Shown here: positions 1-46,920 of the stretch, one piece after another
Layout: every line of letters starts with the position of its first letter
Position numbering within the stretch: the stretch's first letter is position 1
Assembly: GCA_905233995.1 (NCBI GenBank)
Contig: CAJOGF010000002.1
Coordinates: 23,661-70,580 of the forward strand
DNA length: 46,920 nucleotides
Source: an uncultured Bacteroidales bacterium
GTDB taxonomy: Bacteria; Bacteroidota; Bacteroidia; Bacteroidales; UBA3824
Reading direction: 5' to 3'
Position numbers and translations under genes: made by a program
The notes under the pieces: generated by a model
Databases searched by the model: none
What the model saw: only the letters and a program-made list of their open reading frames with translations
What the model was told of the DNA's origin: nothing

Positions 1-124
1 TTAAATTCGCTGCCGCTTGCGGTGCTTTGTTTAATGTAACTTTCTGTAAGACAATTTCGTTTTATTCGTTTAATTCGGTGTTAAATGAAATTGCCGTGTC
101 TTAAACGAATAGAACAAAAGCAAA

Positions 125-153
125 ATAAAAAAAGGCTGTCTTTTTGGACAGCC
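125..153 (-). terminator. Rho-independent terminator downstream of rpoD
   Basis: 7-bp GC-rich stem GGCTGTC (134-140) / GACAGCC (147-153) with a 6-nt loop. On the minus strand the stem is followed by a T-run (A-run 125-133 on the + strand). It starts ~36 nt past the rpoD stop. Confidence 0.7.
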
Positions 154-188
154 CTACAAAAACAAAAACCTAAAAATTATGAATAAAT

Positions 189-1049
189 CTACCCTAAATA
201 AGCCTTCAGAAGATTGCTTCTTGAAGTATTTCTCAGCCTTCTGATTGCTTTTTCTCTAATCTGACGAACTCTTTCACGGGTAAGACCGTATTGATCGCCG
301 ATTTCTTCGAGACTTAGTTCCTGACAACCTATTCCGAACGAAAGTTTAAGGATTGAACGTTCACGCTCTGTAAGGGTTGAAAAAGCCCTTTCGATTTCCT
401 TGCTTAAAGATTCGTTCATTAAATTGCCGTCAGCAACCTGCGAATCAGGATTCTCTAAAACATCCAACAAACTGTTTTCTTCACCTTGAACAAACGGTGC
501 GTCAACGCTGACGTGCTTTCCCGATACTCTCATTGTATCCGATACCTTTTCGGCCGGAAGGTCAAGAATTTTGCTCAATTCTTCGGGAGACGGTTTACGC
601 TGATGCTCCTGCTCAAAATCGGAAACAGCCTTGTTGTACTTGCTCAAAGAACTTACCTGATTTAACGGCAAACGTACAATTCTTGATTGTTCGTTGATAG
701 CCTGCATAATAGATTGACGAATCCACCAAACAGCGTAAGAGATAAATTTGAAACCTCTTGTCTCGTCAAATTTTTCAGCAGCCTTAATAAGACCAAGATT
801 GCCCTCGTTAATAAGGTCGGGCAAACTCAAGCCTTGATTTTGATACTGTTTCGCAACAGATACCACAAATCTAAGATTTGCACTTGCCAATTTCTCAACA
901 GCGGAACGATCGCCTTTGCGAATCCTCTGCGCGAGTTCCACTTCTTCTTCAACAGAGATAAGTTCGTATTTACCAATTTCTTGTAAATACTTGTCAAGAG
1001 AGGCACTCTCTCTGTTGGTGATTGATTTTGTAATCTTAAGCTGTCTCAT
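189..1049 (-). CDS. rpoD: RNA polymerase primary sigma factor (sigma-70 family, short Bacteroidota-type RpoD/SigA)
   Basis: 286-aa ORF. The N-terminus [27 protein letters not shown] is typical of Bacteroidota RpoD. Region 2 ([55 protein letters not shown]) and region 4 ([29 protein letters not shown]) are both present. Confidence 0.95.
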
Positions 1050-1268
1050 AACTCTATTATAAATATATCCAAAAAAATCTATCTTTTCTATTTTTTTATT
1101 TTCATTCGCATTCTTTTTGTTTTTATTCTAAGGTATCTTTTTAAAACCGCACCCTTAGGCATAAACGCAAAAATCTTGAAAAAGTTTCAAGAAAACAAGA
1201 AAAAAATCCTTAAAAAAAGTTAAACAACCAACTAATTTTTAGAATGTTCGCTTTTAGAAGTTTTTTGT

Positions 1269-1276
1269 TACCTTTG
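1269..1276 (+). promoter_or_regulatory. Bacteroidota -7 promoter box (TAnnTTTG) for the LtaS-like gene
   Basis: TACCTTTG is an exact match to the TAnnTTTG consensus and lies 35 nt upstream of the ATG at 1311. Confidence 0.5.
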
Positions 1277-1310
1277 CACCGCAAAAAAGAATTACAAAAA
1301 AAAATTGATA

Positions 1311-3281
1311 ATGAAAATAAAGGGTTTAAAATCGTACATTTTATGTGTTGCGGCTAATATTCTTTTGGTTTATATTGGCTATCAAATCTGCCGCATAGAA
1401 TATTTGTTGGACAATTACGCTGTTTTTAGGGACAACCTGAATGACTTAAATTTTTCTACTGCATTAAAAGGTTCGTTATTTTTTGACACTTCAGCAATTG
1501 TTTATACAAATCTGATTTACATTATTTTGTCATTATTGCCGTTTAGATTTAGAGAAAACTTTATGTACCAAACTATCACTAAATTGTATTACGTGATTGT
1601 AAATGGATTGTGTTTTTTTGCAAATATGGCAGATTCAGTGTATTTTGTCTACACCAATAGACGAACTACGTGTTCGGTTTTTGCTGAATTTTCAAACGAT
1701 ATGGACAAAACTGGTGGCATACTTTTCAGCGAAATCGTATCGCATTGGTATTTAATAATACTTTTAGCGGCAATGATTTTTGGTCTTTGGAAATTATATT
1801 TTATACCAAACGACAAAACCATTTTGGAAAATATTTCTCAAAAAATTAAATATTATACTATATCGCTTTTGACTTTAGCGTTAGTGATTCCGCTTTGTAT
1901 TGGCGGAGCAAGAGGAGGTTTTTCTACAGCAATACGTCCGATAACTATCAGTAATGCAAATCAATACGTCAACCGACCAACAGAAGCCTCACTGATACTC
2001 AACACGCCTTTTGCGATACTCAGAACAATTGGCAAAAAAAATTTCAAAGTTCCGACTTTTTTTCCCGAAGATGAAGTTGAAAAGATTTTTTCGCCACTTC
2101 ACAAGGCTGACCAAACAAAAGAAATTGACAAAAAAAACGTTGTGGTTTTTATTCTTGAAAGTTTTTCTCGCGAATTTTGCGGTTTCTACAACAAAACTCT
2201 TGACAATGGAACTTACAAAGGGTTCACGCCGTTTTTAGACTCTCTAATGGAACATTCTCTGACCTTTGATTATACATTTGCCAATGGCAGAAAAAGCATC
2301 GACGGAATGCCATCTTCGCTTTCGAGCATTCCGTATTTTGTTGAGCCTTTTTTCTTAACACCATATTCGCTTAACAAATTGTCAGGACTTGCAAGAGAAT
2401 TGAAAAATTTTGGCTATTATTCTGCTTTTTTTCACGGAGCGCAAAATGGCAGCATGGGTTTTCAAGCGTTTGCGGTCTCAACGGGTTATGACAATTATTT
2501 CGGACGGGAGGATTTTGACTTAGATACTCGTTTTGACGGTGAAAAGGCATTTGACGGCACATGGTCTATTTGGGATGAAGATTTTTTGCAATACTATGCC
2601 GTCAAAATGAGCGAATTTCCACAACCGTTTTTAACGTCAGTTTTTACCGCCTCATCGCATCATCCGTTTAAAGTACCAGAAAAATACAGCAATATTTTTG
2701 TTGACAAAGACCAAAATCCACTACACAAATGCGTTTTGTATTCTGACAACGCATTGAGAAATTTCTTTAATACTGCAAAAAAAACAGATTGGTTCAAAAA
2801 TACGATTTTTGTTTTCACCGCAGACCATACCAATCAATTAGAAAGAGATTTTTCGTTGACAGATTTAGGACTATATTCAATAACATTTTTTATTTATGAC
2901 CCGTCAGGAAAAATACAGCCAGAATTAAGACACGCCATAGCACAACAAATCGACATTATGCCCACTGTATTAAGTTACGTAGGTTACGACAAAGATTATA
3001 TTGCCTTTGGCGACGACTTACTTTCCATGCCAGACGATAAAACACGAGCCGTTAATTATAACAACGGACTTTATCAATATTTCAAGGGCGATTATATGAT
3101 TCAGATGACGGAGGACGGAAATTTGAAGTCTGTTTATAAATTCAAACAAGATTCTCTGCTAAGGAACAATCTTATTAAAGAAAAAAATCCGCAAGTAGAT
3201 ATTCTTCAAACGGAACTTAAAGCCTTAGTACAAAGTTATATGCAACGAATGACTCAAGACCAACTAACAATTGAAAAATAA
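1311..3281 (+). CDS. LTA synthase / sulfatase-family (alkaline-phosphatase superfamily) membrane protein
   Basis: The ORF track starts at TTG 1305; the ATG at 1311 is the more likely start. The N-terminal ~200 aa contain several hydrophobic helices. These are followed by a sulfatase-like domain with VVVFILESFSREF, WSIWDEDF, SSHHPFKVPEKY and FVFTADHTN motifs. Confidence 0.85.
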   Translation: MKIKGLKSYILCVAANILLVYIGYQICRIEYLLDNYAVFRDNLNDLNFSTALKGSLFFDTSAIVYTNLIYIILSLLPFRFRENFMYQTITKLYYVIVNGLCFFANMADSVYFVYTNRRTTCSVFAEFSNDMDKTGGILFSEIVSHWYLIILLAAMIFGLWKLYFIPNDKTILENISQKIKYYTISLLTLALVIPLCIGGARGGFSTAIRPITISNANQYVNRPTEASLILNTPFAILRTIGKKNFKVPTFFPEDEVEKIFSPLHKADQTKEIDKKNVVVFILESFSREFCGFYNKTLDNGTYKGFTPFLDSLMEHSLTFDYTFANGRKSIDGMPSSLSSIPYFVEPFFLTPYSLNKLSGLARELKNFGYYSAFFHGAQNGSMGFQAFAVSTGYDNYFGREDFDLDTRFDGEKAFDGTWSIWDEDFLQYYAVKMSEFPQPFLTSVFTASSHHPFKVPEKYSNIFVDKDQNPLHKCVLYSDNALRNFFNTAKKTDWFKNTIFVFTADHTNQLERDFSLTDLGLYSITFFIYDPSGKIQPELRHAIAQQIDIMPTVLSYVGYDKDYIAFGDDLLSMPDDKTRAVNYNNGLYQYFKGDYMIQMTEDGNLKSVYKFKQDSLLRNNLIKEKNPQVDILQTELKALVQSYMQRMTQDQLTIEK

Positions 3282-3379
3282 CGTTAAAGAAAAAAAACAT
3301 AAAAACTAAAGAAAAATTTTAGAACTCAAAAAAATATTCTTTACTTTGTCGCAAGAAAACATAATTAATAAAAAATACA

Positions 3380-3694
3380 ATGAACGAAGAATTAGAAAAC
3401 CAAGATGGCGAAATTCAGATTATTTCGCTTAAAGACGAGGACGGTCAAGACAAAGATTTTGAAATTCTTGACGAACTTGAATACGAAGGAGAAACATATT
3501 GTGCTTTAATGCCTTACTACGAAAGCGCAGAAGAACTTGATTCGCGAACTGATGAAGAAACCGACATTCTTATTGTCCGTTTCTACAAAGATGAAAACGA
3601 TGAAGAATACTGCGAATCCATAACAGATGATGATCTTTTTGATAAAGTTGCTGCACTTTTCGATGCAAGAATCGAAAAAATGTACGAAGAGTAA
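3380..3694 (+). CDS. Small acidic protein, DUF1292-like
   Basis: 104-aa, highly acidic ORF. The pattern I..L.DEDG....FEILDELEYEGE.YCALMP resembles the DUF1292/UPF0473 family. Assigned by eye only. Confidence 0.6.
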   Translation: MNEELENQDGEIQIISLKDEDGQDKDFEILDELEYEGETYCALMPYYESAEELDSRTDEETDILIVRFYKDENDEEYCESITDDDLFDKVAALFDARIEKMYEE

Positions 3695-3712
3695 GCAGTT
3701 GCCCTTTACATT

Positions 3713-4960
3713 ATGGCACAGTTAATTGCGAATCCGATATACGATTCTGCTTTCAAATACATGATGCAGAATGAGCGGGCTGCCACTATCCTGCTTGAGA
3801 ATCTTCTTGACAAGGAGATTCTCAAACTTGACATTTTGACAAACGACACTCCGATTGTAGAAGAAAGCGGTGTTAGAATTTTGCGTCTTGACTTTTCGGC
3901 AAAAGTAAAAGATCGCAAAACCTCTGAAACTGAATTAATCACAATTGAACTTCAGAAATCCTATCTTGACACCGAAATTATGCGTTTTCGCACATACCTT
4001 GGTCAGCAGTATTCTGACGTAAAAAAGTCTGATACAGAACTTGTTAAGACATGGCGTAAAAACAAGAAGACTGGTCAGATAGAAAGTGTAGAAGTTGAAA
4101 AACATAATCCGCTTCATATTGTAGCCATTTATATTTTGGGTCATACGTTTCAGGAGATTGACGTTCCTAAGCCCGTGATTTACAATTATCCGAATCCACG
4201 TGATATTGAAAATGAGCTTGTTCCCGATGTGCTGAAAACTCGTTTTTTCAGAGGCATAACACACGATACAATCATTGTTCAAATTCCGTACTTAAAGAAA
4301 AATGCGCAAACTAAATTGGAGCAGATGTTGGAGATTTTTTGTCAGGACTATATTTCTAACGGTTCGGAGCAACTACTTGAATTTGATGATTTTGATCATC
4401 GTTCTAACGAGTTTAAGGAATTGGCACGACCATTGGTTTTTGCAGTTTCAGACCCAAAATTAAGAAAGGTTATGACAATAGAAGATGAGATGTCCATTCA
4501 TTTTCAGAACGTTAAATACGTAACCGATGAAAATGAAGCCTTGCATACCATGATGGCAGAAAATCGTAAGCGTTTGTTAGAGCAAGAGATGCAAATTCAG
4601 CAGCAGGAAAGTCAACTGCAACAACAAGAAAATCAATTGCAGCAGAAAAACGAAAGGCTTCAGCAGCAGGAAAGTCAACTTCAACAACAAGAAAATCAAT
4701 TGCAGCAGAAAAACGAAAGGCTTCAGCAGCAGGAAAGTCAACTTCAACAACAAGAAAATCAATTGCAGCAGAAAAACGAAAGGCTTCAGCAGCAGGAAAG
4801 TCAACTTCAACAGAAAAATGAACAACTGCAAGCAACTAATAATCAACTTGCATCTGTATTATCAGCCTCTGTAAAGGCATTTTCTACACAAGGATTGTCT
4901 CCTGAAGAAATTGCACACATACTTAATATATCTGTCGAAGATATTTTGAAACTTCTATAA
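3713..4960 (+). CDS. PD-(D/E)XK nuclease-family protein (PDDEXK_2 / Rpn-like 'putative transposase') with inserted Gln-rich coiled-coil repeat
   Basis: The N-terminus NPIYDSAFKYMMQNERAATILLENLL, followed by RLDFSAKV...ELITIELQK, fits the D...ExK nuclease core. The C-terminal GLSPEEIAHILNISVEDILKLL tail is typical of this family. A 63-bp tandem repeat encoding QQQESQLQQQENQLQQKNERL sits between the core and the tail. Confidence 0.75.
   Translation: MAQLIANPIYDSAFKYMMQNERAATILLENLLDKEILKLDILTNDTPIVEESGVRILRLDFSAKVKDRKTSETELITIELQKSYLDTEIMRFRTYLGQQYSDVKKSDTELVKTWRKNKKTGQIESVEVEKHNPLHIVAIYILGHTFQEIDVPKPVIYNYPNPRDIENELVPDVLKTRFFRGITHDTIIVQIPYLKKNAQTKLEQMLEIFCQDYISNGSEQLLEFDDFDHRSNEFKELARPLVFAVSDPKLRKVMTIEDEMSIHFQNVKYVTDENEALHTMMAENRKRLLEQEMQIQQQESQLQQQENQLQQKNERLQQQESQLQQQENQLQQKNERLQQQESQLQQQENQLQQKNERLQQQESQLQQKNEQLQATNNQLASVLSASVKAFSTQGLSPEEIAHILNISVEDILKLL
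4598..4828 (+). repeat. In-frame 63-bp tandem repeat, 3 full copies plus a shortened 4th
   Basis: Units are 4598-4660, 4661-4723 and 4724-4786. Copies 2 and 3 are identical, and copy 1 differs by 1 nt (ctg vs ctt). The 4th copy (4787-4828) lacks an internal 21 nt. Each unit encodes 21 aa, which is three heptads. Confidence 0.95.
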
Positions 4961-4972
4961 ATTAACAAACAA

Positions 4973-5025
4973 AAATTGTTTACCAAATCCTTATATTTTT
5001 ATTTTAAAGATTTGGTAAACAATTT
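4973..5025. terminator. Bidirectional terminator hairpin between convergent genes
   Basis: Perfect 17-bp inverted repeat AAATTGTTTACCAAATC (4973-4989) / GATTTGGTAAACAATTT (5009-5025) with a 19-nt AT-rich loop. It lies between the stop of 3713..4960 (+) and the stop of 5024..5914 (-), and overlaps the latter stop by 2 nt. Confidence 0.7.
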
Positions 5026-5914
5026 AAATACCTGCGCCATCAGTAAATGTTTCAGCAACAGCCTTTTGCTGAACAATTTTGGAATACGGTTTAACACTCT
5101 CTGTCAACCAAATATTGCCACCAATAATAGTATCATGACCTATAGTAATTCGTCCTAAAATGGAAGAATTGGAATAAACAGTAACGTTGTCCTCCAAAAT
5201 AGGATGCCTTGGTATATTAACAGGAACTCCATTTTCGTTATATGTAAATTTCTTAGCACCAAGCGTTACTCCCTGATACAACGTTACATGATTTCCAATA
5301 ATACACGTTTCTCCAATAACAACACCAGTACCATGGTCTATGGAAAAATATTCTCCAATCTGTGCCCCGGGGTGAATGTCAATACCCGTTCTCGAATGTG
5401 CCATTTCTGTTATTATTCTCGGCAAAACAGGGACTCCAAGAGTCAAAAGAGCATGCGCTATTCTATAATTAATCATCACCTGAACAACAGGATAACAAAA
5501 AATTATCTCACTAAAAGATGTAACAGCAGGGTCTGTCTGCGACATCGCTTCAATGTCTGTATAAAGCAACCGCTTAATTTCAGGAATCATATCCAAAAAC
5601 TGCAAAGCAATTTCATCTGAAGTTTCCTCCTTCACATTCTCTCCCTTGAAACACTGAAAACTAAGACAAACTTGATTTTTTAACAGTTTTTCCAACTCCT
5701 CCATACTTACCCCAATATGATAATAACGAGATTCCTTGCTGCGAATTTCAGCACCAAAAAAACCGGGGAAAATTATCTGCTTCAAAAGTTCAATTATCCT
5801 CTTGATTGAATCAATAGACGGCTGATTGCCGCCAAAGGTCTGCATCGAAAATTCTTTGTCGGAAATCTCCGACAACAAAACAACATTTCTTGATAAAACC
5901 TCTCTTTTATCCAT
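5024..5914 (-). CDS. cysE: Serine O-acetyltransferase (long EpsC/CysE-type, hexapeptide-repeat)
   Basis: 296-aa ORF. The C-terminal left-handed beta-helix hexapeptide region reads GIDIHPGAQIGEYFSIDHGTGVVIGETCIIGNHVTLYQGVTLGA...RHPILEDNVTVYSNSSILG. The extended N-terminal helical domain is as in Bacteroidota serine acetyltransferases. Confidence 0.85.
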   Translation of the reverse strand: MDKREVLSRNVVLLSEISDKEFSMQTFGGNQPSIDSIKRIIELLKQIIFPGFFGAEIRSKESRYYHIGVSMEELEKLLKNQVCLSFQCFKGENVKEETSDEIALQFLDMIPEIKRLLYTDIEAMSQTDPAVTSFSEIIFCYPVVQVMINYRIAHALLTLGVPVLPRIITEMAHSRTGIDIHPGAQIGEYFSIDHGTGVVIGETCIIGNHVTLYQGVTLGAKKFTYNENGVPVNIPRHPILEDNVTVYSNSSILGRITIGHDTIIGGNIWLTESVKPYSKIVQQKAVAETFTDGAGI

Positions 5915-5946
5915 TTTTCTAATTTAATGTTACAATGTTTTTTTTA

Positions 5947-5954
5947 CAAAAATA
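5947..5954 (-). promoter_or_regulatory. Bacteroidota -7 promoter box (TAnnTTTG) for cysE
   Basis: The + strand reads CAAAAATA, which is TATTTTTG on the minus strand. It lies 33 nt upstream of the start at 5914. Confidence 0.45.
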
Positions 5955-6031
5955 CAACTAACAAAAAGATTATTCAAAACTTATCAACAAAAACGGAATT
6001 TAATTCCAATTTTCGTCAAACAAAAGATTTT

Positions 6032-6544
6032 TTATCTATACCAATCAGCATACATTGCATAATTGTTGACAATCCTATCAATCAAATCTTTTTGAAGTTT
6101 TTCGTCTGTATCTTTGATTTTTTTTGCAGGACAACCTGCATAAACTCCACCCTTCTCGGTCTTGAAACCTTTTGTTACAACCGCTCCTGCCGCTACAATA
6201 CAATTTTCTTCGATTATTGCATCGTCCATAACAATAGAACCCATACCAATAAGAACATTATCTTTTACCGTGCAACCATGTACTATTGCATTATGAGCAA
6301 TCGAAACATTATTTCCTATGGTCAAAGGAGAAGTTTTATATGTGGCATGAAGACATGCATTGTCCTGAATATTTACTCGGTTGCCGATACGAATAGAATT
6401 AACATCTCCTCGCAAAACAGCATTAAACCAAATATTACAATCATCACCAAGGATAACATCACCAATTACTGTGCAATTATCAGATAAATAAATGTTTTTT
6501 CCAAAAACAGGCGTTTTGCCCAATATTGTTTTTATCAGTGCCAT
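6032..6544 (-). CDS. Gamma-carbonic-anhydrase-family / hexapeptide-repeat protein (YrdA/PaaY-like)
   Basis: 170-aa ORF. IWFNAVLRGDVNSIRIGNRVNIQDNACLH...SIAHNAIVHGCTVKDNVLIGMGSIVMDDAII matches the gamma-CA family pattern. Confidence 0.85.
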   Translation of the reverse strand: MALIKTILGKTPVFGKNIYLSDNCTVIGDVILGDDCNIWFNAVLRGDVNSIRIGNRVNIQDNACLHATYKTSPLTIGNNVSIAHNAIVHGCTVKDNVLIGMGSIVMDDAIIEENCIVAAGAVVTKGFKTEKGGVYAGCPAKKIKDTDEKLQKDLIDRIVNNYAMYADWYR

Positions 6545-6565
6545 TTTTTTGCTTTTTTAATTAGA

Positions 6566-6573
6566 CAAAAATA
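6566..6573 (-). promoter_or_regulatory. Bacteroidota -7 promoter box (TAnnTTTG) for the gamma-CA-like gene
   Basis: The + strand reads CAAAAATA, which is TATTTTTG on the minus strand. It lies 22 nt upstream of the start at 6544. Confidence 0.4.
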
Positions 6574-6605
6574 GAAAAAACACACTTTACAACCAAAAAA
6601 AATTT

Positions 6606-6613
6606 TAACTTTG
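6606..6613 (+). promoter_or_regulatory. Bacteroidota -7 promoter box (TAnnTTTG) for the SNF2 helicase gene
   Basis: TAACTTTG is an exact consensus match, 24 nt upstream of ATG 6637. It sits in the divergent intergenic region shared with the 6566-6573 box. Confidence 0.45.
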
Positions 6614-6636
6614 CAACCTTAAAAAAAAGATAAAAT

Positions 6637-9054
6637 ATGGATAATTTTATTGTCGCTATAAAACAACACAGAATTTTGGGCTATTTGCTTCAACCGTATG
6701 TAGCAGAAATGCAAGGAGAAGACAGATTTATTGTAAAAGAAACCGCAACTGAAGAAAACATAAAAGATTTTCAGCAAAAATTAACAACGTATCAACTTCA
6801 AATCATAAAACTTGCCGACAAATACAGCGATTCTCAAATAAGAAAAACATTTGGCGGTAAAAAATTTTCGACAAATGCTGATTTTTTTAAGTCTTTAGAG
6901 AGCGAATATGTTGAAAAATACATTAGACCTTCTATTGACAAAAAAATTGCTCAAATAATCGAAATTTGCAAAGAAAATAATGTTAAATTTTTTTTTAAAG
7001 AACAAAAGCAAGATACACTTTTCCTCGACCAACAAATTATTATAAGTAAAGAAAAAGCAAAAGAAATCTTTAATTTTATCCGTTCTGAAGAAGATACAAA
7101 GTATTTTCTATCAGCAAGATACAAAAGCAAAGAGATTTCGTTTTTTGAAAAAGCAGTTTATGTCTTATCTGATAGTCCATGCTGGATTATAACTGACAAT
7201 CGATTGTACAATTTTGAAAACATCAATGCTCAAAAAATTTTGCCGTTTATCAAAAACAAATATATATCGGTCAACAAAAGAGTAGAAAAACAATATTATC
7301 AGAAATTTATATTAAATGTAATCTCAAGCGGCAATCAAATCAAAGCAAGCGGTTTTGAAATCAACGACGAAAAAGTATTTCCCGAAGCAGTGCTTTCGAT
7401 GGACAAAGATTTAAGCGGACTTACCATTTTTACATTGTATTTTCGATACAACGAAATCAATTTCAAAGCAGAAAGTAAGGCTAAAGCAACTGTCAAATTT
7501 TTCTCAGACCAAAACGACAATTATTATTTTTCAAGACTTATTAGAGATTTTGATTTTGAAGATAGCGTCATAAAAAACTTAAAAAATATTTTTCCAAATG
7601 AAATTTCTGAAGGAGTATTTGCTGTTTCAAATCAACACAAAGACTTCTATCTTCAACATCTTGAATCCATACATTTTATAAACAACAACCTTCAACAATT
7701 ATTGGACGCTGGAATAAGAGTAGAACAAAACGCTCAAGACAAAAATTATTACACAGGAAAAATCAACCTTGACTTCAAAATAAAAACTTCAGAAGACTGG
7801 TTTGACGTATACGCTGAGGTTTGTCTTGAAGGATTCTCGGTTCCGTTTATATCTCTTAAATATCACATTCTTAACAATTTACGAGAATTTCAACTTCCTA
7901 ACAACAAAACCGTAATTCTAAAAGAAGAATGGTTTGAAAAATACAAAGATTTTTTCTTAAAAGGACTTTGTTTCAACAACGAAAATTTTGTCAGAATACA
8001 AAAATACCATTTTGACATTCTTCAGCAATTAGGCGAAATCATCAGCACAAAAGATAAAATAGAGGATACAAAAGACAAAATTTTAGAGTCAACAAAACAT
8101 ACGTGCGAGCAGCCAAAAGACATTAAAGCCACTTTAAGAGATTATCAACTTATTGGTCTTAACTATCTGAAAACCATGAGAGATTTAAATTTTGGCGCAT
8201 GTCTTGCCGATGATATGGGACTTGGAAAAACTATCTGCACTTTGGCTCTTTTGTCAGAAAGCAAAGAGGAAAAATTAAATGGATTTCAAGATGGATTGTT
8301 TCAGTTTTCTGAAAAAAAGCCGTCGCTCTTGATTGTACCGAAATCACTTGTCTACAATTGGAAAGAAGAAGCAAAAAAGTTTGCTCCAAAAATGCACATT
8401 CTTGACTTTACTTCTCAAGATAGATTTAAACATGAAAAATCGTTTTCGCTTTACGATTTAATCATAACTGGCTATGCAACACTGATTAACGATGCTGAAA
8501 GATTAAGCAATTATAATTTCAATTACATAATTTTGGACGAAAGTCAAATGATAAAAAATCCATTTTCAAAGACATATCAAAGTCTTTTAAAACTTTCGTG
8601 CAAGCACAGGCTTGTGTTGACAGGAACGCCAATAGAAAACTCTCTAATTGATTTGTGGAGTCAAATGAATTTCATAAATCCCGGCATTTTGGGAAATTTA
8701 CAAAATTTCAAACACAGATTTGTTACGCCCATAGAAAAAAATTTCGACGAAAACAGAACTAAACAACTTCAAGAACTGATAAAACCTTTCATTTTAAGAC
8801 GCACCAAACAGCAAGTTTTGAAAGATTTGCCCGAACTATCAGAGCAACAAATAATTTGCGATATGACAGAAGAGCAAAACACCCTTTACGAAAAAGAAAA
8901 ATCAAAAATCAGAAACAATATTATCGAACTTATGGACAGCGGTAAATACGAAAAAAATTCTGTTCTCGTAATAAGTGCCTTGACAAAATTAAGACTTTTG
9001 GCTTGTTCGACCAAGAAATCTCGTCGGGCAAAACACCGCAAATTCTGTCAATGA
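6637..9054 (+). CDS. SNF2/RapA-family helicase, N-terminal fragment (unassigned N-domain plus ATPase lobe 1); frame broken near 9000
   Basis: Carries LRDYQLIGLNYL...ADDMGLGKT (motif I), ILDESQMIKN (motif II) and LTGTPIENSL (motif III). The conserved sequence stops after ...ALTKLRLLAC. The last 15 aa (STKKSRRAKHRKFCQ) look like out-of-frame read-through. Confidence 0.85.
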   Translation: MDNFIVAIKQHRILGYLLQPYVAEMQGEDRFIVKETATEENIKDFQQKLTTYQLQIIKLADKYSDSQIRKTFGGKKFSTNADFFKSLESEYVEKYIRPSIDKKIAQIIEICKENNVKFFFKEQKQDTLFLDQQIIISKEKAKEIFNFIRSEEDTKYFLSARYKSKEISFFEKAVYVLSDSPCWIITDNRLYNFENINAQKILPFIKNKYISVNKRVEKQYYQKFILNVISSGNQIKASGFEINDEKVFPEAVLSMDKDLSGLTIFTLYFRYNEINFKAESKAKATVKFFSDQNDNYYFSRLIRDFDFEDSVIKNLKNIFPNEISEGVFAVSNQHKDFYLQHLESIHFINNNLQQLLDAGIRVEQNAQDKNYYTGKINLDFKIKTSEDWFDVYAEVCLEGFSVPFISLKYHILNNLREFQLPNNKTVILKEEWFEKYKDFFLKGLCFNNENFVRIQKYHFDILQQLGEIISTKDKIEDTKDKILESTKHTCEQPKDIKATLRDYQLIGLNYLKTMRDLNFGACLADDMGLGKTICTLALLSESKEEKLNGFQDGLFQFSEKKPSLLIVPKSLVYNWKEEAKKFAPKMHILDFTSQDRFKHEKSFSLYDLIITGYATLINDAERLSNYNFNYIILDESQMIKNPFSKTYQSLLKLSCKHRLVLTGTPIENSLIDLWSQMNFINPGILGNLQNFKHRFVTPIEKNFDENRTKQLQELIKPFILRRTKQQVLKDLPELSEQQIICDMTEEQNTLYEKEKSKIRNNIIELMDSGKYEKNSVLVISALTKLRLLACSTKKSRRAKHRKFCQ

Positions 9055-9497
9055 TAGAAACTATTGTAAATCAAGGCAATAAGATTTTAATTTTTTCGTC
9101 ATTTGTAAAACACTTAAAACTTATAGCCGCCGAACTGATAAAAAACGATTTGCGATTTGCTTTTTTAACAGGCGAGACTTTAGACCGCGAGGCTGAAATA
9201 AAAAAATTTTCTCAAGGCGATATTCCCGTCTTTTTGATTTCAATAAAGGCTGGCGGCACAGGGCTTAACTTAACTCAAGCAAATTACGTGTTTATAATCG
9301 ACCCGTGGTGGAATCCATCAGTTGAAGCACAAGCAATTGCAAGAGCACACAGAAGCGGTCAGAAAAATTCCGTTATGGTTTACAGATTTCTGTCAAAAGA
9401 TACAATTGAAGAAAAAATTCAAAAGTATCAACAGAAAAAGACCGATTTGGCAGAAAACTTTGTGCCGTCAAAACAGGAAATTTTAGAGATTTTGTGA
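9003..9497 (+). CDS. SNF2/RapA-family helicase, C-terminal fragment (helicase-C lobe)
   Basis: LFDQEISSGKTPQILSMIETIVNQGNKILIFSSF, GGTGLNLTQANYVFIIDPWWNP and QAIARAHRSGQ (motif VI) are present. The frame is offset from 6637..9054. The first ATG in this frame is at 9051 and overlaps the upstream stop as ATGA. Confidence 0.85.
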   Translation: MFDQEISSGKTPQILSMIETIVNQGNKILIFSSFVKHLKLIAAELIKNDLRFAFLTGETLDREAEIKKFSQGDIPVFLISIKAGGTGLNLTQANYVFIIDPWWNPSVEAQAIARAHRSGQKNSVMVYRFLSKDTIEEKIQKYQQKKTDLAENFVPSKQEILEIL

Positions 9498-10130
9498 TGA
9501 CAAAAATGCTGAAATTTCCGCATTTAAACCTTCAATATGCAAACTTAAAATATCGTCCTTATCTTGTGGAACTCTAAGAAAAAGAGTTGGCGTCAGACCA
9601 TATCTGAATTGAAAGAAATGCGTCATCAAATATGACATTTCAGTATTGGCGAAGTTCCACAAAGAGAGTTTTTTTGTCATAAAAAAAGCCTCAAACGATA
9701 GTAAATATTTATCAATCAACTGCATAGAGTCTGCATTTTGACTTTTTACATTCATTTGTTCACAAAAATCGCTTAACTTATCGGGGCTTAAACATTTTGC
9801 TTGACCACAAGAACGAAACATCGCTATATGAAACATACTATCAACATCATTATAAGTTAAAACTTTGTTGGATATAGCAATTTTTTTAGCAAATGTATAC
9901 GCATTGTAAAAATCCGATACAATTTCATAGTCCCAAAGTCTTGCTCTCTCTACCGTAAGATTGGTTTCCAAAAGTGTTTTTGCAGTTTCAAATTTGAGCA
10001 TAGAACCATACGACATGGCTGTTTGCCAAATAATTTTATAAAAACGATTGCGCAAATAGTCTGCACTTTTTTCAATATCCAATGATTTGTATTTTGCGTA
10101 TGTATTATAGAAATCGGCTTCAATACTCAC
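9483..10130 (-). CDS. Hypothetical cytoplasmic protein (no family recognised)
   Basis: 215-aa ORF with no signal peptide or transmembrane segment and a helical-looking composition. Its 3' end overlaps the SNF2 stop tail-to-tail by 15 nt. Confidence 0.55.
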   Translation of the reverse strand: MSIEADFYNTYAKYKSLDIEKSADYLRNRFYKIIWQTAMSYGSMLKFETAKTLLETNLTVERARLWDYEIVSDFYNAYTFAKKIAISNKVLTYNDVDSMFHIAMFRSCGQAKCLSPDKLSDFCEQMNVKSQNADSMQLIDKYLLSFEAFFMTKKLSLWNFANTEMSYLMTHFFQFRYGLTPTLFLRVPQDKDDILSLHIEGLNAEISAFLSSQNL

Positions 10131-10184
10131 TTTTATTAATTAGATTAAATTGTTAGTACATTTTTATTATTTTTTATAACAAAG

Positions 10185-10222
10185 AAAATGCCATAAACTT
10201 TTTTAAGGGTTTATGGCATTTT
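10185..10222 (-). terminator. Rho-independent terminator of the giant gene
   Basis: Perfect 14-bp inverted repeat AAAATGCCATAAAC (10185-10198) / GTTTATGGCATTTT (10209-10222) with a 10-nt loop. It begins 24 nt after the giant-gene stop (10246-10248) and has T-rich sequence on both sides. Confidence 0.75.
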
Positions 10223-10245
10223 GATTATGAAGATTTGCGAAATTT

Positions 10246-13200
10246 CTATCTCAGAAGCGTTACGTTTCCGATTTGCTTGAACAACTTACCGTTTTCAAAC
10301 GTACATCTGCACTTGAATACGTAAACGTCTTGTTTGCAAAGTTCGCCTCTGTAATAACCGTCCCAACCTATATCTGGATCGTTGGATTCGTAAATCTTTT
10401 CACCGTAACGGTTGAAGATTTCAAGAATGTATGTTCCTGCTTTAACACCTTGTCTTGGGTACGGCAAGAATACGTAGTTGTTAAACCTATTAGTCTGAAT
10501 ACCTCCGCAAGGTCCTGATGGGTCAGGAACAAATGCGTTCGGGAATCTCAACATACCTTCTGGCTCAACTCTCACTGGAACTTCCTTACCTTGTGCCGAA
10601 CAATTCTGGTCTGAGTAAACGGTCAAATTCACAAAATAGTCGCCCGATTCGCTGTAATAATGTACAGGTTCCATTTCGTTGGATGTTGCACCGTCGCCAA
10701 AATCCCAGAGATATCTGTAACCTTGACCTTGTGTAGACTCGTTTCCAGTAAAGAGCGGTACATTTGGCAATCTTACAGTATCAGGATGAATTGCGAACTT
10801 AACTTCAGGTGTCGGGTTAACAAATACGGTATCAGTTCTCATATAAACCTCAGCGTCAGCACCCGGACCGTAAGCATATTCATACAACAAGTATCTTCCG
10901 ACTTTATTGAACAAGTATGTTCCACTTTGTCCATCAGGAACTAAGAGTTCTGCCTGAAGAGCAGTTGAATCGTTAGAGTAGTAGATTTCCCATCTTACAG
11001 AATCTGCGAATCTAACACCTTCAATCAACTCGTGTAAGTAAGGATCACAACCCTTATAAGACGCAGGCATTACAGTTCTTGTAGGAGCAGCCGGGAGTAT
11101 CGTTACAAAAGCAGTATCACTCGAAGCGCAATGTTTATTCTTAACATCAAGTACAATGGTATAATCACCGTATGTAGCGTACTCGTGAACTTCTGTACTT
11201 CTGAACATTGTATTGTCGTCCCAAACATCACCACTACCATCACCAAAGTTCCAAGTGTATCTTGTAAACGGACCCGGAACACTATCAGCATACATTTCAA
11301 CCTTCATATTCGGCTGTTTGTAGAGCGAACTTGAAAGGTCTACGTTAGCCACCGGAACGCTGTATATTATGATTTCCGAAGAATCGGTTGAGTAACATAC
11401 ATCGTTAGGTATTCTCAAACCAGTTGTCAAATAAACTGTCAAGGTGCTATCATAATAAGCATCGTTGTAGAATGTTTCCTCTCTGATAGAATCATGGTCT
11501 TGAGTCTCGTAACCAATTATGTTACCAAAGTTCCAACGATAGAATACTTCGTCTTCAGGATACGTGTTAATAGTCGTGTTAGCAAATTGTGCTGTAAACG
11601 GACTACAACCACCCGCTGTACGAGGTACAATCTTGAAGTCAGGTTTAGGAGCAACATAGTAAGTTACTTCTACAGTATCCTGATTGTAACATGTCAATCT
11701 TTCACGTTCTTTAGTATACAAATTACTAACTGTAACTGAACTATGCCATACAATAACATTAGTCATGGCATGAATACTATCAATCTTGGTTTCACGATTA
11801 TTTGGTTGATAGAAGTGAACACCACCATCTTGTGTATCCCAATAACCACTAACTGTTATCGTCAGATTTTCATCATTAATCAACGAATTGCCATAAGGTG
11901 CAGTTGCTTTCAGTTCGGTATAATCAACACAAAGATGTTGATCTTTTCCTGCATCTACACTAAATGCATAGTTGTAAATAATAACTGAATCTTTCGTCGT
12001 AAAACCGTTCTTTGTTACATTCCAATAAAGTTTATTTGGACCTCTTGTAAGACCTCTAACGATTGTCTTTGGATCTGTTGAATTATCAAACCTACAACCA
12101 TTATGTCCTGATGACCACCAACAAACAGCCTTTTCAATCTTCTGAGCATTAAGTTTTGCTGTGTCTTCGCAAATTGAAATATCTTCGCCAGCCTCAACAT
12201 CGAAAGCCTTGAAATCAATCTCAACATAATCAGATGCACTACATAGTGGTTTTGTTCTTATGCCAGAAGGCGAATCATCAACAAGAGTTGCAGTCCATTC
12301 CAATTTATTCTTTCCAGGAGACAATTTAGTTACGTTTGTTGTCGCCTTAGTAGACGGAGATGCAATTCCTGAACCCTCAACTGTACGCCAAACACCAGTA
12401 TAGGTCGGCATTGTCTTCGCTGTTATCTCAATTGAATTAGTCTCTGTCTCATGTACGTTGGTTATAGTACTAATATCAGCATCAACTTGGAAATGGTAAC
12501 ATATAATCTTAACCATCGCCTGAGCCTCGCATCGTGTAACAGTATCTTGTACATGCCATGTAAATGCGTTTGCATATCCCTCACCGTCATCGTTGTAGTA
12601 CAAACCTGTAACTTTAGTATTGTACAAAGTATTGTCAACGCAACGCGGTACATCTCCTGATGCAACATTAGGAACAACCTCAGAACCTGCGCCCCATGTC
12701 CATAGACCTACTTGGTTTTTCTCCAACGGTTGACCTGCAAGTGTTGCAAAAGTATCACAAATTTGTTGATCATTTCCTGCTGTAATATTAATTGTATTGT
12801 TTGTAACAATTACATCCTTGAATGTTCTACAACGAATAACATCACCGCTTTCCACAACCCAACGAATTAAGTTATCACCGTGATTAAGGTTATAAACCAT
12901 AGCCACCTGAGAAGTTGACATTGGTATAGTACCACCACCATTCATGACCTCCCAATGTCCAACACCTTCCGACTGATGAGCCTCAAGGTTAGTATAAGGT
13001 GTACAAACAGGCTTATCTCCAGAAGGAATGTATATCTCTGCTTGTCTGTTTCTAACTGTTACCTCATCATAAGCAACGCAATTGTTCATTTCAACAGTCC
13101 AACGGAATACGTTTGTACTCGAAGGTGCCAAACCTGATACAAATGTTCTATTGCTTGTAGAATTAGAGAACTTACCACCAATCCAATATCCAACCGCTTT

Positions 13201-16200
13201 AGGTCCTTGATACATAGCCCTAAGTTCTGTTATTGTATCACAAACCTCGAAGTCTTCACCAGCATTGGTTTCAAAATGGTTGTTGTTGATAACAAGACTT
13301 GCTTGTGCATGACATCTTGTCAATTCACCCTTGTCGTTTTCAACTTCAGGCGAGTAAACATGCCATACGACAACATTAGCACCTTGCTGAATATTTGTAA
13401 CCTTAGTTACAGGGCTGTTAGTATCTTCAATTTCAACACTTCCATTAGGATTCTCCCAGTATCCATAACCGCCAACAGGAGGATTAGGAGCCGCAAGCGT
13501 CTTAACTTCGTCTACATCACAAGCCGTAATTTCATCGCCAAGTTCAACATCAACAGAGTAATTTAGAACATTTACCGATGCTACAGCCTCGCATTTACCT
13601 TTCTTAATGTGCCAATATGCAATGTTAGGTCCAGTAACACCCGGGAACATTGTTGTAACAGGTGTCTCTTTATTTGAGAACTCAACTGTTTCAGGACCAG
13701 TCCAATAACCCTTGCTACCACCCGAAGGTACATTACCAATAAGGGTTGCATAACCATCACATATCGGGTTAGCAGTTGCAAGTGTTGCTGTCGCCTTATA
13801 GAGATTGTTAACGACAATCAACTTAGCCGAAGCATGACAATCACTTTCATCAGTTTTCTTAACATGCCATACAAGTGTATGTGCTCCTGTTGTAACACCA
13901 GTTACTCTTGCATTTTCGGAAGTAGAGTTCTCAATTGTAATGCCCTGAGCGTTAGTCTCCCACCAACCTCTTGCACCTTCTCCTGCTGGAGCAGCCGAAA
14001 TCGGACTTTCAGTACCGCAAATTTCAAGAGTATTAGTACCATCATCACCAGAGACATTAGTAATCATCTTGTTGACTGTAATCATAATTGTATCAGAAGA
14101 TGTACAAGAGCCTTTATGGATTGTCCAAACAGCGTAGTTAGCATCGTCAGCAGAAAGTCCAGATACCCTTGTACTATATGCTGTTGAATTTTCAAATACA
14201 CCTACACCGTCAGCAATTGACCATTCTCCATAAGTTCCTTGAGGAGGAACGTTACCAAGAACATCTACAAACGTATCGCAAGAAGTTCTTGTTTCAGGAA
14301 CAATAGCCTTAGGAGCAGTATTGTTTTCAACAATCACATCTCTATAAGATTCGCACTTCGTTCCGTCATATACTGAAGTTACTGTCCATCTCAAAGTGTT
14401 GCGACCTTCTTGGAGATTTACAACCTTTGAATTATTTTCAGTTGAAGTCAAGAATTTTGCATTTCCACCAACTGGCTCCCAACGTGAAGTGTAATCGTCG
14501 ATATTAACATAACCGTAAACCTCGCCTTCGTCAGAGCAGTATTCTTCAGCAGAAGAAGTTACCGACATTGTAATGTTTCTACTTGTTACTACAATAGTAT
14601 CAGAAGAGAAACATACGTTAGGATCGTTGATGTCATCACCACCTCTTAAAATTCTCCATTCAATGAGGTTCTTACCTGCGCTCAGGCTTTCTACATTGGT
14701 CTTAAAGTTTGTAGATTCAAGAACAATACCGCTACCCGTAATCACAAACCATTGACCAATTTCGTCCTTGTCAGGAGTGTTAGCCATAAGAGTAGTATAC
14801 GATGTACATGATGTGAAGTCTTCACCAGCATTTGCTACAGTTGCTTTGTTAACTGTAATTGTAACCTCATCACTTACTCTACATTGGTCGTTGTACTTAG
14901 TCCAACGGAATGTATTTCCACCAACTTGAAGACCTTTAACATCAGTCTCGTATGCAGTAGAGTTAACAATCTCAACAGTACCTTGTGAATTTACAGGCTC
15001 CCAGAATCCTTTATAAATACCAGGATCAGCGGCTTTAAGTTTAGCATCAAAATCGCAAGTTACATAATCCTGACCAGCAGAAACCGTAATCGACTGGTTA
15101 GTAAGAACTACTTCAGCCTCAGAAGGACATCTGCGTCCATCTTCTTCATTTACGATAACCCACTTGAACCTATTTTCTCCAATCGAAAGATTATGAACTT
15201 CAGTATAAGGTGAAGTACTATTATCAATTATAACCTTTGAGTTATCGTTCTCATCTATCCAATACTTTTCAGTATATATCTTAGGATCGTTAGCACTCAA
15301 ATGGAAGTCTGTCTCACAAACTGGAGTACTTGCCATTGCTTCAGCCTTAGAAGGTGCAACCGACTTAATCCTTACATCATCATGTGTATCACAACCATTA
15401 TAGTAAACGTGCCACTCAAATGTACTTGTACCGTGCATCAAGTTGCTTATAGTAGCCGAATTACATTTTTCAGTGTACGGGTTAAGCGATTCGTCACCGT
15501 TGTAAGGCTCAACATTAGAATTATGTGTTCTCTGAACATCAAATTGACCTGAACCATAACCAATCTTCCAAGCAACAGAATCATAAACCTCAGGCATTAC
15601 AGCAAAGAACTGATAACTATCTTCACAAAGTGTTATCAAACTATTACCACCAGCATTAGCCTCAACACCATTGTTAACAATTTCAATTTCGTCTGTCATA
15701 ACGCAAGTACCGTTATCAACTGTCCAACGAAGAACCGATCTTCCAAGTGCCAAACCAGTAACTTCTGTACCGAAACTTGTGGAATTTACAAAACCTACAG
15801 TTTCAGGACCAGAAACCTTTTCCCAGTAACTTATTACGTTAGGCATATTGCTTTCGTCTTCATAAGTTTCAGGACTTGTAGCCGCAAGAGGTGCTTTTGT
15901 CGAACAAGTTGTTTGGTCTTCACCTGCAGTAAAGCCCGGATAACTCTTATGAACAATGTCTACGTATGCATCGCCCTCACAACCGTTTTCTGCAACAACG
16001 TGCCATACAATTGTATTTGTACCATACTGAAGGTTGCTTACCTTTGTCAAGTTGCTTTCAGAGTTCTCAAACTTAATAGTAGAGTTCTGATTAGCAGATT
16101 TCCAATATCCATAATCTTTTTCGTTGAGAGCCGAAGCAGATACTGCTACCTCGTCGCTACAGTAATCTTCAGGAACTGCTGCCGATACCAAAATCGACTT

Positions 16201-19200
16201 GTTCTCAACGTTAGTAGTTCTTGTTACAGAACATTTTGGATTATCCTTAACCACTACAGTCCAAGTAAGAATTGTAGAACCACGTCTTGCGCCTGAATAA
16301 TGGGTGCGATATGCAGTAGAGTTTTCAATTGAGAACTCTGAATATTCAGTACCCTTCTTAATCTGCCAATATCCAAGATACTTATCTGGATCGTATTCAC
16401 TTGCCTCAATTGTTCCGTCAGGACCGCAATCACCAAAGTAATCTGAAACATATACATCAGGAGCGATATTGTTAATAACAATCTGAGAAGAACCTTGACA
16501 GTTTTCTTTTGATGTTACAATCCATTCGATGATATTTTCACCCTTACTCAAGTTGGTAATTTGTGTCTGCCAATTGGTCTGCTGACCTTCAGCAAACTGA
16601 CCTGTACCTTTAACAACGTGCCAATAACCAGTGTAGTTATCAAGAGCCGGATCTTTAGAAGCGGTAAGGTTGTATTCATAACCGCACCAATCATCAACCA
16701 AAGTATTCGGCAACTGAGCACTCGGAACTAAGTAATCAATTGTTACAGGAGCAGAATTGCTACAACGTCCGTTTGTTACTGTCCAAGTAAATGCGTTCTT
16801 ACCTTTGTTAAGGTTCTCTACAGAAGAATTGTAGAGAGTATTATCAACAATGGTAACATCATTAGAACCAACCCAAGTACCTGTTTCACCGGCTTTGAGT
16901 ATACCATTCAACGAAGCCCTATCGTCACAAGTTGTACCGTCATAAGCCTCAGCAACAACCCTACTACTGATTACAGTTGCGTATGCCTCGTGAGGACATT
17001 CATTCTTAGTATATGTCCATCTCAAGTTAACAACTGCACCCGCTGCAATATGAAGTGTAGCATTCGGATTTGTACTTTCTTCGTCAGCAATCCAACCTTC
17101 ACCAGATTCAACAGTCCAGAAGCCCCCTCCTACTGCATAACTTGTAGCCTGAAGTACTTGGTAATCGTTACACAACTTCTCGTTTGCATCAATGTTGTAG
17201 TTTCCGTAGTAGTATTTATCGTCGCCACCATCTTCAACTTTCCACTGACGACCACCTGCGCTAAGGTTGAAGCCATTGTTAACAATTGTTACAGCCTTAG
17301 AATCTTCGCACTTAACGCCGCCTCTATCAAGTTTAACAGTCCAAATGTACTTCTCGTTGAAGTCAGGTTGAACGCCGTTAACCTCTGTAACAGATGCAGT
17401 AGAGTTCTTAATTACGCCTTGGTTAGACGGAGTTGCAGGAGACCAGAAACATTCAGCCTCGCTAAGTGCTGTTGCTTCGAGCATTACATTATCACCTGTA
17501 CAAGTATTAATGATGTCGTTTGCAACCTGTGCCTCAACATGGTTAGACCTTACACTTACAGTCTTAACATCGGTACAATTTTCGTTAACAAGACTTGTTA
17601 CTGTCCATTCTAACGTTGTGAATGCGTCAACTGCAAGATTTGTCAACTTAATCTTAGAACTTTCAGTCTCGCCCTCTATTTCGCCTGCACCGTCAATCTT
17701 TCTCCACTGACCTTTGCAACCACTCGGAAGTTGTGCTTGGAGTGTGTATTCAAGATCGCAAGTGTAGATTTGATTGTTTGCATCAACGTTAGCAATGTTG
17801 GTTTCAACCTTGTTGCTTACGATTGTTACCTCGTCGGTTGCTGAACATTCACCCTTAGAAACTCTCCAAGTGAATATGTTAGAACCTTGACTCAATTTCA
17901 AACCGCTGATTGTAACAGCCTCTGCTGTGCTTGCCATATCAACGTCATTAGAATACGGAGAACCTTTTATCCATTCTCCCATTGCTCCAGAACCTTCAAG
18001 GTTGTTAGCAGTGATAAGTTCTTTATCGTTGCAAGAGTAAATAATCTTCTTACCTTCATCGTTCTTAGCAACATTGATTTCGGCTTTAACAGTGTTGTTT
18101 ACAATTGCAACTTTCTCAGATTTAACACACTGACCTTCGCTTACTGTCCAAGTGAACATTGTAGAGCCAGCAGGCAAGTTGCTAACTTTTGCGTTTGCAA
18201 GTGATGGATTGTTATCTTCAAATACAACTTGGTCGGAAGCCGCACTCCAAACACCATGACCGCAATAAGCCTCAAGTGTAGCAGGGTCGGTTGCGTTAAG
18301 TTGAATTGTACCATCGCAACTTTGAGGTATAGCACCTATATGTGCCAAAACTTGATTGTTTGTAATCTCGATTTTGTCAGTAGTTTCACATTTACCTTTT
18401 CTTACAGTGAAAGTAAAGAGGTGAGTACCTTTGTCGAGTTTTGTTACCGTTACAACATTTGTAGAAGCATTCGGTGAGAATTCTGCGTTGCCTGACAAAG
18501 ACCATTCACATTCTTCATCACCATTGATGTTAACTGCTGCAAGAGTAATAGTACCATCGCAAGCCTCTCTTTCTGCTGTCAATCTGTCTGTAGTGATAAG
18601 AGCCTGTGTAGGATCGTTGTTAACGATAATTACACTTGTCTTATTATCACAAGACTTTTCGTTACCAGTCTTAGTTACAGTCCAAATGATTTCGTTTTCA
18701 CCTCTTAACAAGCCATTTACGGTTGTCATAGAAGATTCTTCAGCAGTGAATGTAACATCCTTATTGTTGCTTGACCACTTACCGGTGAAGCCTTCAGGAA
18801 GTGTACCTGTTAAATCTTCACGAGTATTACCGCAAATAGTTTCAGTACCAGTAGGAACTTTAGGTATTGACGGACTATACTTGAAGTTATTAACAACAGC
18901 CTCAACTTCATCGTAACATGTAGTCATTACATCATCATATATTCTCCATACGAGGGTTGAAGAAGCATTTTCGTCAACACCGTAGTAGATAGCGTTTTCA
19001 AGTGCGCTTGAAGATTGTTTGTTATCTTCAGAACCAAAGTATCCTGAGTAAGAATCAGCCTTCTTGTACCAATAGCCAACCATTCTTTCGTTATCTTTAT
19101 TAGCATGGAGTTCAAAATTACCATCACAAGATTCGTACTCTGTCTTAGCCTTCGGAAGCGGTTTGCGGTTGTAAAGTGTAATGACATCTTCAGCAGTACA

Positions 19201-22200
19201 CTTACTATCGCCTTCGCCACGAGTTTCAGTCCATTTCAATGTAACATTTTCAGAGAATGAAACTGCAATCTTGTTAGAAGTGCTATTGTCATTAGCAAAT
19301 GTTACTCCGCCAGTTGTTGCTTCCCACTGACCAGTACCTACTAATGTCTGAGCCTCAACAACTATATTGTCTTGACCGCAAACGTTACGATACTTAGCAA
19401 CATTGTCGGCTTCAAGGTCAGCGTCAACAGTGAATGTCTTATCTGAAATTGTTACAACTGAAGAAAGTTCGCACTTACCGTCTTGAGAAGTTACTGTCCA
19501 AGTAAAGTCGTAATCTCCACCAGTAAGACCAGTTACTTTAGTTGTATAAATGTCAGGACTTTCAATATTGTATTCACCGTTGCCCTTAGTCATAGTCCAC
19601 TTACCAGTAGCGTTGTAGTTAAGGTCGCTTGCGTCAGCAGTCAAAACTACTTCGTGTTCGCAAACTGTGCGTGATTGACCCGCATTAGTTGTAACAGCCG
19701 AATTAACGAATGTTACAGGGCTTGAAGTCTGAACACCACAATTTCCACCTTGAACATTCCAATAGAAACTTACAGAACCGTGAGGCAAGCCTTTAACTGT
19801 AATTGTTTCAGTGCTTACATTTTCAGGCATTTCTACCTCGTCAGGACGATTGCAAGTCCACCAACCGGTTGCACCAGATTCTTTGATGCTCTTAGCCTCA
19901 AGGTTGATTACCTCGTTGTCATCACAAATAGTTCTGTCCTCTGTAAATACCTCTGCTTTGTAAGAGGTGTTAGTAATCTTAACACTTACAGGGATTGAAC
20001 ATTCAGCCTCCTGATCGGGACGTTTCTTCTTGTAAACTGTCCAAGTGAAGGTAGCCGTTGTGTTCGGGATAAGGTTGCTAACCAATACTTGTTCATTAGA
20101 TTTTTCAGCATCGTAGCCGTTAGTACCCCAAGTCAAACCTTGAACATCTGAAGTCCATTCACCTCTTTCGTTATTATCAGTATTTGCAGCCTTAGCCGAA
20201 AGTGTGATGTAATCCTCACAAATAGTCTTGCTTTCGTTGTAGATTACAGGTTGATCAGGCAAGTTGTTTGTAATAACGATAGCCTTAGAATCCTCGCACG
20301 CATTAGAAGTTCTCTTAACGTGCCATACAAACTTAGTACCCTCGTTCTTCAAACCTTTAACAGTTACATTCGGGTCTTCAACTGCATTATCGAATTTCTC
20401 TGATACGAACTCAACACCGCTGACAACATCCCAATAGCCAGTTGCATCTGCCGGCTTAGTAGCGTTCATTGTGTATTCGTCGGTACACTCGGTGTAATCG
20501 TCAACACCAGCAGTAAATTCGTTATCGTTGAACATATCGTTAACAACAGTTACAAAATCTTGTTTTGTAGGACAGTTAACAACCTCGTTTCCTAACTCGT
20601 CTTTTGCAGCGTAGTAAACATTCCAAGAGAATTTGTACTCGCCTTTTCTTGTAAGACCATTAACCTTAGTTTCATAATTGGTAGAGTTTTGGATTACGCT
20701 CTGATCGATTGTGTATCCACTTGGAGCCTCCTCCAATTTCCAGTAACCTTTGGCGTTACCGCTAACGTTCTGAGCCTCAAGTTTAGTAGTCATAAGACCA
20801 TCAGGTGAACAGATTGTAATCTTATCAGTTACCACTTTAGCAGTTACATTCTGATTAGCAACGTTGATAACTCTTTGGTCTTGACAAATACCTTTTCTTA
20901 CAGTCCAAGTAAAGATGTCGCCAGTTGACGGAATTTCAACAGCCGTTACAGCGAATGCAGATGTTGTATTCATTGTTTCTTCACCAACCATGAACTTAGA
21001 GCCATTTTGTGAAGTCCAAACGCCAGTTGAACCAGGGAACTTATCGTAACTATTAACAACTTGCAAGTTAATCTTGTTGTCCTCGCAACTGTAGAGGTTG
21101 AGTTCAGGAATATCTCCTGCTTCAACATAGTTGTTAGTAATTGTGATAGAAGCCTCGCTTTGACATTCACCCTTAGTTAATGTCCAGTAGAAGATATTGT
21201 TGTTAAGATCAAGATTTGTATACTTAACTTCAGTAGTATTTTCGTCAGTATAACCTTCTGCGAGAGTTGCACCGCCGAGTTTTCTCCACTTACCAGTTAC
21301 TTTGCCTTGATCGAATGTTTCTTCATCGTACTTATCTGTTGTAAGAACAATTTCGTTGTTACAAGTTTCAGGTTCAGCCTTGATTCTTGCTGCAACAGGA
21401 TTGTTGTTAACAACAGTCAAAGTTGCAGGATATTCACAATGTTGACCATTTGCAACGCCATCAGAAGTGATTGTCCAAGTGATTGTATTAGGACCTCTTT
21501 CCAATGTAGCAGTTACAGAGGTTGTCTGACCATCTATTGCAGTGAACTCACCGTTCTTATCTGACGACCATACGCCGGTATAACCAGTTGCAGGCATTGT
21601 ACCTTCAAGGTCGATTTCAGTCTTACATGTTGTAGTTACGCCAGTCTTGCTTTCAACTACAGGATGGAAGTTGTAGTTTGTAACCGTAGCCTCTACAACA
21701 GTAGCACATTCAGTAAACTCGTTATCAGAAACAGTCCACAAGAGTTTAACTGTGCTATTGTCGTCCATTCCGTAGAAACGAGCGTTGATGTTTGTGGTTG
21801 AAACTTCGTCGTTATCGAAGTAACCGTTAACAGTTTCAACAGCCTTAGACCAAACACCTGTTGTACCATCTACAGCAGCAGTTGCAGTAAGTTGAGGAAT
21901 TTCGCCGTTGCAAGTATAGTATTCTTGGCTTGCATTAGCAACCGGTTTGCGGTTGTAAAGCGTTACTGAAGCCTCAGCACTACATTCTGCATAATCTTCG
22001 TGCCATACAAGTGTTACACCGTCCTTTGTAATACCCGAAGTAACATTAGTTATATAGTTAGTAGGATTATCAACTGTTACGCCGTTAGGAACAATCCAAT
22101 AACCTGTTGCATCAGTGTGCGGCAATGCAGCCGTCAAAGGTTTGTCAGTCGGAGTTGTTTCTCCGCAAACAAAACGTTGTCTTGCATACGGGATTTCATT

Positions 22201-25200
22201 GCCATTTTCGTCTTTAACAGCAGAGCCGTACATATCAGCGTATTCAACGTTGAAGCCGTTATGATGGATAGTAACTTCATCAGAGATTTGACAACCATGT
22301 TCAGAAGTTACAGTCCAACGGAACTTGTAATCGCCACTGGTCATACCATTAATAGCAGTATGATAAACACCTGTACTTTCGATAGTTACATTAGTCATAT
22401 TGTTTCCACTAATCAACTCCCACTTACCGCTGCCTAAGAACGACGGGTCAGTAGCAGTAAGACCATCATAATTTGACTTACACCAGTAAACATCGTCGCC
22501 AGCATTAGCCGATACTTTCTCGTTGTTAACGGTGATTGAAGCCTGATGTTTTGTTGCATCAAACGGACAAGAACCGTCAAGAACCCAAGTAAAGGTTGTA
22601 GGACCGTAAGGCAAACCTTCAACACTGATTTCGTTAGCCGAATTAGAACCCTCGTTAGTGAATGTTACAGGGTTAGTTGTTTCCCAGTGTCCGGGAACGC
22701 CGTATCTTTCTTTAGAGTCAGCAGCAAGCAACTTGTAAGCAACACCGTCAACAGTCTTGAGAGTATTATCGCAAGTTAAGATGCTTTGTTCTCCATCTGG
22801 AACTTTTGTCAAGATTTCAGCCTCGTAATCGCTGTTTGTAACCTTGATTTCTGCTCTTGAAGTACACTTACCAACGCCGTTATCTCTTTCAACAATCCAA
22901 GCAAATACTGCATCAGAGTTAGGTGTCAAGCCTGAAATTTCAATATGAGCATCTGTCTTAGCAGGCGAAATTGTACCACTCAAATTCTCCCAATGACCTG
23001 AACCTTCGCTTACCTCTCTTGCATTGAGCGGATAAGGCATACTACAGATTGAAATTGCATCACCTTCTTCAATAATAGCCTCGTCAACAGCATTGTTCTT
23101 AATCTGAACGTTTGCAGTTTGTGTACAACCGTAAGGATCAGTTACTGTCCAAGTAAAGTTGTTAGGAACTTTGTTGCTGAGCAATGAAACCTTAGTCTTA
23201 GGATCGGTTGAATCCTCAAACTGAGCCTTAGTGTCAACACTCCAAACACCACTCCAACCAATTTCGTTACCATTTTCGTCGATACGAACTTCAGAAGAAA
23301 GTGCATCGGCTTTCATAACATATTCGTCAGAACAGTTAAGACCATCAATTGACTCGGTGTGATTGTCTGCACCAGCGTATACAGAGAACTCTCTGTTAGT
23401 AACGGTGAACGAAGTTGCATTTTCGCAAACTTGACCGTTAGCAGTATGTCTAATAGTCCAGTAGAAAGTTGCAGTAGTACCCGGTTTCAAGAAACGGTAG
23501 GTTACAGACTTGTTTCCTTCAACTGAAATTATTCTATTGTTAGAATCATCACCAAACGAACCTGATTCAGCAGTTGTTGACCAAATGCCGACTGTATTCA
23601 TATCGTCCAAATCGTTGGTTGTAGTCATCGTGATGCCTTTGTCGCCATCGCAGATGAAGTTTGCATCAGGTTTAGCAAGAGCAATAAACTGATCGTTGTA
23701 AACCTTGATTTCATCGCTTTCCCAACATGTACCGTTGAATACGTTCCATCTCAAAGTTACACCGTTGTTTGTAACGCCACGAACCATTGTTACAGCCTCG
23801 TTGCTATTATCAAATGTGATACCTTCAACATTTTCTGGAACGGTCTGCCAATATTGTTCAACTACGCCGTTTGCAGGTGTTGAAGCATGGAGTTGATAAG
23901 CACCACCACATGCACTTGCAGACTTGCCGTTTTCGTTGTCAACATTAACATCAGCATCTACTGTAAACATTGCATTAGTAATGTTAACGATAGCAGCAGT
24001 ATCGCAAACTCTATCTAAATCAGCAGTTTCTCTGTAAACATTCCAAGCAAACGCATACTGACCATTCTGTGAAAGACCTTCTACTCTTGGAGTCTCGCTC
24101 TGAGAATCGAATGTAATAGTCTTAGAGTCATCAATACGTGTATCAGGATAAGACTCAAGTGTCCAATAACCCTTAGCACTTGAACCATACGAAGTGATTG
24201 AAGAAGCAACCAAGTCAACATAATTTTCACAAATTGTAGTATTACCGTTCTTTGTTGCAGCCTCAGGAAGAACTTGATGATTGTAAATTGTTACATCAAA
24301 TGCGTCATGACAACCACCCTTAGAAACTGTCCAAGTGAAGATTTCACTATTGTTCTTTGCTATATCAACAATTTCAATCTTATTATTAGTAGGATCGTTG
24401 CTGATTGTAGCATACTGACCATTAGTCTTCATTGTCCAAAGTCCGCTTGCCGAATTACCGTTATTGATTTTCTCGTTTTCAGCAGCAAGGATGTAAGAGC
24501 CACCGCAAGTATAAGCGTCTTGAGGTTGAGTTCCGAGTTTAACCTCGTTGTTAACAACTGTCAAGGTACTTTCTACATAACACTTGTCGTGTCCTGAACG
24601 GAAGATTCTCCAAGTCAAGAGATTATCATCAACGCTCATATTTTCAAGAGTTACAAGAGTTGAAGCACTAACACCGTCCTTGAACTGACCATCACGGTTA
24701 GTGTACCAATAACCTTCAACGCCATCAACTGAAGGCTCTTTTGCTTTGAGTTCTTTGCTACCGTCGCAAGTTTCAACAGGAGAAACACCTGAATTTGTCA
24801 AGATTTCAGGATAACCCGGATGAATATTGTCGATAGTTACCTCAACAAAGTTGTTCGTACATTTCTTATCGCCAATGTTGTTAAGAACAGTCCAACGGAT
24901 AACGTTCTGACCAAATTCAAGACCTTGAACCTTAGTCTTAGAATCGTTAACAACTTCAAACTTAACATCGGTAGAAGTTTCACATGTCCAAGTACCGGTG
25001 AAACCTTCTGACGGCATATAACCAGTGATTGTGGTGTCAAGACCGCAAACCTCTGTTGCAACATCAATAGAAGGTTTGTAGTAGTTGTTAACAACTGTTG
25101 CATAATCGTATGCAGGACAGTCTTTCTCTACATTATCAACATCAACGAACTTAGAAGTTACAGTCCAAACAAGTTCTACAGAAGAGTTAGCCGGAACACC

Positions 25201-28200
25201 AGTGTAAACTGCATTGTATTCGTCAATACCACTTTCGTTAGCATTGCCATTAAATGAACCCTTCAAAGTAGGACTCTTCTTAGACCAAACACCGTGAGTA
25301 CCGTCAGCGGTTTGTTTAGCGTTAAGAGTTACCGAACCGTTTTCTTCGCAAGTATAGTAAACCTCTTTGCCTGCATCAACAATAGTCGGTTGGATATTGT
25401 TGAGAGTGATGTTATCTTCAGCATGACACTCTTTGTAAGTTGCATGCCATGTAAATGTTGCTGAAGTGTTAACACCGAGGTCAACATTAGTATCGTAGTA
25501 TGACGGACTACTGATAGTTACTGTTCCGTCGTTAGGAACAACAGTCCAATAACCTTCGTATTCAGAAGCGATAAGTCTTGCCTCTTGACCGCAGATTGCA
25601 CGCTTCTTTGTATCATCGTCAGCAGTGTTATCTGCGTCAACTTTGAAACCGTCAGCAGAGATAAGAACCTCGTCGCTTGTCTTGCAACCTGAAAGAACGT
25701 TGCCAGCACCATCTTCTTTATAATGTTCTGAGTAAACAGTCCATGTAAACTGATATGCACCAGATTTCAAACCGCTGACTGCCGTGATGTAGTTTGTAGA
25801 AACATCAAAGGTTACATTTTCGTAATCAACGCCGCCTGTGCAATTCCAAACGCCATGACATTCTGACTTCGGATTTGTAGCAGTCAAAGATTCATATCTA
25901 CCGTTACATGTCCAATCGTCTGCGCCAGCATTTGTTTCAAGGCTTTCGTTGATAACAACGATTTCAGCCCAAGACTCAGAGCAAACATGGGCAGCATCCC
26001 AAGCATGCCATCTAAGAGTTGTACGTCCGTAAGGCAAGTTTTCAACTGTCATAATGTGAGATGTAACATCGTTTGCAAATGTTGCTTCGTTGACAGAAAC
26101 ATTCTCCCACCAACCGTCAACACCGTAGTCGGTCTTAACATCGTTAGCCTGAAGTTTGATATTATCTTTACAGATTACGATTTCCTTAGATTCTTTTGCT
26201 TTTACAGCAAACGGAACAGCAATCTTTGCATCGTACTTCATATTCTTAACAGTTACCTCTGCCTCAGATACACAGTCGTTGTTTGCGCCGTTAGGTCTTG
26301 AAATTCTCCAAACAAACTTCTGCGCTTGATTAGCAGCCAAGTTAGTTACAGTAATAATATTGTCGGTAGAAGTACCCTTTGTAAATTCAACCTGAGCCGG
26401 ATAAATCCACTGACCCATACCTTTACCTTCTGGGTCGTTAGCATTGAGGTCGAGATAATCACCACAAACAATATCGCTTGCAAGCGGAGTTATCGAAGCC
26501 TCTTTAACCTGATTGTTAATTATAGTAACCTCTCTTGAATCGGTGCAATTGTTAGCAGTTACAGTCCAAGTGAAAGTTGTCGGAGTTGTATTGTTCAACT
26601 CGCTAACCTTAGCATTTCTGTTAGTGCTTTCGTCTTCGCCGTCTACGTAAGTAACCTTTTGATCAGCCGTCCAATAGCCGGTTGCGCCAGTTACACCTTC
26701 AGGATAAGTTCCTTGTAATGTATATGTGCCTTCACAAGTTGCATTAGCATCGTTGCCCGCTGTGAAACTGAATTTGTTATTAGATACAGCAAAGGTCTTA
26801 GATGTTACGCAAGCATTATTGTGAACGGTATGTGTCAACGTCCATTTGAATGTTACGTTAGCACCGTTAGGTATGTTGTAGTATGTTGCGATAGAACCGT
26901 CAACCTCTGATACATGAGTTGCTGTATTATCTTCAAACGAACCACTTGCAAATGTAGTAGACCATTTTCCACTCAGATTTGCATTAAGGTCGTTGGTTGT
27001 ACGCATTGTAATATTACCTGTACATGTTATAGGTTCAACATCAACAGCAGGTGTTACTACATCGTTGAAGATCATTATTTCGTCAGAAGCCGTACATACA
27101 TCTGGTGCTGTGCCACGGCTAACCTGCCAAATAAGTTTTGTACCAAGTTCAGTAAGATTATCAACAGTTATCTTGCTCTCTTCAGAATAAACTTGACCGT
27201 CAGCAGTATACCATACGCCCGTTGAACCTTCTGGTTTAGTAGGCGTAATAGTAACGGTAGAACCGCAAACGCCAATTACTTTGCCGTCTTTTACAGTCTG
27301 TCCCTCAACACCGTTGGTATAGTTAGCAGCAGCATTAACAGTGAAGTTGTCGCGTGTTACTGTTACAATAACCGATTGAGGACAAACTTCGTCGCCGTCA
27401 ATTTCTCTGTAAACATTCCAAGAGAACTCATATTGACCATTTTCTGTAAGACCATTTACGATAGTCTTATAGTTAGTTGAGTTTGTGAATGTTACGTCTG
27501 CAACTTTTGTTGTTTCAACTTTCCATTCTCCATGAACATTATTTCCGTAAGTTGAAATCGGAGTTGCCTCAAGCATTGCTTGGTCGCCACAAGTATAAAC
27601 CGCTGAATTAACTAACTCTGCTTTTACAAAGTTGTTAGAAACGGTGATGTTTTGCGGAACCTCACAACTACCTTTCTTAACCGTCCAAACAAATTCTTCA
27701 GAAGTATTTGGTGTAATACCGCTAATTTCAACACGGTAATTTGTAGAATTTTCTCCTATTTCAATATTTCCAGATTTAGATGTCCATTCGCCAGTTGCAG
27801 TTTCACCGTTAAGGGCTTTATGATTAGAAGCCTCAAGTGTTATAGAACCGTTTTCAAGACAAGTAGATGCTGTTGCAGGTATAGGCTCACCAATATTAAT
27901 AGTATTGTTGGTTATTGTAATATTTGTTGATTCACTACACCAATTCTCTTCGCCTTGACGTGCAATTGTCCATGTGAAGACATTGTCGCCAGACTCAAGA
28001 AGTGCTGAAGAATTATCAATTACAACAGTTTCTGAAGTTGCATTATAAACACCCTTGTTGAGAACACCTCTGTTATCTGTCCACCAACCATAAACGTTTG
28101 TCAACGAAGACTTCTTAGCCTCAAGAGTTGCTGTGCCATCACAAGATTCTGTCTTCATTGTTGCAGCGATTTCAGGAGTACCCGGATTAACATTCTGAAC

Positions 28201-31200
28201 CTCTTTTGTTACAGAATTTTCAGTACATTTTTCATCGCCATCAATGTTGGTAACAGTCCACTGAATCTTATTATTTATGTATTGCAAACCATTAACTACG
28301 GTTGAAGAACTTTCTTCGTTTTCAAAACCAACGCCAAGACGTTGCGGAGTCCAACGCCCAGTGAAACCTTCGGTCGGTATAGAACCGATAACCTTAGCCT
28401 CTGTACCACAAACTTTAGCACCATTAGGTTCGTCAACAGTAATTTCAGGAGTAAACTTATTGTTGAAAACTGTTACAACCTTTCTGTTAGCACAGCCTTT
28501 GTCGTTAGTTACAACCCAATAGAGTTTTGCCTGACGCAATGCCGGATTAGTTTCTTTTGCATTCTCCTTACTGAAGGTAAATACGTTACCTTCAAGTGTG
28601 CCTGGCCATGTGCCTTCTGCAACTTCCCAAGAACCATTGTAAGAAGATGCTGGAGCATCAGACTTGAGTTCGATTGTACCTGAACAAGTATACTGTTTAG
28701 AAGGAGCAGTTGCCTCAGGTTCGGTATTGATAATAGTTATCTGGTCTGACTTCTTACAACCTCTGTAATCTTCACTCCAAGTGAAAGTTGCAGAACGATT
28801 GTTGCCAAGGTTGAAACTCAAAACATTGTTAGAAGATGCTGTTGCATAGTCTTCAACATAGTTTTCAATGCCAGTCCAATGACCATTTGCTCTTGACTCG
28901 GTAGCAGTTATCATAAATTCAGAACCACAAATCTCATGAATCTTCTTACCGTTTTCAACTTTTACGTCGCTACTATTATCAGCAGTGATGTCGTAATCGT
29001 TAGCATGAACGGTGATTTCCTTGATAGCCGCACAACCCGCTTTCTTTGCAGGGTCATTCTGACGTGCTGGTGATTCCAAAGTCCATTCAAATACATAGTC
29101 GCCTCGTTGTAAACCGCTAACGACTGTCTCGTTGCTTGTAGAATTATTGTAGGTTAAAGTATTTTCGTTGCCACCGAATGATGTGCAAGTCCAATAACCT
29201 TTAGCATTCCAAGATGAAGTCGGAAGTTCTGCTTCAAGTTCTGCTTTGTCATCACAAGTAGTAACCTCTGCATTTGCGTCAGTAGTAATTTGTTCGTTGT
29301 TGATAACAACTGTTGCAGGAACGGCTTCATCACAATTACCACCTTTAACATGCCAATAGAATGTTACTTCACCGTAAGGCAAGTTGTAAGCGTTAACTTT
29401 GTGATCAGAAGATGTCTTAGCAGTTGCATCAGAGTTATCACCAAAAGTAACTCTATCGCTACTTGCAGTCCACCAACCTTTTACTCCGTATTCTTTTTCA
29501 ACATCGTTTGCAGAAAGACCTTCAACGTAATTGTTGCAGATTGTCTTATCAGTTGTTGAAATTACGGATTTGTAATTCATATTAGTAATCACAACAGTCT
29601 TGTTGATGTCTTCATCAGCAGTAGAACGTCTGCAAACTACGTTGCCGTTATTGTCAAGACGCTCAATTACCCAATTGAACGAAGCCGAGGAATTAACCGG
29701 CAAGTTCGTTACCGTTATATTTGCATCTGTTGATACACAATCAACATATTCAACTGTTTTCGGAGTGATTTCCCAGTGTCCACCTTCTGCTGCAACAGCC
29801 GACAAAGTTTCTGTTTCTTTGCAAGTTGTCTTGCTTGTAGTATACACATCCGGAGCATCAACACCAAGGTTAGTGATTTCAACTATCTTAGACTTAGGAG
29901 CACAACCCTCAAGAGTTACAGTCCAAGTAAGACGGTTAACTTCCTTATTGCTCAACTTATTAACAGTAGTTGTCGGGTCTGTCTTGTCAACAAATTCAGC
30001 ACCTGTTTCAGCAGTCCATTCACCAGTAGCAGCCTCAGGTTTGGTTGCCTTGAGTTCATAACTGCTTCTGCAATTATCGGTTGTAGCGTTAACACCAGCA
30101 GTGAAATCAAAGTCGATATTCTTAACAACTTTTCTAATCGGATCAGATTCACAATAATCGTATGTATTAACACCATCAGTTACTTTAACATTATGTTTAA
30201 GCGACCAATAGAATGTAGCCTCAGTGTTGTAAGCCATGCCTTGGAATACAGCAGTCTTACCAGAAGCGGTAGAAACGATTACCGCCGGGTCGGTACTAAA
30301 TGTACCCTTAGAAACTGTAGACCAAACACCATCGTAATCACCATCTACCTCGTTACTTGTAGTAAGAGTTACTGTGCCATCGCAAGTTTGCTCGTCAACA
30401 GTTACTACAGCAGGAGTCTTTTCGTTGTAAAGTGTGATTTCGTCGTAATCGCTGCAAGTGCCATCGTTACGAGTCATTGTCCATCTAAGTGTAACACCAC
30501 TTGCAGGAATATTCTTAACAGTTGCAGTCGGCGAAGTGCTTTCACTTGCAGCAATGTAAGCCTCTGCTGACGAACCGTCAGTAAGTGTCCATGTGCCAGT
30601 AGCCTCAGCCTCAGTGTTAGCCAACATCTTGAACTCAGTACCGCAAACGTGAATTGCATTTTCAGTAAATCTTGTGTCAGCATCAGCCGAAACAGTATTG
30701 TTGTTAACAGTTACTACTCTGCTATCATGACAGATACCACCGTCAGTGTAACCGTCTTCACCAGAAATACCTGCCACTTTTCTGTAAACCATCCATTGGA
30801 AGATGTATTCACCGTTCTTTGTCATGTTTTCAACAGTTGCAACGTTGTTGTCAGAATTGTTGATAACAACCTCAACTGGCGAAGTCTTAACTGTCCACTC
30901 ACCAAATACCTCTGAACCAACTTCACCGTATGGAGAGAGCGGATCGGCTTTAAGAGTTGCTTTTCCGAAGTCAGACTTGCAAATCGGGTCAACAGGATAA
31001 ACTGTAGGAGTTACTTGATAGTTAGTAACTGCAATTTCTACATTGTCAGAACAATTACCTTTGTAAACTGTCCAAATAAACTTCTCTGTTGCTTTGAGCG
31101 GCAAATTAGAAACTTTTGCGTGATAATTGTCGCTGTTTTCGATTACAAGTGAAGTATTTTCAGCAGGAGTCCACTCGCCTCTTGTAACGCCAGTGTTATC

Positions 31201-34200
31201 GAGAGCGTTGTTAGAAGCGATAAGTTCTACTGAACCATCGCAAGTATAGTTAAGACTTGAAATTCCTGTGCCCATATCAACAGTGTTGTTAACAACAGTT
31301 GTTGTAGCAGAAGAAGTACATTCTTCATGACCATCACGGTAAATTGTCCAAACAAACTTGGTTTCGTCGTTTTCAAGTTTTGTCAAAACGATGTTAGAAG
31401 CATCAATTACGTTATTTTCAGCGGTGAACGCTTTGTTAGCCGTCCACTTACCTTTTTCATCGCCTTTCAACGGAGTTGCTTTGAGTTCGAGTTTCTCGCC
31501 GCAAGTCTCACGTTTGCCGTCAATAATTGTAGCAACCGAAGGCTGGAGATTAGTAATTGTGTAGTCAACATAATTTTCATTACATTTAACAACACCGTTT
31601 TTGTTGATAACCGTCCATCTAACGATATTTTCGCCGGGTTGGAGGTTCAAAACTTTAGTATTAGCATTTGTGCCGTCATCTTCAAATGATACATTGTTTG
31701 AAGTTAGACAAGACCACTTGCCGTTATATTCAAATTGAGGTGTAGTTCCGATAACTTGAAGTTCTGTACCACAAACAGTGTTATCAGCAATAACTTCAGG
31801 ACGGAATCTCTGATTAACGATAGTTCTTTCAACAGAATTGCTACAAGATTCATCGTCTTTTGCAGTTACAGTCCATTTAAGTCTTACTGACGAATCGTCA
31901 GCGATTCCAGTGTAAACAGCATTGTTAATATTTGCTGAACCGTCAAAATCACCAGAATCAGTTGTAACAACCTTAGACCAAACACCATTATTCTCACCCG
32001 GATCCTCGGCTTCAAGAGTTCTTGAACCATCGCAAGTGTAGTATACTTCAGGACCTGCGTTAACCTTAGGAGCAATGTTGTTAACCGTTACTTGGTCTTC
32101 AGCCTCACAGTCTTCATATTTCTCGTGCCATACGAATACCATAGACATCTTGTCGCCAAGGTTGAAGGTCATCTGATTATTTTTGGTATCAGAGGTTATC
32201 ATACCCTCGTTTCCAGTTGGTAATGTTGTCCACCAACCTTCTAAAATAGGAGTATGAGCAGTGATTACGCCTTCAGGTCCGCAAACATTTTCTGTAGCAT
32301 TCTTAACGCCTTTTGCCATATCAGCGATAACTCCGTTGAGAGAGTTCATCGTGATAAGTTGGTCTGCATAATCCTCACAACCTGGAACTTTTGTATTGTC
32401 AGCGGTGGTGTAACCGTCAGAATAAATGTGCCAACGGAAACGATATTCACTCTTCTGAGGATTAAGGTTATTAACTTTGGTTTCAAAGTTAGACCTTTCA
32501 ACATAATTTGCATCAGCATTATTATCAAAGTCAGCATCGCTTTCGCATGTCCAGTAACCTTTGAGTTCAGGATTAGAGTAAACCGCTTTCAATGTAGCCG
32601 AAGTACCACAAGTATTTTTCTGTGCACTTTCGCTAATTGCAGCCTTAACAGGTTGATTTACAATCACAACCTTATCTGTAACCTCGTTAGGACATTGAGT
32701 TCCTTTAACATGCCATACAAATTCGGTTTCGCCGAAAGGCAATTTCTTAACCGTTACATTGTATGAAGAATTGCTGTTTTCACCATTCCATTCTACGTCA
32801 TTAGAAGATGTCCACCAACCTTCGATAGCATCACCATAAAGCGACTTAACATCGTTAGCATTGAGTTCAACTTCAGAATTACATACAAGTTGTTTCTTGG
32901 TGCTAATCTTAGCAGTATAGTTGAGATTCTTAACAACAACACTCTCTGATTGTGTACGACAAAGAAGTTCGTCGTCTTTAGGATTGTTGTTATCTTTGAA
33001 TCTTTCGATATACCATCTGAATGTTACATTAGAGTTAGCAGGCATATTTGTAACAGTAATGTTAGGTTCGTTAATATCACCAGTCTTAATTGTAACTGAC
33101 GGTGAAATTTCCCAACGACCAACACCTACTGTTGTAGAGTTTGCAGAGATTGAGAAATCTTGATCGCAAACCTCAACTGAACCTTGATGCGAAGTTATCT
33201 TAGCCTCTTCAACGCTGTAATTATGAATAGTTACTTCCCATTCTTTTGTACAGCCTTTGTATGTAACGTGCCAATTAAGGATATTGTCATCAGAGTTGCT
33301 CAAACCGTAAACTGTTGCAGTCTGATTGGTACTTTCTGAACCGTTGAAATAAATACTGCTCTGATTCCATCTCCAATAATGTTCTGTAAGTTCAGGATCG
33401 TTGATGTTTTCACAAGGAATGGTTGCTGAAAGTGCTAAAGAGTTTTCACAAGCAGTTGGTCTTTCTGCGGCTGCTGGAACAACAAAGTCGTTGTTGTTGA
33501 CAGTGATTGCAAAAGGCTCTTTTGCCATACAACCGTTAGCCTCGTTGATAACATTCCAGTAGAATGTAGCAGTTGCACCCGGAGTCATACCTTCAAACTT
33601 AACAGTTTGGAAGGTTTCTGGAGTTGCAGTACATTCTTGTTCACCGTTTTCAAAATGACCCGTTGCAGTTGTTGACCAAACGCCTTTCATGTTACCGTTC
33701 AAGGTATTGGTTGTTGTAAGGGTTACTTTGCCGTCGCAAACATTAGTTGCATTAGCGGTTGCGTGCGGAACGGTAAGGTCGTTGTAAATTGTTATATTAT
33801 CGGAGTCTTCACATCTCTTCAATGAGATTTCGCCATTTTCGTTTCTTACATGATTATCAAGTGTCCAACGCAAGGTAACACCCTCGTTAGGAATACCAGT
33901 AATTGTTGCTGTCGGATTGTGAATATCATCCTCAGGAGAGAATTTAACAGGAGAATTTTCTGTTAAAATTTTCCAAGTACCAGTTGCACCTTGATAAGAG
34001 TTACCACGGAGTTGAACTTGATCGCCACATTCGCTACGAGCAGTATTAGAAGGCAATTCTACGTCAGCGTCAGCAACAAGCATAGCGTTGGTAATTGTGA
34101 TTTCGTCGCTATTATGACAAATACCTTTGTCGTAACCCTTTTCAGGATCAAAGCCGTCAACCTCACGCCATACATTCCATACAAATGTGTAGTCGCCTGG

Positions 34201-37200
34201 CTCAACAAGACCCGATACAGTGGTATTGTTTTGAGTACCGTCATTAGCAATTACGATAGTAGCAGGATCGGAAATTCTGGTGCTTGGATAACCACCTTCT
34301 TTCAAAGTCCATTCTCCGAAAGTATTTGGTCCAAAAGCAGAAACTTCTTTTGCAAACAATTCAATATCATCGGCACTGCAAGCAAACTGACTTGTTTTTT
34401 CACGATTGATTTCGGGTTTAACTTCGTAGTTTGTAACAGTCATCGATACAGGGTCAGAAGTACACTGACCTTTCTTAACTCTCCAAGTAAAGATTACTGG
34501 AGCAGTTGTCTTGATACCTGATACTCTAACCTCATTTTGATTGGTTGCATCGTTAGCAAATACGATGTCGGTATTAGGAAGTGCTGTCCATTCGCCGGTT
34601 GTTGTGCCGGTGTTAACATCGTTGTTGTAGTCAGCATGCAAGAGGTAAGAACCATCGCAAGTATAAGCATCTTGAAGGTCTGCACCCGCTGTAACCTCAT
34701 TATTAATGATTACAACTTGAGTTTGTTCAGAACAACTTTCTTTGTAACCTTCACGATAAATTGTCCAAATAAATGTATTATCGTCTTTGTCAAGATTTTC
34801 AACAGAAGTTCTAAGTTCGTTCTTGTCAGAGATTATAGCATGACCTGTTGTAGACCATTCGCCCTTAACACCTTCTGCATTTTCACCAGCAACAAGTTTA
34901 TTGATGCCATTGTTGAAATCATCTTTCGAGCAAACCTGTGTATTATTTTCGGTTACGATAACAGGAACACCGGGCTTGAGGTTAGTGATTGTGAGTTCAA
35001 CATAGTTGTCGGCACAAAGTGCGCTTGAAGCACCGTTTTCGTCTGTGTTAAGAACTGTCCAACGGATAATATTTTCTCCGATAGTCATACCTTCAACGGT
35101 TGTTGTTGAAGCAGTCTCGTCGTCAAAAGTAGCAGAGAAAGATGACCACTTACCTTCAAAACCTTTAGCAGGAATTGAACCCGAAACAGTAGCGTTGTCA
35201 GCACAAACATTAGTATTTTGAGTGTTGATAACAGGTTCAAATCTGTTGTTAGTAACGGTGAATGTTTGTTCAGCGTTACATGTTGTGAGGTTCTTATCTG
35301 AAACTACCCATTTAAGAACTGCTGAAGAAGTAGCAGGAACATTGTAAACAATAGGATTGTAAACTTCGCTGTTATCATCTTTGAACTCAACTGAACCGCT
35401 TACAATTTCCCACTTAGTATTATAACCGTCAGCCTTTGTTGCATTAAGACGGATACCGTCTTCAACATCGCCGTTTTCTTTCTGAGTCTTTGACAAACCA
35501 CAGTAGAAGTGTTCAGCGTCAGAGCCAACAATCGGTTTACGGTTATAAAGAGTTACGCTGTTAGTAACATCGTTACAGCCGTTGTAGTTAACACTCCAAG
35601 TAAGAGTTGCAGGAGTTGCAGGTTCAATACCCGAAAGTTCTACAAGATTACCTGTTGAACCAACCATAGAAACAGTGTTAGGAGTAACAGTCCAGAAACC
35701 TTCAGCCCCCGGTTGCAACGGAGTAGCCTCTATCTTAGCAGTGTTTCCGCAAATATTATGTTTGTAACCAACAATTTCGTTTTCATCGTTCATAACAGGC
35801 TCTGCATTGATGTCTGCTTGAACTTCAAAACCGTTAGAAGAAATTGTTACTTCATCATGAGAAGGACATTTGCCGCCTTCGTTTTCAACAACCCAACTAA
35901 ATGTATACAAACCGTTGTTAGAAAGGCCGGTTATAACTGCGTTAGGATTGTCTTTCTGGTCGTCAGCAATTACAGCACCCGGAGCGTCAACAATTTCCCA
36001 ATGACCCTTGCCACTCTGAGGATTAACCGCTTGCATTTGATAAGAATCACCACAAGTAATACCATCTTTACCAGCATTAGCAGCAACCTGATTGTTAGTT
36101 ATTGTAACAGTAGCCGATTTGGTCTTGTAAGGCTCAGGACAAGCATCATTAGATACAACCCATCTGAAAATAGCCGTTGCCTTAATATCTGTTACAGTCA
36201 TTGTGTAAGAAGTATTGTCAATTTCGGTTGAAAGTTTTCCATTAACAGGAGTTACAGCCTCCCAATGACCTTCAACGCCGTAATCGGTGAACGCATCGTT
36301 AGCAGCAATATTGTAAACAGTCTCACAACCTTCTATCATAGCATCTTTTTCGTTCTCCTTAGGAACAGGAGTAACGATATACGCATCGTAGTATTTGTTG
36401 TTGACAGTAATAGTTTTAGAGTCTGTACAAGCAGGTTTGCCGCCGTTAGGATTAGTAATTGTCCATGTGAAAGAAGTTGTCTGATTCTTAGGCAAGTTGC
36501 TTACACGTACAGTTGCAACGGTGGAACAAACATCGTAACCGTTACCTTCATTTGAAGACCATTCTACACCGTAACCTGTCCAATAACCAGTACCGTTAGT
36601 AACTTCTTTTGCTTTGAGTTGGAAGTTATCCTCACAAACAACCTGATTATCTTCTGTAAGAATAATAGCCTCGTCGATAGAGTTGTTGGTAATAGTTACA
36701 GAGCGTTGATATGAACAATCACCTTTCACAACTGTCCAAGTAAGTTCGTTTTCACCATTCTTCAAACCACTTACAGTTGCTTTAGGATCGTGAATGTCAG
36801 AATAAGTGAATGAAGACGGACTCCAAGTACCTTGACAGCCTTGAGGAGCAGCGTCAGCACCTAATGTATAAGTATCTGAACAGTTGGTCTCGTCGTCAGC
36901 ACCAGCAGAGAATGTGAAGGCTTCGTTATGAACTTCAACGTCGATATAGTCATCGCAGTTATCAACAGTGCTGTTTTTCAAAGTCCAACGCAAGGTTGCT
37001 GTTTTGCCAGCAGGAATACCTTCAAACTTAACTGAAGTATTGCCATTCATATCAGCAACTTCAACAACATTTGCTAATTCGTTGCCATTGATGTCATAGA
37101 ATTTGCCAGTTCCATTAACAATAGACCACTGACCAGTTAAATTATCTTTTGTTAAATCGTTGTTTTGAGTAAGAGTTACTTTTCCATCGCAAACAGGTGA

Positions 37201-40200
37201 AGAAGCAACTGCTTGAGCATATTCTTTTGTATCGAAAATTTCAAAATAACTTGAAGCCGAACAATCATCTTTTGTGATAGTCCAAGTAAGTGTTACGCCT
37301 TCAGCAGGAATACCTGAAACTTTTGCATTGTACAATGTAGAATTAGAGAAAATATCTTTGCCGTTAGAAGCAGTCCATTTTCCAGTCTCGTCTGTACCGG
37401 GTTTTGTTGCATTGAGTGTATATTCAGCACCGCAATTTGCAACCTTGCCCTTATCATTAACATTATCAGCCTTAACCATAAGATTGATATTATTAACGAT
37501 AACGTTTTCAACATTGTTTTCGCAATGTTTAACACGATTATTATCTTCTCTCCATGCTGTCCATGTGAAATAGTATGCTCCGATAGCATTGAGGTTAGAA
37601 ACTTCAGTTACGGCAGTTGTACCATCGTTAGCAAAAACAACTTCGCCTGAATGTGCTTGAGGTGTTTTTGAAACTGTCCACTGACCTTTTGCTCCGCTGT
37701 ACGAAGAAATGTCAGCAGCACGCAAGGTCTTTGTACCATCGCAAGCAGTCTGATTTATATACTTTTCGTCAACAGAAACAGGCAAATAGTAGTTCAAAAT
37801 GGTAACTTCTTTTGTATCAGAACATTTATTACCTTTGGTAACATTCCAAACGAGTTTTGCACCCGAAGCAGGAATATTGTAAACATTTACTTGATTTTCG
37901 TTGTCAGAACCCTTAGTATCGCCAGTCTCGCTGCCGAGAGTTGCAACGCCGTCGGTTGTCCACCAACCTTTTGAAGTACCGCCGTAAGTTGCAGTTACAT
38001 CTTTTGCAACAAGACCTTCAAGTGTGCCGTCGCAAGATTCTAATTTAGCATTTTCGCCAAGTTCTGCCTTAACATAATTATTAACAATTGTTACAGGAAC
38101 ATCTGTATAACAACTACCGGCTTGAATGCGCCACGTAAGTTTGTTTTCGTCAAGAGAGAATCCCTTGAATGTTGTATATGAATCTTGTTTCTCAACAACT
38201 GTCAAGCCGTTTGGACGCCATTCAGCAGTCTCGTTGTTGCCTTTGTCTGCAGCAGGAACGTCTACTCTCAACTCATCTTCAGGAGAAAGACATTCTTCAA
38301 GATTAACAGCCAAACGCTCTTCAACAGCATTGTTATAAATTGTAGCACGAACAACATTTTCGTCGCAATCTTTACCGTCATTGCTTCTTAAAGTCCAAAC
38401 AATTTCGTTTGCACCTTTGTGAAGGTTGCTTACAACAGTTTGATTTGCATTTGCTTCAGTTGAAAATACAACATCGTCAAATACACAACTCCATGAACCT
38501 GTAAAGCCACTCGGAATAGTAGGAGCACTTAATGTACGAGTATTAGAACATTCTTCTTGAGCCTTGTTTGTTTCAGTAATTGTTAAGCCTTCAACTTTAT
38601 TGTTCTTAACAGTTACCACTTGCTCGTCCTTACAATTGTTATCGTTTTCAAGAGCGAGAACCCATTTGAAAGTAGCCGTTGAATTAGAAGGCAAAGTAAC
38701 TTTTGCTGCAATAGCCCTCAAAGTAGTTTCGTCGGTGTCAGCAAACTCACCGTTAGAAGAGGTCTTTACCCAATAGCCTTTCTGACCCGATTCTTCTTTC
38801 TGACCAGAAAGTGTTGCTGAACCGTCGCATGTCCAATATTCGGTTGTACCGATTGTAGCAGAAGGCTGACGGTTTGTCAAAACAACCTTTGAAGTTGCAG
38901 GACATTTACCGCGAGTTTCAGTGAAAGTAATTTCAGCAGTTGAAACTATACCTTTGAGCGAAAGATTAAGACCTTCAGCAGTATATGTTACGTAATCAGG
39001 TGAAACGCTCCACTCAAAATTATCTGAGTTTTGAGCATTGCCTGAAGCAGTAATTGTAATGTCAGAACCACAAATATCACGTTTGCCAGTATATTCGCCG
39101 TTTTCGTCAACAGCCAAAACGTCTGCCAAAACTTCAAATCTTTCTGAAGTAATTGTAACAGGATTTGTTGACTCACATTTGTCGTTTTCACCGTCGCCAT
39201 ATTTGTTAATAACAGTCCAATTGAAAATGTACTGACCGCTCGTTAAACCACTTACTAATGTGTGATTATTCTTATCGTTTTTAATTGTAACATCATTTAA
39301 GTTAAGACCAGCACTTGTCATATCAAGAGACCACTTACCCGAAATGCCTTCTTCTTGAGGAAGAGTGTTAGCATCAAGAGTGTATTCTTTTGTACAAGTG
39401 TAATCATTATCGCCCGGTTTTGATGTAACCATCTTATTAGTTACATTGATACTTGTTGTCTTAACGCCGCAAGAGTTAGTTTCTTTGCCATCAGTAAGAT
39501 TCCAATTGAATGTTGTAGTACCGTATGGCAATTCTACTATCATAACCGCATTTGTAGAAGTTGCTGGCAATGTAATATTATTGTCGTTAACTGACCAATA
39601 ACCAGTTACTTTGTCGCCGTAAACGTTAGCAGGATCTTCGGCTTCGAGTTTAAATGTTGAAGTACAAACAGTCTGATTGTTATCAGTTAAGATTTTTGGA
39701 TCGTATGCACTGTTCATAATCTCAACAAAATCCTGACGTTGACAAGAGCCTTTAGAAACTACCCATGTGAATTTGGTTTTTGTATTAGGAGTTAAGTTTC
39801 TTGCTTCTACTGAAGTTGCAGTGCTAATTTCTTCGTATGTTTTTTCTTCGTTGTTTACATACCATTTAACACCACTTACATTCTCCCAATGAGCATTGTT
39901 GTCGTTAGCAACAGCCTGAGCAGAAAGGCTATATTTGTTTTCACAAAGTGAATAACCTTCAGCAGGTTTGTTGTTGATAACAGCATCGTCAGGAGTATTG
40001 TTAATAATAGTAACATCGTCTGTTGCGGTGCAACCATATTCGTTAGTTACTGTCCAAATAAACTTGTTAGGTTCTTTGTTAGAAAGACCTTTTACCAAAA
40101 CAGTAGCAGCAGAGTTGGATTTTTCACCCTGATAAACTACTGTAGTTGTTGAAGTCCAATAACCAGTTTGGTTATCTTTCAACTCACCGGCTTTCAAAGT

Positions 40201-41766
40201 ATATTCGTCAGCATGTTCGAGGTCGTTACAAACGGTTTCTCCGTCAGCACCGGCTGAAACACTGAAACCATAGTTGTAAATGACAACAGTTGAAGACGAA
40301 GCACATTCTGTTACGCCAGATACTCCAGCAACTTCTCTTACATGATTTGTAACTGTCCATTTAACTTTTGCACTCATGCCGTTAGAAAGACCGTCGTAAG
40401 TAGCATTTGCGTTAGTAACCTCGCCGCTGAAATTGCCAGTGTAAGAGTCGTCGTCTTTTTCCCAAATACCTGTTAAACCGCCGTTTTCAGCAGTGTAATC
40501 AAGATTGTTTGAAGATGTAAGTTCAACTTCTTCGTTGCAATAAGGTTGCTGAGAAGAAACAACTGCAACGGCAGGAACTTGAATATTCTTTAAGTTGTAA
40601 ACGTCAACTAATTCGCAGCCCGCTGCATTAGTTAATATCCAATGAAGTTCAACACCCGAAGTAGGAATGTTTTGAATGTGTGCATTGAAAGCAGTTACAT
40701 CTGCAACATAATCTGTAGCCTCTGTTTTGTCATCAGAGAGATACCATTTGCCAGTTACACCTGCAACATAAGATGCTGCAATGTTGGTTTCTTCGCCGCA
40801 GACATTGATTGTTTCGTTTTTAGCAACTTGATTAATTTTCTTAACTGTCAAAGTAACAGTCTTTGTATGAGGACAAGTACCTTTGTCGTCAAAAGCGGCT
40901 GTCCATCTGAAGACGTATTTGCCCTCGTAAGTAAGACCAGAAACTGTTGTATTGTTTGCAGTTGAATTGAAGTTAGCACCAACAACTTCGTCAGAAGAAT
41001 TGATATGCTCTTTTACAAAGTCGATAACTTCCCATTTACCAACTGCTGCACCACCGTTGTAACCACTGATAGAGGTTGCAGTAAGTTCGTATTGAGGACC
41101 GCAGATTTCTTTGCTTTCGTCCTCGTCCTGAGGCATAGCGCAGTTTCTAACGCTAAGTGTCTGCTCTTTGGCAGGACAATCACCCTTAGAAACACTCCAA
41201 ACAAATCTTGCACCCGTTTTAGGAATGTTGATTGCAGTTACTTCAAAAGCATTGTCCGCAGCCTCAAGGTTATCAACTGTATTACCATTGTAAACAAACT
41301 GAACACCTTCGGTTGTTGTTGACCATACTCCAAATGAATTTTCATAGTCGTTAGTATTGTCGAAAGCGGTAAGTTTCAAAGTACCGTCGCAAGTTGCATC
41401 TGGTTGATTTTCTGAAATCATCGCTTCAACATAGTTGTTTGTAATTGTGATTTGAGCCGGCTTAGCGCACTTGTTGTCAAGTGTCCAAGTAAACTTGTTA
41501 GCATCATCGTATGCAAGTCCATATGCTGTAACGCTGAACTCTTTAGAAGAGTTTTCGCCAGTTTCTTTATCACCAAATTTAACATTATTATTTTCGATTG
41601 TCCAAGTACCAGTTACGCCGTGTTCAGGCTCAACAGCAACAAGTTTTATTGAACCATCGCAACTTACAAGGTTTGAATTGTCAATTTGAGCGTCAGCAAT
41701 TTTAAGACTCTTAATGATAAGAGGTTCTGAAACTGCAACGCAAGACGGCATTGTCGTTGTCGCCAT
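10246..41766 (-). CDS. Giant T9SS-secreted repeat surface protein/adhesin, C-terminal ~10,500 codons (downstream part of a frame-broken gene)
   Basis: The ORF is uninterrupted from 42099 down to 10246. The repeat-domain signal in this frame begins only at about 41750. ATG 41764-41766 is the first in-frame ATG that overlaps the upstream ORF by less than 60 nt. The product ends in 4 PKD-like domains and a type-B T9SS sorting domain. Confidence 0.85.
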   Translation of the reverse strand: MATTTMPSCVAVSEPLIIKSLKIADAQIDNSNLVSCDGSIKLVAVEPEHGVTGTWTIENNNVKFGDKETGENSSKEFSVTAYGLAYDDANKFTWTLDNKCAKPAQITITNNYVEAMISENQPDATCDGTLKLTAFDNTNDYENSFGVWSTTTEGVQFVYNGNTVDNLEAADNAFEVTAINIPKTGARFVWSVSKGDCPAKEQTLSVRNCAMPQDEDESKEICGPQYELTATSISGYNGGAAVGKWEVIDFVKEHINSSDEVVGANFNSTANNTTVSGLTYEGKYVFRWTAAFDDKGTCPHTKTVTLTVKKINQVAKNETINVCGEETNIAASYVAGVTGKWYLSDDKTEATDYVADVTAFNAHIQNIPTSGVELHWILTNAAGCELVDVYNLKNIQVPAVAVVSSQQPYCNEEVELTSSNNLDYTAENGGLTGIWEKDDDSYTGNFSGEVTNANATYDGLSNGMSAKVKWTVTNHVREVAGVSGVTECASSSTVVIYNYGFSVSAGADGETVCNDLEHADEYTLKAGELKDNQTGYWTSTTTVVYQGEKSNSAATVLVKGLSNKEPNKFIWTVTNEYGCTATDDVTIINNTPDDAVINNKPAEGYSLCENKYSLSAQAVANDNNAHWENVSGVKWYVNNEEKTYEEISTATSVEARNLTPNTKTKFTWVVSKGSCQRQDFVEIMNSAYDPKILTDNNQTVCTSTFKLEAEDPANVYGDKVTGYWSVNDNNITLPATSTNAVMIVELPYGTTTFNWNLTDGKETNSCGVKTTSINVTNKMVTSKPGDNDYTCTKEYTLDANTLPQEEGISGKWSLDMTSAGLNLNDVTIKNDKNNHTLVSGLTSGQYIFNWTVINKYGDGENDKCESTNPVTITSERFEVLADVLAVDENGEYTGKRDICGSDITITASGNAQNSDNFEWSVSPDYVTYTAEGLNLSLKGIVSTAEITFTETRGKCPATSKVVLTNRQPSATIGTTEYWTCDGSATLSGQKEESGQKGYWVKTSSNGEFADTDETTLRAIAAKVTLPSNSTATFKWVLALENDNNCKDEQVVTVKNNKVEGLTITETNKAQEECSNTRTLSAPTIPSGFTGSWSCVFDDVVFSTEANANQTVVSNLHKGANEIVWTLRSNDGKDCDENVVRATIYNNAVEERLAVNLEECLSPEDELRVDVPAADKGNNETAEWRPNGLTVVEKQDSYTTFKGFSLDENKLTWRIQAGSCYTDVPVTIVNNYVKAELGENAKLESCDGTLEGLVAKDVTATYGGTSKGWWTTDGVATLGSETGDTKGSDNENQVNVYNIPASGAKLVWNVTKGNKCSDTKEVTILNYYLPVSVDEKYINQTACDGTKTLRAADISSYSGAKGQWTVSKTPQAHSGEVVFANDGTTAVTEVSNLNAIGAYYFTWTAWREDNNRVKHCENNVENVIVNNINLMVKADNVNDKGKVANCGAEYTLNATKPGTDETGKWTASNGKDIFSNSTLYNAKVSGIPAEGVTLTWTITKDDCSASSYFEIFDTKEYAQAVASSPVCDGKVTLTQNNDLTKDNLTGQWSIVNGTGKFYDINGNELANVVEVADMNGNTSVKFEGIPAGKTATLRWTLKNSTVDNCDDYIDVEVHNEAFTFSAGADDETNCSDTYTLGADAAPQGCQGTWSPSSFTYSDIHDPKATVSGLKNGENELTWTVVKGDCSYQRSVTITNNSIDEAIILTEDNQVVCEDNFQLKAKEVTNGTGYWTGYGVEWSSNEGNGYDVCSTVATVRVSNLPKNQTTSFTWTITNPNGGKPACTDSKTITVNNKYYDAYIVTPVPKENEKDAMIEGCETVYNIAANDAFTDYGVEGHWEAVTPVNGKLSTEIDNTSYTMTVTDIKATAIFRWVVSNDACPEPYKTKSATVTITNNQVAANAGKDGITCGDSYQMQAVNPQSGKGHWEIVDAPGAVIADDQKDNPNAVITGLSNNGLYTFSWVVENEGGKCPSHDEVTISSNGFEVQADINAEPVMNDENEIVGYKHNICGNTAKIEATPLQPGAEGFWTVTPNTVSMVGSTGNLVELSGIEPATPATLTWSVNYNGCNDVTNSVTLYNRKPIVGSDAEHFYCGLSKTQKENGDVEDGIRLNATKADGYNTKWEIVSGSVEFKDDNSEVYNPIVYNVPATSSAVLKWVVSDKNLTTCNAEQTFTVTNNRFEPVINTQNTNVCADNATVSGSIPAKGFEGKWSSFSATFDDETASTTTVEGMTIGENIIRWTVLNTDENGASSALCADNYVELTITNLKPGVPVIVTENNTQVCSKDDFNNGINKLVAGENAEGVKGEWSTTGHAIISDKNELRTSVENLDKDDNTFIWTIYREGYKESCSEQTQVVIINNEVTAGADLQDAYTCDGSYLLHADYNNDVNTGTTTGEWTALPNTDIVFANDATNQNEVRVSGIKTTAPVIFTWRVKKGQCTSDPVSMTVTNYEVKPEINREKTSQFACSADDIELFAKEVSAFGPNTFGEWTLKEGGYPSTRISDPATIVIANDGTQNNTTVSGLVEPGDYTFVWNVWREVDGFDPEKGYDKGICHNSDEITITNAMLVADADVELPSNTARSECGDQVQLRGNSYQGATGTWKILTENSPVKFSPEDDIHNPTATITGIPNEGVTLRWTLDNHVRNENGEISLKRCEDSDNITIYNDLTVPHATANATNVCDGKVTLTTTNTLNGNMKGVWSTTATGHFENGEQECTATPETFQTVKFEGMTPGATATFYWNVINEANGCMAKEPFAITVNNNDFVVPAAAERPTACENSLALSATIPCENINDPELTEHYWRWNQSSIYFNGSESTNQTATVYGLSNSDDNILNWHVTYKGCTKEWEVTIHNYSVEEAKITSHQGSVEVCDQDFSISANSTTVGVGRWEISPSVTIKTGDINEPNITVTNMPANSNVTFRWYIERFKDNNNPKDDELLCRTQSESVVVKNLNYTAKISTKKQLVCNSEVELNANDVKSLYGDAIEGWWTSSNDVEWNGENSNSSYNVTVKKLPFGETEFVWHVKGTQCPNEVTDKVVIVNQPVKAAISESAQKNTCGTSATLKAVYSNPELKGYWTCESDADFDNNADANYVERSNFETKVNNLNPQKSEYRFRWHIYSDGYTTADNTKVPGCEDYADQLITMNSLNGVIADMAKGVKNATENVCGPEGVITAHTPILEGWWTTLPTGNEGMITSDTKNNQMTFNLGDKMSMVFVWHEKYEDCEAEDQVTVNNIAPKVNAGPEVYYTCDGSRTLEAEDPGENNGVWSKVVTTDSGDFDGSANINNAVYTGIADDSSVRLKWTVTAKDDESCSNSVERTIVNQRFRPEVIADNTVCGTELQVIGTTPQFEYNGKWSCLTSNNVSFEDDGTNANTKVLNLQPGENIVRWTVINKNGVVKCNENYVDYTITNLQPSVATIIDGKRETCGEKLELKATPLKGDEKGKWTANKAFTAENNVIDASNIVLTKLENDETKFVWTIYRDGHEECTSSATTTVVNNTVDMGTGISSLNYTCDGSVELIASNNALDNTGVTRGEWTPAENTSLVIENSDNYHAKVSNLPLKATEKFIWTVYKGNCSDNVEIAVTNYQVTPTVYPVDPICKSDFGKATLKADPLSPYGEVGSEVFGEWTVKTSPVEVVINNSDNNVATVENMTKNGEYIFQWMVYRKVAGISGEDGYTDGGICHDSRVVTVNNNTVSADADTRFTENAIHVCGTEFKMLANTEAEATGTWTLTDGSSAEAYIAASESTSPTATVKNIPASGVTLRWTMTRNDGTCSDYDEITLYNEKTPAVVTVDEQTCDGTVTLTTSNEVDGDYDGVWSTVSKGTFSTDPAVIVSTASGKTAVFQGMAYNTEATFYWSLKHNVKVTDGVNTYDYCESDPIRKVVKNIDFDFTAGVNATTDNCRSSYELKATKPEAATGEWTAETGAEFVDKTDPTTTVNKLSNKEVNRLTWTVTLEGCAPKSKIVEITNLGVDAPDVYTTSKTTCKETETLSAVAAEGGHWEITPKTVEYVDCVSTDANITVTNLPVNSSASFNWVIERLDNNGNVVCRRSTADEDINKTVVITNMNYKSVISTTDKTICNNYVEGLSANDVEKEYGVKGWWTASSDRVTFGDNSDATAKTSSDHKVNAYNLPYGEVTFYWHVKGGNCDEAVPATVVINNEQITTDANAEVTTCDDKAELEAELPTSSWNAKGYWTCTSFGGNENTLTYNNSTSNETVVSGLQRGDYVFEWTLESPARQNDPAKKAGCAAIKEITVHANDYDITADNSSDVKVENGKKIHEICGSEFMITATESRANGHWTGIENYVEDYATASSNNVLSFNLGNNRSATFTWSEDYRGCKKSDQITIINTEPEATAPSKQYTCSGTIELKSDAPASSYNGSWEVAEGTWPGTLEGNVFTFSKENAKETNPALRQAKLYWVVTNDKGCANRKVVTVFNNKFTPEITVDEPNGAKVCGTEAKVIGSIPTEGFTGRWTPQRLGVGFENEESSSTVVNGLQYINNKIQWTVTNIDGDEKCTENSVTKEVQNVNPGTPEIAATMKTESCDGTATLEAKKSSLTNVYGWWTDNRGVLNKGVYNATSETVVIDNSSALLESGDNVFTWTIARQGEENWCSESTNITITNNTINIGEPIPATASTCLENGSITLEASNHKALNGETATGEWTSKSGNIEIGENSTNYRVEISGITPNTSEEFVWTVKKGSCEVPQNITVSNNFVKAELVNSAVYTCGDQAMLEATPISTYGNNVHGEWKVETTKVADVTFTNSTNYKTIVNGLTENGQYEFSWNVYREIDGDEVCPQSVIVTVTRDNFTVNAAANYTNGVEGQTVKDGKVIGVCGSTVTITPTKPEGSTGVWYTADGQVYSEESKITVDNLTELGTKLIWQVSRGTAPDVCTASDEIMIFNDVVTPAVDVEPITCTGNITMRTTNDLNANLSGKWSTTFASGSFEDNTATHVSEVDGSIATYYNIPNGANVTFKWTLTHTVHNNACVTSKTFAVSNNKFSFTAGNDANATCEGTYTLQGTYPEGVTGATGYWTADQKVTYVDGEDESTNRNAKVSELNNTTPTTFTWTVTANNCTDSREVTIINNQVKEASITPLASDIVCGDYLDLNANDPEGKGMGQWIYPAQVEFTKGTSTDNIITVTNLAANQAQKFVWRISRPNGANNDCVSEAEVTVKNMKYDAKIAVPFAVKAKESKEIVICKDNIKLQANDVKTDYGVDGWWENVSVNEATFANDVTSHIMTVENLPYGRTTLRWHAWDAAHVCSESWAEIVVINESLETNAGADDWTCNGRYESLTATNPKSECHGVWNCTGGVDYENVTFDVSTNYITAVSGLKSGAYQFTWTVYSEHYKEDGAGNVLSGCKTSDEVLISADGFKVDADNTADDDTKKRAICGQEARLIASEYEGYWTVVPNDGTVTISSPSYYDTNVDLGVNTSATFTWHATYKECHAEDNITLNNIQPTIVDAGKEVYYTCEENGSVTLNAKQTADGTHGVWSKKSPTLKGSFNGNANESGIDEYNAVYTGVPANSSVELVWTVTSKFVDVDNVEKDCPAYDYATVVNNYYKPSIDVATEVCGLDTTITGYMPSEGFTGTWTCETSTDVKFEVVNDSKTKVQGLEFGQNVIRWTVLNNIGDKKCTNNFVEVTIDNIHPGYPEILTNSGVSPVETCDGSKELKAKEPSVDGVEGYWYTNRDGQFKDGVSASTLVTLENMSVDDNLLTWRIFRSGHDKCYVESTLTVVNNEVKLGTQPQDAYTCGGSYILAAENEKINNGNSASGLWTMKTNGQYATISNDPTNNKIEIVDIAKNNSEIFTWTVSKGGCHDAFDVTIYNHQVLPEAATKNGNTTICENYVDLVASSITSYGSSAKGYWTLESYPDTRIDDSKTITFDSQSETPRVEGLSQNGQYAFAWNVYRETADLDRVCDTAAIVNITNAMFTVDADVNVDNENGKSASACGGAYQLHASTPANGVVEQYWQTVPENVEGITFDNSNEAVTMVRGVTNNGVTLRWNVFNGTCWESDEIKVYNDQFIALAKPDANFICDGDKGITMTTTNDLDDMNTVGIWSTTAESGSFGDDSNNRIISVEGNKSVTYRFLKPGTTATFYWTIRHTANGQVCENATSFTVTNREFSVYAGADNHTESIDGLNCSDEYVMKADALSSEVRIDENGNEIGWSGVWSVDTKAQFEDSTDPKTKVSLLSNKVPNNFTWTVTDPYGCTQTANVQIKNNAVDEAIIEEGDAISICSMPYPLNAREVSEGSGHWENLSGTISPAKTDAHIEISGLTPNSDAVFAWIVERDNGVGKCTSRAEIKVTNSDYEAEILTKVPDGEQSILTCDNTLKTVDGVAYKLLAADSKERYGVPGHWETTNPVTFTNEGSNSANEISVEGLPYGPTTFTWVLDGSCPFDATKHQASITVNNEKVSANAGDDVYWCKSNYDGLTATDPSFLGSGKWELISGNNMTNVTIESTGVYHTAINGMTSGDYKFRWTVTSEHGCQISDEVTIHHNGFNVEYADMYGSAVKDENGNEIPYARQRFVCGETTPTDKPLTAALPHTDATGYWIVPNGVTVDNPTNYITNVTSGITKDGVTLVWHEDYAECSAEASVTLYNRKPVANASQEYYTCNGEIPQLTATAAVDGTTGVWSKAVETVNGYFDNDEVSTTNINARFYGMDDNSTVKLLWTVSDNEFTECATVVEATVTNYNFHPVVESKTGVTTTCKTEIDLEGTMPATGYTGVWSSDKNGEFTAIDGQTTSVTATLERGPNTITWTITSDGVANGQHCEYPATLTVVNNNPVAARIKAEPETCNNEIVLTTDKYDEETFDQGKVTGKWRKLGGATLAEGYTDENTTEVKYTNLDLNNNIFYWTLTKGECQSEASITITNNYVEAGDIPELNLYSCEDNKINLQVVNSYDKFPGSTGVWTSQNGSKFMVGEETMNTTSAFAVTAVEIPSTGDIFTWTVRKGICQDQRVINVANQNVTAKVVTDKITICSPDGLMTTKLEAQNVSGNAKGYWKLEEAPSGYTIDQSVIQNSTNYETKVNGLTRKGEYKFSWNVYYAAKDELGNEVVNCPTKQDFVTVVNDMFNDNEFTAGVDDYTECTDEYTMNATKPADATGYWDVVSGVEFVSEKFDNAVEDPNVTVKGLKNEGTKFVWHVKRTSNACEDSKAIVITNNLPDQPVIYNESKTICEDYITLSAKAANTDNNERGEWTSDVQGLTWGTNGYDAEKSNEQVLVSNLIPNTTATFTWTVYKKKRPDQEAECSIPVSVKITNTSYKAEVFTEDRTICDDNEVINLEAKSIKESGATGWWTCNRPDEVEMPENVSTETITVKGLPHGSVSFYWNVQGGNCGVQTSSPVTFVNSAVTTNAGQSRTVCEHEVVLTADASDLNYNATGKWTMTKGNGEYNIESPDIYTTKVTGLTGGDYDFTWTVTSQDGKCELSSVVTISDKTFTVDADLEADNVAKYRNVCGQDNIVVEAQTLVGTGQWEATTGGVTFANDNSTSNKIAVSFSENVTLKWTETRGEGDSKCTAEDVITLYNRKPLPKAKTEYESCDGNFELHANKDNERMVGYWYKKADSYSGYFGSEDNKQSSSALENAIYYGVDENASSTLVWRIYDDVMTTCYDEVEAVVNNFKYSPSIPKVPTGTETICGNTREDLTGTLPEGFTGKWSSNNKDVTFTAEESSMTTVNGLLRGENEIIWTVTKTGNEKSCDNKTSVIIVNNDPTQALITTDRLTAEREACDGTITLAAVNINGDEECEWSLSGNAEFSPNASTNVVTVTKLDKGTHLFTFTVRKGKCETTDKIEITNNQVLAHIGAIPQSCDGTIQLNATDPATLEAYCGHGVWSAASDQVVFEDNNPSLANAKVSNLPAGSTMFTWTVSEGQCVKSEKVAIVNNTVKAEINVAKNDEGKKIIYSCNDKELITANNLEGSGAMGEWIKGSPYSNDVDMASTAEAVTISGLKLSQGSNIFTWRVSKGECSATDEVTIVSNKVETNIANVDANNQIYTCDLEYTLQAQLPSGCKGQWRKIDGAGEIEGETESSKIKLTNLAVDAFTTLEWTVTSLVNENCTDVKTVSVRSNHVEAQVANDIINTCTGDNVMLEATALSEAECFWSPATPSNQGVIKNSTASVTEVNGVQPDFNEKYIWTVKLDRGGVKCEDSKAVTIVNNGFNLSAGGRQWKVEDGGDDKYYYGNYNIDANEKLCNDYQVLQATSYAVGGGFWTVESGEGWIADEESTNPNATLHIAAGAVVNLRWTYTKNECPHEAYATVISSRVVAEAYDGTTCDDRASLNGILKAGETGTWVGSNDVTIVDNTLYNSSVENLNKGKNAFTWTVTNGRCSNSAPVTIDYLVPSAQLPNTLVDDWCGYEYNLTASKDPALDNYTGYWHVVKGTGQFAEGQQTNWQTQITNLSKGENIIEWIVTSKENCQGSSQIVINNIAPDVYVSDYFGDCGPDGTIEASEYDPDKYLGYWQIKKGTEYSEFSIENSTAYRTHYSGARRGSTILTWTVVVKDNPKCSVTRTTNVENKSILVSAAVPEDYCSDEVAVSASALNEKDYGYWKSANQNSTIKFENSESNLTKVSNLQYGTNTIVWHVVAENGCEGDAYVDIVHKSYPGFTAGEDQTTCSTKAPLAATSPETYEDESNMPNVISYWEKVSGPETVGFVNSTSFGTEVTGLALGRSVLRWTVDNGTCVMTDEIEIVNNGVEANAGGNSLITLCEDSYQFFAVMPEVYDSVAWKIGYGSGQFDVQRTHNSNVEPYNGDESLNPYTEKCNSATISNLMHGTSTFEWHVYYNGCDTHDDVRIKSVAPSKAEAMASTPVCETDFHLSANDPKIYTEKYWIDENDNSKVIIDNSTSPYTEVHNLSIGENRFKWVIVNEEDGRRCPSEAEVVLTNQSITVSAGQDYVTCDFDAKLKAADPGIYKGFWEPVNSQGTVEIVNSTAYETDVKGLQVGGNTFRWTKYNDQCRVSDEVTITVNKATVANAGEDFTSCTSYTTLMANTPDKDEIGQWFVITGSGIVLESTNFKTNVESLSAGKNLIEWRILRGGDDINDPNVCFSSDTIVVTSRNITMSVTSSAEEYCSDEGEVYGYVNIDDYTSRWEPVGGNAKFLTSTENNSKVVNLQEGRNTLRWTVTSVYDGTKCESYRDVIVENNTAPKAIVPETRTSCDTFVDVLGNVPPQGTYGEWSIADGVGVFENSTAYSTRVSGLSADDANYAVWTIHKGSCTSSDTIMITVNKMITNVSGDDGTNTLEICGTESPISAAPAGEGARGWWETNAQGITIENSTSENARVTGVTTGAHTLVWHVKKTDESDCHASAKLIVVNNLYKATATLATANPICDGYATLIGNVPSGGSKGYWTGPETVEFSNKETPVTTMFPGVTGPNIAYWHIKKGKCEAVASVNVLNYSVDVELGDEITACDVDEVKTLAAPNPPVGGYGYWENPNGSVEIEDTNSPVTKVTNIQQGANVVVWHVYSPEVENDKGELTRCHAQASLVINNNHFETNAGEDFEVCDTITELRAMYQGPKAVGYWIGGKFSNSTSNRTFVSGLAPSSTNVFRWTVEMNNCVAYDEVTVRNRQAEIYIPSGDKPVCTPYTNLEAHQSEGVGHWEVMNGGGTIPMSTSQVAMVYNLNHGDNLIRWVVESGDVIRCRTFKDVIVTNNTINITAGNDQQICDTFATLAGQPLEKNQVGLWTWGAGSEVVPNVASGDVPRCVDNTLYNTKVTGLYYNDDGEGYANAFTWHVQDTVTRCEAQAMVKIICYHFQVDADISTITNVHETETNSIEITAKTMPTYTGVWRTVEGSGIASPSTKATTNVTKLSPGKNKLEWTATLVDDSPSGIRTKPLCSASDYVEIDFKAFDVEAGEDISICEDTAKLNAQKIEKAVCWWSSGHNGCRFDNSTDPKTIVRGLTRGPNKLYWNVTKNGFTTKDSVIIYNYAFSVDAGKDQHLCVDYTELKATAPYGNSLINDENLTITVSGYWDTQDGGVHFYQPNNRETKIDSIHAMTNVIVWHSSVTVSNLYTKERERLTCYNQDTVEVTYYVAPKPDFKIVPRTAGGCSPFTAQFANTTINTYPEDEVFYRWNFGNIIGYETQDHDSIREETFYNDAYYDSTLTVYLTTGLRIPNDVCYSTDSSEIIIYSVPVANVDLSSSLYKQPNMKVEMYADSVPGPFTRYTWNFGDGSGDVWDDNTMFRSTEVHEYATYGDYTIVLDVKNKHCASSDTAFVTILPAAPTRTVMPASYKGCDPYLHELIEGVRFADSVRWEIYYSNDSTALQAELLVPDGQSGTYLFNKVGRYLLYEYAYGPGADAEVYMRTDTVFVNPTPEVKFAIHPDTVRLPNVPLFTGNESTQGQGYRYLWDFGDGATSNEMEPVHYYSESGDYFVNLTVYSDQNCSAQGKEVPVRVEPEGMLRFPNAFVPDPSGPCGGIQTNRFNNYVFLPYPRQGVKAGTYILEIFNRYGEKIYESNDPDIGWDGYYRGELCKQDVYVFKCRCTFENGKLFKQIGNVTLLR
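10249..10554 (-). other. T9SS type-B C-terminal sorting domain (gliding-motility-associated CTD, CHU_C/TIGR04131-like)
   Basis: The last 102 aa read MLRFPNAFVPDP...YILEIFNRYGEKIYESNDPDIGWDGYYRGELCKQDVYVFKCRCTFENGKLFKQIGNVTLLR. This fits the family hallmarks (I/F)PNAF.P, IFNR.G..(V/I), WDG and G.V.L.R at the extreme C-terminus. Confidence 0.85.
10555..11649 (-). other. Four tandem PKD-like domains (11356-11649, 11095-11355, 10816-11094, 10555-10815)
   Basis: Domain 1 has YRWNFGN, domain 2 has YTWNFGDGSG...HEYATYGDYTIVLDV, and domain 4 has YLWDFGDGATS...HYYSESGDYFVNLTV. Domain 3 is the same length but lacks the W.FGDG motif. Confidence 0.75.
11650..17811 (-). repeat. Tail array of 23 divergent ~90-aa two-Cys domains with no higher-order period
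   Basis: 23 successive domain ends of the form L..G.N...W.V....C were counted, from ...TLEWTVTSLVNENC through ...VIVWHSSVTVSNLYTKERERLTC. Many carry an (E/D/V)NS(T/E)....T.V..L motif. Confidence 0.75.
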
Positions 41767-44700
41767 ATTGAAGATTTTTAGCCGAAACAGTTTGTTCGGA
41801 AGAAGTCTTTTGATTATCATCACCAAAAGTAACACTTGTTGCAGTAGAACGCCATGTACCAACAAAGATTGTTGGGTTAGGATTGTTACCGCTAAGCAAT
41901 GCTTGGTCTTCGCAAATACCAGTCTCGTCAGCAGTTGTTTTGGCAATAGCCTCTGCATAACGGTTGAGAATGGTAACATGAGCATCAGCATGACAACCCG
42001 GCATAGCGTCAGAAGTAATTCTCCAAGTAAGTCTTGCATCTTTGTTAGGCTCAAGCCCCTTGATTGTAGCAGTTGCGTCATTATCAGCAGAAGAAACAAA
42101 TACTAACTGCTCGTTGCCACTATCATTAATCCACTCACCCGTTGCACCGTTAAGAGTAGATGATGTAATTGTAACTTCTTGATCTTTAGAAGCACAAACT
42201 TCTTTTTCAGTATCGCTAACTTGAGGAGCAACGTTCTTAACGTCAACCGAAGCAGTTGCAGTACAACTATTTCTTTCAACCGTCCAAGTCAAAGATGCCA
42301 TTGTATTAGAACCCTCGAACGCAAAACCTGAATTACCTTTGGTTTTGTCAGCAACTTTAATAATACTTTCATCGTATGTCCAAAGACCTATTGCACCGTC
42401 AGCCTCCAAAGAACCAGTTGAACCACAAACATTACGTTTACCAACTTTGCCGTCCTTACCAGTCGGGTCTGCAAAAGTTGTAAAGGTATTGTTGATGAAA
42501 CTTACATCTTTAGAAGTTTGACATGTAGGATTTTCTGTATTAGTAAGAGTCCAAGTGAAAGTATATCTATCATCTTGAACTCGTTTAATGCCACTAACAA
42601 CAAGTTCTTTGTTGGTTGCATCAGTAATATCACCAATTGCCAAACCAGCGATTTCGCCACCTTGTGGAACATCTTTCAACGCCCACTGACCAGTCCAACC
42701 TGTCTGAATGTCAGAAGCGGTAAGAATGGTTTCGTCCTTACAAATGATATTGTTGGAAGTTTTGGAATCCTTAACAGTAATAGTAGGCTCTGAAGTAAGC
42801 ATTTGATTCTTAATGCTTACGTACGCTGTTTTATGATTTGTAGCATTTCCGTTATCATCGGTTTCTCCGCAATGTGAATTTTCGTCAGATGATGTTACAA
42901 CCCATTTAAACTTATAGTTTCCGTTAGTAAGATTTCCAACCGTAGTACGGAAATTATTTGCGTTAGCAAAAGTAGGCTCTTCTGCATCAGCAGGTTTGCT
43001 TTCTACCGACCATTTACCAGTTGCACCATTGTATTGAGCAGGATCCACTGCTGAAAGTTCAAATTCATCATCACAGATAACTTGACCATTAGGTGTATTG
43101 ATTTTAGCCTCAAAATAATCTACGTTGAAAGTTTTTGATACTGAAATAGGACAAGTTGTCTTGCTTGGATGACCTTCGTTGTTTGCAGTAACAGTCCAAG
43201 TTACGGTATGCTCTCCATAAGTCATACCGCTAATTGTATTAGTTTTAGCAGTAGAATTACTCATAGAAACACCAGAAGTTTGGTCAATTGTCCATTCACC
43301 TTTTGCAGTAGACGGAGTATAGTTGTCAGCCATAAACGTATAGGCTGTCTCACAAATACTACCAATTGTACCCTCCTCAATAATAGGAGCAGTAATCATA
43401 ACACTCTTAGGCATGTTGTTGACAATCTCAATTTGAGCATCATCAACACAACCACCCGGAGAAGTTACAGTCCAAGTAAATACAGTAGATTTTGTATTGT
43501 CAAGGTTAGTAACTTTAGCATTTTTGTTGGTCATATCTTCTGCCGAAATAACAGCCGAAGCAGTATTAGGATAAGACCAAACACCAGTATATTCAACACC
43601 TTTAACAGCAGACGGTAAGTCAGCGGTCATGATGTAAGAATCAGAACAGTCGGTAACAACTTTATCAGCACCAGCATTTGCCTCGAAACCTTCGTTGTCG
43701 ATTTCAAGGTAATCTTCGTCCATACACTCTTTGTAACCACTTGCAGTAGTAGCATCTGTTACAGACATAATCTTATTGTAAAGAGTATATGTTATCTTAG
43801 CAGTTTTTTGCATTCCAACACCAAAAAGTTCTGTGTTTGGACCTGTTGAAGCTGAAAGTGTTCCGTCAACAATTGACCAATTTGCATACGAAGTTTCATT
43901 ATCACCTGTTCCAGCAAGACGAATTTTTTGTGTTTCTGAACACAATGTAACATCGTCAGTTTTGATGATAGAAGCCTTAATCTTATGATTGGTGATATAC
44001 AAATCATCAGTCATTTCACAAGCCGAACCATTAAACTTCTTACCACTCTGAACGTGCCATACAAGATGAGTTTCAGAAAGTGTTAAACCGCTAACTTTAG
44101 CATTAGCATTGTCGGTTGTGGTTAAGTCTTCTGCACCGAAATTGCCCGAACCTGAAACTGTCCACCAAGCCTTTTCGTATTCAGTAGAAGTATAAGGATT
44201 AAGATTATAATAATCGTAACAATCAGCAATTGTTTTAACTGGAATTTCAGCATCAAAACCTTTATCTGCGTTAACCTTAGTGTTGAGGACTTTAACACGG
44301 ATTTGTGCTGAACTTTCACATTTGGTATTAACAGTTGTGCTACCTGTTATAGTATTATTATCACCCTTTACAACATTCCAAGAGAAAATGTAAGTACCAG
44401 AAGCAGTAAGATTAGAGAATGTAATCTCGTTTGCAGCACCATTTGCAAGAACCGAAGAAATATTTTTAACGTCAATTCCAGCAGGTGCTTTTACTATTTT
44501 CCAAGTACCTATTGCATTATTGTTTTGGGTAATGTCGTTTGCACGGATAGTAATTTGATCGCCGCAAAGCGGATATTCATAGTCAGGAGTGAAAATTGCT
44601 TTGTTTTCGTCTGACTGTGTTGATTGTCCGTCAACAACAACAATTTGAGCATCAACTTGATTGTTGTAAAGTTTTATAGTTTGCTTGTTGGTACATTTCA

Positions 44701-46920
44701 AATCGCCTTCGCCCTTAGAAACATTCCAAATATACTCTGTACCGTCCTTAGAAGGCTTAACGGTAATAGCAGGACTTGTTAAGTCTTCTGACAAAATAGT
44801 AGTATTTGTTGACCAATTGTGTTTAACATTATCGCCCCAAGATTCTTTCGGGTCAGGAACAGAAATTACATGTTCACCACAAACGTATTGTTCGTAATCC
44901 TTGCCTACTCCAACATAGTTGTAAGTCAAAACAATAGGGTCAGATGTCTTAGGACATTTTGACGAAATTGCAACATTCCAATATACATTGTTTTCACCTT
45001 GGTTGAAACCTTTGGCGTAAACAACTGGTTCAGAATTATTTTCTTCACCCTCACAAGCCTCGTCAAGATAGAATTTAACACCCTTAGTGTCAGAAGTCCA
45101 ATAACCATAAACACCGTTAGAACCTGTAACAGGAGTAGCGTTCAACTTAACAATTTCATCGCAAAGAACGCCTGAAGTTGTGGTTGGAAGCGGAGTTCCC
45201 GGATCAACGTTGTCAATAGTTACGGTTTTAGATACTTTACACTCTTGACCTTTTTCATCGGTTGGAGTAATAGTCCAAGTAAGAACATTTTCACGCGGTT
45301 CAAGACCTTTAACTATTGCTGCAAAATTAGACGGATTTTCTGTTACGCCGTCAGCATCATAGAATTTAACATTTGTACTTGTAGAAGACCATTTACCAGT
45401 ATAACCATTAGGCAAAACGGCTCCAAGTTGTGCTGTTTTATCACAAACTTCTTGGTCAACACCCGCATTAATAGCACTGTAACCATAATTGTAAACCATT
45501 ACAGTGGTTGAATTTTGACAAGCGTCTGCTTTGTTTTTGTCGCTAATAACAACCCATTTCAATTCTACCTGCGAATTGTCGCCCATACCGCTGAATGTAG
45601 TAGCAGCATTGGTTTCATCTGCAAGGAGAATACCTGAAGCAGGTTTTTCCCAATGACCTTGTGCCGGTTCGGTAGGTGTAGAAGCAGACAACTGACCTTC
45701 ACCATTACAAGTTACAACTTGAGGAACTGCTTGAGCCTTAACGCTGTTATCGTTGATAATAACATCATCTTCGGCAGTACAGCCGTTTTTGTGAACTCTC
45801 CAAGTAAGATTCAAAGTCTTGTCGATACCAGAAACAGTTGCATTGTATTGAGAACTATTTGCGGAGAACTGAACATTACCTTCAGCACCTCTAATAATCC
45901 AAACTGCATAATCATTTTCACCAAGTTCACCCGGATAATCAGCACTAAGAGTGGTCTCGGTTGAACAGATGTCCATAATGTTAGCCTCACCCTCTGCGTT
46001 AAGAGTATAAGCGTCAACTGTGAAAGTATTGTTGTTAACAACAAAATCTTTGTAAGAAGGCTCACATTCATGACCTGCTTGACCGTTGGTAACTGTCCAA
46101 CGGAAAATATATACGCCCGGTTCATTTAAACCAGAAGTAAGTTCAACTTCGTTTTCGTTGTTGTCGGCTTTAGCGGTCTTTGTGTCAAGAACAGCATTCA
46201 AGTCTGCCATATTAGCATTGTTGTTAGGAGTTTGAATACAAGACCACTTACCAGTAGCATAAGGATATTGTTTCAACGACTGACCCTTCAAAGTAACTCT
46301 TACGTTACCAGAAGCAGGGTTGCAGATTGAAACTTTGTCATCTCCTTGAAGCGAAGCAATAAGTTTGTTGTTGTAAACGGTCATATAGTCGGTGCTTTCG
46401 CAACCAACAAATTGTTTTTCACCGTTTTTATCAACGATTTCGCGGTTACTCTTAACCTGCCATGTAAAACGAACACCGCTTGCCAAAACAGGTATTTCAG
46501 TAACCTTAATGTCTTTTGTATATGCTTGATTTATATTATCACCAGCAGCAATTGTAACATCGTTGTATACAACTGCGCTGCTTGCTGTCCAATAACCATC
46601 GTAATCAACAGTATTTGGCAAATCAGGTGTCGGAAGGTCGTATGTACCATCACAAGTGTAATCCTCTTCCTTAGAAAGTTCGGTTGAAGCACCATTGTAG
46701 TTAACATAAACAACATCTTCGCTGGTACAAGTTACATTATCACCTTTGTGATCCTCTGTTGTACGAGTAATTGTCCAAGAATAACGATTTTCACCATCAC
46801 TCAAAGCGGTAACGGTGGTTTGGTGTTCGTTTTTAGAACCAAATGCACCAGAACCAAATCCTGAAACAACATCCCATGTTCCACTTTCACCAATGTTAGT
46901 GTTAGCGGCTTGTGCTGTCA
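17812..46920 (-). repeat. Array of a 12-domain (~1,125-aa, ~3.38-kb) super-repeat; 9 A-type domain copies in the window, continuing beyond the right edge
   Basis: The Trp codon of the A-type domain motif (Y.F.W.V) recurs at 44378, 40903, 37561, 34177, 30793, 27418, 24043, 20623 and 17866. The spacings are 3475, 3342, 3384, 3384, 3375, 3375, 3420 and 2757 nt. Confidence 0.85.
41711..46920 (-). CDS. Giant repeat surface protein, upstream part (5' end outside the window)
   Basis: The ORF track begins at TTG 46804, but the same frame stays open to the window edge. Positions 46805-46920 translate to TAQAANTNIGESGTWDVVSGFGSGAFGSKNEHQTTVTA, which continues the domain pattern. It has the same domain family and the same domain order as the downstream ORF. 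Confidence 0.85.
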   Translation of the reverse strand, partial: TAQAANTNIGESGTWDVVSGFGSGAFGSKNEHQTTVTALSDGENRYSWTITRTTEDHKGDNVTCTSEDVVYVNYNGASTELSKEEDYTCDGTYDLPTPDLPNTVDYDGYWTASSAVVYNDVTIAAGDNINQAYTKDIKVTEIPVLASGVRFTWQVKSNREIVDKNGEKQFVGCESTDYMTVYNNKLIASLQGDDKVSICNPASGNVRVTLKGQSLKQYPYATGKWSCIQTPNNNANMADLNAVLDTKTAKADNNENEVELTSGLNEPGVYIFRWTVTNGQAGHECEPSYKDFVVNNNTFTVDAYTLNAEGEANIMDICSTETTLSADYPGELGENDYAVWIIRGAEGNVQFSANSSQYNATVSGIDKTLNLTWRVHKNGCTAEDDVIINDNSVKAQAVPQVVTCNGEGQLSASTPTEPAQGHWEKPASGILLADETNAATTFSGMGDNSQVELKWVVISDKNKADACQNSTTVMVYNYGYSAINAGVDQEVCDKTAQLGAVLPNGYTGKWSSTSTNVKFYDADGVTENPSNFAAIVKGLEPRENVLTWTITPTDEKGQECKVSKTVTIDNVDPGTPLPTTTSGVLCDEIVKLNATPVTGSNGVYGYWTSDTKGVKFYLDEACEGEENNSEPVVYAKGFNQGENNVYWNVAISSKCPKTSDPIVLTYNYVGVGKDYEQYVCGEHVISVPDPKESWGDNVKHNWSTNTTILSEDLTSPAITVKPSKDGTEYIWNVSKGEGDLKCTNKQTIKLYNNQVDAQIVVVDGQSTQSDENKAIFTPDYEYPLCGDQITIRANDITQNNNAIGTWKIVKAPAGIDVKNISSVLANGAANEITFSNLTASGTYIFSWNVVKGDNNTITGSTTVNTKCESSAQIRVKVLNTKVNADKGFDAEIPVKTIADCYDYYNLNPYTSTEYEKAWWTVSGSGNFGAEDLTTTDNANAKVSGLTLSETHLVWHVQSGKKFNGSACEMTDDLYITNHKIKASIIKTDDVTLCSETQKIRLAGTGDNETSYANWSIVDGTLSASTGPNTELFGVGMQKTAKITYTLYNKIMSVTDATTASGYKECMDEDYLEIDNEGFEANAGADKVVTDCSDSYIMTADLPSAVKGVEYTGVWSYPNTASAVISAEDMTNKNAKVTNLDNTKSTVFTWTVTSPGGCVDDAQIEIVNNMPKSVMITAPIIEEGTIGSICETAYTFMADNYTPSTAKGEWTIDQTSGVSMSNSTAKTNTISGMTYGEHTVTWTVTANNEGHPSKTTCPISVSKTFNVDYFEAKINTPNGQVICDDEFELSAVDPAQYNGATGKWSVESKPADAEEPTFANANNFRTTVGNLTNGNYKFKWVVTSSDENSHCGETDDNGNATNHKTAYVSIKNQMLTSEPTITVKDSKTSNNIICKDETILTASDIQTGWTGQWALKDVPQGGEIAGLAIGDITDATNKELVVSGIKRVQDDRYTFTWTLTNTENPTCQTSKDVSFINNTFTTFADPTGKDGKVGKRNVCGSTGSLEADGAIGLWTYDESIIKVADKTKGNSGFAFEGSNTMASLTWTVERNSCTATASVDVKNVAPQVSDTEKEVCASKDQEVTITSSTLNGATGEWINDSGNEQLVFVSSADNDATATIKGLEPNKDARLTWRITSDAMPGCHADAHVTILNRYAEAIAKTTADETGICEDQALLSGNNPNPTIFVGTWRSTATSVTFGDDNQKTSSEQTVSAKNLQYGDNDNAVLRCSFRTSYH

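Follow-up and report, generated by a model that had tools for sequence, protein, structure and literature searches.

There is strong support that positions 10246-46920 of the window (the whole stretch of 46,920 nucleotides analysed here) make up the last 36.7 kb, at the 3' end, of a single unbroken gene carried by an uncultured Bacteroidales bacterium. Taken as a whole, the data are best explained by an intact giant gene with a junction artefact at 41753/41754, whose product would be exported by the T9SS and form a surface fibre of Ig/PKD repeats, and we consider this explanation likely. The gene is an oversized member of a known, uncharacterised Bacteroidota family and not a new kind of gene.

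Reading frame and extent of the gene

On the minus strand, frame 2 is stop-free from 46918 down to a TAA at 41711-41713, and frame 0 stays open between 42099 and the TAG stop (10246-10248). The frame scan thus bears out the initial annotation of the window, which described a single minus-strand frame running from the right edge to 10246 with one break. The two flanks of the break hold 1,736 (upstream) and 10,501 (downstream) consecutive sense codons, with no further stops over 5.2 kb and 31.5 kb, respectively. The conceptual product spliced at the break has 12,224 positions, the same count as the approximately 12,224 codons given earlier, and the visible protein comprises 12,223 aa with a mass of 1.33 MDa. 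As had also been noted, neither a start codon nor a signal peptide lies within the window, the right edge of which (46920) cuts inside a repeat. The completed product has at least 12,230 aa, at least 1.33 MDa and at least 126 domains. The features are collected in Table 1.

Table 1. Features of the giant gene and of the open reading frame next to it (window coordinates).
Feature	Position	Strand	Basis
C-terminal part of a repeat cut by the right edge; gene continues upstream	46694..46920	-	Frame open to edge
Repeats 1-16 and first two-thirds of repeat 17, frame 2, 5' block	41754..46693	-	HMM hits
Probable assembly junction, seen as apparent frame break	41753..41754	.	Contig end elsewhere, missing profile positions
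End of repeat 17 and repeats 18-125, frame 0	11656..41753	-	HMM hits; contiguous in second assembly
Cassette module 1, PKD-sized, degenerate	11359..11655	-	PF18911 E 0.21; collinear and conserved in alignment A2
Cassette module 2, canonical PKD	11095..11358	-	PF00801 E 1.3e-9, PF18911 E 2.5e-9
Cassette module 3, PKD-sized	10816..11094	-	No Pfam family at E<=1; conserved in A2
Cassette module 4, canonical PKD	10564..10815	-	PF18911 E 1.7e-15
Type-B T9SS C-terminal sorting domain, followed by TAG at 10246-10248	10249..10563	-	PF13585, TIGR04131, family alignment
215-aa ORF directly downstream, same strand	9483..10130	-	Weak HTH_18 match only

The earlier placement of the product "among the largest bacterial proteins" was too strong, since predicted bacterial proteins reach 85,804 aa in a survey where those of 10,000 aa or more already form a recognised "large" class. 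A protein of at least 12,000 aa is large, yet far below the bacterial record.

An exact search with 61 nt from the right end of the window gave no match in GTDB genomes or JGI metagenomes, nor did the N-terminal 1,721 aa bring up any relative in JGI. Queries of 1,727 aa from the N-terminal end and of 799 aa from the C-terminal end gave no self match in the protein libraries. Neither tRNAs nor Rfam families were detected in the window. A scaffold deposited in ENA (scaffold_53 of ERZ28573570) offers up to ~49 kb more sequence upstream of the window.

Repeat domains and their fold

An iterated HMM gave 126 repeat hits, which in their natural register correspond to 125 domains and one cut by the window edge; counted in residues, the first hit begins at 27 and the first domain in this register at 76. 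With a mean length of 93.5 aa (range 78-125), these hits agree with the approximately 126 copies of a ~90-94-aa domain counted in the initial annotation. Every copy has W35, and C14, W70 and C77 are each kept in at least 90% of them, at a mean protein identity between repeats of 23.5%. The repeats are arranged in a super-repeat of 12 domains, which is old.

At the DNA level the repeats are invisible. TRF found no array within the gene, where exact internal repeats are at most 21 nt long. A collapsed or duplicated assembly as the source of the repeats was rejected on these two observations.

An AF2 model of one repeat (pLDDT 94.2) showed an Ig-like/PKD fold with PKD domains of KIAA0319/AAVR as the best structural matches (TM 0.68 to 2e7m), in line with the Ig-like beta-sandwich that had been suggested from the letters. 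The family PF22352 was matched by 11 of the 124 single repeats (best E 5e-8), and the repeat profile matched the PKD structures of KIAA1837 and KIAA0319L at E 4.5e-5 and 2e-4. The repeats belong to the PKD / K319L-like PKD superfamily, and because most single repeats fall below Pfam detection they make up a divergent sub-family of it.

C-terminal cassette and sorting domain

Four modules of ~85-100 aa precede the sorting domain. Of the four PKD-like domains originally described, modules 2 and 4 are indeed canonical PKD domains (PF18911/PF00801, E 1e-9 to 2e-15), but modules 1 and 3 go undetected by Pfam (E 0.21 for the former, no family for the latter).

Scanned alone, the last 105 aa matched PF13585 (CHU_C) with 28.4 bits against a cutoff of 27, and with 24.1 bits in a 799-aa context. 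The match to TIGR04131 reached 33.2 bits, below the curated cutoff of 35, with an E-value of about 4e-8 (4.3e-8). Close relatives (P0013, P0014, P0002 and P0004) score 23-32 bits on the type-B sorting-domain HMM, and the low scores of the window gene and these relatives together point to a divergent sub-family of the type-B CTD. The match ends 1-2 residues short of the TAG stop, i.e. at the extreme C-terminus, and contains the motifs FPNAF...IFNRYGE...GWDGY...GNVTLLR, the terminal G-x-V-T-L-L-R being common to the family. The sorting domain is invariant in family alignment A2.

Gene neighbourhood

Downstream of the giant gene the window holds the 215-aa ORF, an SNF2 helicase and hexapeptide transferases. 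Neither the ~47-kb window nor the 10 kb downstream of the gene in its five closest relatives yielded PorP/SprF, PorE-like or T9SS core genes (sprA/sov, porK/L/M/N, porV). PorP/PorE genes were likewise absent from window positions 1-10245 and from 10 kb of downstream sequence at the loci L005-L009 and L004. The 215-aa ORF (9483..10130) was considered as a PorP/SprF shuttle and rejected; it matches neither PF11751 nor the local PorP/PorE HMMs. These local HMMs had been built from Pfam-confirmed genes, six with PF11751 (E 1e-49 to 1e-66) and three with TPR+PD40.

The scan of GTDB left 80 related loci, in which, as counted with these local HMMs, 47 cargo ORFs with the CTD have a PorP-like gene starting less than 400 nt after the stop, and 24 have a PorE-like gene. 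In more distant relatives that share the C-terminal cassette, the gene next downstream of the cargo encodes a PorP/SprF or PorE-like protein. This context, together with the CTD matches at the extreme C-terminus, upholds the initial view of a giant T9SS cargo with a type-B CTD. Within its own clade no PorP/SprF or PorE gene lies nearby, suggesting that the window gene encodes an "orphan" cargo. Of the 12 type-B cargoes in F. johnsoniae, three are orphans that rely on a distant shuttle (PMC12618676), and the absence of an adjacent porP/sprF is therefore not disqualifying.

Orthologues and the wider family

Orthologues are collinear with the window gene over the C-terminal ~3,800 aa in five GTDB Bacteroidales MAG species. 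Repeat by repeat, identity is 42-55% on the main diagonal vs 24-27% off it, and ~36 repeats are conserved one-to-one across the five species. Such conservation and the ancient 12-domain super-repeat suggest selection on length itself, which fits a spacer or reach function. The MAGs of the closest relatives carry no label beyond "Bacteroidales bacterium"; as goat abomasum is the source of the nearest one, the host is probably a gut anaerobe.

At E<=1e-3 the repeat family takes in 10,278 proteins of the library, the best of them scoring above 3,000 bits. Proteins of 5.6-6.6 kaa with the same cassette are among its members, and three that have intact N-termini (P0133, 6,346 aa; P0134, 6,580 aa; P0135, 6,224 aa) begin with signal peptides, right after which the repeats start. 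The sources call family members either "PKD repeat protein" or "gliding motility-associated-like protein".

Relation to GhpA and SprB

As judged by sequence comparison, GhpA is the characterised relative that can be detected. The repeat profile (A1) matched GhpA (PDB 9flp_A) at E 1.3e-105 with 349 bits, 11 stretches passing individually. The best domains lie at 4758-5280 (i-E down to 4.7e-13); strong matches are confined to the base region of GhpA, and the stem repeats match weakly. The CTD aligns weakly with GhpA 5808-5882. GhpA from Aureispira sp. CCB-QB1 (5,898 aa) is a T9SS-secreted, OM-anchored Ig-repeat fibre of 240 nm, with an N-terminal hook/adhesin module of 1,400 aa and 52 stem repeats that form a uniform 240-nm heptameric stem, and ghpA is followed by ghpB (PorP) and ghpC (PorE) (bioRxiv 10.1101/2024.01.29.577165). 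Given a 240-nm fibre from 5,898 aa, the length of several hundred nm first estimated for the window protein is reasonable.

The window protein could be a multimeric "grappling hook" of the GhpA type, in which parallel protomers would build a rigid hollow stem about twice that of the Aureispira hook for catching cells or flagella. The profile match, with its 11 domains passing alone, and the weak CTD alignment are consistent with such a hook, as are the many relatives with ghpB/ghpC-like PorP and PorE genes downstream. We nevertheless regard it as unlikely. Full-length family members lack the 1,400-aa hook module and have repeats straight after the signal peptide, the clade of the window gene lacks PorP/PorE neighbours, and the strong matches are limited to the base region. 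Moreover, the predicted Bacteroidota O-glycosylation motif is depleted in the product, whereas GhpA is heavily glycosylated and enrichment had been expected by likeness to it; the depletion weakens a close structural analogy between the two proteins.

The initial annotation had placed the product in the SprB class. SprB is a giant repetitive surface protein with a type-B CTD that needs the T9SS and a shuttle of the PorP/SprF family (PMC12618676, PMC9143113). The placement did not hold, since no sprC/D/F-like neighbours lie downstream and SprB repeats (PF13573) were absent at E<=0.01 from three segments of ~800-1,000 aa and from 124 single repeats. It is accordingly rather improbable that the protein is a mobile gliding adhesin, loaded on a gliding track that propels it over the cell surface. 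Such a role would suit a giant type-B CTD cargo, and in F. johnsoniae some orphan type-B CTDs direct their cargo to the gliding machinery (PMC12618676), but the CTD seems to have no specific likeness to that of SprB, PF13573 is missing from all Pfam scans run, sprC, sprD and sprF have no counterparts downstream, and the origin of the nearest relative points to a gut anaerobe as the host. The preferred reading is a T9SS-exported surface fibre of Ig/PKD repeats.

The frame break at 41753/41754

The frame break was treated as incidental in the initial annotation. It coincides, however, with a contig end in another assembly and is read here as a junction: the MEGAHIT contig k141_3078469 (ERZ27234821) starts at window position 41753, exactly at the break. 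Its partial product of 10,501 aa equals window 41751..10249 exactly, and downstream of the break the window and this second assembly are contiguous with no net indel over 31.5 kb.

On the upstream side of the break, repeat 17 is aligned over profile positions 10-67, with its last residue at 68. Profile positions ~69-78, including a conserved Trp, are absent at the break, and the repeat would be restored by about 23, 26 or 29 nt, a length of 2 mod 3. The phase of the super-repeat is kept across the break (permutation p<2e-4). A comparable lesion is found in the SNF2 gene of the window, where a 25-nt junction deletion at 9012 yields an 805-aa fragment; abutting two contigs of scaffold_53 at 9012 restores an SNF2 ORF of 962 aa. 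The contig end, the 25-nt loss in the SNF2 gene, the repair of repeat 17 by 23-29 nt and the kept phase together argue that the break is probably an assembly junction at which roughly 23-29 nt (~26) were lost, and not a mutation. A 1-nt homopolymer error was rejected as its cause, with about 9 residues missing, the conserved Trp among them.

The initial annotation had named a chimeric or collapsed assembly as what would overturn it. Collapse is set aside by the 21-nt maximum of exact repeats, but the junction remains, and as the sequence across 41753/41754 has never been read in an intact assembly, we infer contiguity at this point. If the assembly were mis-joined here, the 5.2 kb upstream of 41753 would stem from a paralogous giant gene or from a distant part of the same gene, and the true length would differ. 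Two assemblies break at 41753, that of the window joins contig ends imprecisely, and no sequence spanning the junction was retrieved. Even so, a mis-join seems improbable: the flanks share strand and repeat family, the broken ends are complementary halves of one repeat, and the 12-domain phase is kept, which a random join would do in ~1/12 of cases, although a loss of exactly 12 or 24 domains would go unseen.

That the break is real, leaving no full-length fibre and either a pseudogene or split genes (one with a signal peptide and no CTD, the other an ORF of ~10,400-10,600 aa with a CTD and no signal peptide), is very improbable, for although the window as given contains the break and the TAA, and in ENA scaffold_53 the downstream part is annotated as a gene of its own (10,391 aa, from an ATG at 41421), the break matches to the base the end of a contig from another assembly, an error of this kind also affects a housekeeping gene (SNF2) that is intact elsewhere, only a clean core of ~9 residues of one repeat is missing, and the long flanks carry no other stops. 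Junction artefacts such as those in the giant gene and in the helicase would be annotated as pseudogenes or split genes, as in ENA scaffold_53.

Proposed export route and meaning

For the intact giant gene we propose the following route, drawn from the literature on SprB, GhpA and type-B cargoes. The protein would be exported by Sec through a signal peptide encoded outside the window, its type-B CTD would be recognised, and it would pass the SprA/Sov translocon. A PorP/SprF-family shuttle encoded elsewhere in the genome may then take over the "orphan" cargo. With the C-terminus anchored in the outer membrane, the protein would form an acidic repeat fibre of ~0.4-0.5 um with the N-terminus at its tip, and its most likely role, rather than catalysis, would be to adhere to particles or other cells or to keep them at a distance.

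Should the gene be intact, one polypeptide chain exceeding 1.3 MDa would be threaded through Sec and the T9SS translocon and then anchored. The cargo would be about twice the size of SprB and GhpA, in a gut/rumen Bacteroidales MAG lineage in which no such fibres have been described. We suggest, tentatively, that the gene when completed at its 5' end may prove to encode the longest T9SS substrate described, forming half-micrometre GhpA-like fibres on gut/rumen Bacteroidales that have no linked PorP/PorE anchor. If this is true, the size limit of the T9SS and the mechanism of hand-over would become directly testable.

Comparison with known systems

The architecture of the window gene, whose N-terminus lies outside the window, is identical to that of its uncharacterised family: a signal peptide, K319L-like PKD/Ig repeats, a four-module PKD cassette and a CHU_C/type-B CTD. 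The cassettes are collinear, with 32-36% identity. The window gene differs in having at least 126 repeats vs 61-73 in the listed family members, a super-repeat period of 12 domains vs 4, and a mean repeat identity of 23.5% vs 31-34%. It is about twice as long as the full-length members seen, which reach ~6,300-6,600 aa with 68-73 repeats in libraries that apparently do not contain the window protein.

Like GhpA, the product is predicted to be a Sec/T9SS substrate whose Ig-like domains, in a long series ahead of a C-terminal sorting domain, form an OM-anchored fibre, and the repeats of the two are homologous; the window gene has more than twice the repeats and lacks PorP/PorE neighbours. SprB of Flavobacterium johnsoniae (6,497 aa) is likewise a giant repetitive protein with a type-B CTD. 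Here the differences are the missing sprF-like gene downstream (sprCDBF order), a visible part about twice the length of SprB, and the Bacteroidales MAG lineage.

The ice-binding adhesin of Marinomonas primoryensis (~1.5 MDa) has ~120 BIg repeats, nearly identical at the DNA level, and is exported by a T1SS. It resembles the window gene in using about 100 or more tandem Ig-like domains as an extender, but it differs in its T1SS export and other anchoring, and the window repeats share at most 21 nt exactly at a mean identity of 23.5%. Titin has super-repeats and low identity between neighbouring domains, and the 12-domain super-repeat of the window gene, with its low neighbour identity, is alike in both respects.

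Reading frame, repeats and fold

The minus-strand frame entering at the right window edge is stop-free in frame 2, and frame 0, which carries it on past the break, is open over 10,617 codons up to a TAG. When spliced at the break, the two frames give a conceptual product of 12,224 positions (visible protein 1.33 MDa, pI 4.5), exactly the length in the initial annotation, whose single frame with one break is thus confirmed. From the family alignment, the true C-terminal end is ...VTLLR. A TAG stop at locus L004 (ENA ERZ28653902 scaffold_5482) was read as Gln by a source's gene caller, leaving a 23-aa tail on its protein P0013.

Starting from a single 100-aa seed, HMM iteration converged on 126 matches that cover the protein end to end, in agreement with the roughly 126 copies proposed before; in the natural register there are 125 domains (mean 93.5 aa) and one truncated by the window edge. 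A single Trp occurs in every copy; a second Trp and two Cys each occur in at least 90% of them. Mean identity between repeats is 23.5%. The repeats are undetectable in DNA (no Tandem Repeats Finder match within the gene; longest exact repeat 21 nt), so assembly collapse or inflation of near-identical units cannot account for the array. Antisense ORFs within the gene (150-264 aa) are most likely by-products of the coding strand's skewed codon composition.

AlphaFold2, with one repeat as query and the other 123 as alignment, gave a confident beta-sandwich (pLDDT 94.2), and Foldseek matched the model to Ig-like folds, the top TM-scores being those of the PKD domains of KIAA0319 and its paralogue AAVR. 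As only 11 of 124 repeats reach PF22352 (K319L-like PKD) at E<=0.01, the repeats form a divergent PKD/Ig sub-family.

Features and matching contigs (window coordinates unless another locus is named)
Feature	Position	Strand	Detail
Giant gene, frame 2	46918 to TAA at 41711-41713	-	stop-free from window edge
Giant gene, frame 0	42099 to TAG at 10246-10248	-	
Visible product	10249-46918	-	
Frame break	41753/41754		
Super-repeat array	11656-46693	-	period 12 domains, ~1,120 aa, ~3.4 kb
Antisense ORFs	16990-17613, 29776-30570, 33991-34521, others	+	
215-aa ORF	9483-10130	-	116 nt downstream of giant gene
SNF2 ORFs	6637-9054, 9003-9497		805 and 164 aa; overlap 9003-9054
Coiled-coil protein ORF	3713-4960	+	
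63-bp tandem repeat	4596-4812		3.4 copies, 99% identical
L004 scaffold gap	7642-7654		13 N
L004 TAG stop	9680-9682		
L029 tandem genes	54-5411, 5396-11767		slight overlap
L061 tandem genes	1845-7157, 7133-13474		slight overlap
ENA ERZ28573570 scaffold_53			134 kb; matched through 215-aa neighbour gene
ENA ERZ27234821 k141_3078469			32.8 kb; matched through 215-aa neighbour gene
Logan contig			2.2 kb; matched through 215-aa neighbour gene

Relatives and proposed growth of the array

The repeat profile retrieved 10,278 proteins at E<=1e-3 from a library of 1.84 billion, the best of which carry 61-73 repeats in 5,600-6,600 aa; the giant gene has about twice that repeat number, a comparison that rests on library matches among which the window's own product is absent. 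All five top-scoring sequences (P0133-P0137) terminate in the same four modules and sorting domain (CTD). In P0133-P0135 a signal peptide is followed almost directly by repeats, and P0136 and P0137 have no intact N-terminus. Public data thus already contain this unnamed architecture in abundance.

Repeats whose spacing is a multiple of 12 are more alike than others: identity rises from a background of 23.5% to 30% at lag 12 and 28% at lag 24, and a minor peak lies at lag 6. Each of the ten best-matching pairs is spaced by a multiple of 12. Because the super-repeat spans 12 domains here and 4 in the ~6-kaa relatives, these patterns suggest that the gene grew as blocks of ~3.4 kb were duplicated long ago and then diverged to ~30% identity.

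Five Bacteroidales MAGs are the closest relatives in GTDB (identity in the C-terminal cassette 68, 62, 61, 55 and 51%), the nearest from goat abomasum. In four of them the ORF is cut off at 3,400-3,800 aa by the end of the flank or contig, and the fifth is on a contig of 7 kb. Along a single diagonal all five match the window protein with 42-55% identity, versus 24-27% off it, so the repeats are orthologous one to one. The array is older than these five species and has been maintained without homogenisation.

The frame break

Three public contigs, none of them the window's own assembly, were found through the 215-aa neighbour gene. One end of k141_3078469 is window 41753, so that the break falls at the first base of that contig, and its partial product (10,501 aa) matches window 41751..10249 in frame 0 exactly; a second assembly thus reproduces the 31.5-kb 3' block without net indel. 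In the repeat profile the upstream flank ends at position ~68, after L-x-x-G-x-N, and the downstream flank restarts at position ~79, three residues ahead of the conserved Cys. About nine residues are missing, the conserved Trp among them, and both domain and frame would be mended by an insertion of 23, 26 or 29 nt (2 mod 3). Pairs straddling the break keep the phase of the super-repeat (when the order of the upstream domains was permuted 5,000 times, the observed signal was never matched), and therefore no whole domains are lost (modulo 12) and the 5' block fits in register with the 3' block. We consider it likely that the gene is continuous here and that the break is an assembly junction.

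A similar case is found in the SNF2 helicase gene, which appears frameshifted in the window; like the giant-gene break, its split coincides with contig ends in other assemblies. At window 9012, scaffold_53 carries 24 additional bases together with a gap of 10 N, and the two other contigs end there. With the Ns removed and its two contigs abutted, scaffold_53 encodes one SNF2 helicase of 962 aa. The window lacks 25 nt at this junction, the split being an assembly artefact and not a pseudogene. The L004 orthologue (~60% identical) is likewise split, at a scaffold gap. Scaffold_53 also has a 100-N gap at the 63-bp repeat within the coiled-coil protein, and the copy number in the table is the window's count only.

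C-terminal cassette and gene context

The C-terminal 469 aa consist of four modules of ~85-100 aa and the sorting domain. The four PKD-like domains of the initial annotation are thus present: the second and fourth are canonical PKD, and the first and third are conserved across the family without Pfam detection. The last 105 aa match the type-B T9SS sorting domain at borderline scores: they pass PF13585 when scanned alone (28.4 bits, cutoff 27) and fall below the TIGR04131 cutoff (33.2 bits against 35; E 4e-8). As the score is borderline, the gene context of relatives counts as evidence. Scanning GTDB with an alignment of the cassette gave 568 relatives, and in the best 80 of these 568 loci a PorP-like gene starts less than 400 nt past the stop of 47 CTD-bearing ORFs and a PorE-like gene (TPR + PD40 + CarboxypepD_reg) in the same position of 24, as counted with local HMMs built from nine Pfam-confirmed downstream genes (six PorP/SprF, PF11751, and three PorE-like). 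This matches the cargo-then-shuttle order of type-B cargoes (PMC12618676, PMC9143113) and the ghpA-ghpB-ghpC arrangement (bioRxiv 10.1101/2024.01.29.577165), which argues that the cassette is a true type-B secretion and anchoring module.

Within the sequence available for each, no PorP/PorE neighbour was found beside the giant gene or its closest relatives, and on this ground they are orphan cargoes, of which experiments in F. johnsoniae provide examples (PMC12618676). The 215-aa ORF on the same strand has at most a weak HTH_18 match, and in the closest relatives (L004-L008) other genes occupy its position. The more distant L029 and L061 each carry two tandem CTD-bearing repeat genes (~1,800-2,100 aa each), and within 4 kb of them no PorP/PorE gene was found. 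Each pair could be genuine paralogues or one giant gene that has been split.

Proposed export and comparison with known systems

In the proposed route the protein would be exported by Sec, its CTD recognised, and the chain passed through SprA/Sov and handed over to a PorP/SprF shuttle encoded at another genomic site; it would then be anchored by its C-terminus with the array extending outward. The fibre may be a single flexible strand, the form proposed for SprB, or a rigid multimer like that of GhpA, and it may be mobile or static on the cell.

The closest characterised relative is the grappling hook protein GhpA from Aureispira sp. CCB-QB1, which the repeat profile matched in a PDB-sequence search (E 1.3e-105) with eleven domains individually past threshold; the two CTDs align weakly. 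GhpA is a 5,898-aa Sec/T9SS substrate with a hook module at its N-terminus, a stem of 52 Ig-like repeats and a sorting domain at its C-terminus, and forms rigid heptameric fibres of 240 nm anchored near PorP-like GhpB and PorE-like GhpC (bioRxiv 10.1101/2024.01.29.577165). Scaling from it gives a fibre of roughly 0.4-0.5 um, in line with the several hundred nm first estimated. The motif D-(S/T)-(A/I/L/V/M/T) for Bacteroidota O-glycosylation is ~2.8-fold depleted in the visible product (20 observed versus 55.7 +/- 7.3 in residue shuffles) and present in only 10 of 124 repeats, and therefore the heavily glycosylated GhpA is no model to copy uncritically. The label SprB-class holds for secretion class and size only, because Pfam scans covering three segments of the giant protein (~800-1,000 aa each) and 124 single repeats found no SprB repeats (PF13573).

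A "large" class of proteins, from 10,000 aa upward, is already recognised, with predicted bacterial members up to 85,804 aa (bioRxiv 10.1101/2023.11.21.568195), and the earlier placing among the largest bacterial proteins was too strong, as this one is not among the very largest. The gene would matter more if its 5' end extends it further still or holds a tip module of a new kind. At about twice the size of SprB, of GhpA and of the largest relatives among the library matches, it is an extreme case of an already known T9SS cargo type.

Follow-up and report, generated by a model that had tools for sequence, protein, structure and literature searches.

The giant minus-strand gene analysed here lies in the window, a stretch of 46,920 nt from an uncultured Bacteroidales bacterium; the ORF list and a scan for open frames give it a product of no fewer than 12,223 aa. 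Twelve types of small domain recur in its product in a fixed order, forming a super-repeat of about 1,125 aa. We consider it likely that this super-repeat is the old trace of the duplication of a multi-domain block in a relative of GhpA, that the product is a fibre of Ig/PKD-like domains probably exported by the T9SS, and that the period itself is not under selection.

The gene, its domains and GhpA

The frame of the giant gene is open over 10249-42102 and 41714-46918, with one frame break only; apart from this break the ~36.6 kb reading frame (the whole gene in the window) is stop-free. The 5' end runs past the window end at 46920, and the N-terminus, with any signal peptide or head module, lies beyond it. 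An iterated HMM covered residues 1-11763 of the joined translation with 126 domains of ~93 aa each and no gaps, which is the number that an earlier, sequence-only reading of this DNA had put at ~126. Domains are numbered here from 0 at the N-terminal end, and the parts of the gene are collected in Table 1.

Table 1. Parts of the giant gene, in window coordinates
Feature	Position	Strand	Basis
Giant gene (stop codon 10246-10248)	10246..46920	-	ORF list and open-frame scan
126 Ig/PKD-like domains of ~93 aa in an uninterrupted tandem array	11629..46918	-	Iterated HMM tiling, column conservation
Domains 0-18: N-terminal units 0 and 1, most diverged, weak 12-domain register	41398..46918	-	Type assignment, unit-to-unit identity
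Domains 19-83: super-repeat core, five full 12-domain units and the end of unit 1	23065..41397	-	Lag-12 peaks, type assignment, NJ clades
Domains 84-93: 10-domain unit, types 0-8 then 11	20230..23064	-	Lag-10 matches, orthologues
Domains 94-99: final recognisable half unit, types 0-5	18577..20229	-	Type assignment; present in L082 and L084
Domains 100-125: aperiodic tail, same domain family	11629..18576	-	No consistent type or lag
Frame break within domain 17	41714..41800	-	Three-frame translation, type-5 domain alignment
Two PKD domains, between array and C-terminal domain	10570..11328	-	Pfam PKD_4 2.2e-25, PKD 3.6e-18
Probable T9SS type-B C-terminal sorting domain	10252..10431	-	CHU_C, TIGR04131, both below curated thresholds

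Column conservation picks out two Cys and two Trp in each array domain (consensus C17..L.A..G.W36..V.GL..F.W68.V..C78..V.I.N88), and an AF2 model of two domains is all-beta with a pLDDT of 93.4. No Pfam or NCBIfam family matched the repeat region, save for a K319L-like PKD match in the C-terminal segment (41.4 bits, with no single stretch significant alone). Since the repeat domain has no model in either collection, such proteins are poorly annotated at present.

At the C-terminus, CHU_C (23.7 bits, cut-off 27) and TIGR04131 (27.3 bits, cut-off 35) both score below their curated cut-offs, and by eye the tail resembles what we take to be the type-B C-terminal motif. As judged from sequence, the giant protein is probably exported by the T9SS. 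Among the downstream ORFs in the window no PorP/SprF-like or OmpA genes were found; these ORFs are a 215-aa ORF without assignment and a SNF2 helicase, the latter likewise split into two overlapping frames.

Searched against PDB sequences, the domain profile (A1) matched full-length GhpA with E = 1.2e-171 (570 bits), best over residues 4676-5729, while two-domain stretches gave at most 87 bits. GhpA was also the top Foldseek match (9fly_A, E = 2.3e-5). Only the profile search reached it from sequence, and phmmer with one unit against PDB sequences returned nothing. These profile and fold matches show that the domains of the giant protein are homologous to the GhpA repeats. GhpA (grappling hook protein A) is a giant T9SS cargo of Aureispira sp. 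CCB-QB1 with tens of Ig-like repeats and conserved cysteines (PDB 9flp/9fly; 10.1101/2024.01.29.577165), and the window protein shares with it the giant size, the Ig-like repeats and the cysteines. GhpA has 5,898 aa, 52 "slightly varying" repeats and a length of 240 nm, and forms seven parallel in-register strands in a fibre of uniform length (10.1101/2024.01.29.577165), whereas the window protein has more than 12,223 aa and 126 domains in a 12-domain cycle. The two also differ in setting: GhpA comes from a marine predatory member of the Saprospiria and has ghpB/ghpC (PorP/PorE homologues) downstream, while the window gene belongs to a Bacteroidales lineage and no such genes were found downstream of it. 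In the profile alignment, matches within the stem of GhpA come back at intervals of 249 aa, which suggests that GhpA has a super-repeat of its own.

SprB of Flavobacterium johnsoniae is a repetitive surface filament of 6,497 aa that is exported by the T9SS via a type-B C-terminal domain, and the window protein would resemble it as a giant repetitive surface filament with a probable domain of this type. The SprB repeat (Pfam PF13573) was absent from three scanned segments (~4,500 distinct residues), with one unit tested to E <=10, and the window gene differs in having no adjacent SprF/PorP-like gene.

Twelve domain types in a fixed order

Self-BLAST of the translated gene gave offset peaks at ~1125, 2250, 3380, 4510 and 5640 aa, and the mean Smith-Waterman score between domains was 90, 79, 74, 70 and 66 at lags of 12, 24, 36, 48 and 60 domains, against a background of ~50. 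Identity autocorrelation at exact offsets gave an almost flat curve, as indels smear the register, and it was replaced by these BLAST-offset and per-domain analyses. At positions 19-93, the type of domain k equals k mod 12 for 74 of 75 domains (binomial P ~1e-78), and type-specific motifs are kept in every unit. The sequence-only reading had proposed twelve types recurring in a fixed order and off-diagonals at multiples of ~1,125 aa in a self-comparison, and both proposals are borne out.

That reading had placed the super-repeat at 17812-46920. Here the order is clear in domains 19-93 and goes on through the half unit of domains 94-99. Domains 0-18 are weakly in register (7 of 19, P = 6e-4), and the unit-to-unit identity of same-type domains involving units 0 and 1 is 0.23-0.29, against ~0.22 in a shifted control. 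At the other end, periodicity stops at domain 99 (window ~18577), and the 26 domains that follow (100-125) are aperiodic. The recognisable units number ~8, two of them weak, plus a half unit, in place of the at least nine iterations once counted. Nine Trp codons that had been taken to mark one type fall exactly on W68 of domains 8, 20, 32, 44, 56, 68, 80, 92 and 102, although domain 102 could not be recognised as type 8. Successive spacings are 1158, 1114, 1128, 1128, 1125, 1125, 1140 and 919 aa, the last of which was missing from the earlier list.

In an NJ tree of the domains, most types, though not all of the twelve expected, form pure clades, and domains cluster by position in the unit and not by unit. 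Same-type domains share 33% identity on average (5th-95th percentile 25-44%), against 23.6% for different types and 23% for neighbouring domains. Likeness between units is greatest among the central units 3-6 (0.35-0.39) and lowest for the outer ones, and periodicity fades toward both ends. At the DNA level, similarity between units is nearly absent: six HSPs were found, each of them short and offset by a whole number of units. A weaker sub-period of six domains, missed by the earlier reading, appears as a secondary signal at lag 6 (26.7% versus 23.2% identity, P = 4e-27), chiefly between types 2/8 and 5/11.

Unit length had been described as strictly conserved, which is too strong: full units range from 1102 to 1184 aa (1102-1156 aa for the five core units), and one unit, domains 84-93, has 10 domains. 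This unit lacks types 9 and 10, and lag-10 matches link domain 86 to 96, 88 to 98 and 89 to 99.

Orthologues and other family members

Orthologues were found on two metagenome contigs, L084 and L082, and a third contig, L001, from another sample, is 99% identical to the window. Aligned over 5,838 columns, L084 is collinear with the window protein and 53% identical to it, versus 32.5% when shifted by one unit; its type order is identical, with no domain gained or lost over 60 positions. The match to L082 is likewise collinear, with 42-43% identity, and neither type 9 nor type 10 is present in its corresponding unit. Across the orthologues, identity drops to 27-39% in the one-unit-shifted register. 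In both, a single domain separates type 8 from the next type 0; it was assigned to type 11 in L082 and ambiguously to type 9 in L084, and the region matching the aperiodic tail is likewise degenerate. Since the orthologues match unit for unit, the amplification is older than those speciations.

The sequence-only reading had suggested looking for the same period in homologous giant genes; it is kept in these orthologues but not in other family members. The dominant periods in other giant proteins with the same domain are 2, 4, 5, 8 or 14 domains, and in one homologue, P0048, similarity is highest at lag 1. On these sequence comparisons, block size is a matter of lineage history and not a family constant. 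Multi-domain super-repeats of varying period appear to be general in this family and apparently undescribed; literature searches for super-repeats in bacterial adhesins and T9SS giants returned nothing relevant.

A search with one unit found no relative in the contigs of the GTDB representative genomes covered. The nearest genome by RpoD in such a scan is the Bacteroidales MAG Horse_feces108 from horse faeces (95% protein identity), with which there is no synteny and whose DNA similarity to the window is limited to rpoD (75%).

Origin of the period and competing explanations

Under the block-duplication reading that we prefer, a 6-domain block would have doubled to 12, and the 12-domain block would have been amplified in tandem ~8 times, mostly mid-array, in an ancestor of several present-day species. 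The copies would since have diverged to ~33% identity and lost their DNA similarity, which would have left no substrates for unequal recombination and so have frozen domain count and order. Each domain would be a folded unit of constrained size, and twelve of them would add up to a near-constant length, so that the period itself need not be selected.

Stepwise duplication of blocks in tandem usually leaves such a picture, with fading at both ends and central units that are most alike (PMC1553488). In arrays of domain repeats, duplication of several domains at once, with a preference for the middle of the array, is a general rule (Björklund, Ekman & Elofsson 2006, PMC1553488). The window protein resembles the arrays of that survey in its peaks at unit multiples, in having its most recent copies at the centre and in a unit size that varies within the family; the survey is mostly eukaryotic, and a 12-domain unit repeated ~8 times in a bacterial protein lies at the upper end of the range. 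The position-wise clustering, the scant inter-unit DNA similarity and the unit-for-unit match of the orthologues support the ancient en-bloc duplication that the sequence-only reading had suggested for the 12-domain unit. This duplication accounts for all of the observations, and selection on the period is not needed. The conservation of domain number over 60 positions at 53% identity is strong, however, and could also reflect selection on total length or type order, and not only the absence of recombination substrates. Other points that weigh against the preferred reading as a whole are the type-specific motifs kept in every unit, the sub-threshold scores of the C-terminal domain, the lack of a PorP/SprF-like gene downstream and the frame break.

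Selection against the misfolding or aggregation of similar neighbours, by which multi-type blocks survive and single-domain duplications do not, would add to the block-duplication reading, and we regard such a contribution as possible but doubtful. Neighbours, at 23% identity, are no more alike than any two different types, most homologues have multi-domain and not single-domain periods, and Björklund et al. discuss this selection as a possible factor favouring multi-domain duplications (PMC1553488). The lag-1 peak of P0048 argues against it, indicating that near-identical neighbours are tolerated in the family.

An unlikely alternative is that the frame break is real and the gene a decaying pseudogene, its architecture a relic without current function in this strain. 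In the alignment of type-5 domains, the break removes ~10-11 residues of domain 17, including the conserved F.W.V strand of the core; the lesion is therefore a ~31-nt deletion and not a 1-nt error. Decay would also be in keeping with the split SNF2 helicase gene and with L001, where 36 nt and 37 nt are missing at two additional places and each loss produces a TAA stop. However, the L001 deletions lie at other sites, where the window sequence is complete, a pattern consistent with artefacts at scaffold joins, each some tens of bases in size. The frame in the window is otherwise free of stops, and in L084 it is single and uninterrupted over 17 kb. With the break as it stands, the product of the giant gene may not be a single chain.

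The period of titin and nebulin matches the lattice of a partner, the thick or thin filament. With a ruler of this kind, the ~1,125-aa unit would match a physical period (a periodic binding partner, a helical repeat of a multi-stranded fibre or staggered lateral packing) and be kept by selection; the sequence-only reading had put forward a ruler, periodic partners and the titin parallel from the constancy of the period. The likeness lies in distinguishable types in a fixed order over many units, an order that agrees unit by unit with that of the orthologues (53% and 42% identity), and in the same autocorrelation signature, by which nebulin has a period of 7 (PMC1553488). Domain lengths, moreover, follow a type-specific pattern of long and short alternation (per-type SD 2.5-6.5 aa), and the fibres of GhpA, uniform in length, consist of seven strands packed side by side. 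The lengths of whole units show no compensation, however: their SD is 19-28 aa versus 15-21 aa predicted from summed independent domain-length variances, and in 71-92% of shuffles the variance is no higher than the observed one. The 10-domain unit is tolerated and conserved in the orthologues, periodicity fades at both ends and leaves 26 domains aperiodic, the central units are the most alike, relatives have other periods, and no candidate gene for a periodic partner lies within the window. The same evidence tells against selection on the period in general and against the ruler, partner and titin proposals, and we find a ruler improbable.

Lateral packing of the fibre is plausible, because GhpA, its closest characterised relative, forms parallel strands in register, but in-register packing of that kind does not require a super-repeat. 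It also seems improbable to us that the 12-domain unit (~50 nm if extended) corresponds to a true structural period in a GhpA-like fibre of several strands, such as a supercoil turn or a periodic docking site for a partner or glycan, and that selection on this period explains the strictly conserved type order and domain number of the orthologues; if it did, bacteria would have their own equivalent of the titin and nebulin super-repeats. Mis-assembled repeats as the source of the periodic pattern can be dismissed, even though giant repeat genes are often mis-assembled and the window has one probable join defect, since the units have no DNA self-similarity to mislead an assembler and three independent assemblies (L001, L084 and L082) reproduce the order.

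At roughly 4 nm per domain, by analogy with GhpA, the array would make an extended surface fibre of at least ~0.5 um, and the N-terminal head outside the window would be expected to have an adhesive or tethering role. There is no evidence here for a bacterial molecular ruler. With the window gene, the GhpA-like class of T9SS surface fibres, itself only recently recognised, gains a very large member (>12,000 aa, 126 domains) from a gut-associated lineage of uncultured Bacteroidales. On the block-duplication reading, its 60-domain order, frozen at 53% identity, would illustrate cleanly how giant repeat genes become stable through sequence divergence.

The giant gene and the homology of its repeats to GhpA

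The giant gene occupies two open frames of the minus strand (see table) which, when joined, encode a protein of at least 12,223 aa whose N-terminus lies beyond the window. Tiling with an HMM iterated from one seed resolved 126 contiguous domains of ~93 aa, gap-free over aa 1-11763 and numbered here 0-125 from the N-terminal end. Their consensus is C17..L.A..G.W36..V.GL..F.W68.V..C78..V.I.N88, with W36 found in 126/126 domains. No model for this domain was found in Pfam or NCBIfam. An AF2 model of a consecutive domain pair, built from an alignment of the window's own 123 domain pairs, is all-beta with a pLDDT of 93.4. The C-terminal ~480 aa contain two PKD domains (Pfam E = 2e-25 and 4e-18), and the tail matches the type-B sorting models of the T9SS export system below threshold (CHU_C 23.7 bits, cut-off 27; TIGR04131 27.3, cut-off 35).

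Features of the giant gene and its flank (window positions)
Feature	Positions	Strand	Remarks
Giant gene, main open frame	10249-42102	minus	10,618 codons
Giant gene, second open frame	41714-46918	minus	1,735 codons; exits window end
Sole frame break of giant gene	near 41745-41760 (within 41714-41800)	minus	frames meet
12-domain units with 6-domain sub-period	18577-41397	minus
Domains 100-125	11629-18576	minus
ORF directly downstream of giant gene	9483-10130	minus	215 aa
SNF2-family helicase, first ORF	6637-9054	plus	SNF2 domain
SNF2-family helicase, second ORF	9003-9497	plus	Helicase_C

A profile built from domain pairs of the window matches full-length GhpA, the grappling-hook protein of Aureispira, with E = 1.2e-171 (570 bits), the best two-domain stretches scoring 44-87 bits within residues 4676-5729; the next matches after GhpA are KIAA0319-like PKD domains. 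GhpA (9fly_A) also holds the top rank in a Foldseek search against the PDB. GhpA is a T9SS substrate of 5,898 aa whose stem of 52 Ig-like repeats forms seven parallel strands in a hollow, 240-nm structure, and PorP/PorE homologues are encoded downstream of it (10.1101/2024.01.29.577165). The window repeats are homologous to those of GhpA. This claim covers the repeats and stops short of orthology of the whole proteins, since the head module lies out of view, anchor genes are missing downstream, and the C-terminal domain is sub-threshold.

No PorP/SprF-like gene was found downstream of the giant gene within the window. In contrast to the neighbourhoods of GhpA and of the gliding adhesin SprB, the 215-aa ORF at this place is not PorP/SprF-like and has only a weak HTH_18 match (E = 0.005). 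Housekeeping genes make up the remainder: those for an RpoD-like sigma factor, a sulfatase, an acetyltransferase, and the SNF2 helicase. Used as a query, the RpoD gave a placement in Bacteroidales, with a horse-faeces MAG as the closest genome (95% protein identity). The giant protein has 20 copies of the Bacteroidota O-glycosylation motif D-[ST]-[AILVMT] versus ~56 expected by composition, although Ser+Thr make up 19%, whereas GhpA is reportedly glycosylated on every Ig-like domain.

Twelve-domain register and its limits

The sequence-only reading had described twelve domain types recurring in fixed order, and this core observation is real, far beyond chance. Mean Smith-Waterman scores between domains are 90, 79, 74, 70, and 66 at separations (lags) of 12, 24, 36, 48, and 60 domains, over a background of ~50, and self-BLAST offsets cluster at about 1125, 2250, 3380, 4510, and 5640 aa, the predicted multiples of about 1,125 aa. 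Each domain was assigned to the type (0-11, position modulo 12) giving the highest mean score against that type's core members, itself left out, and 74/75 domains in positions 19-93 were classed as type k mod 12 (P about 1e-78). Equivalent domains are, as had been proposed, more alike than neighbours: identity is 33% within types (5th-95th percentile 25-44%), 23.6% between different types, and 23% between neighbours. A neighbour-joining tree of the domains gives the expected pure clades for most types, though not for all. Per-type consensus sequences recovered the motifs originally labelled A, B, C, F, H, and J as types 8, 9, 10, 1, 3, and 5.

Several details of the described regularity need correction. 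The nine tryptophans attributed to A-type domains are W68 of domains 8, 20, 32, 44, 56, 68, 80, 92, and 102, but the last of these domains is not recognisably type 8, and the final interval, 919 aa, had been left out of the listed periods. Domains 86, 88, and 89 match domains 96, 98, and 99 at lag 10 and domains 94-99 are types 0-5, so the unit of domains 84-93 lacks two types. Full units span 1102-1184 aa, and strict conservation of unit length does not hold. Domains 0-18 are weakly in register (7/19, P = 6e-4), with identities of units 0 and 1 to the other units of 0.23-0.29 against about 0.22 in a shifted control, and no period was seen in domains 100-125.

Within the 12-domain unit lies an older duplication of six domains. 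Identity is 26.7% between types six positions apart and 23.2% for other pairs (P = 4e-27), a signal carried mostly by types 2/8, which reach 31.5%, and 5/11. Even lags also score slightly higher than odd lags, and with the 6-domain sub-period this makes the hierarchy deeper than first described. Domain lengths alternate between long and short (about 101/89/104/86 ... 105/89/103/84 aa).

Frame break and deletions

When domain 17 is aligned with the type-5 domains, about 10-11 residues are missing precisely where the frame breaks, among them those of the conserved F.W.V strand. This makes the lesion a ~31-nt deletion rather than a single-base error. Contig L001, an independent assembly from another sample (ERZ1667815) that carries a relative of the giant gene, has deletions of similar size, 37 nt at 4476/4477 and 36 nt at 6011/6012, corresponding to window 26042-26078 and 24471-24506, stretches that the window retains in full. 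No obvious direct repeat flanks these two deletions, and both junctions give rise to a TAA stop. Pseudogenisation or recurrent real loss could lie behind the deletions in both assemblies, but three deletions of 31-37 nt in two assemblies more readily suggest scaffold-join defects than a biological cause. The SNF2-family helicase is likewise split, its two ORFs lying in different frames with a 52-nt overlap, a second apparent frameshift of the window.

Relatives and the significance of the period

Exhaustive searching with one unit (HMMER) returned 541 proteins below E = 1e-3, of which many are 4,000-7,000 aa long. Per-domain autocorrelation of those with at least 30 domains gave dominant periods of 4 domains in P0020 (z = 17), P0022, P0006, and P0004, 8 in P0015 and P0021, 14 in P0017, 5 in P0151, 2 in P0085 and P0073, and 1 in P0048; 4 domains is the commonest super-repeat period among the giant homologues P0003-P0151. 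With type-specific HMMs made from the window, the same 0-to-11 cycle is recognised in just eight metagenome proteins, most of them fragmentary (P0001, P0008, P0025, P0033, P0046, P0144, P0100, and P0023). In GhpA (9flp_A), the profile gives near-equal-score matches every 249 aa at residues of about 1790-2396 and 3160-3771 (starts 1790/2039/2288 and 3160/3409/3658), a spacing that suggests a super-repeat of about three domains in its stem.

P0046 and the window protein share 99% identity, and the contig of P0046, L001, has 99% DNA identity to window 23693-30554. More distant is L084, a 17-kb contig with one unbroken frame. Its identity to window aa 4068-9736, with which it is collinear, is 53% (32.5% at a one-unit shift), and its types run 7-11, then through three complete 0-11 cycles, 0-8, a single ambiguous domain, and 0-5 before becoming degenerate. 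Contig L082 matches aa 6711-10170 collinearly at 42-43% (other registers 27-39%), with the order 0-8, 11, 0-5, and L083 carries an orthologue of the C-terminal third at 36%. In L083 a BipA/TypA-like GTPase gene (11579-13390) comes after the orthologue in place of the window's downstream genes, so the locus is non-syntenic at this distance. Since the orthologues are collinear with the same type order, the whole architecture was already in place before these organisms diverged, the 10-domain unit and the aperiodic tail included. Together with nearly nil DNA similarity between units (six short HSPs, each offset by whole units), this supports the proposed ancient en-bloc duplication.

The further proposals, selection on the period itself and an analogy with titin, are not supported. 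Under selection on unit length, domain-length changes inside one unit should offset each other. The unit-length SD is 19-28 aa versus the 15-21 aa that independent per-type variances predict, and 71-92% of within-type shuffles had a variance equal to or below that observed; there is no length compensation among domains within units. Orthologues conserve the unit lacking two domains, and the fading of the period at both ends, the greater likeness of the central units, and the near absence of DNA similarity between units point in the same direction. Other family members use other unit sizes, so a special role for a length of 12 domains is unlikely. Notably, at 53% identity, domain number and order are wholly stable across 60 positions. 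The array may have been stabilised by losing its recombination substrates, or else by selection acting on type order or on the total length of the fibre.

Domain repeats generally arise by duplication of several domains together, preferably mid-array, and unit size differs between members of one family (PMC1553488). The window array follows this pattern: its central units are the most similar (identity 0.35-0.39), and periodicity fades toward both ends. The super-repeat is an unusually large and well-preserved case of a known evolutionary mechanism, and the giant protein, probably exported by T9SS, joins the GhpA/SprB class of T9SS Ig-repeat surface fibres as a new and very large representative.
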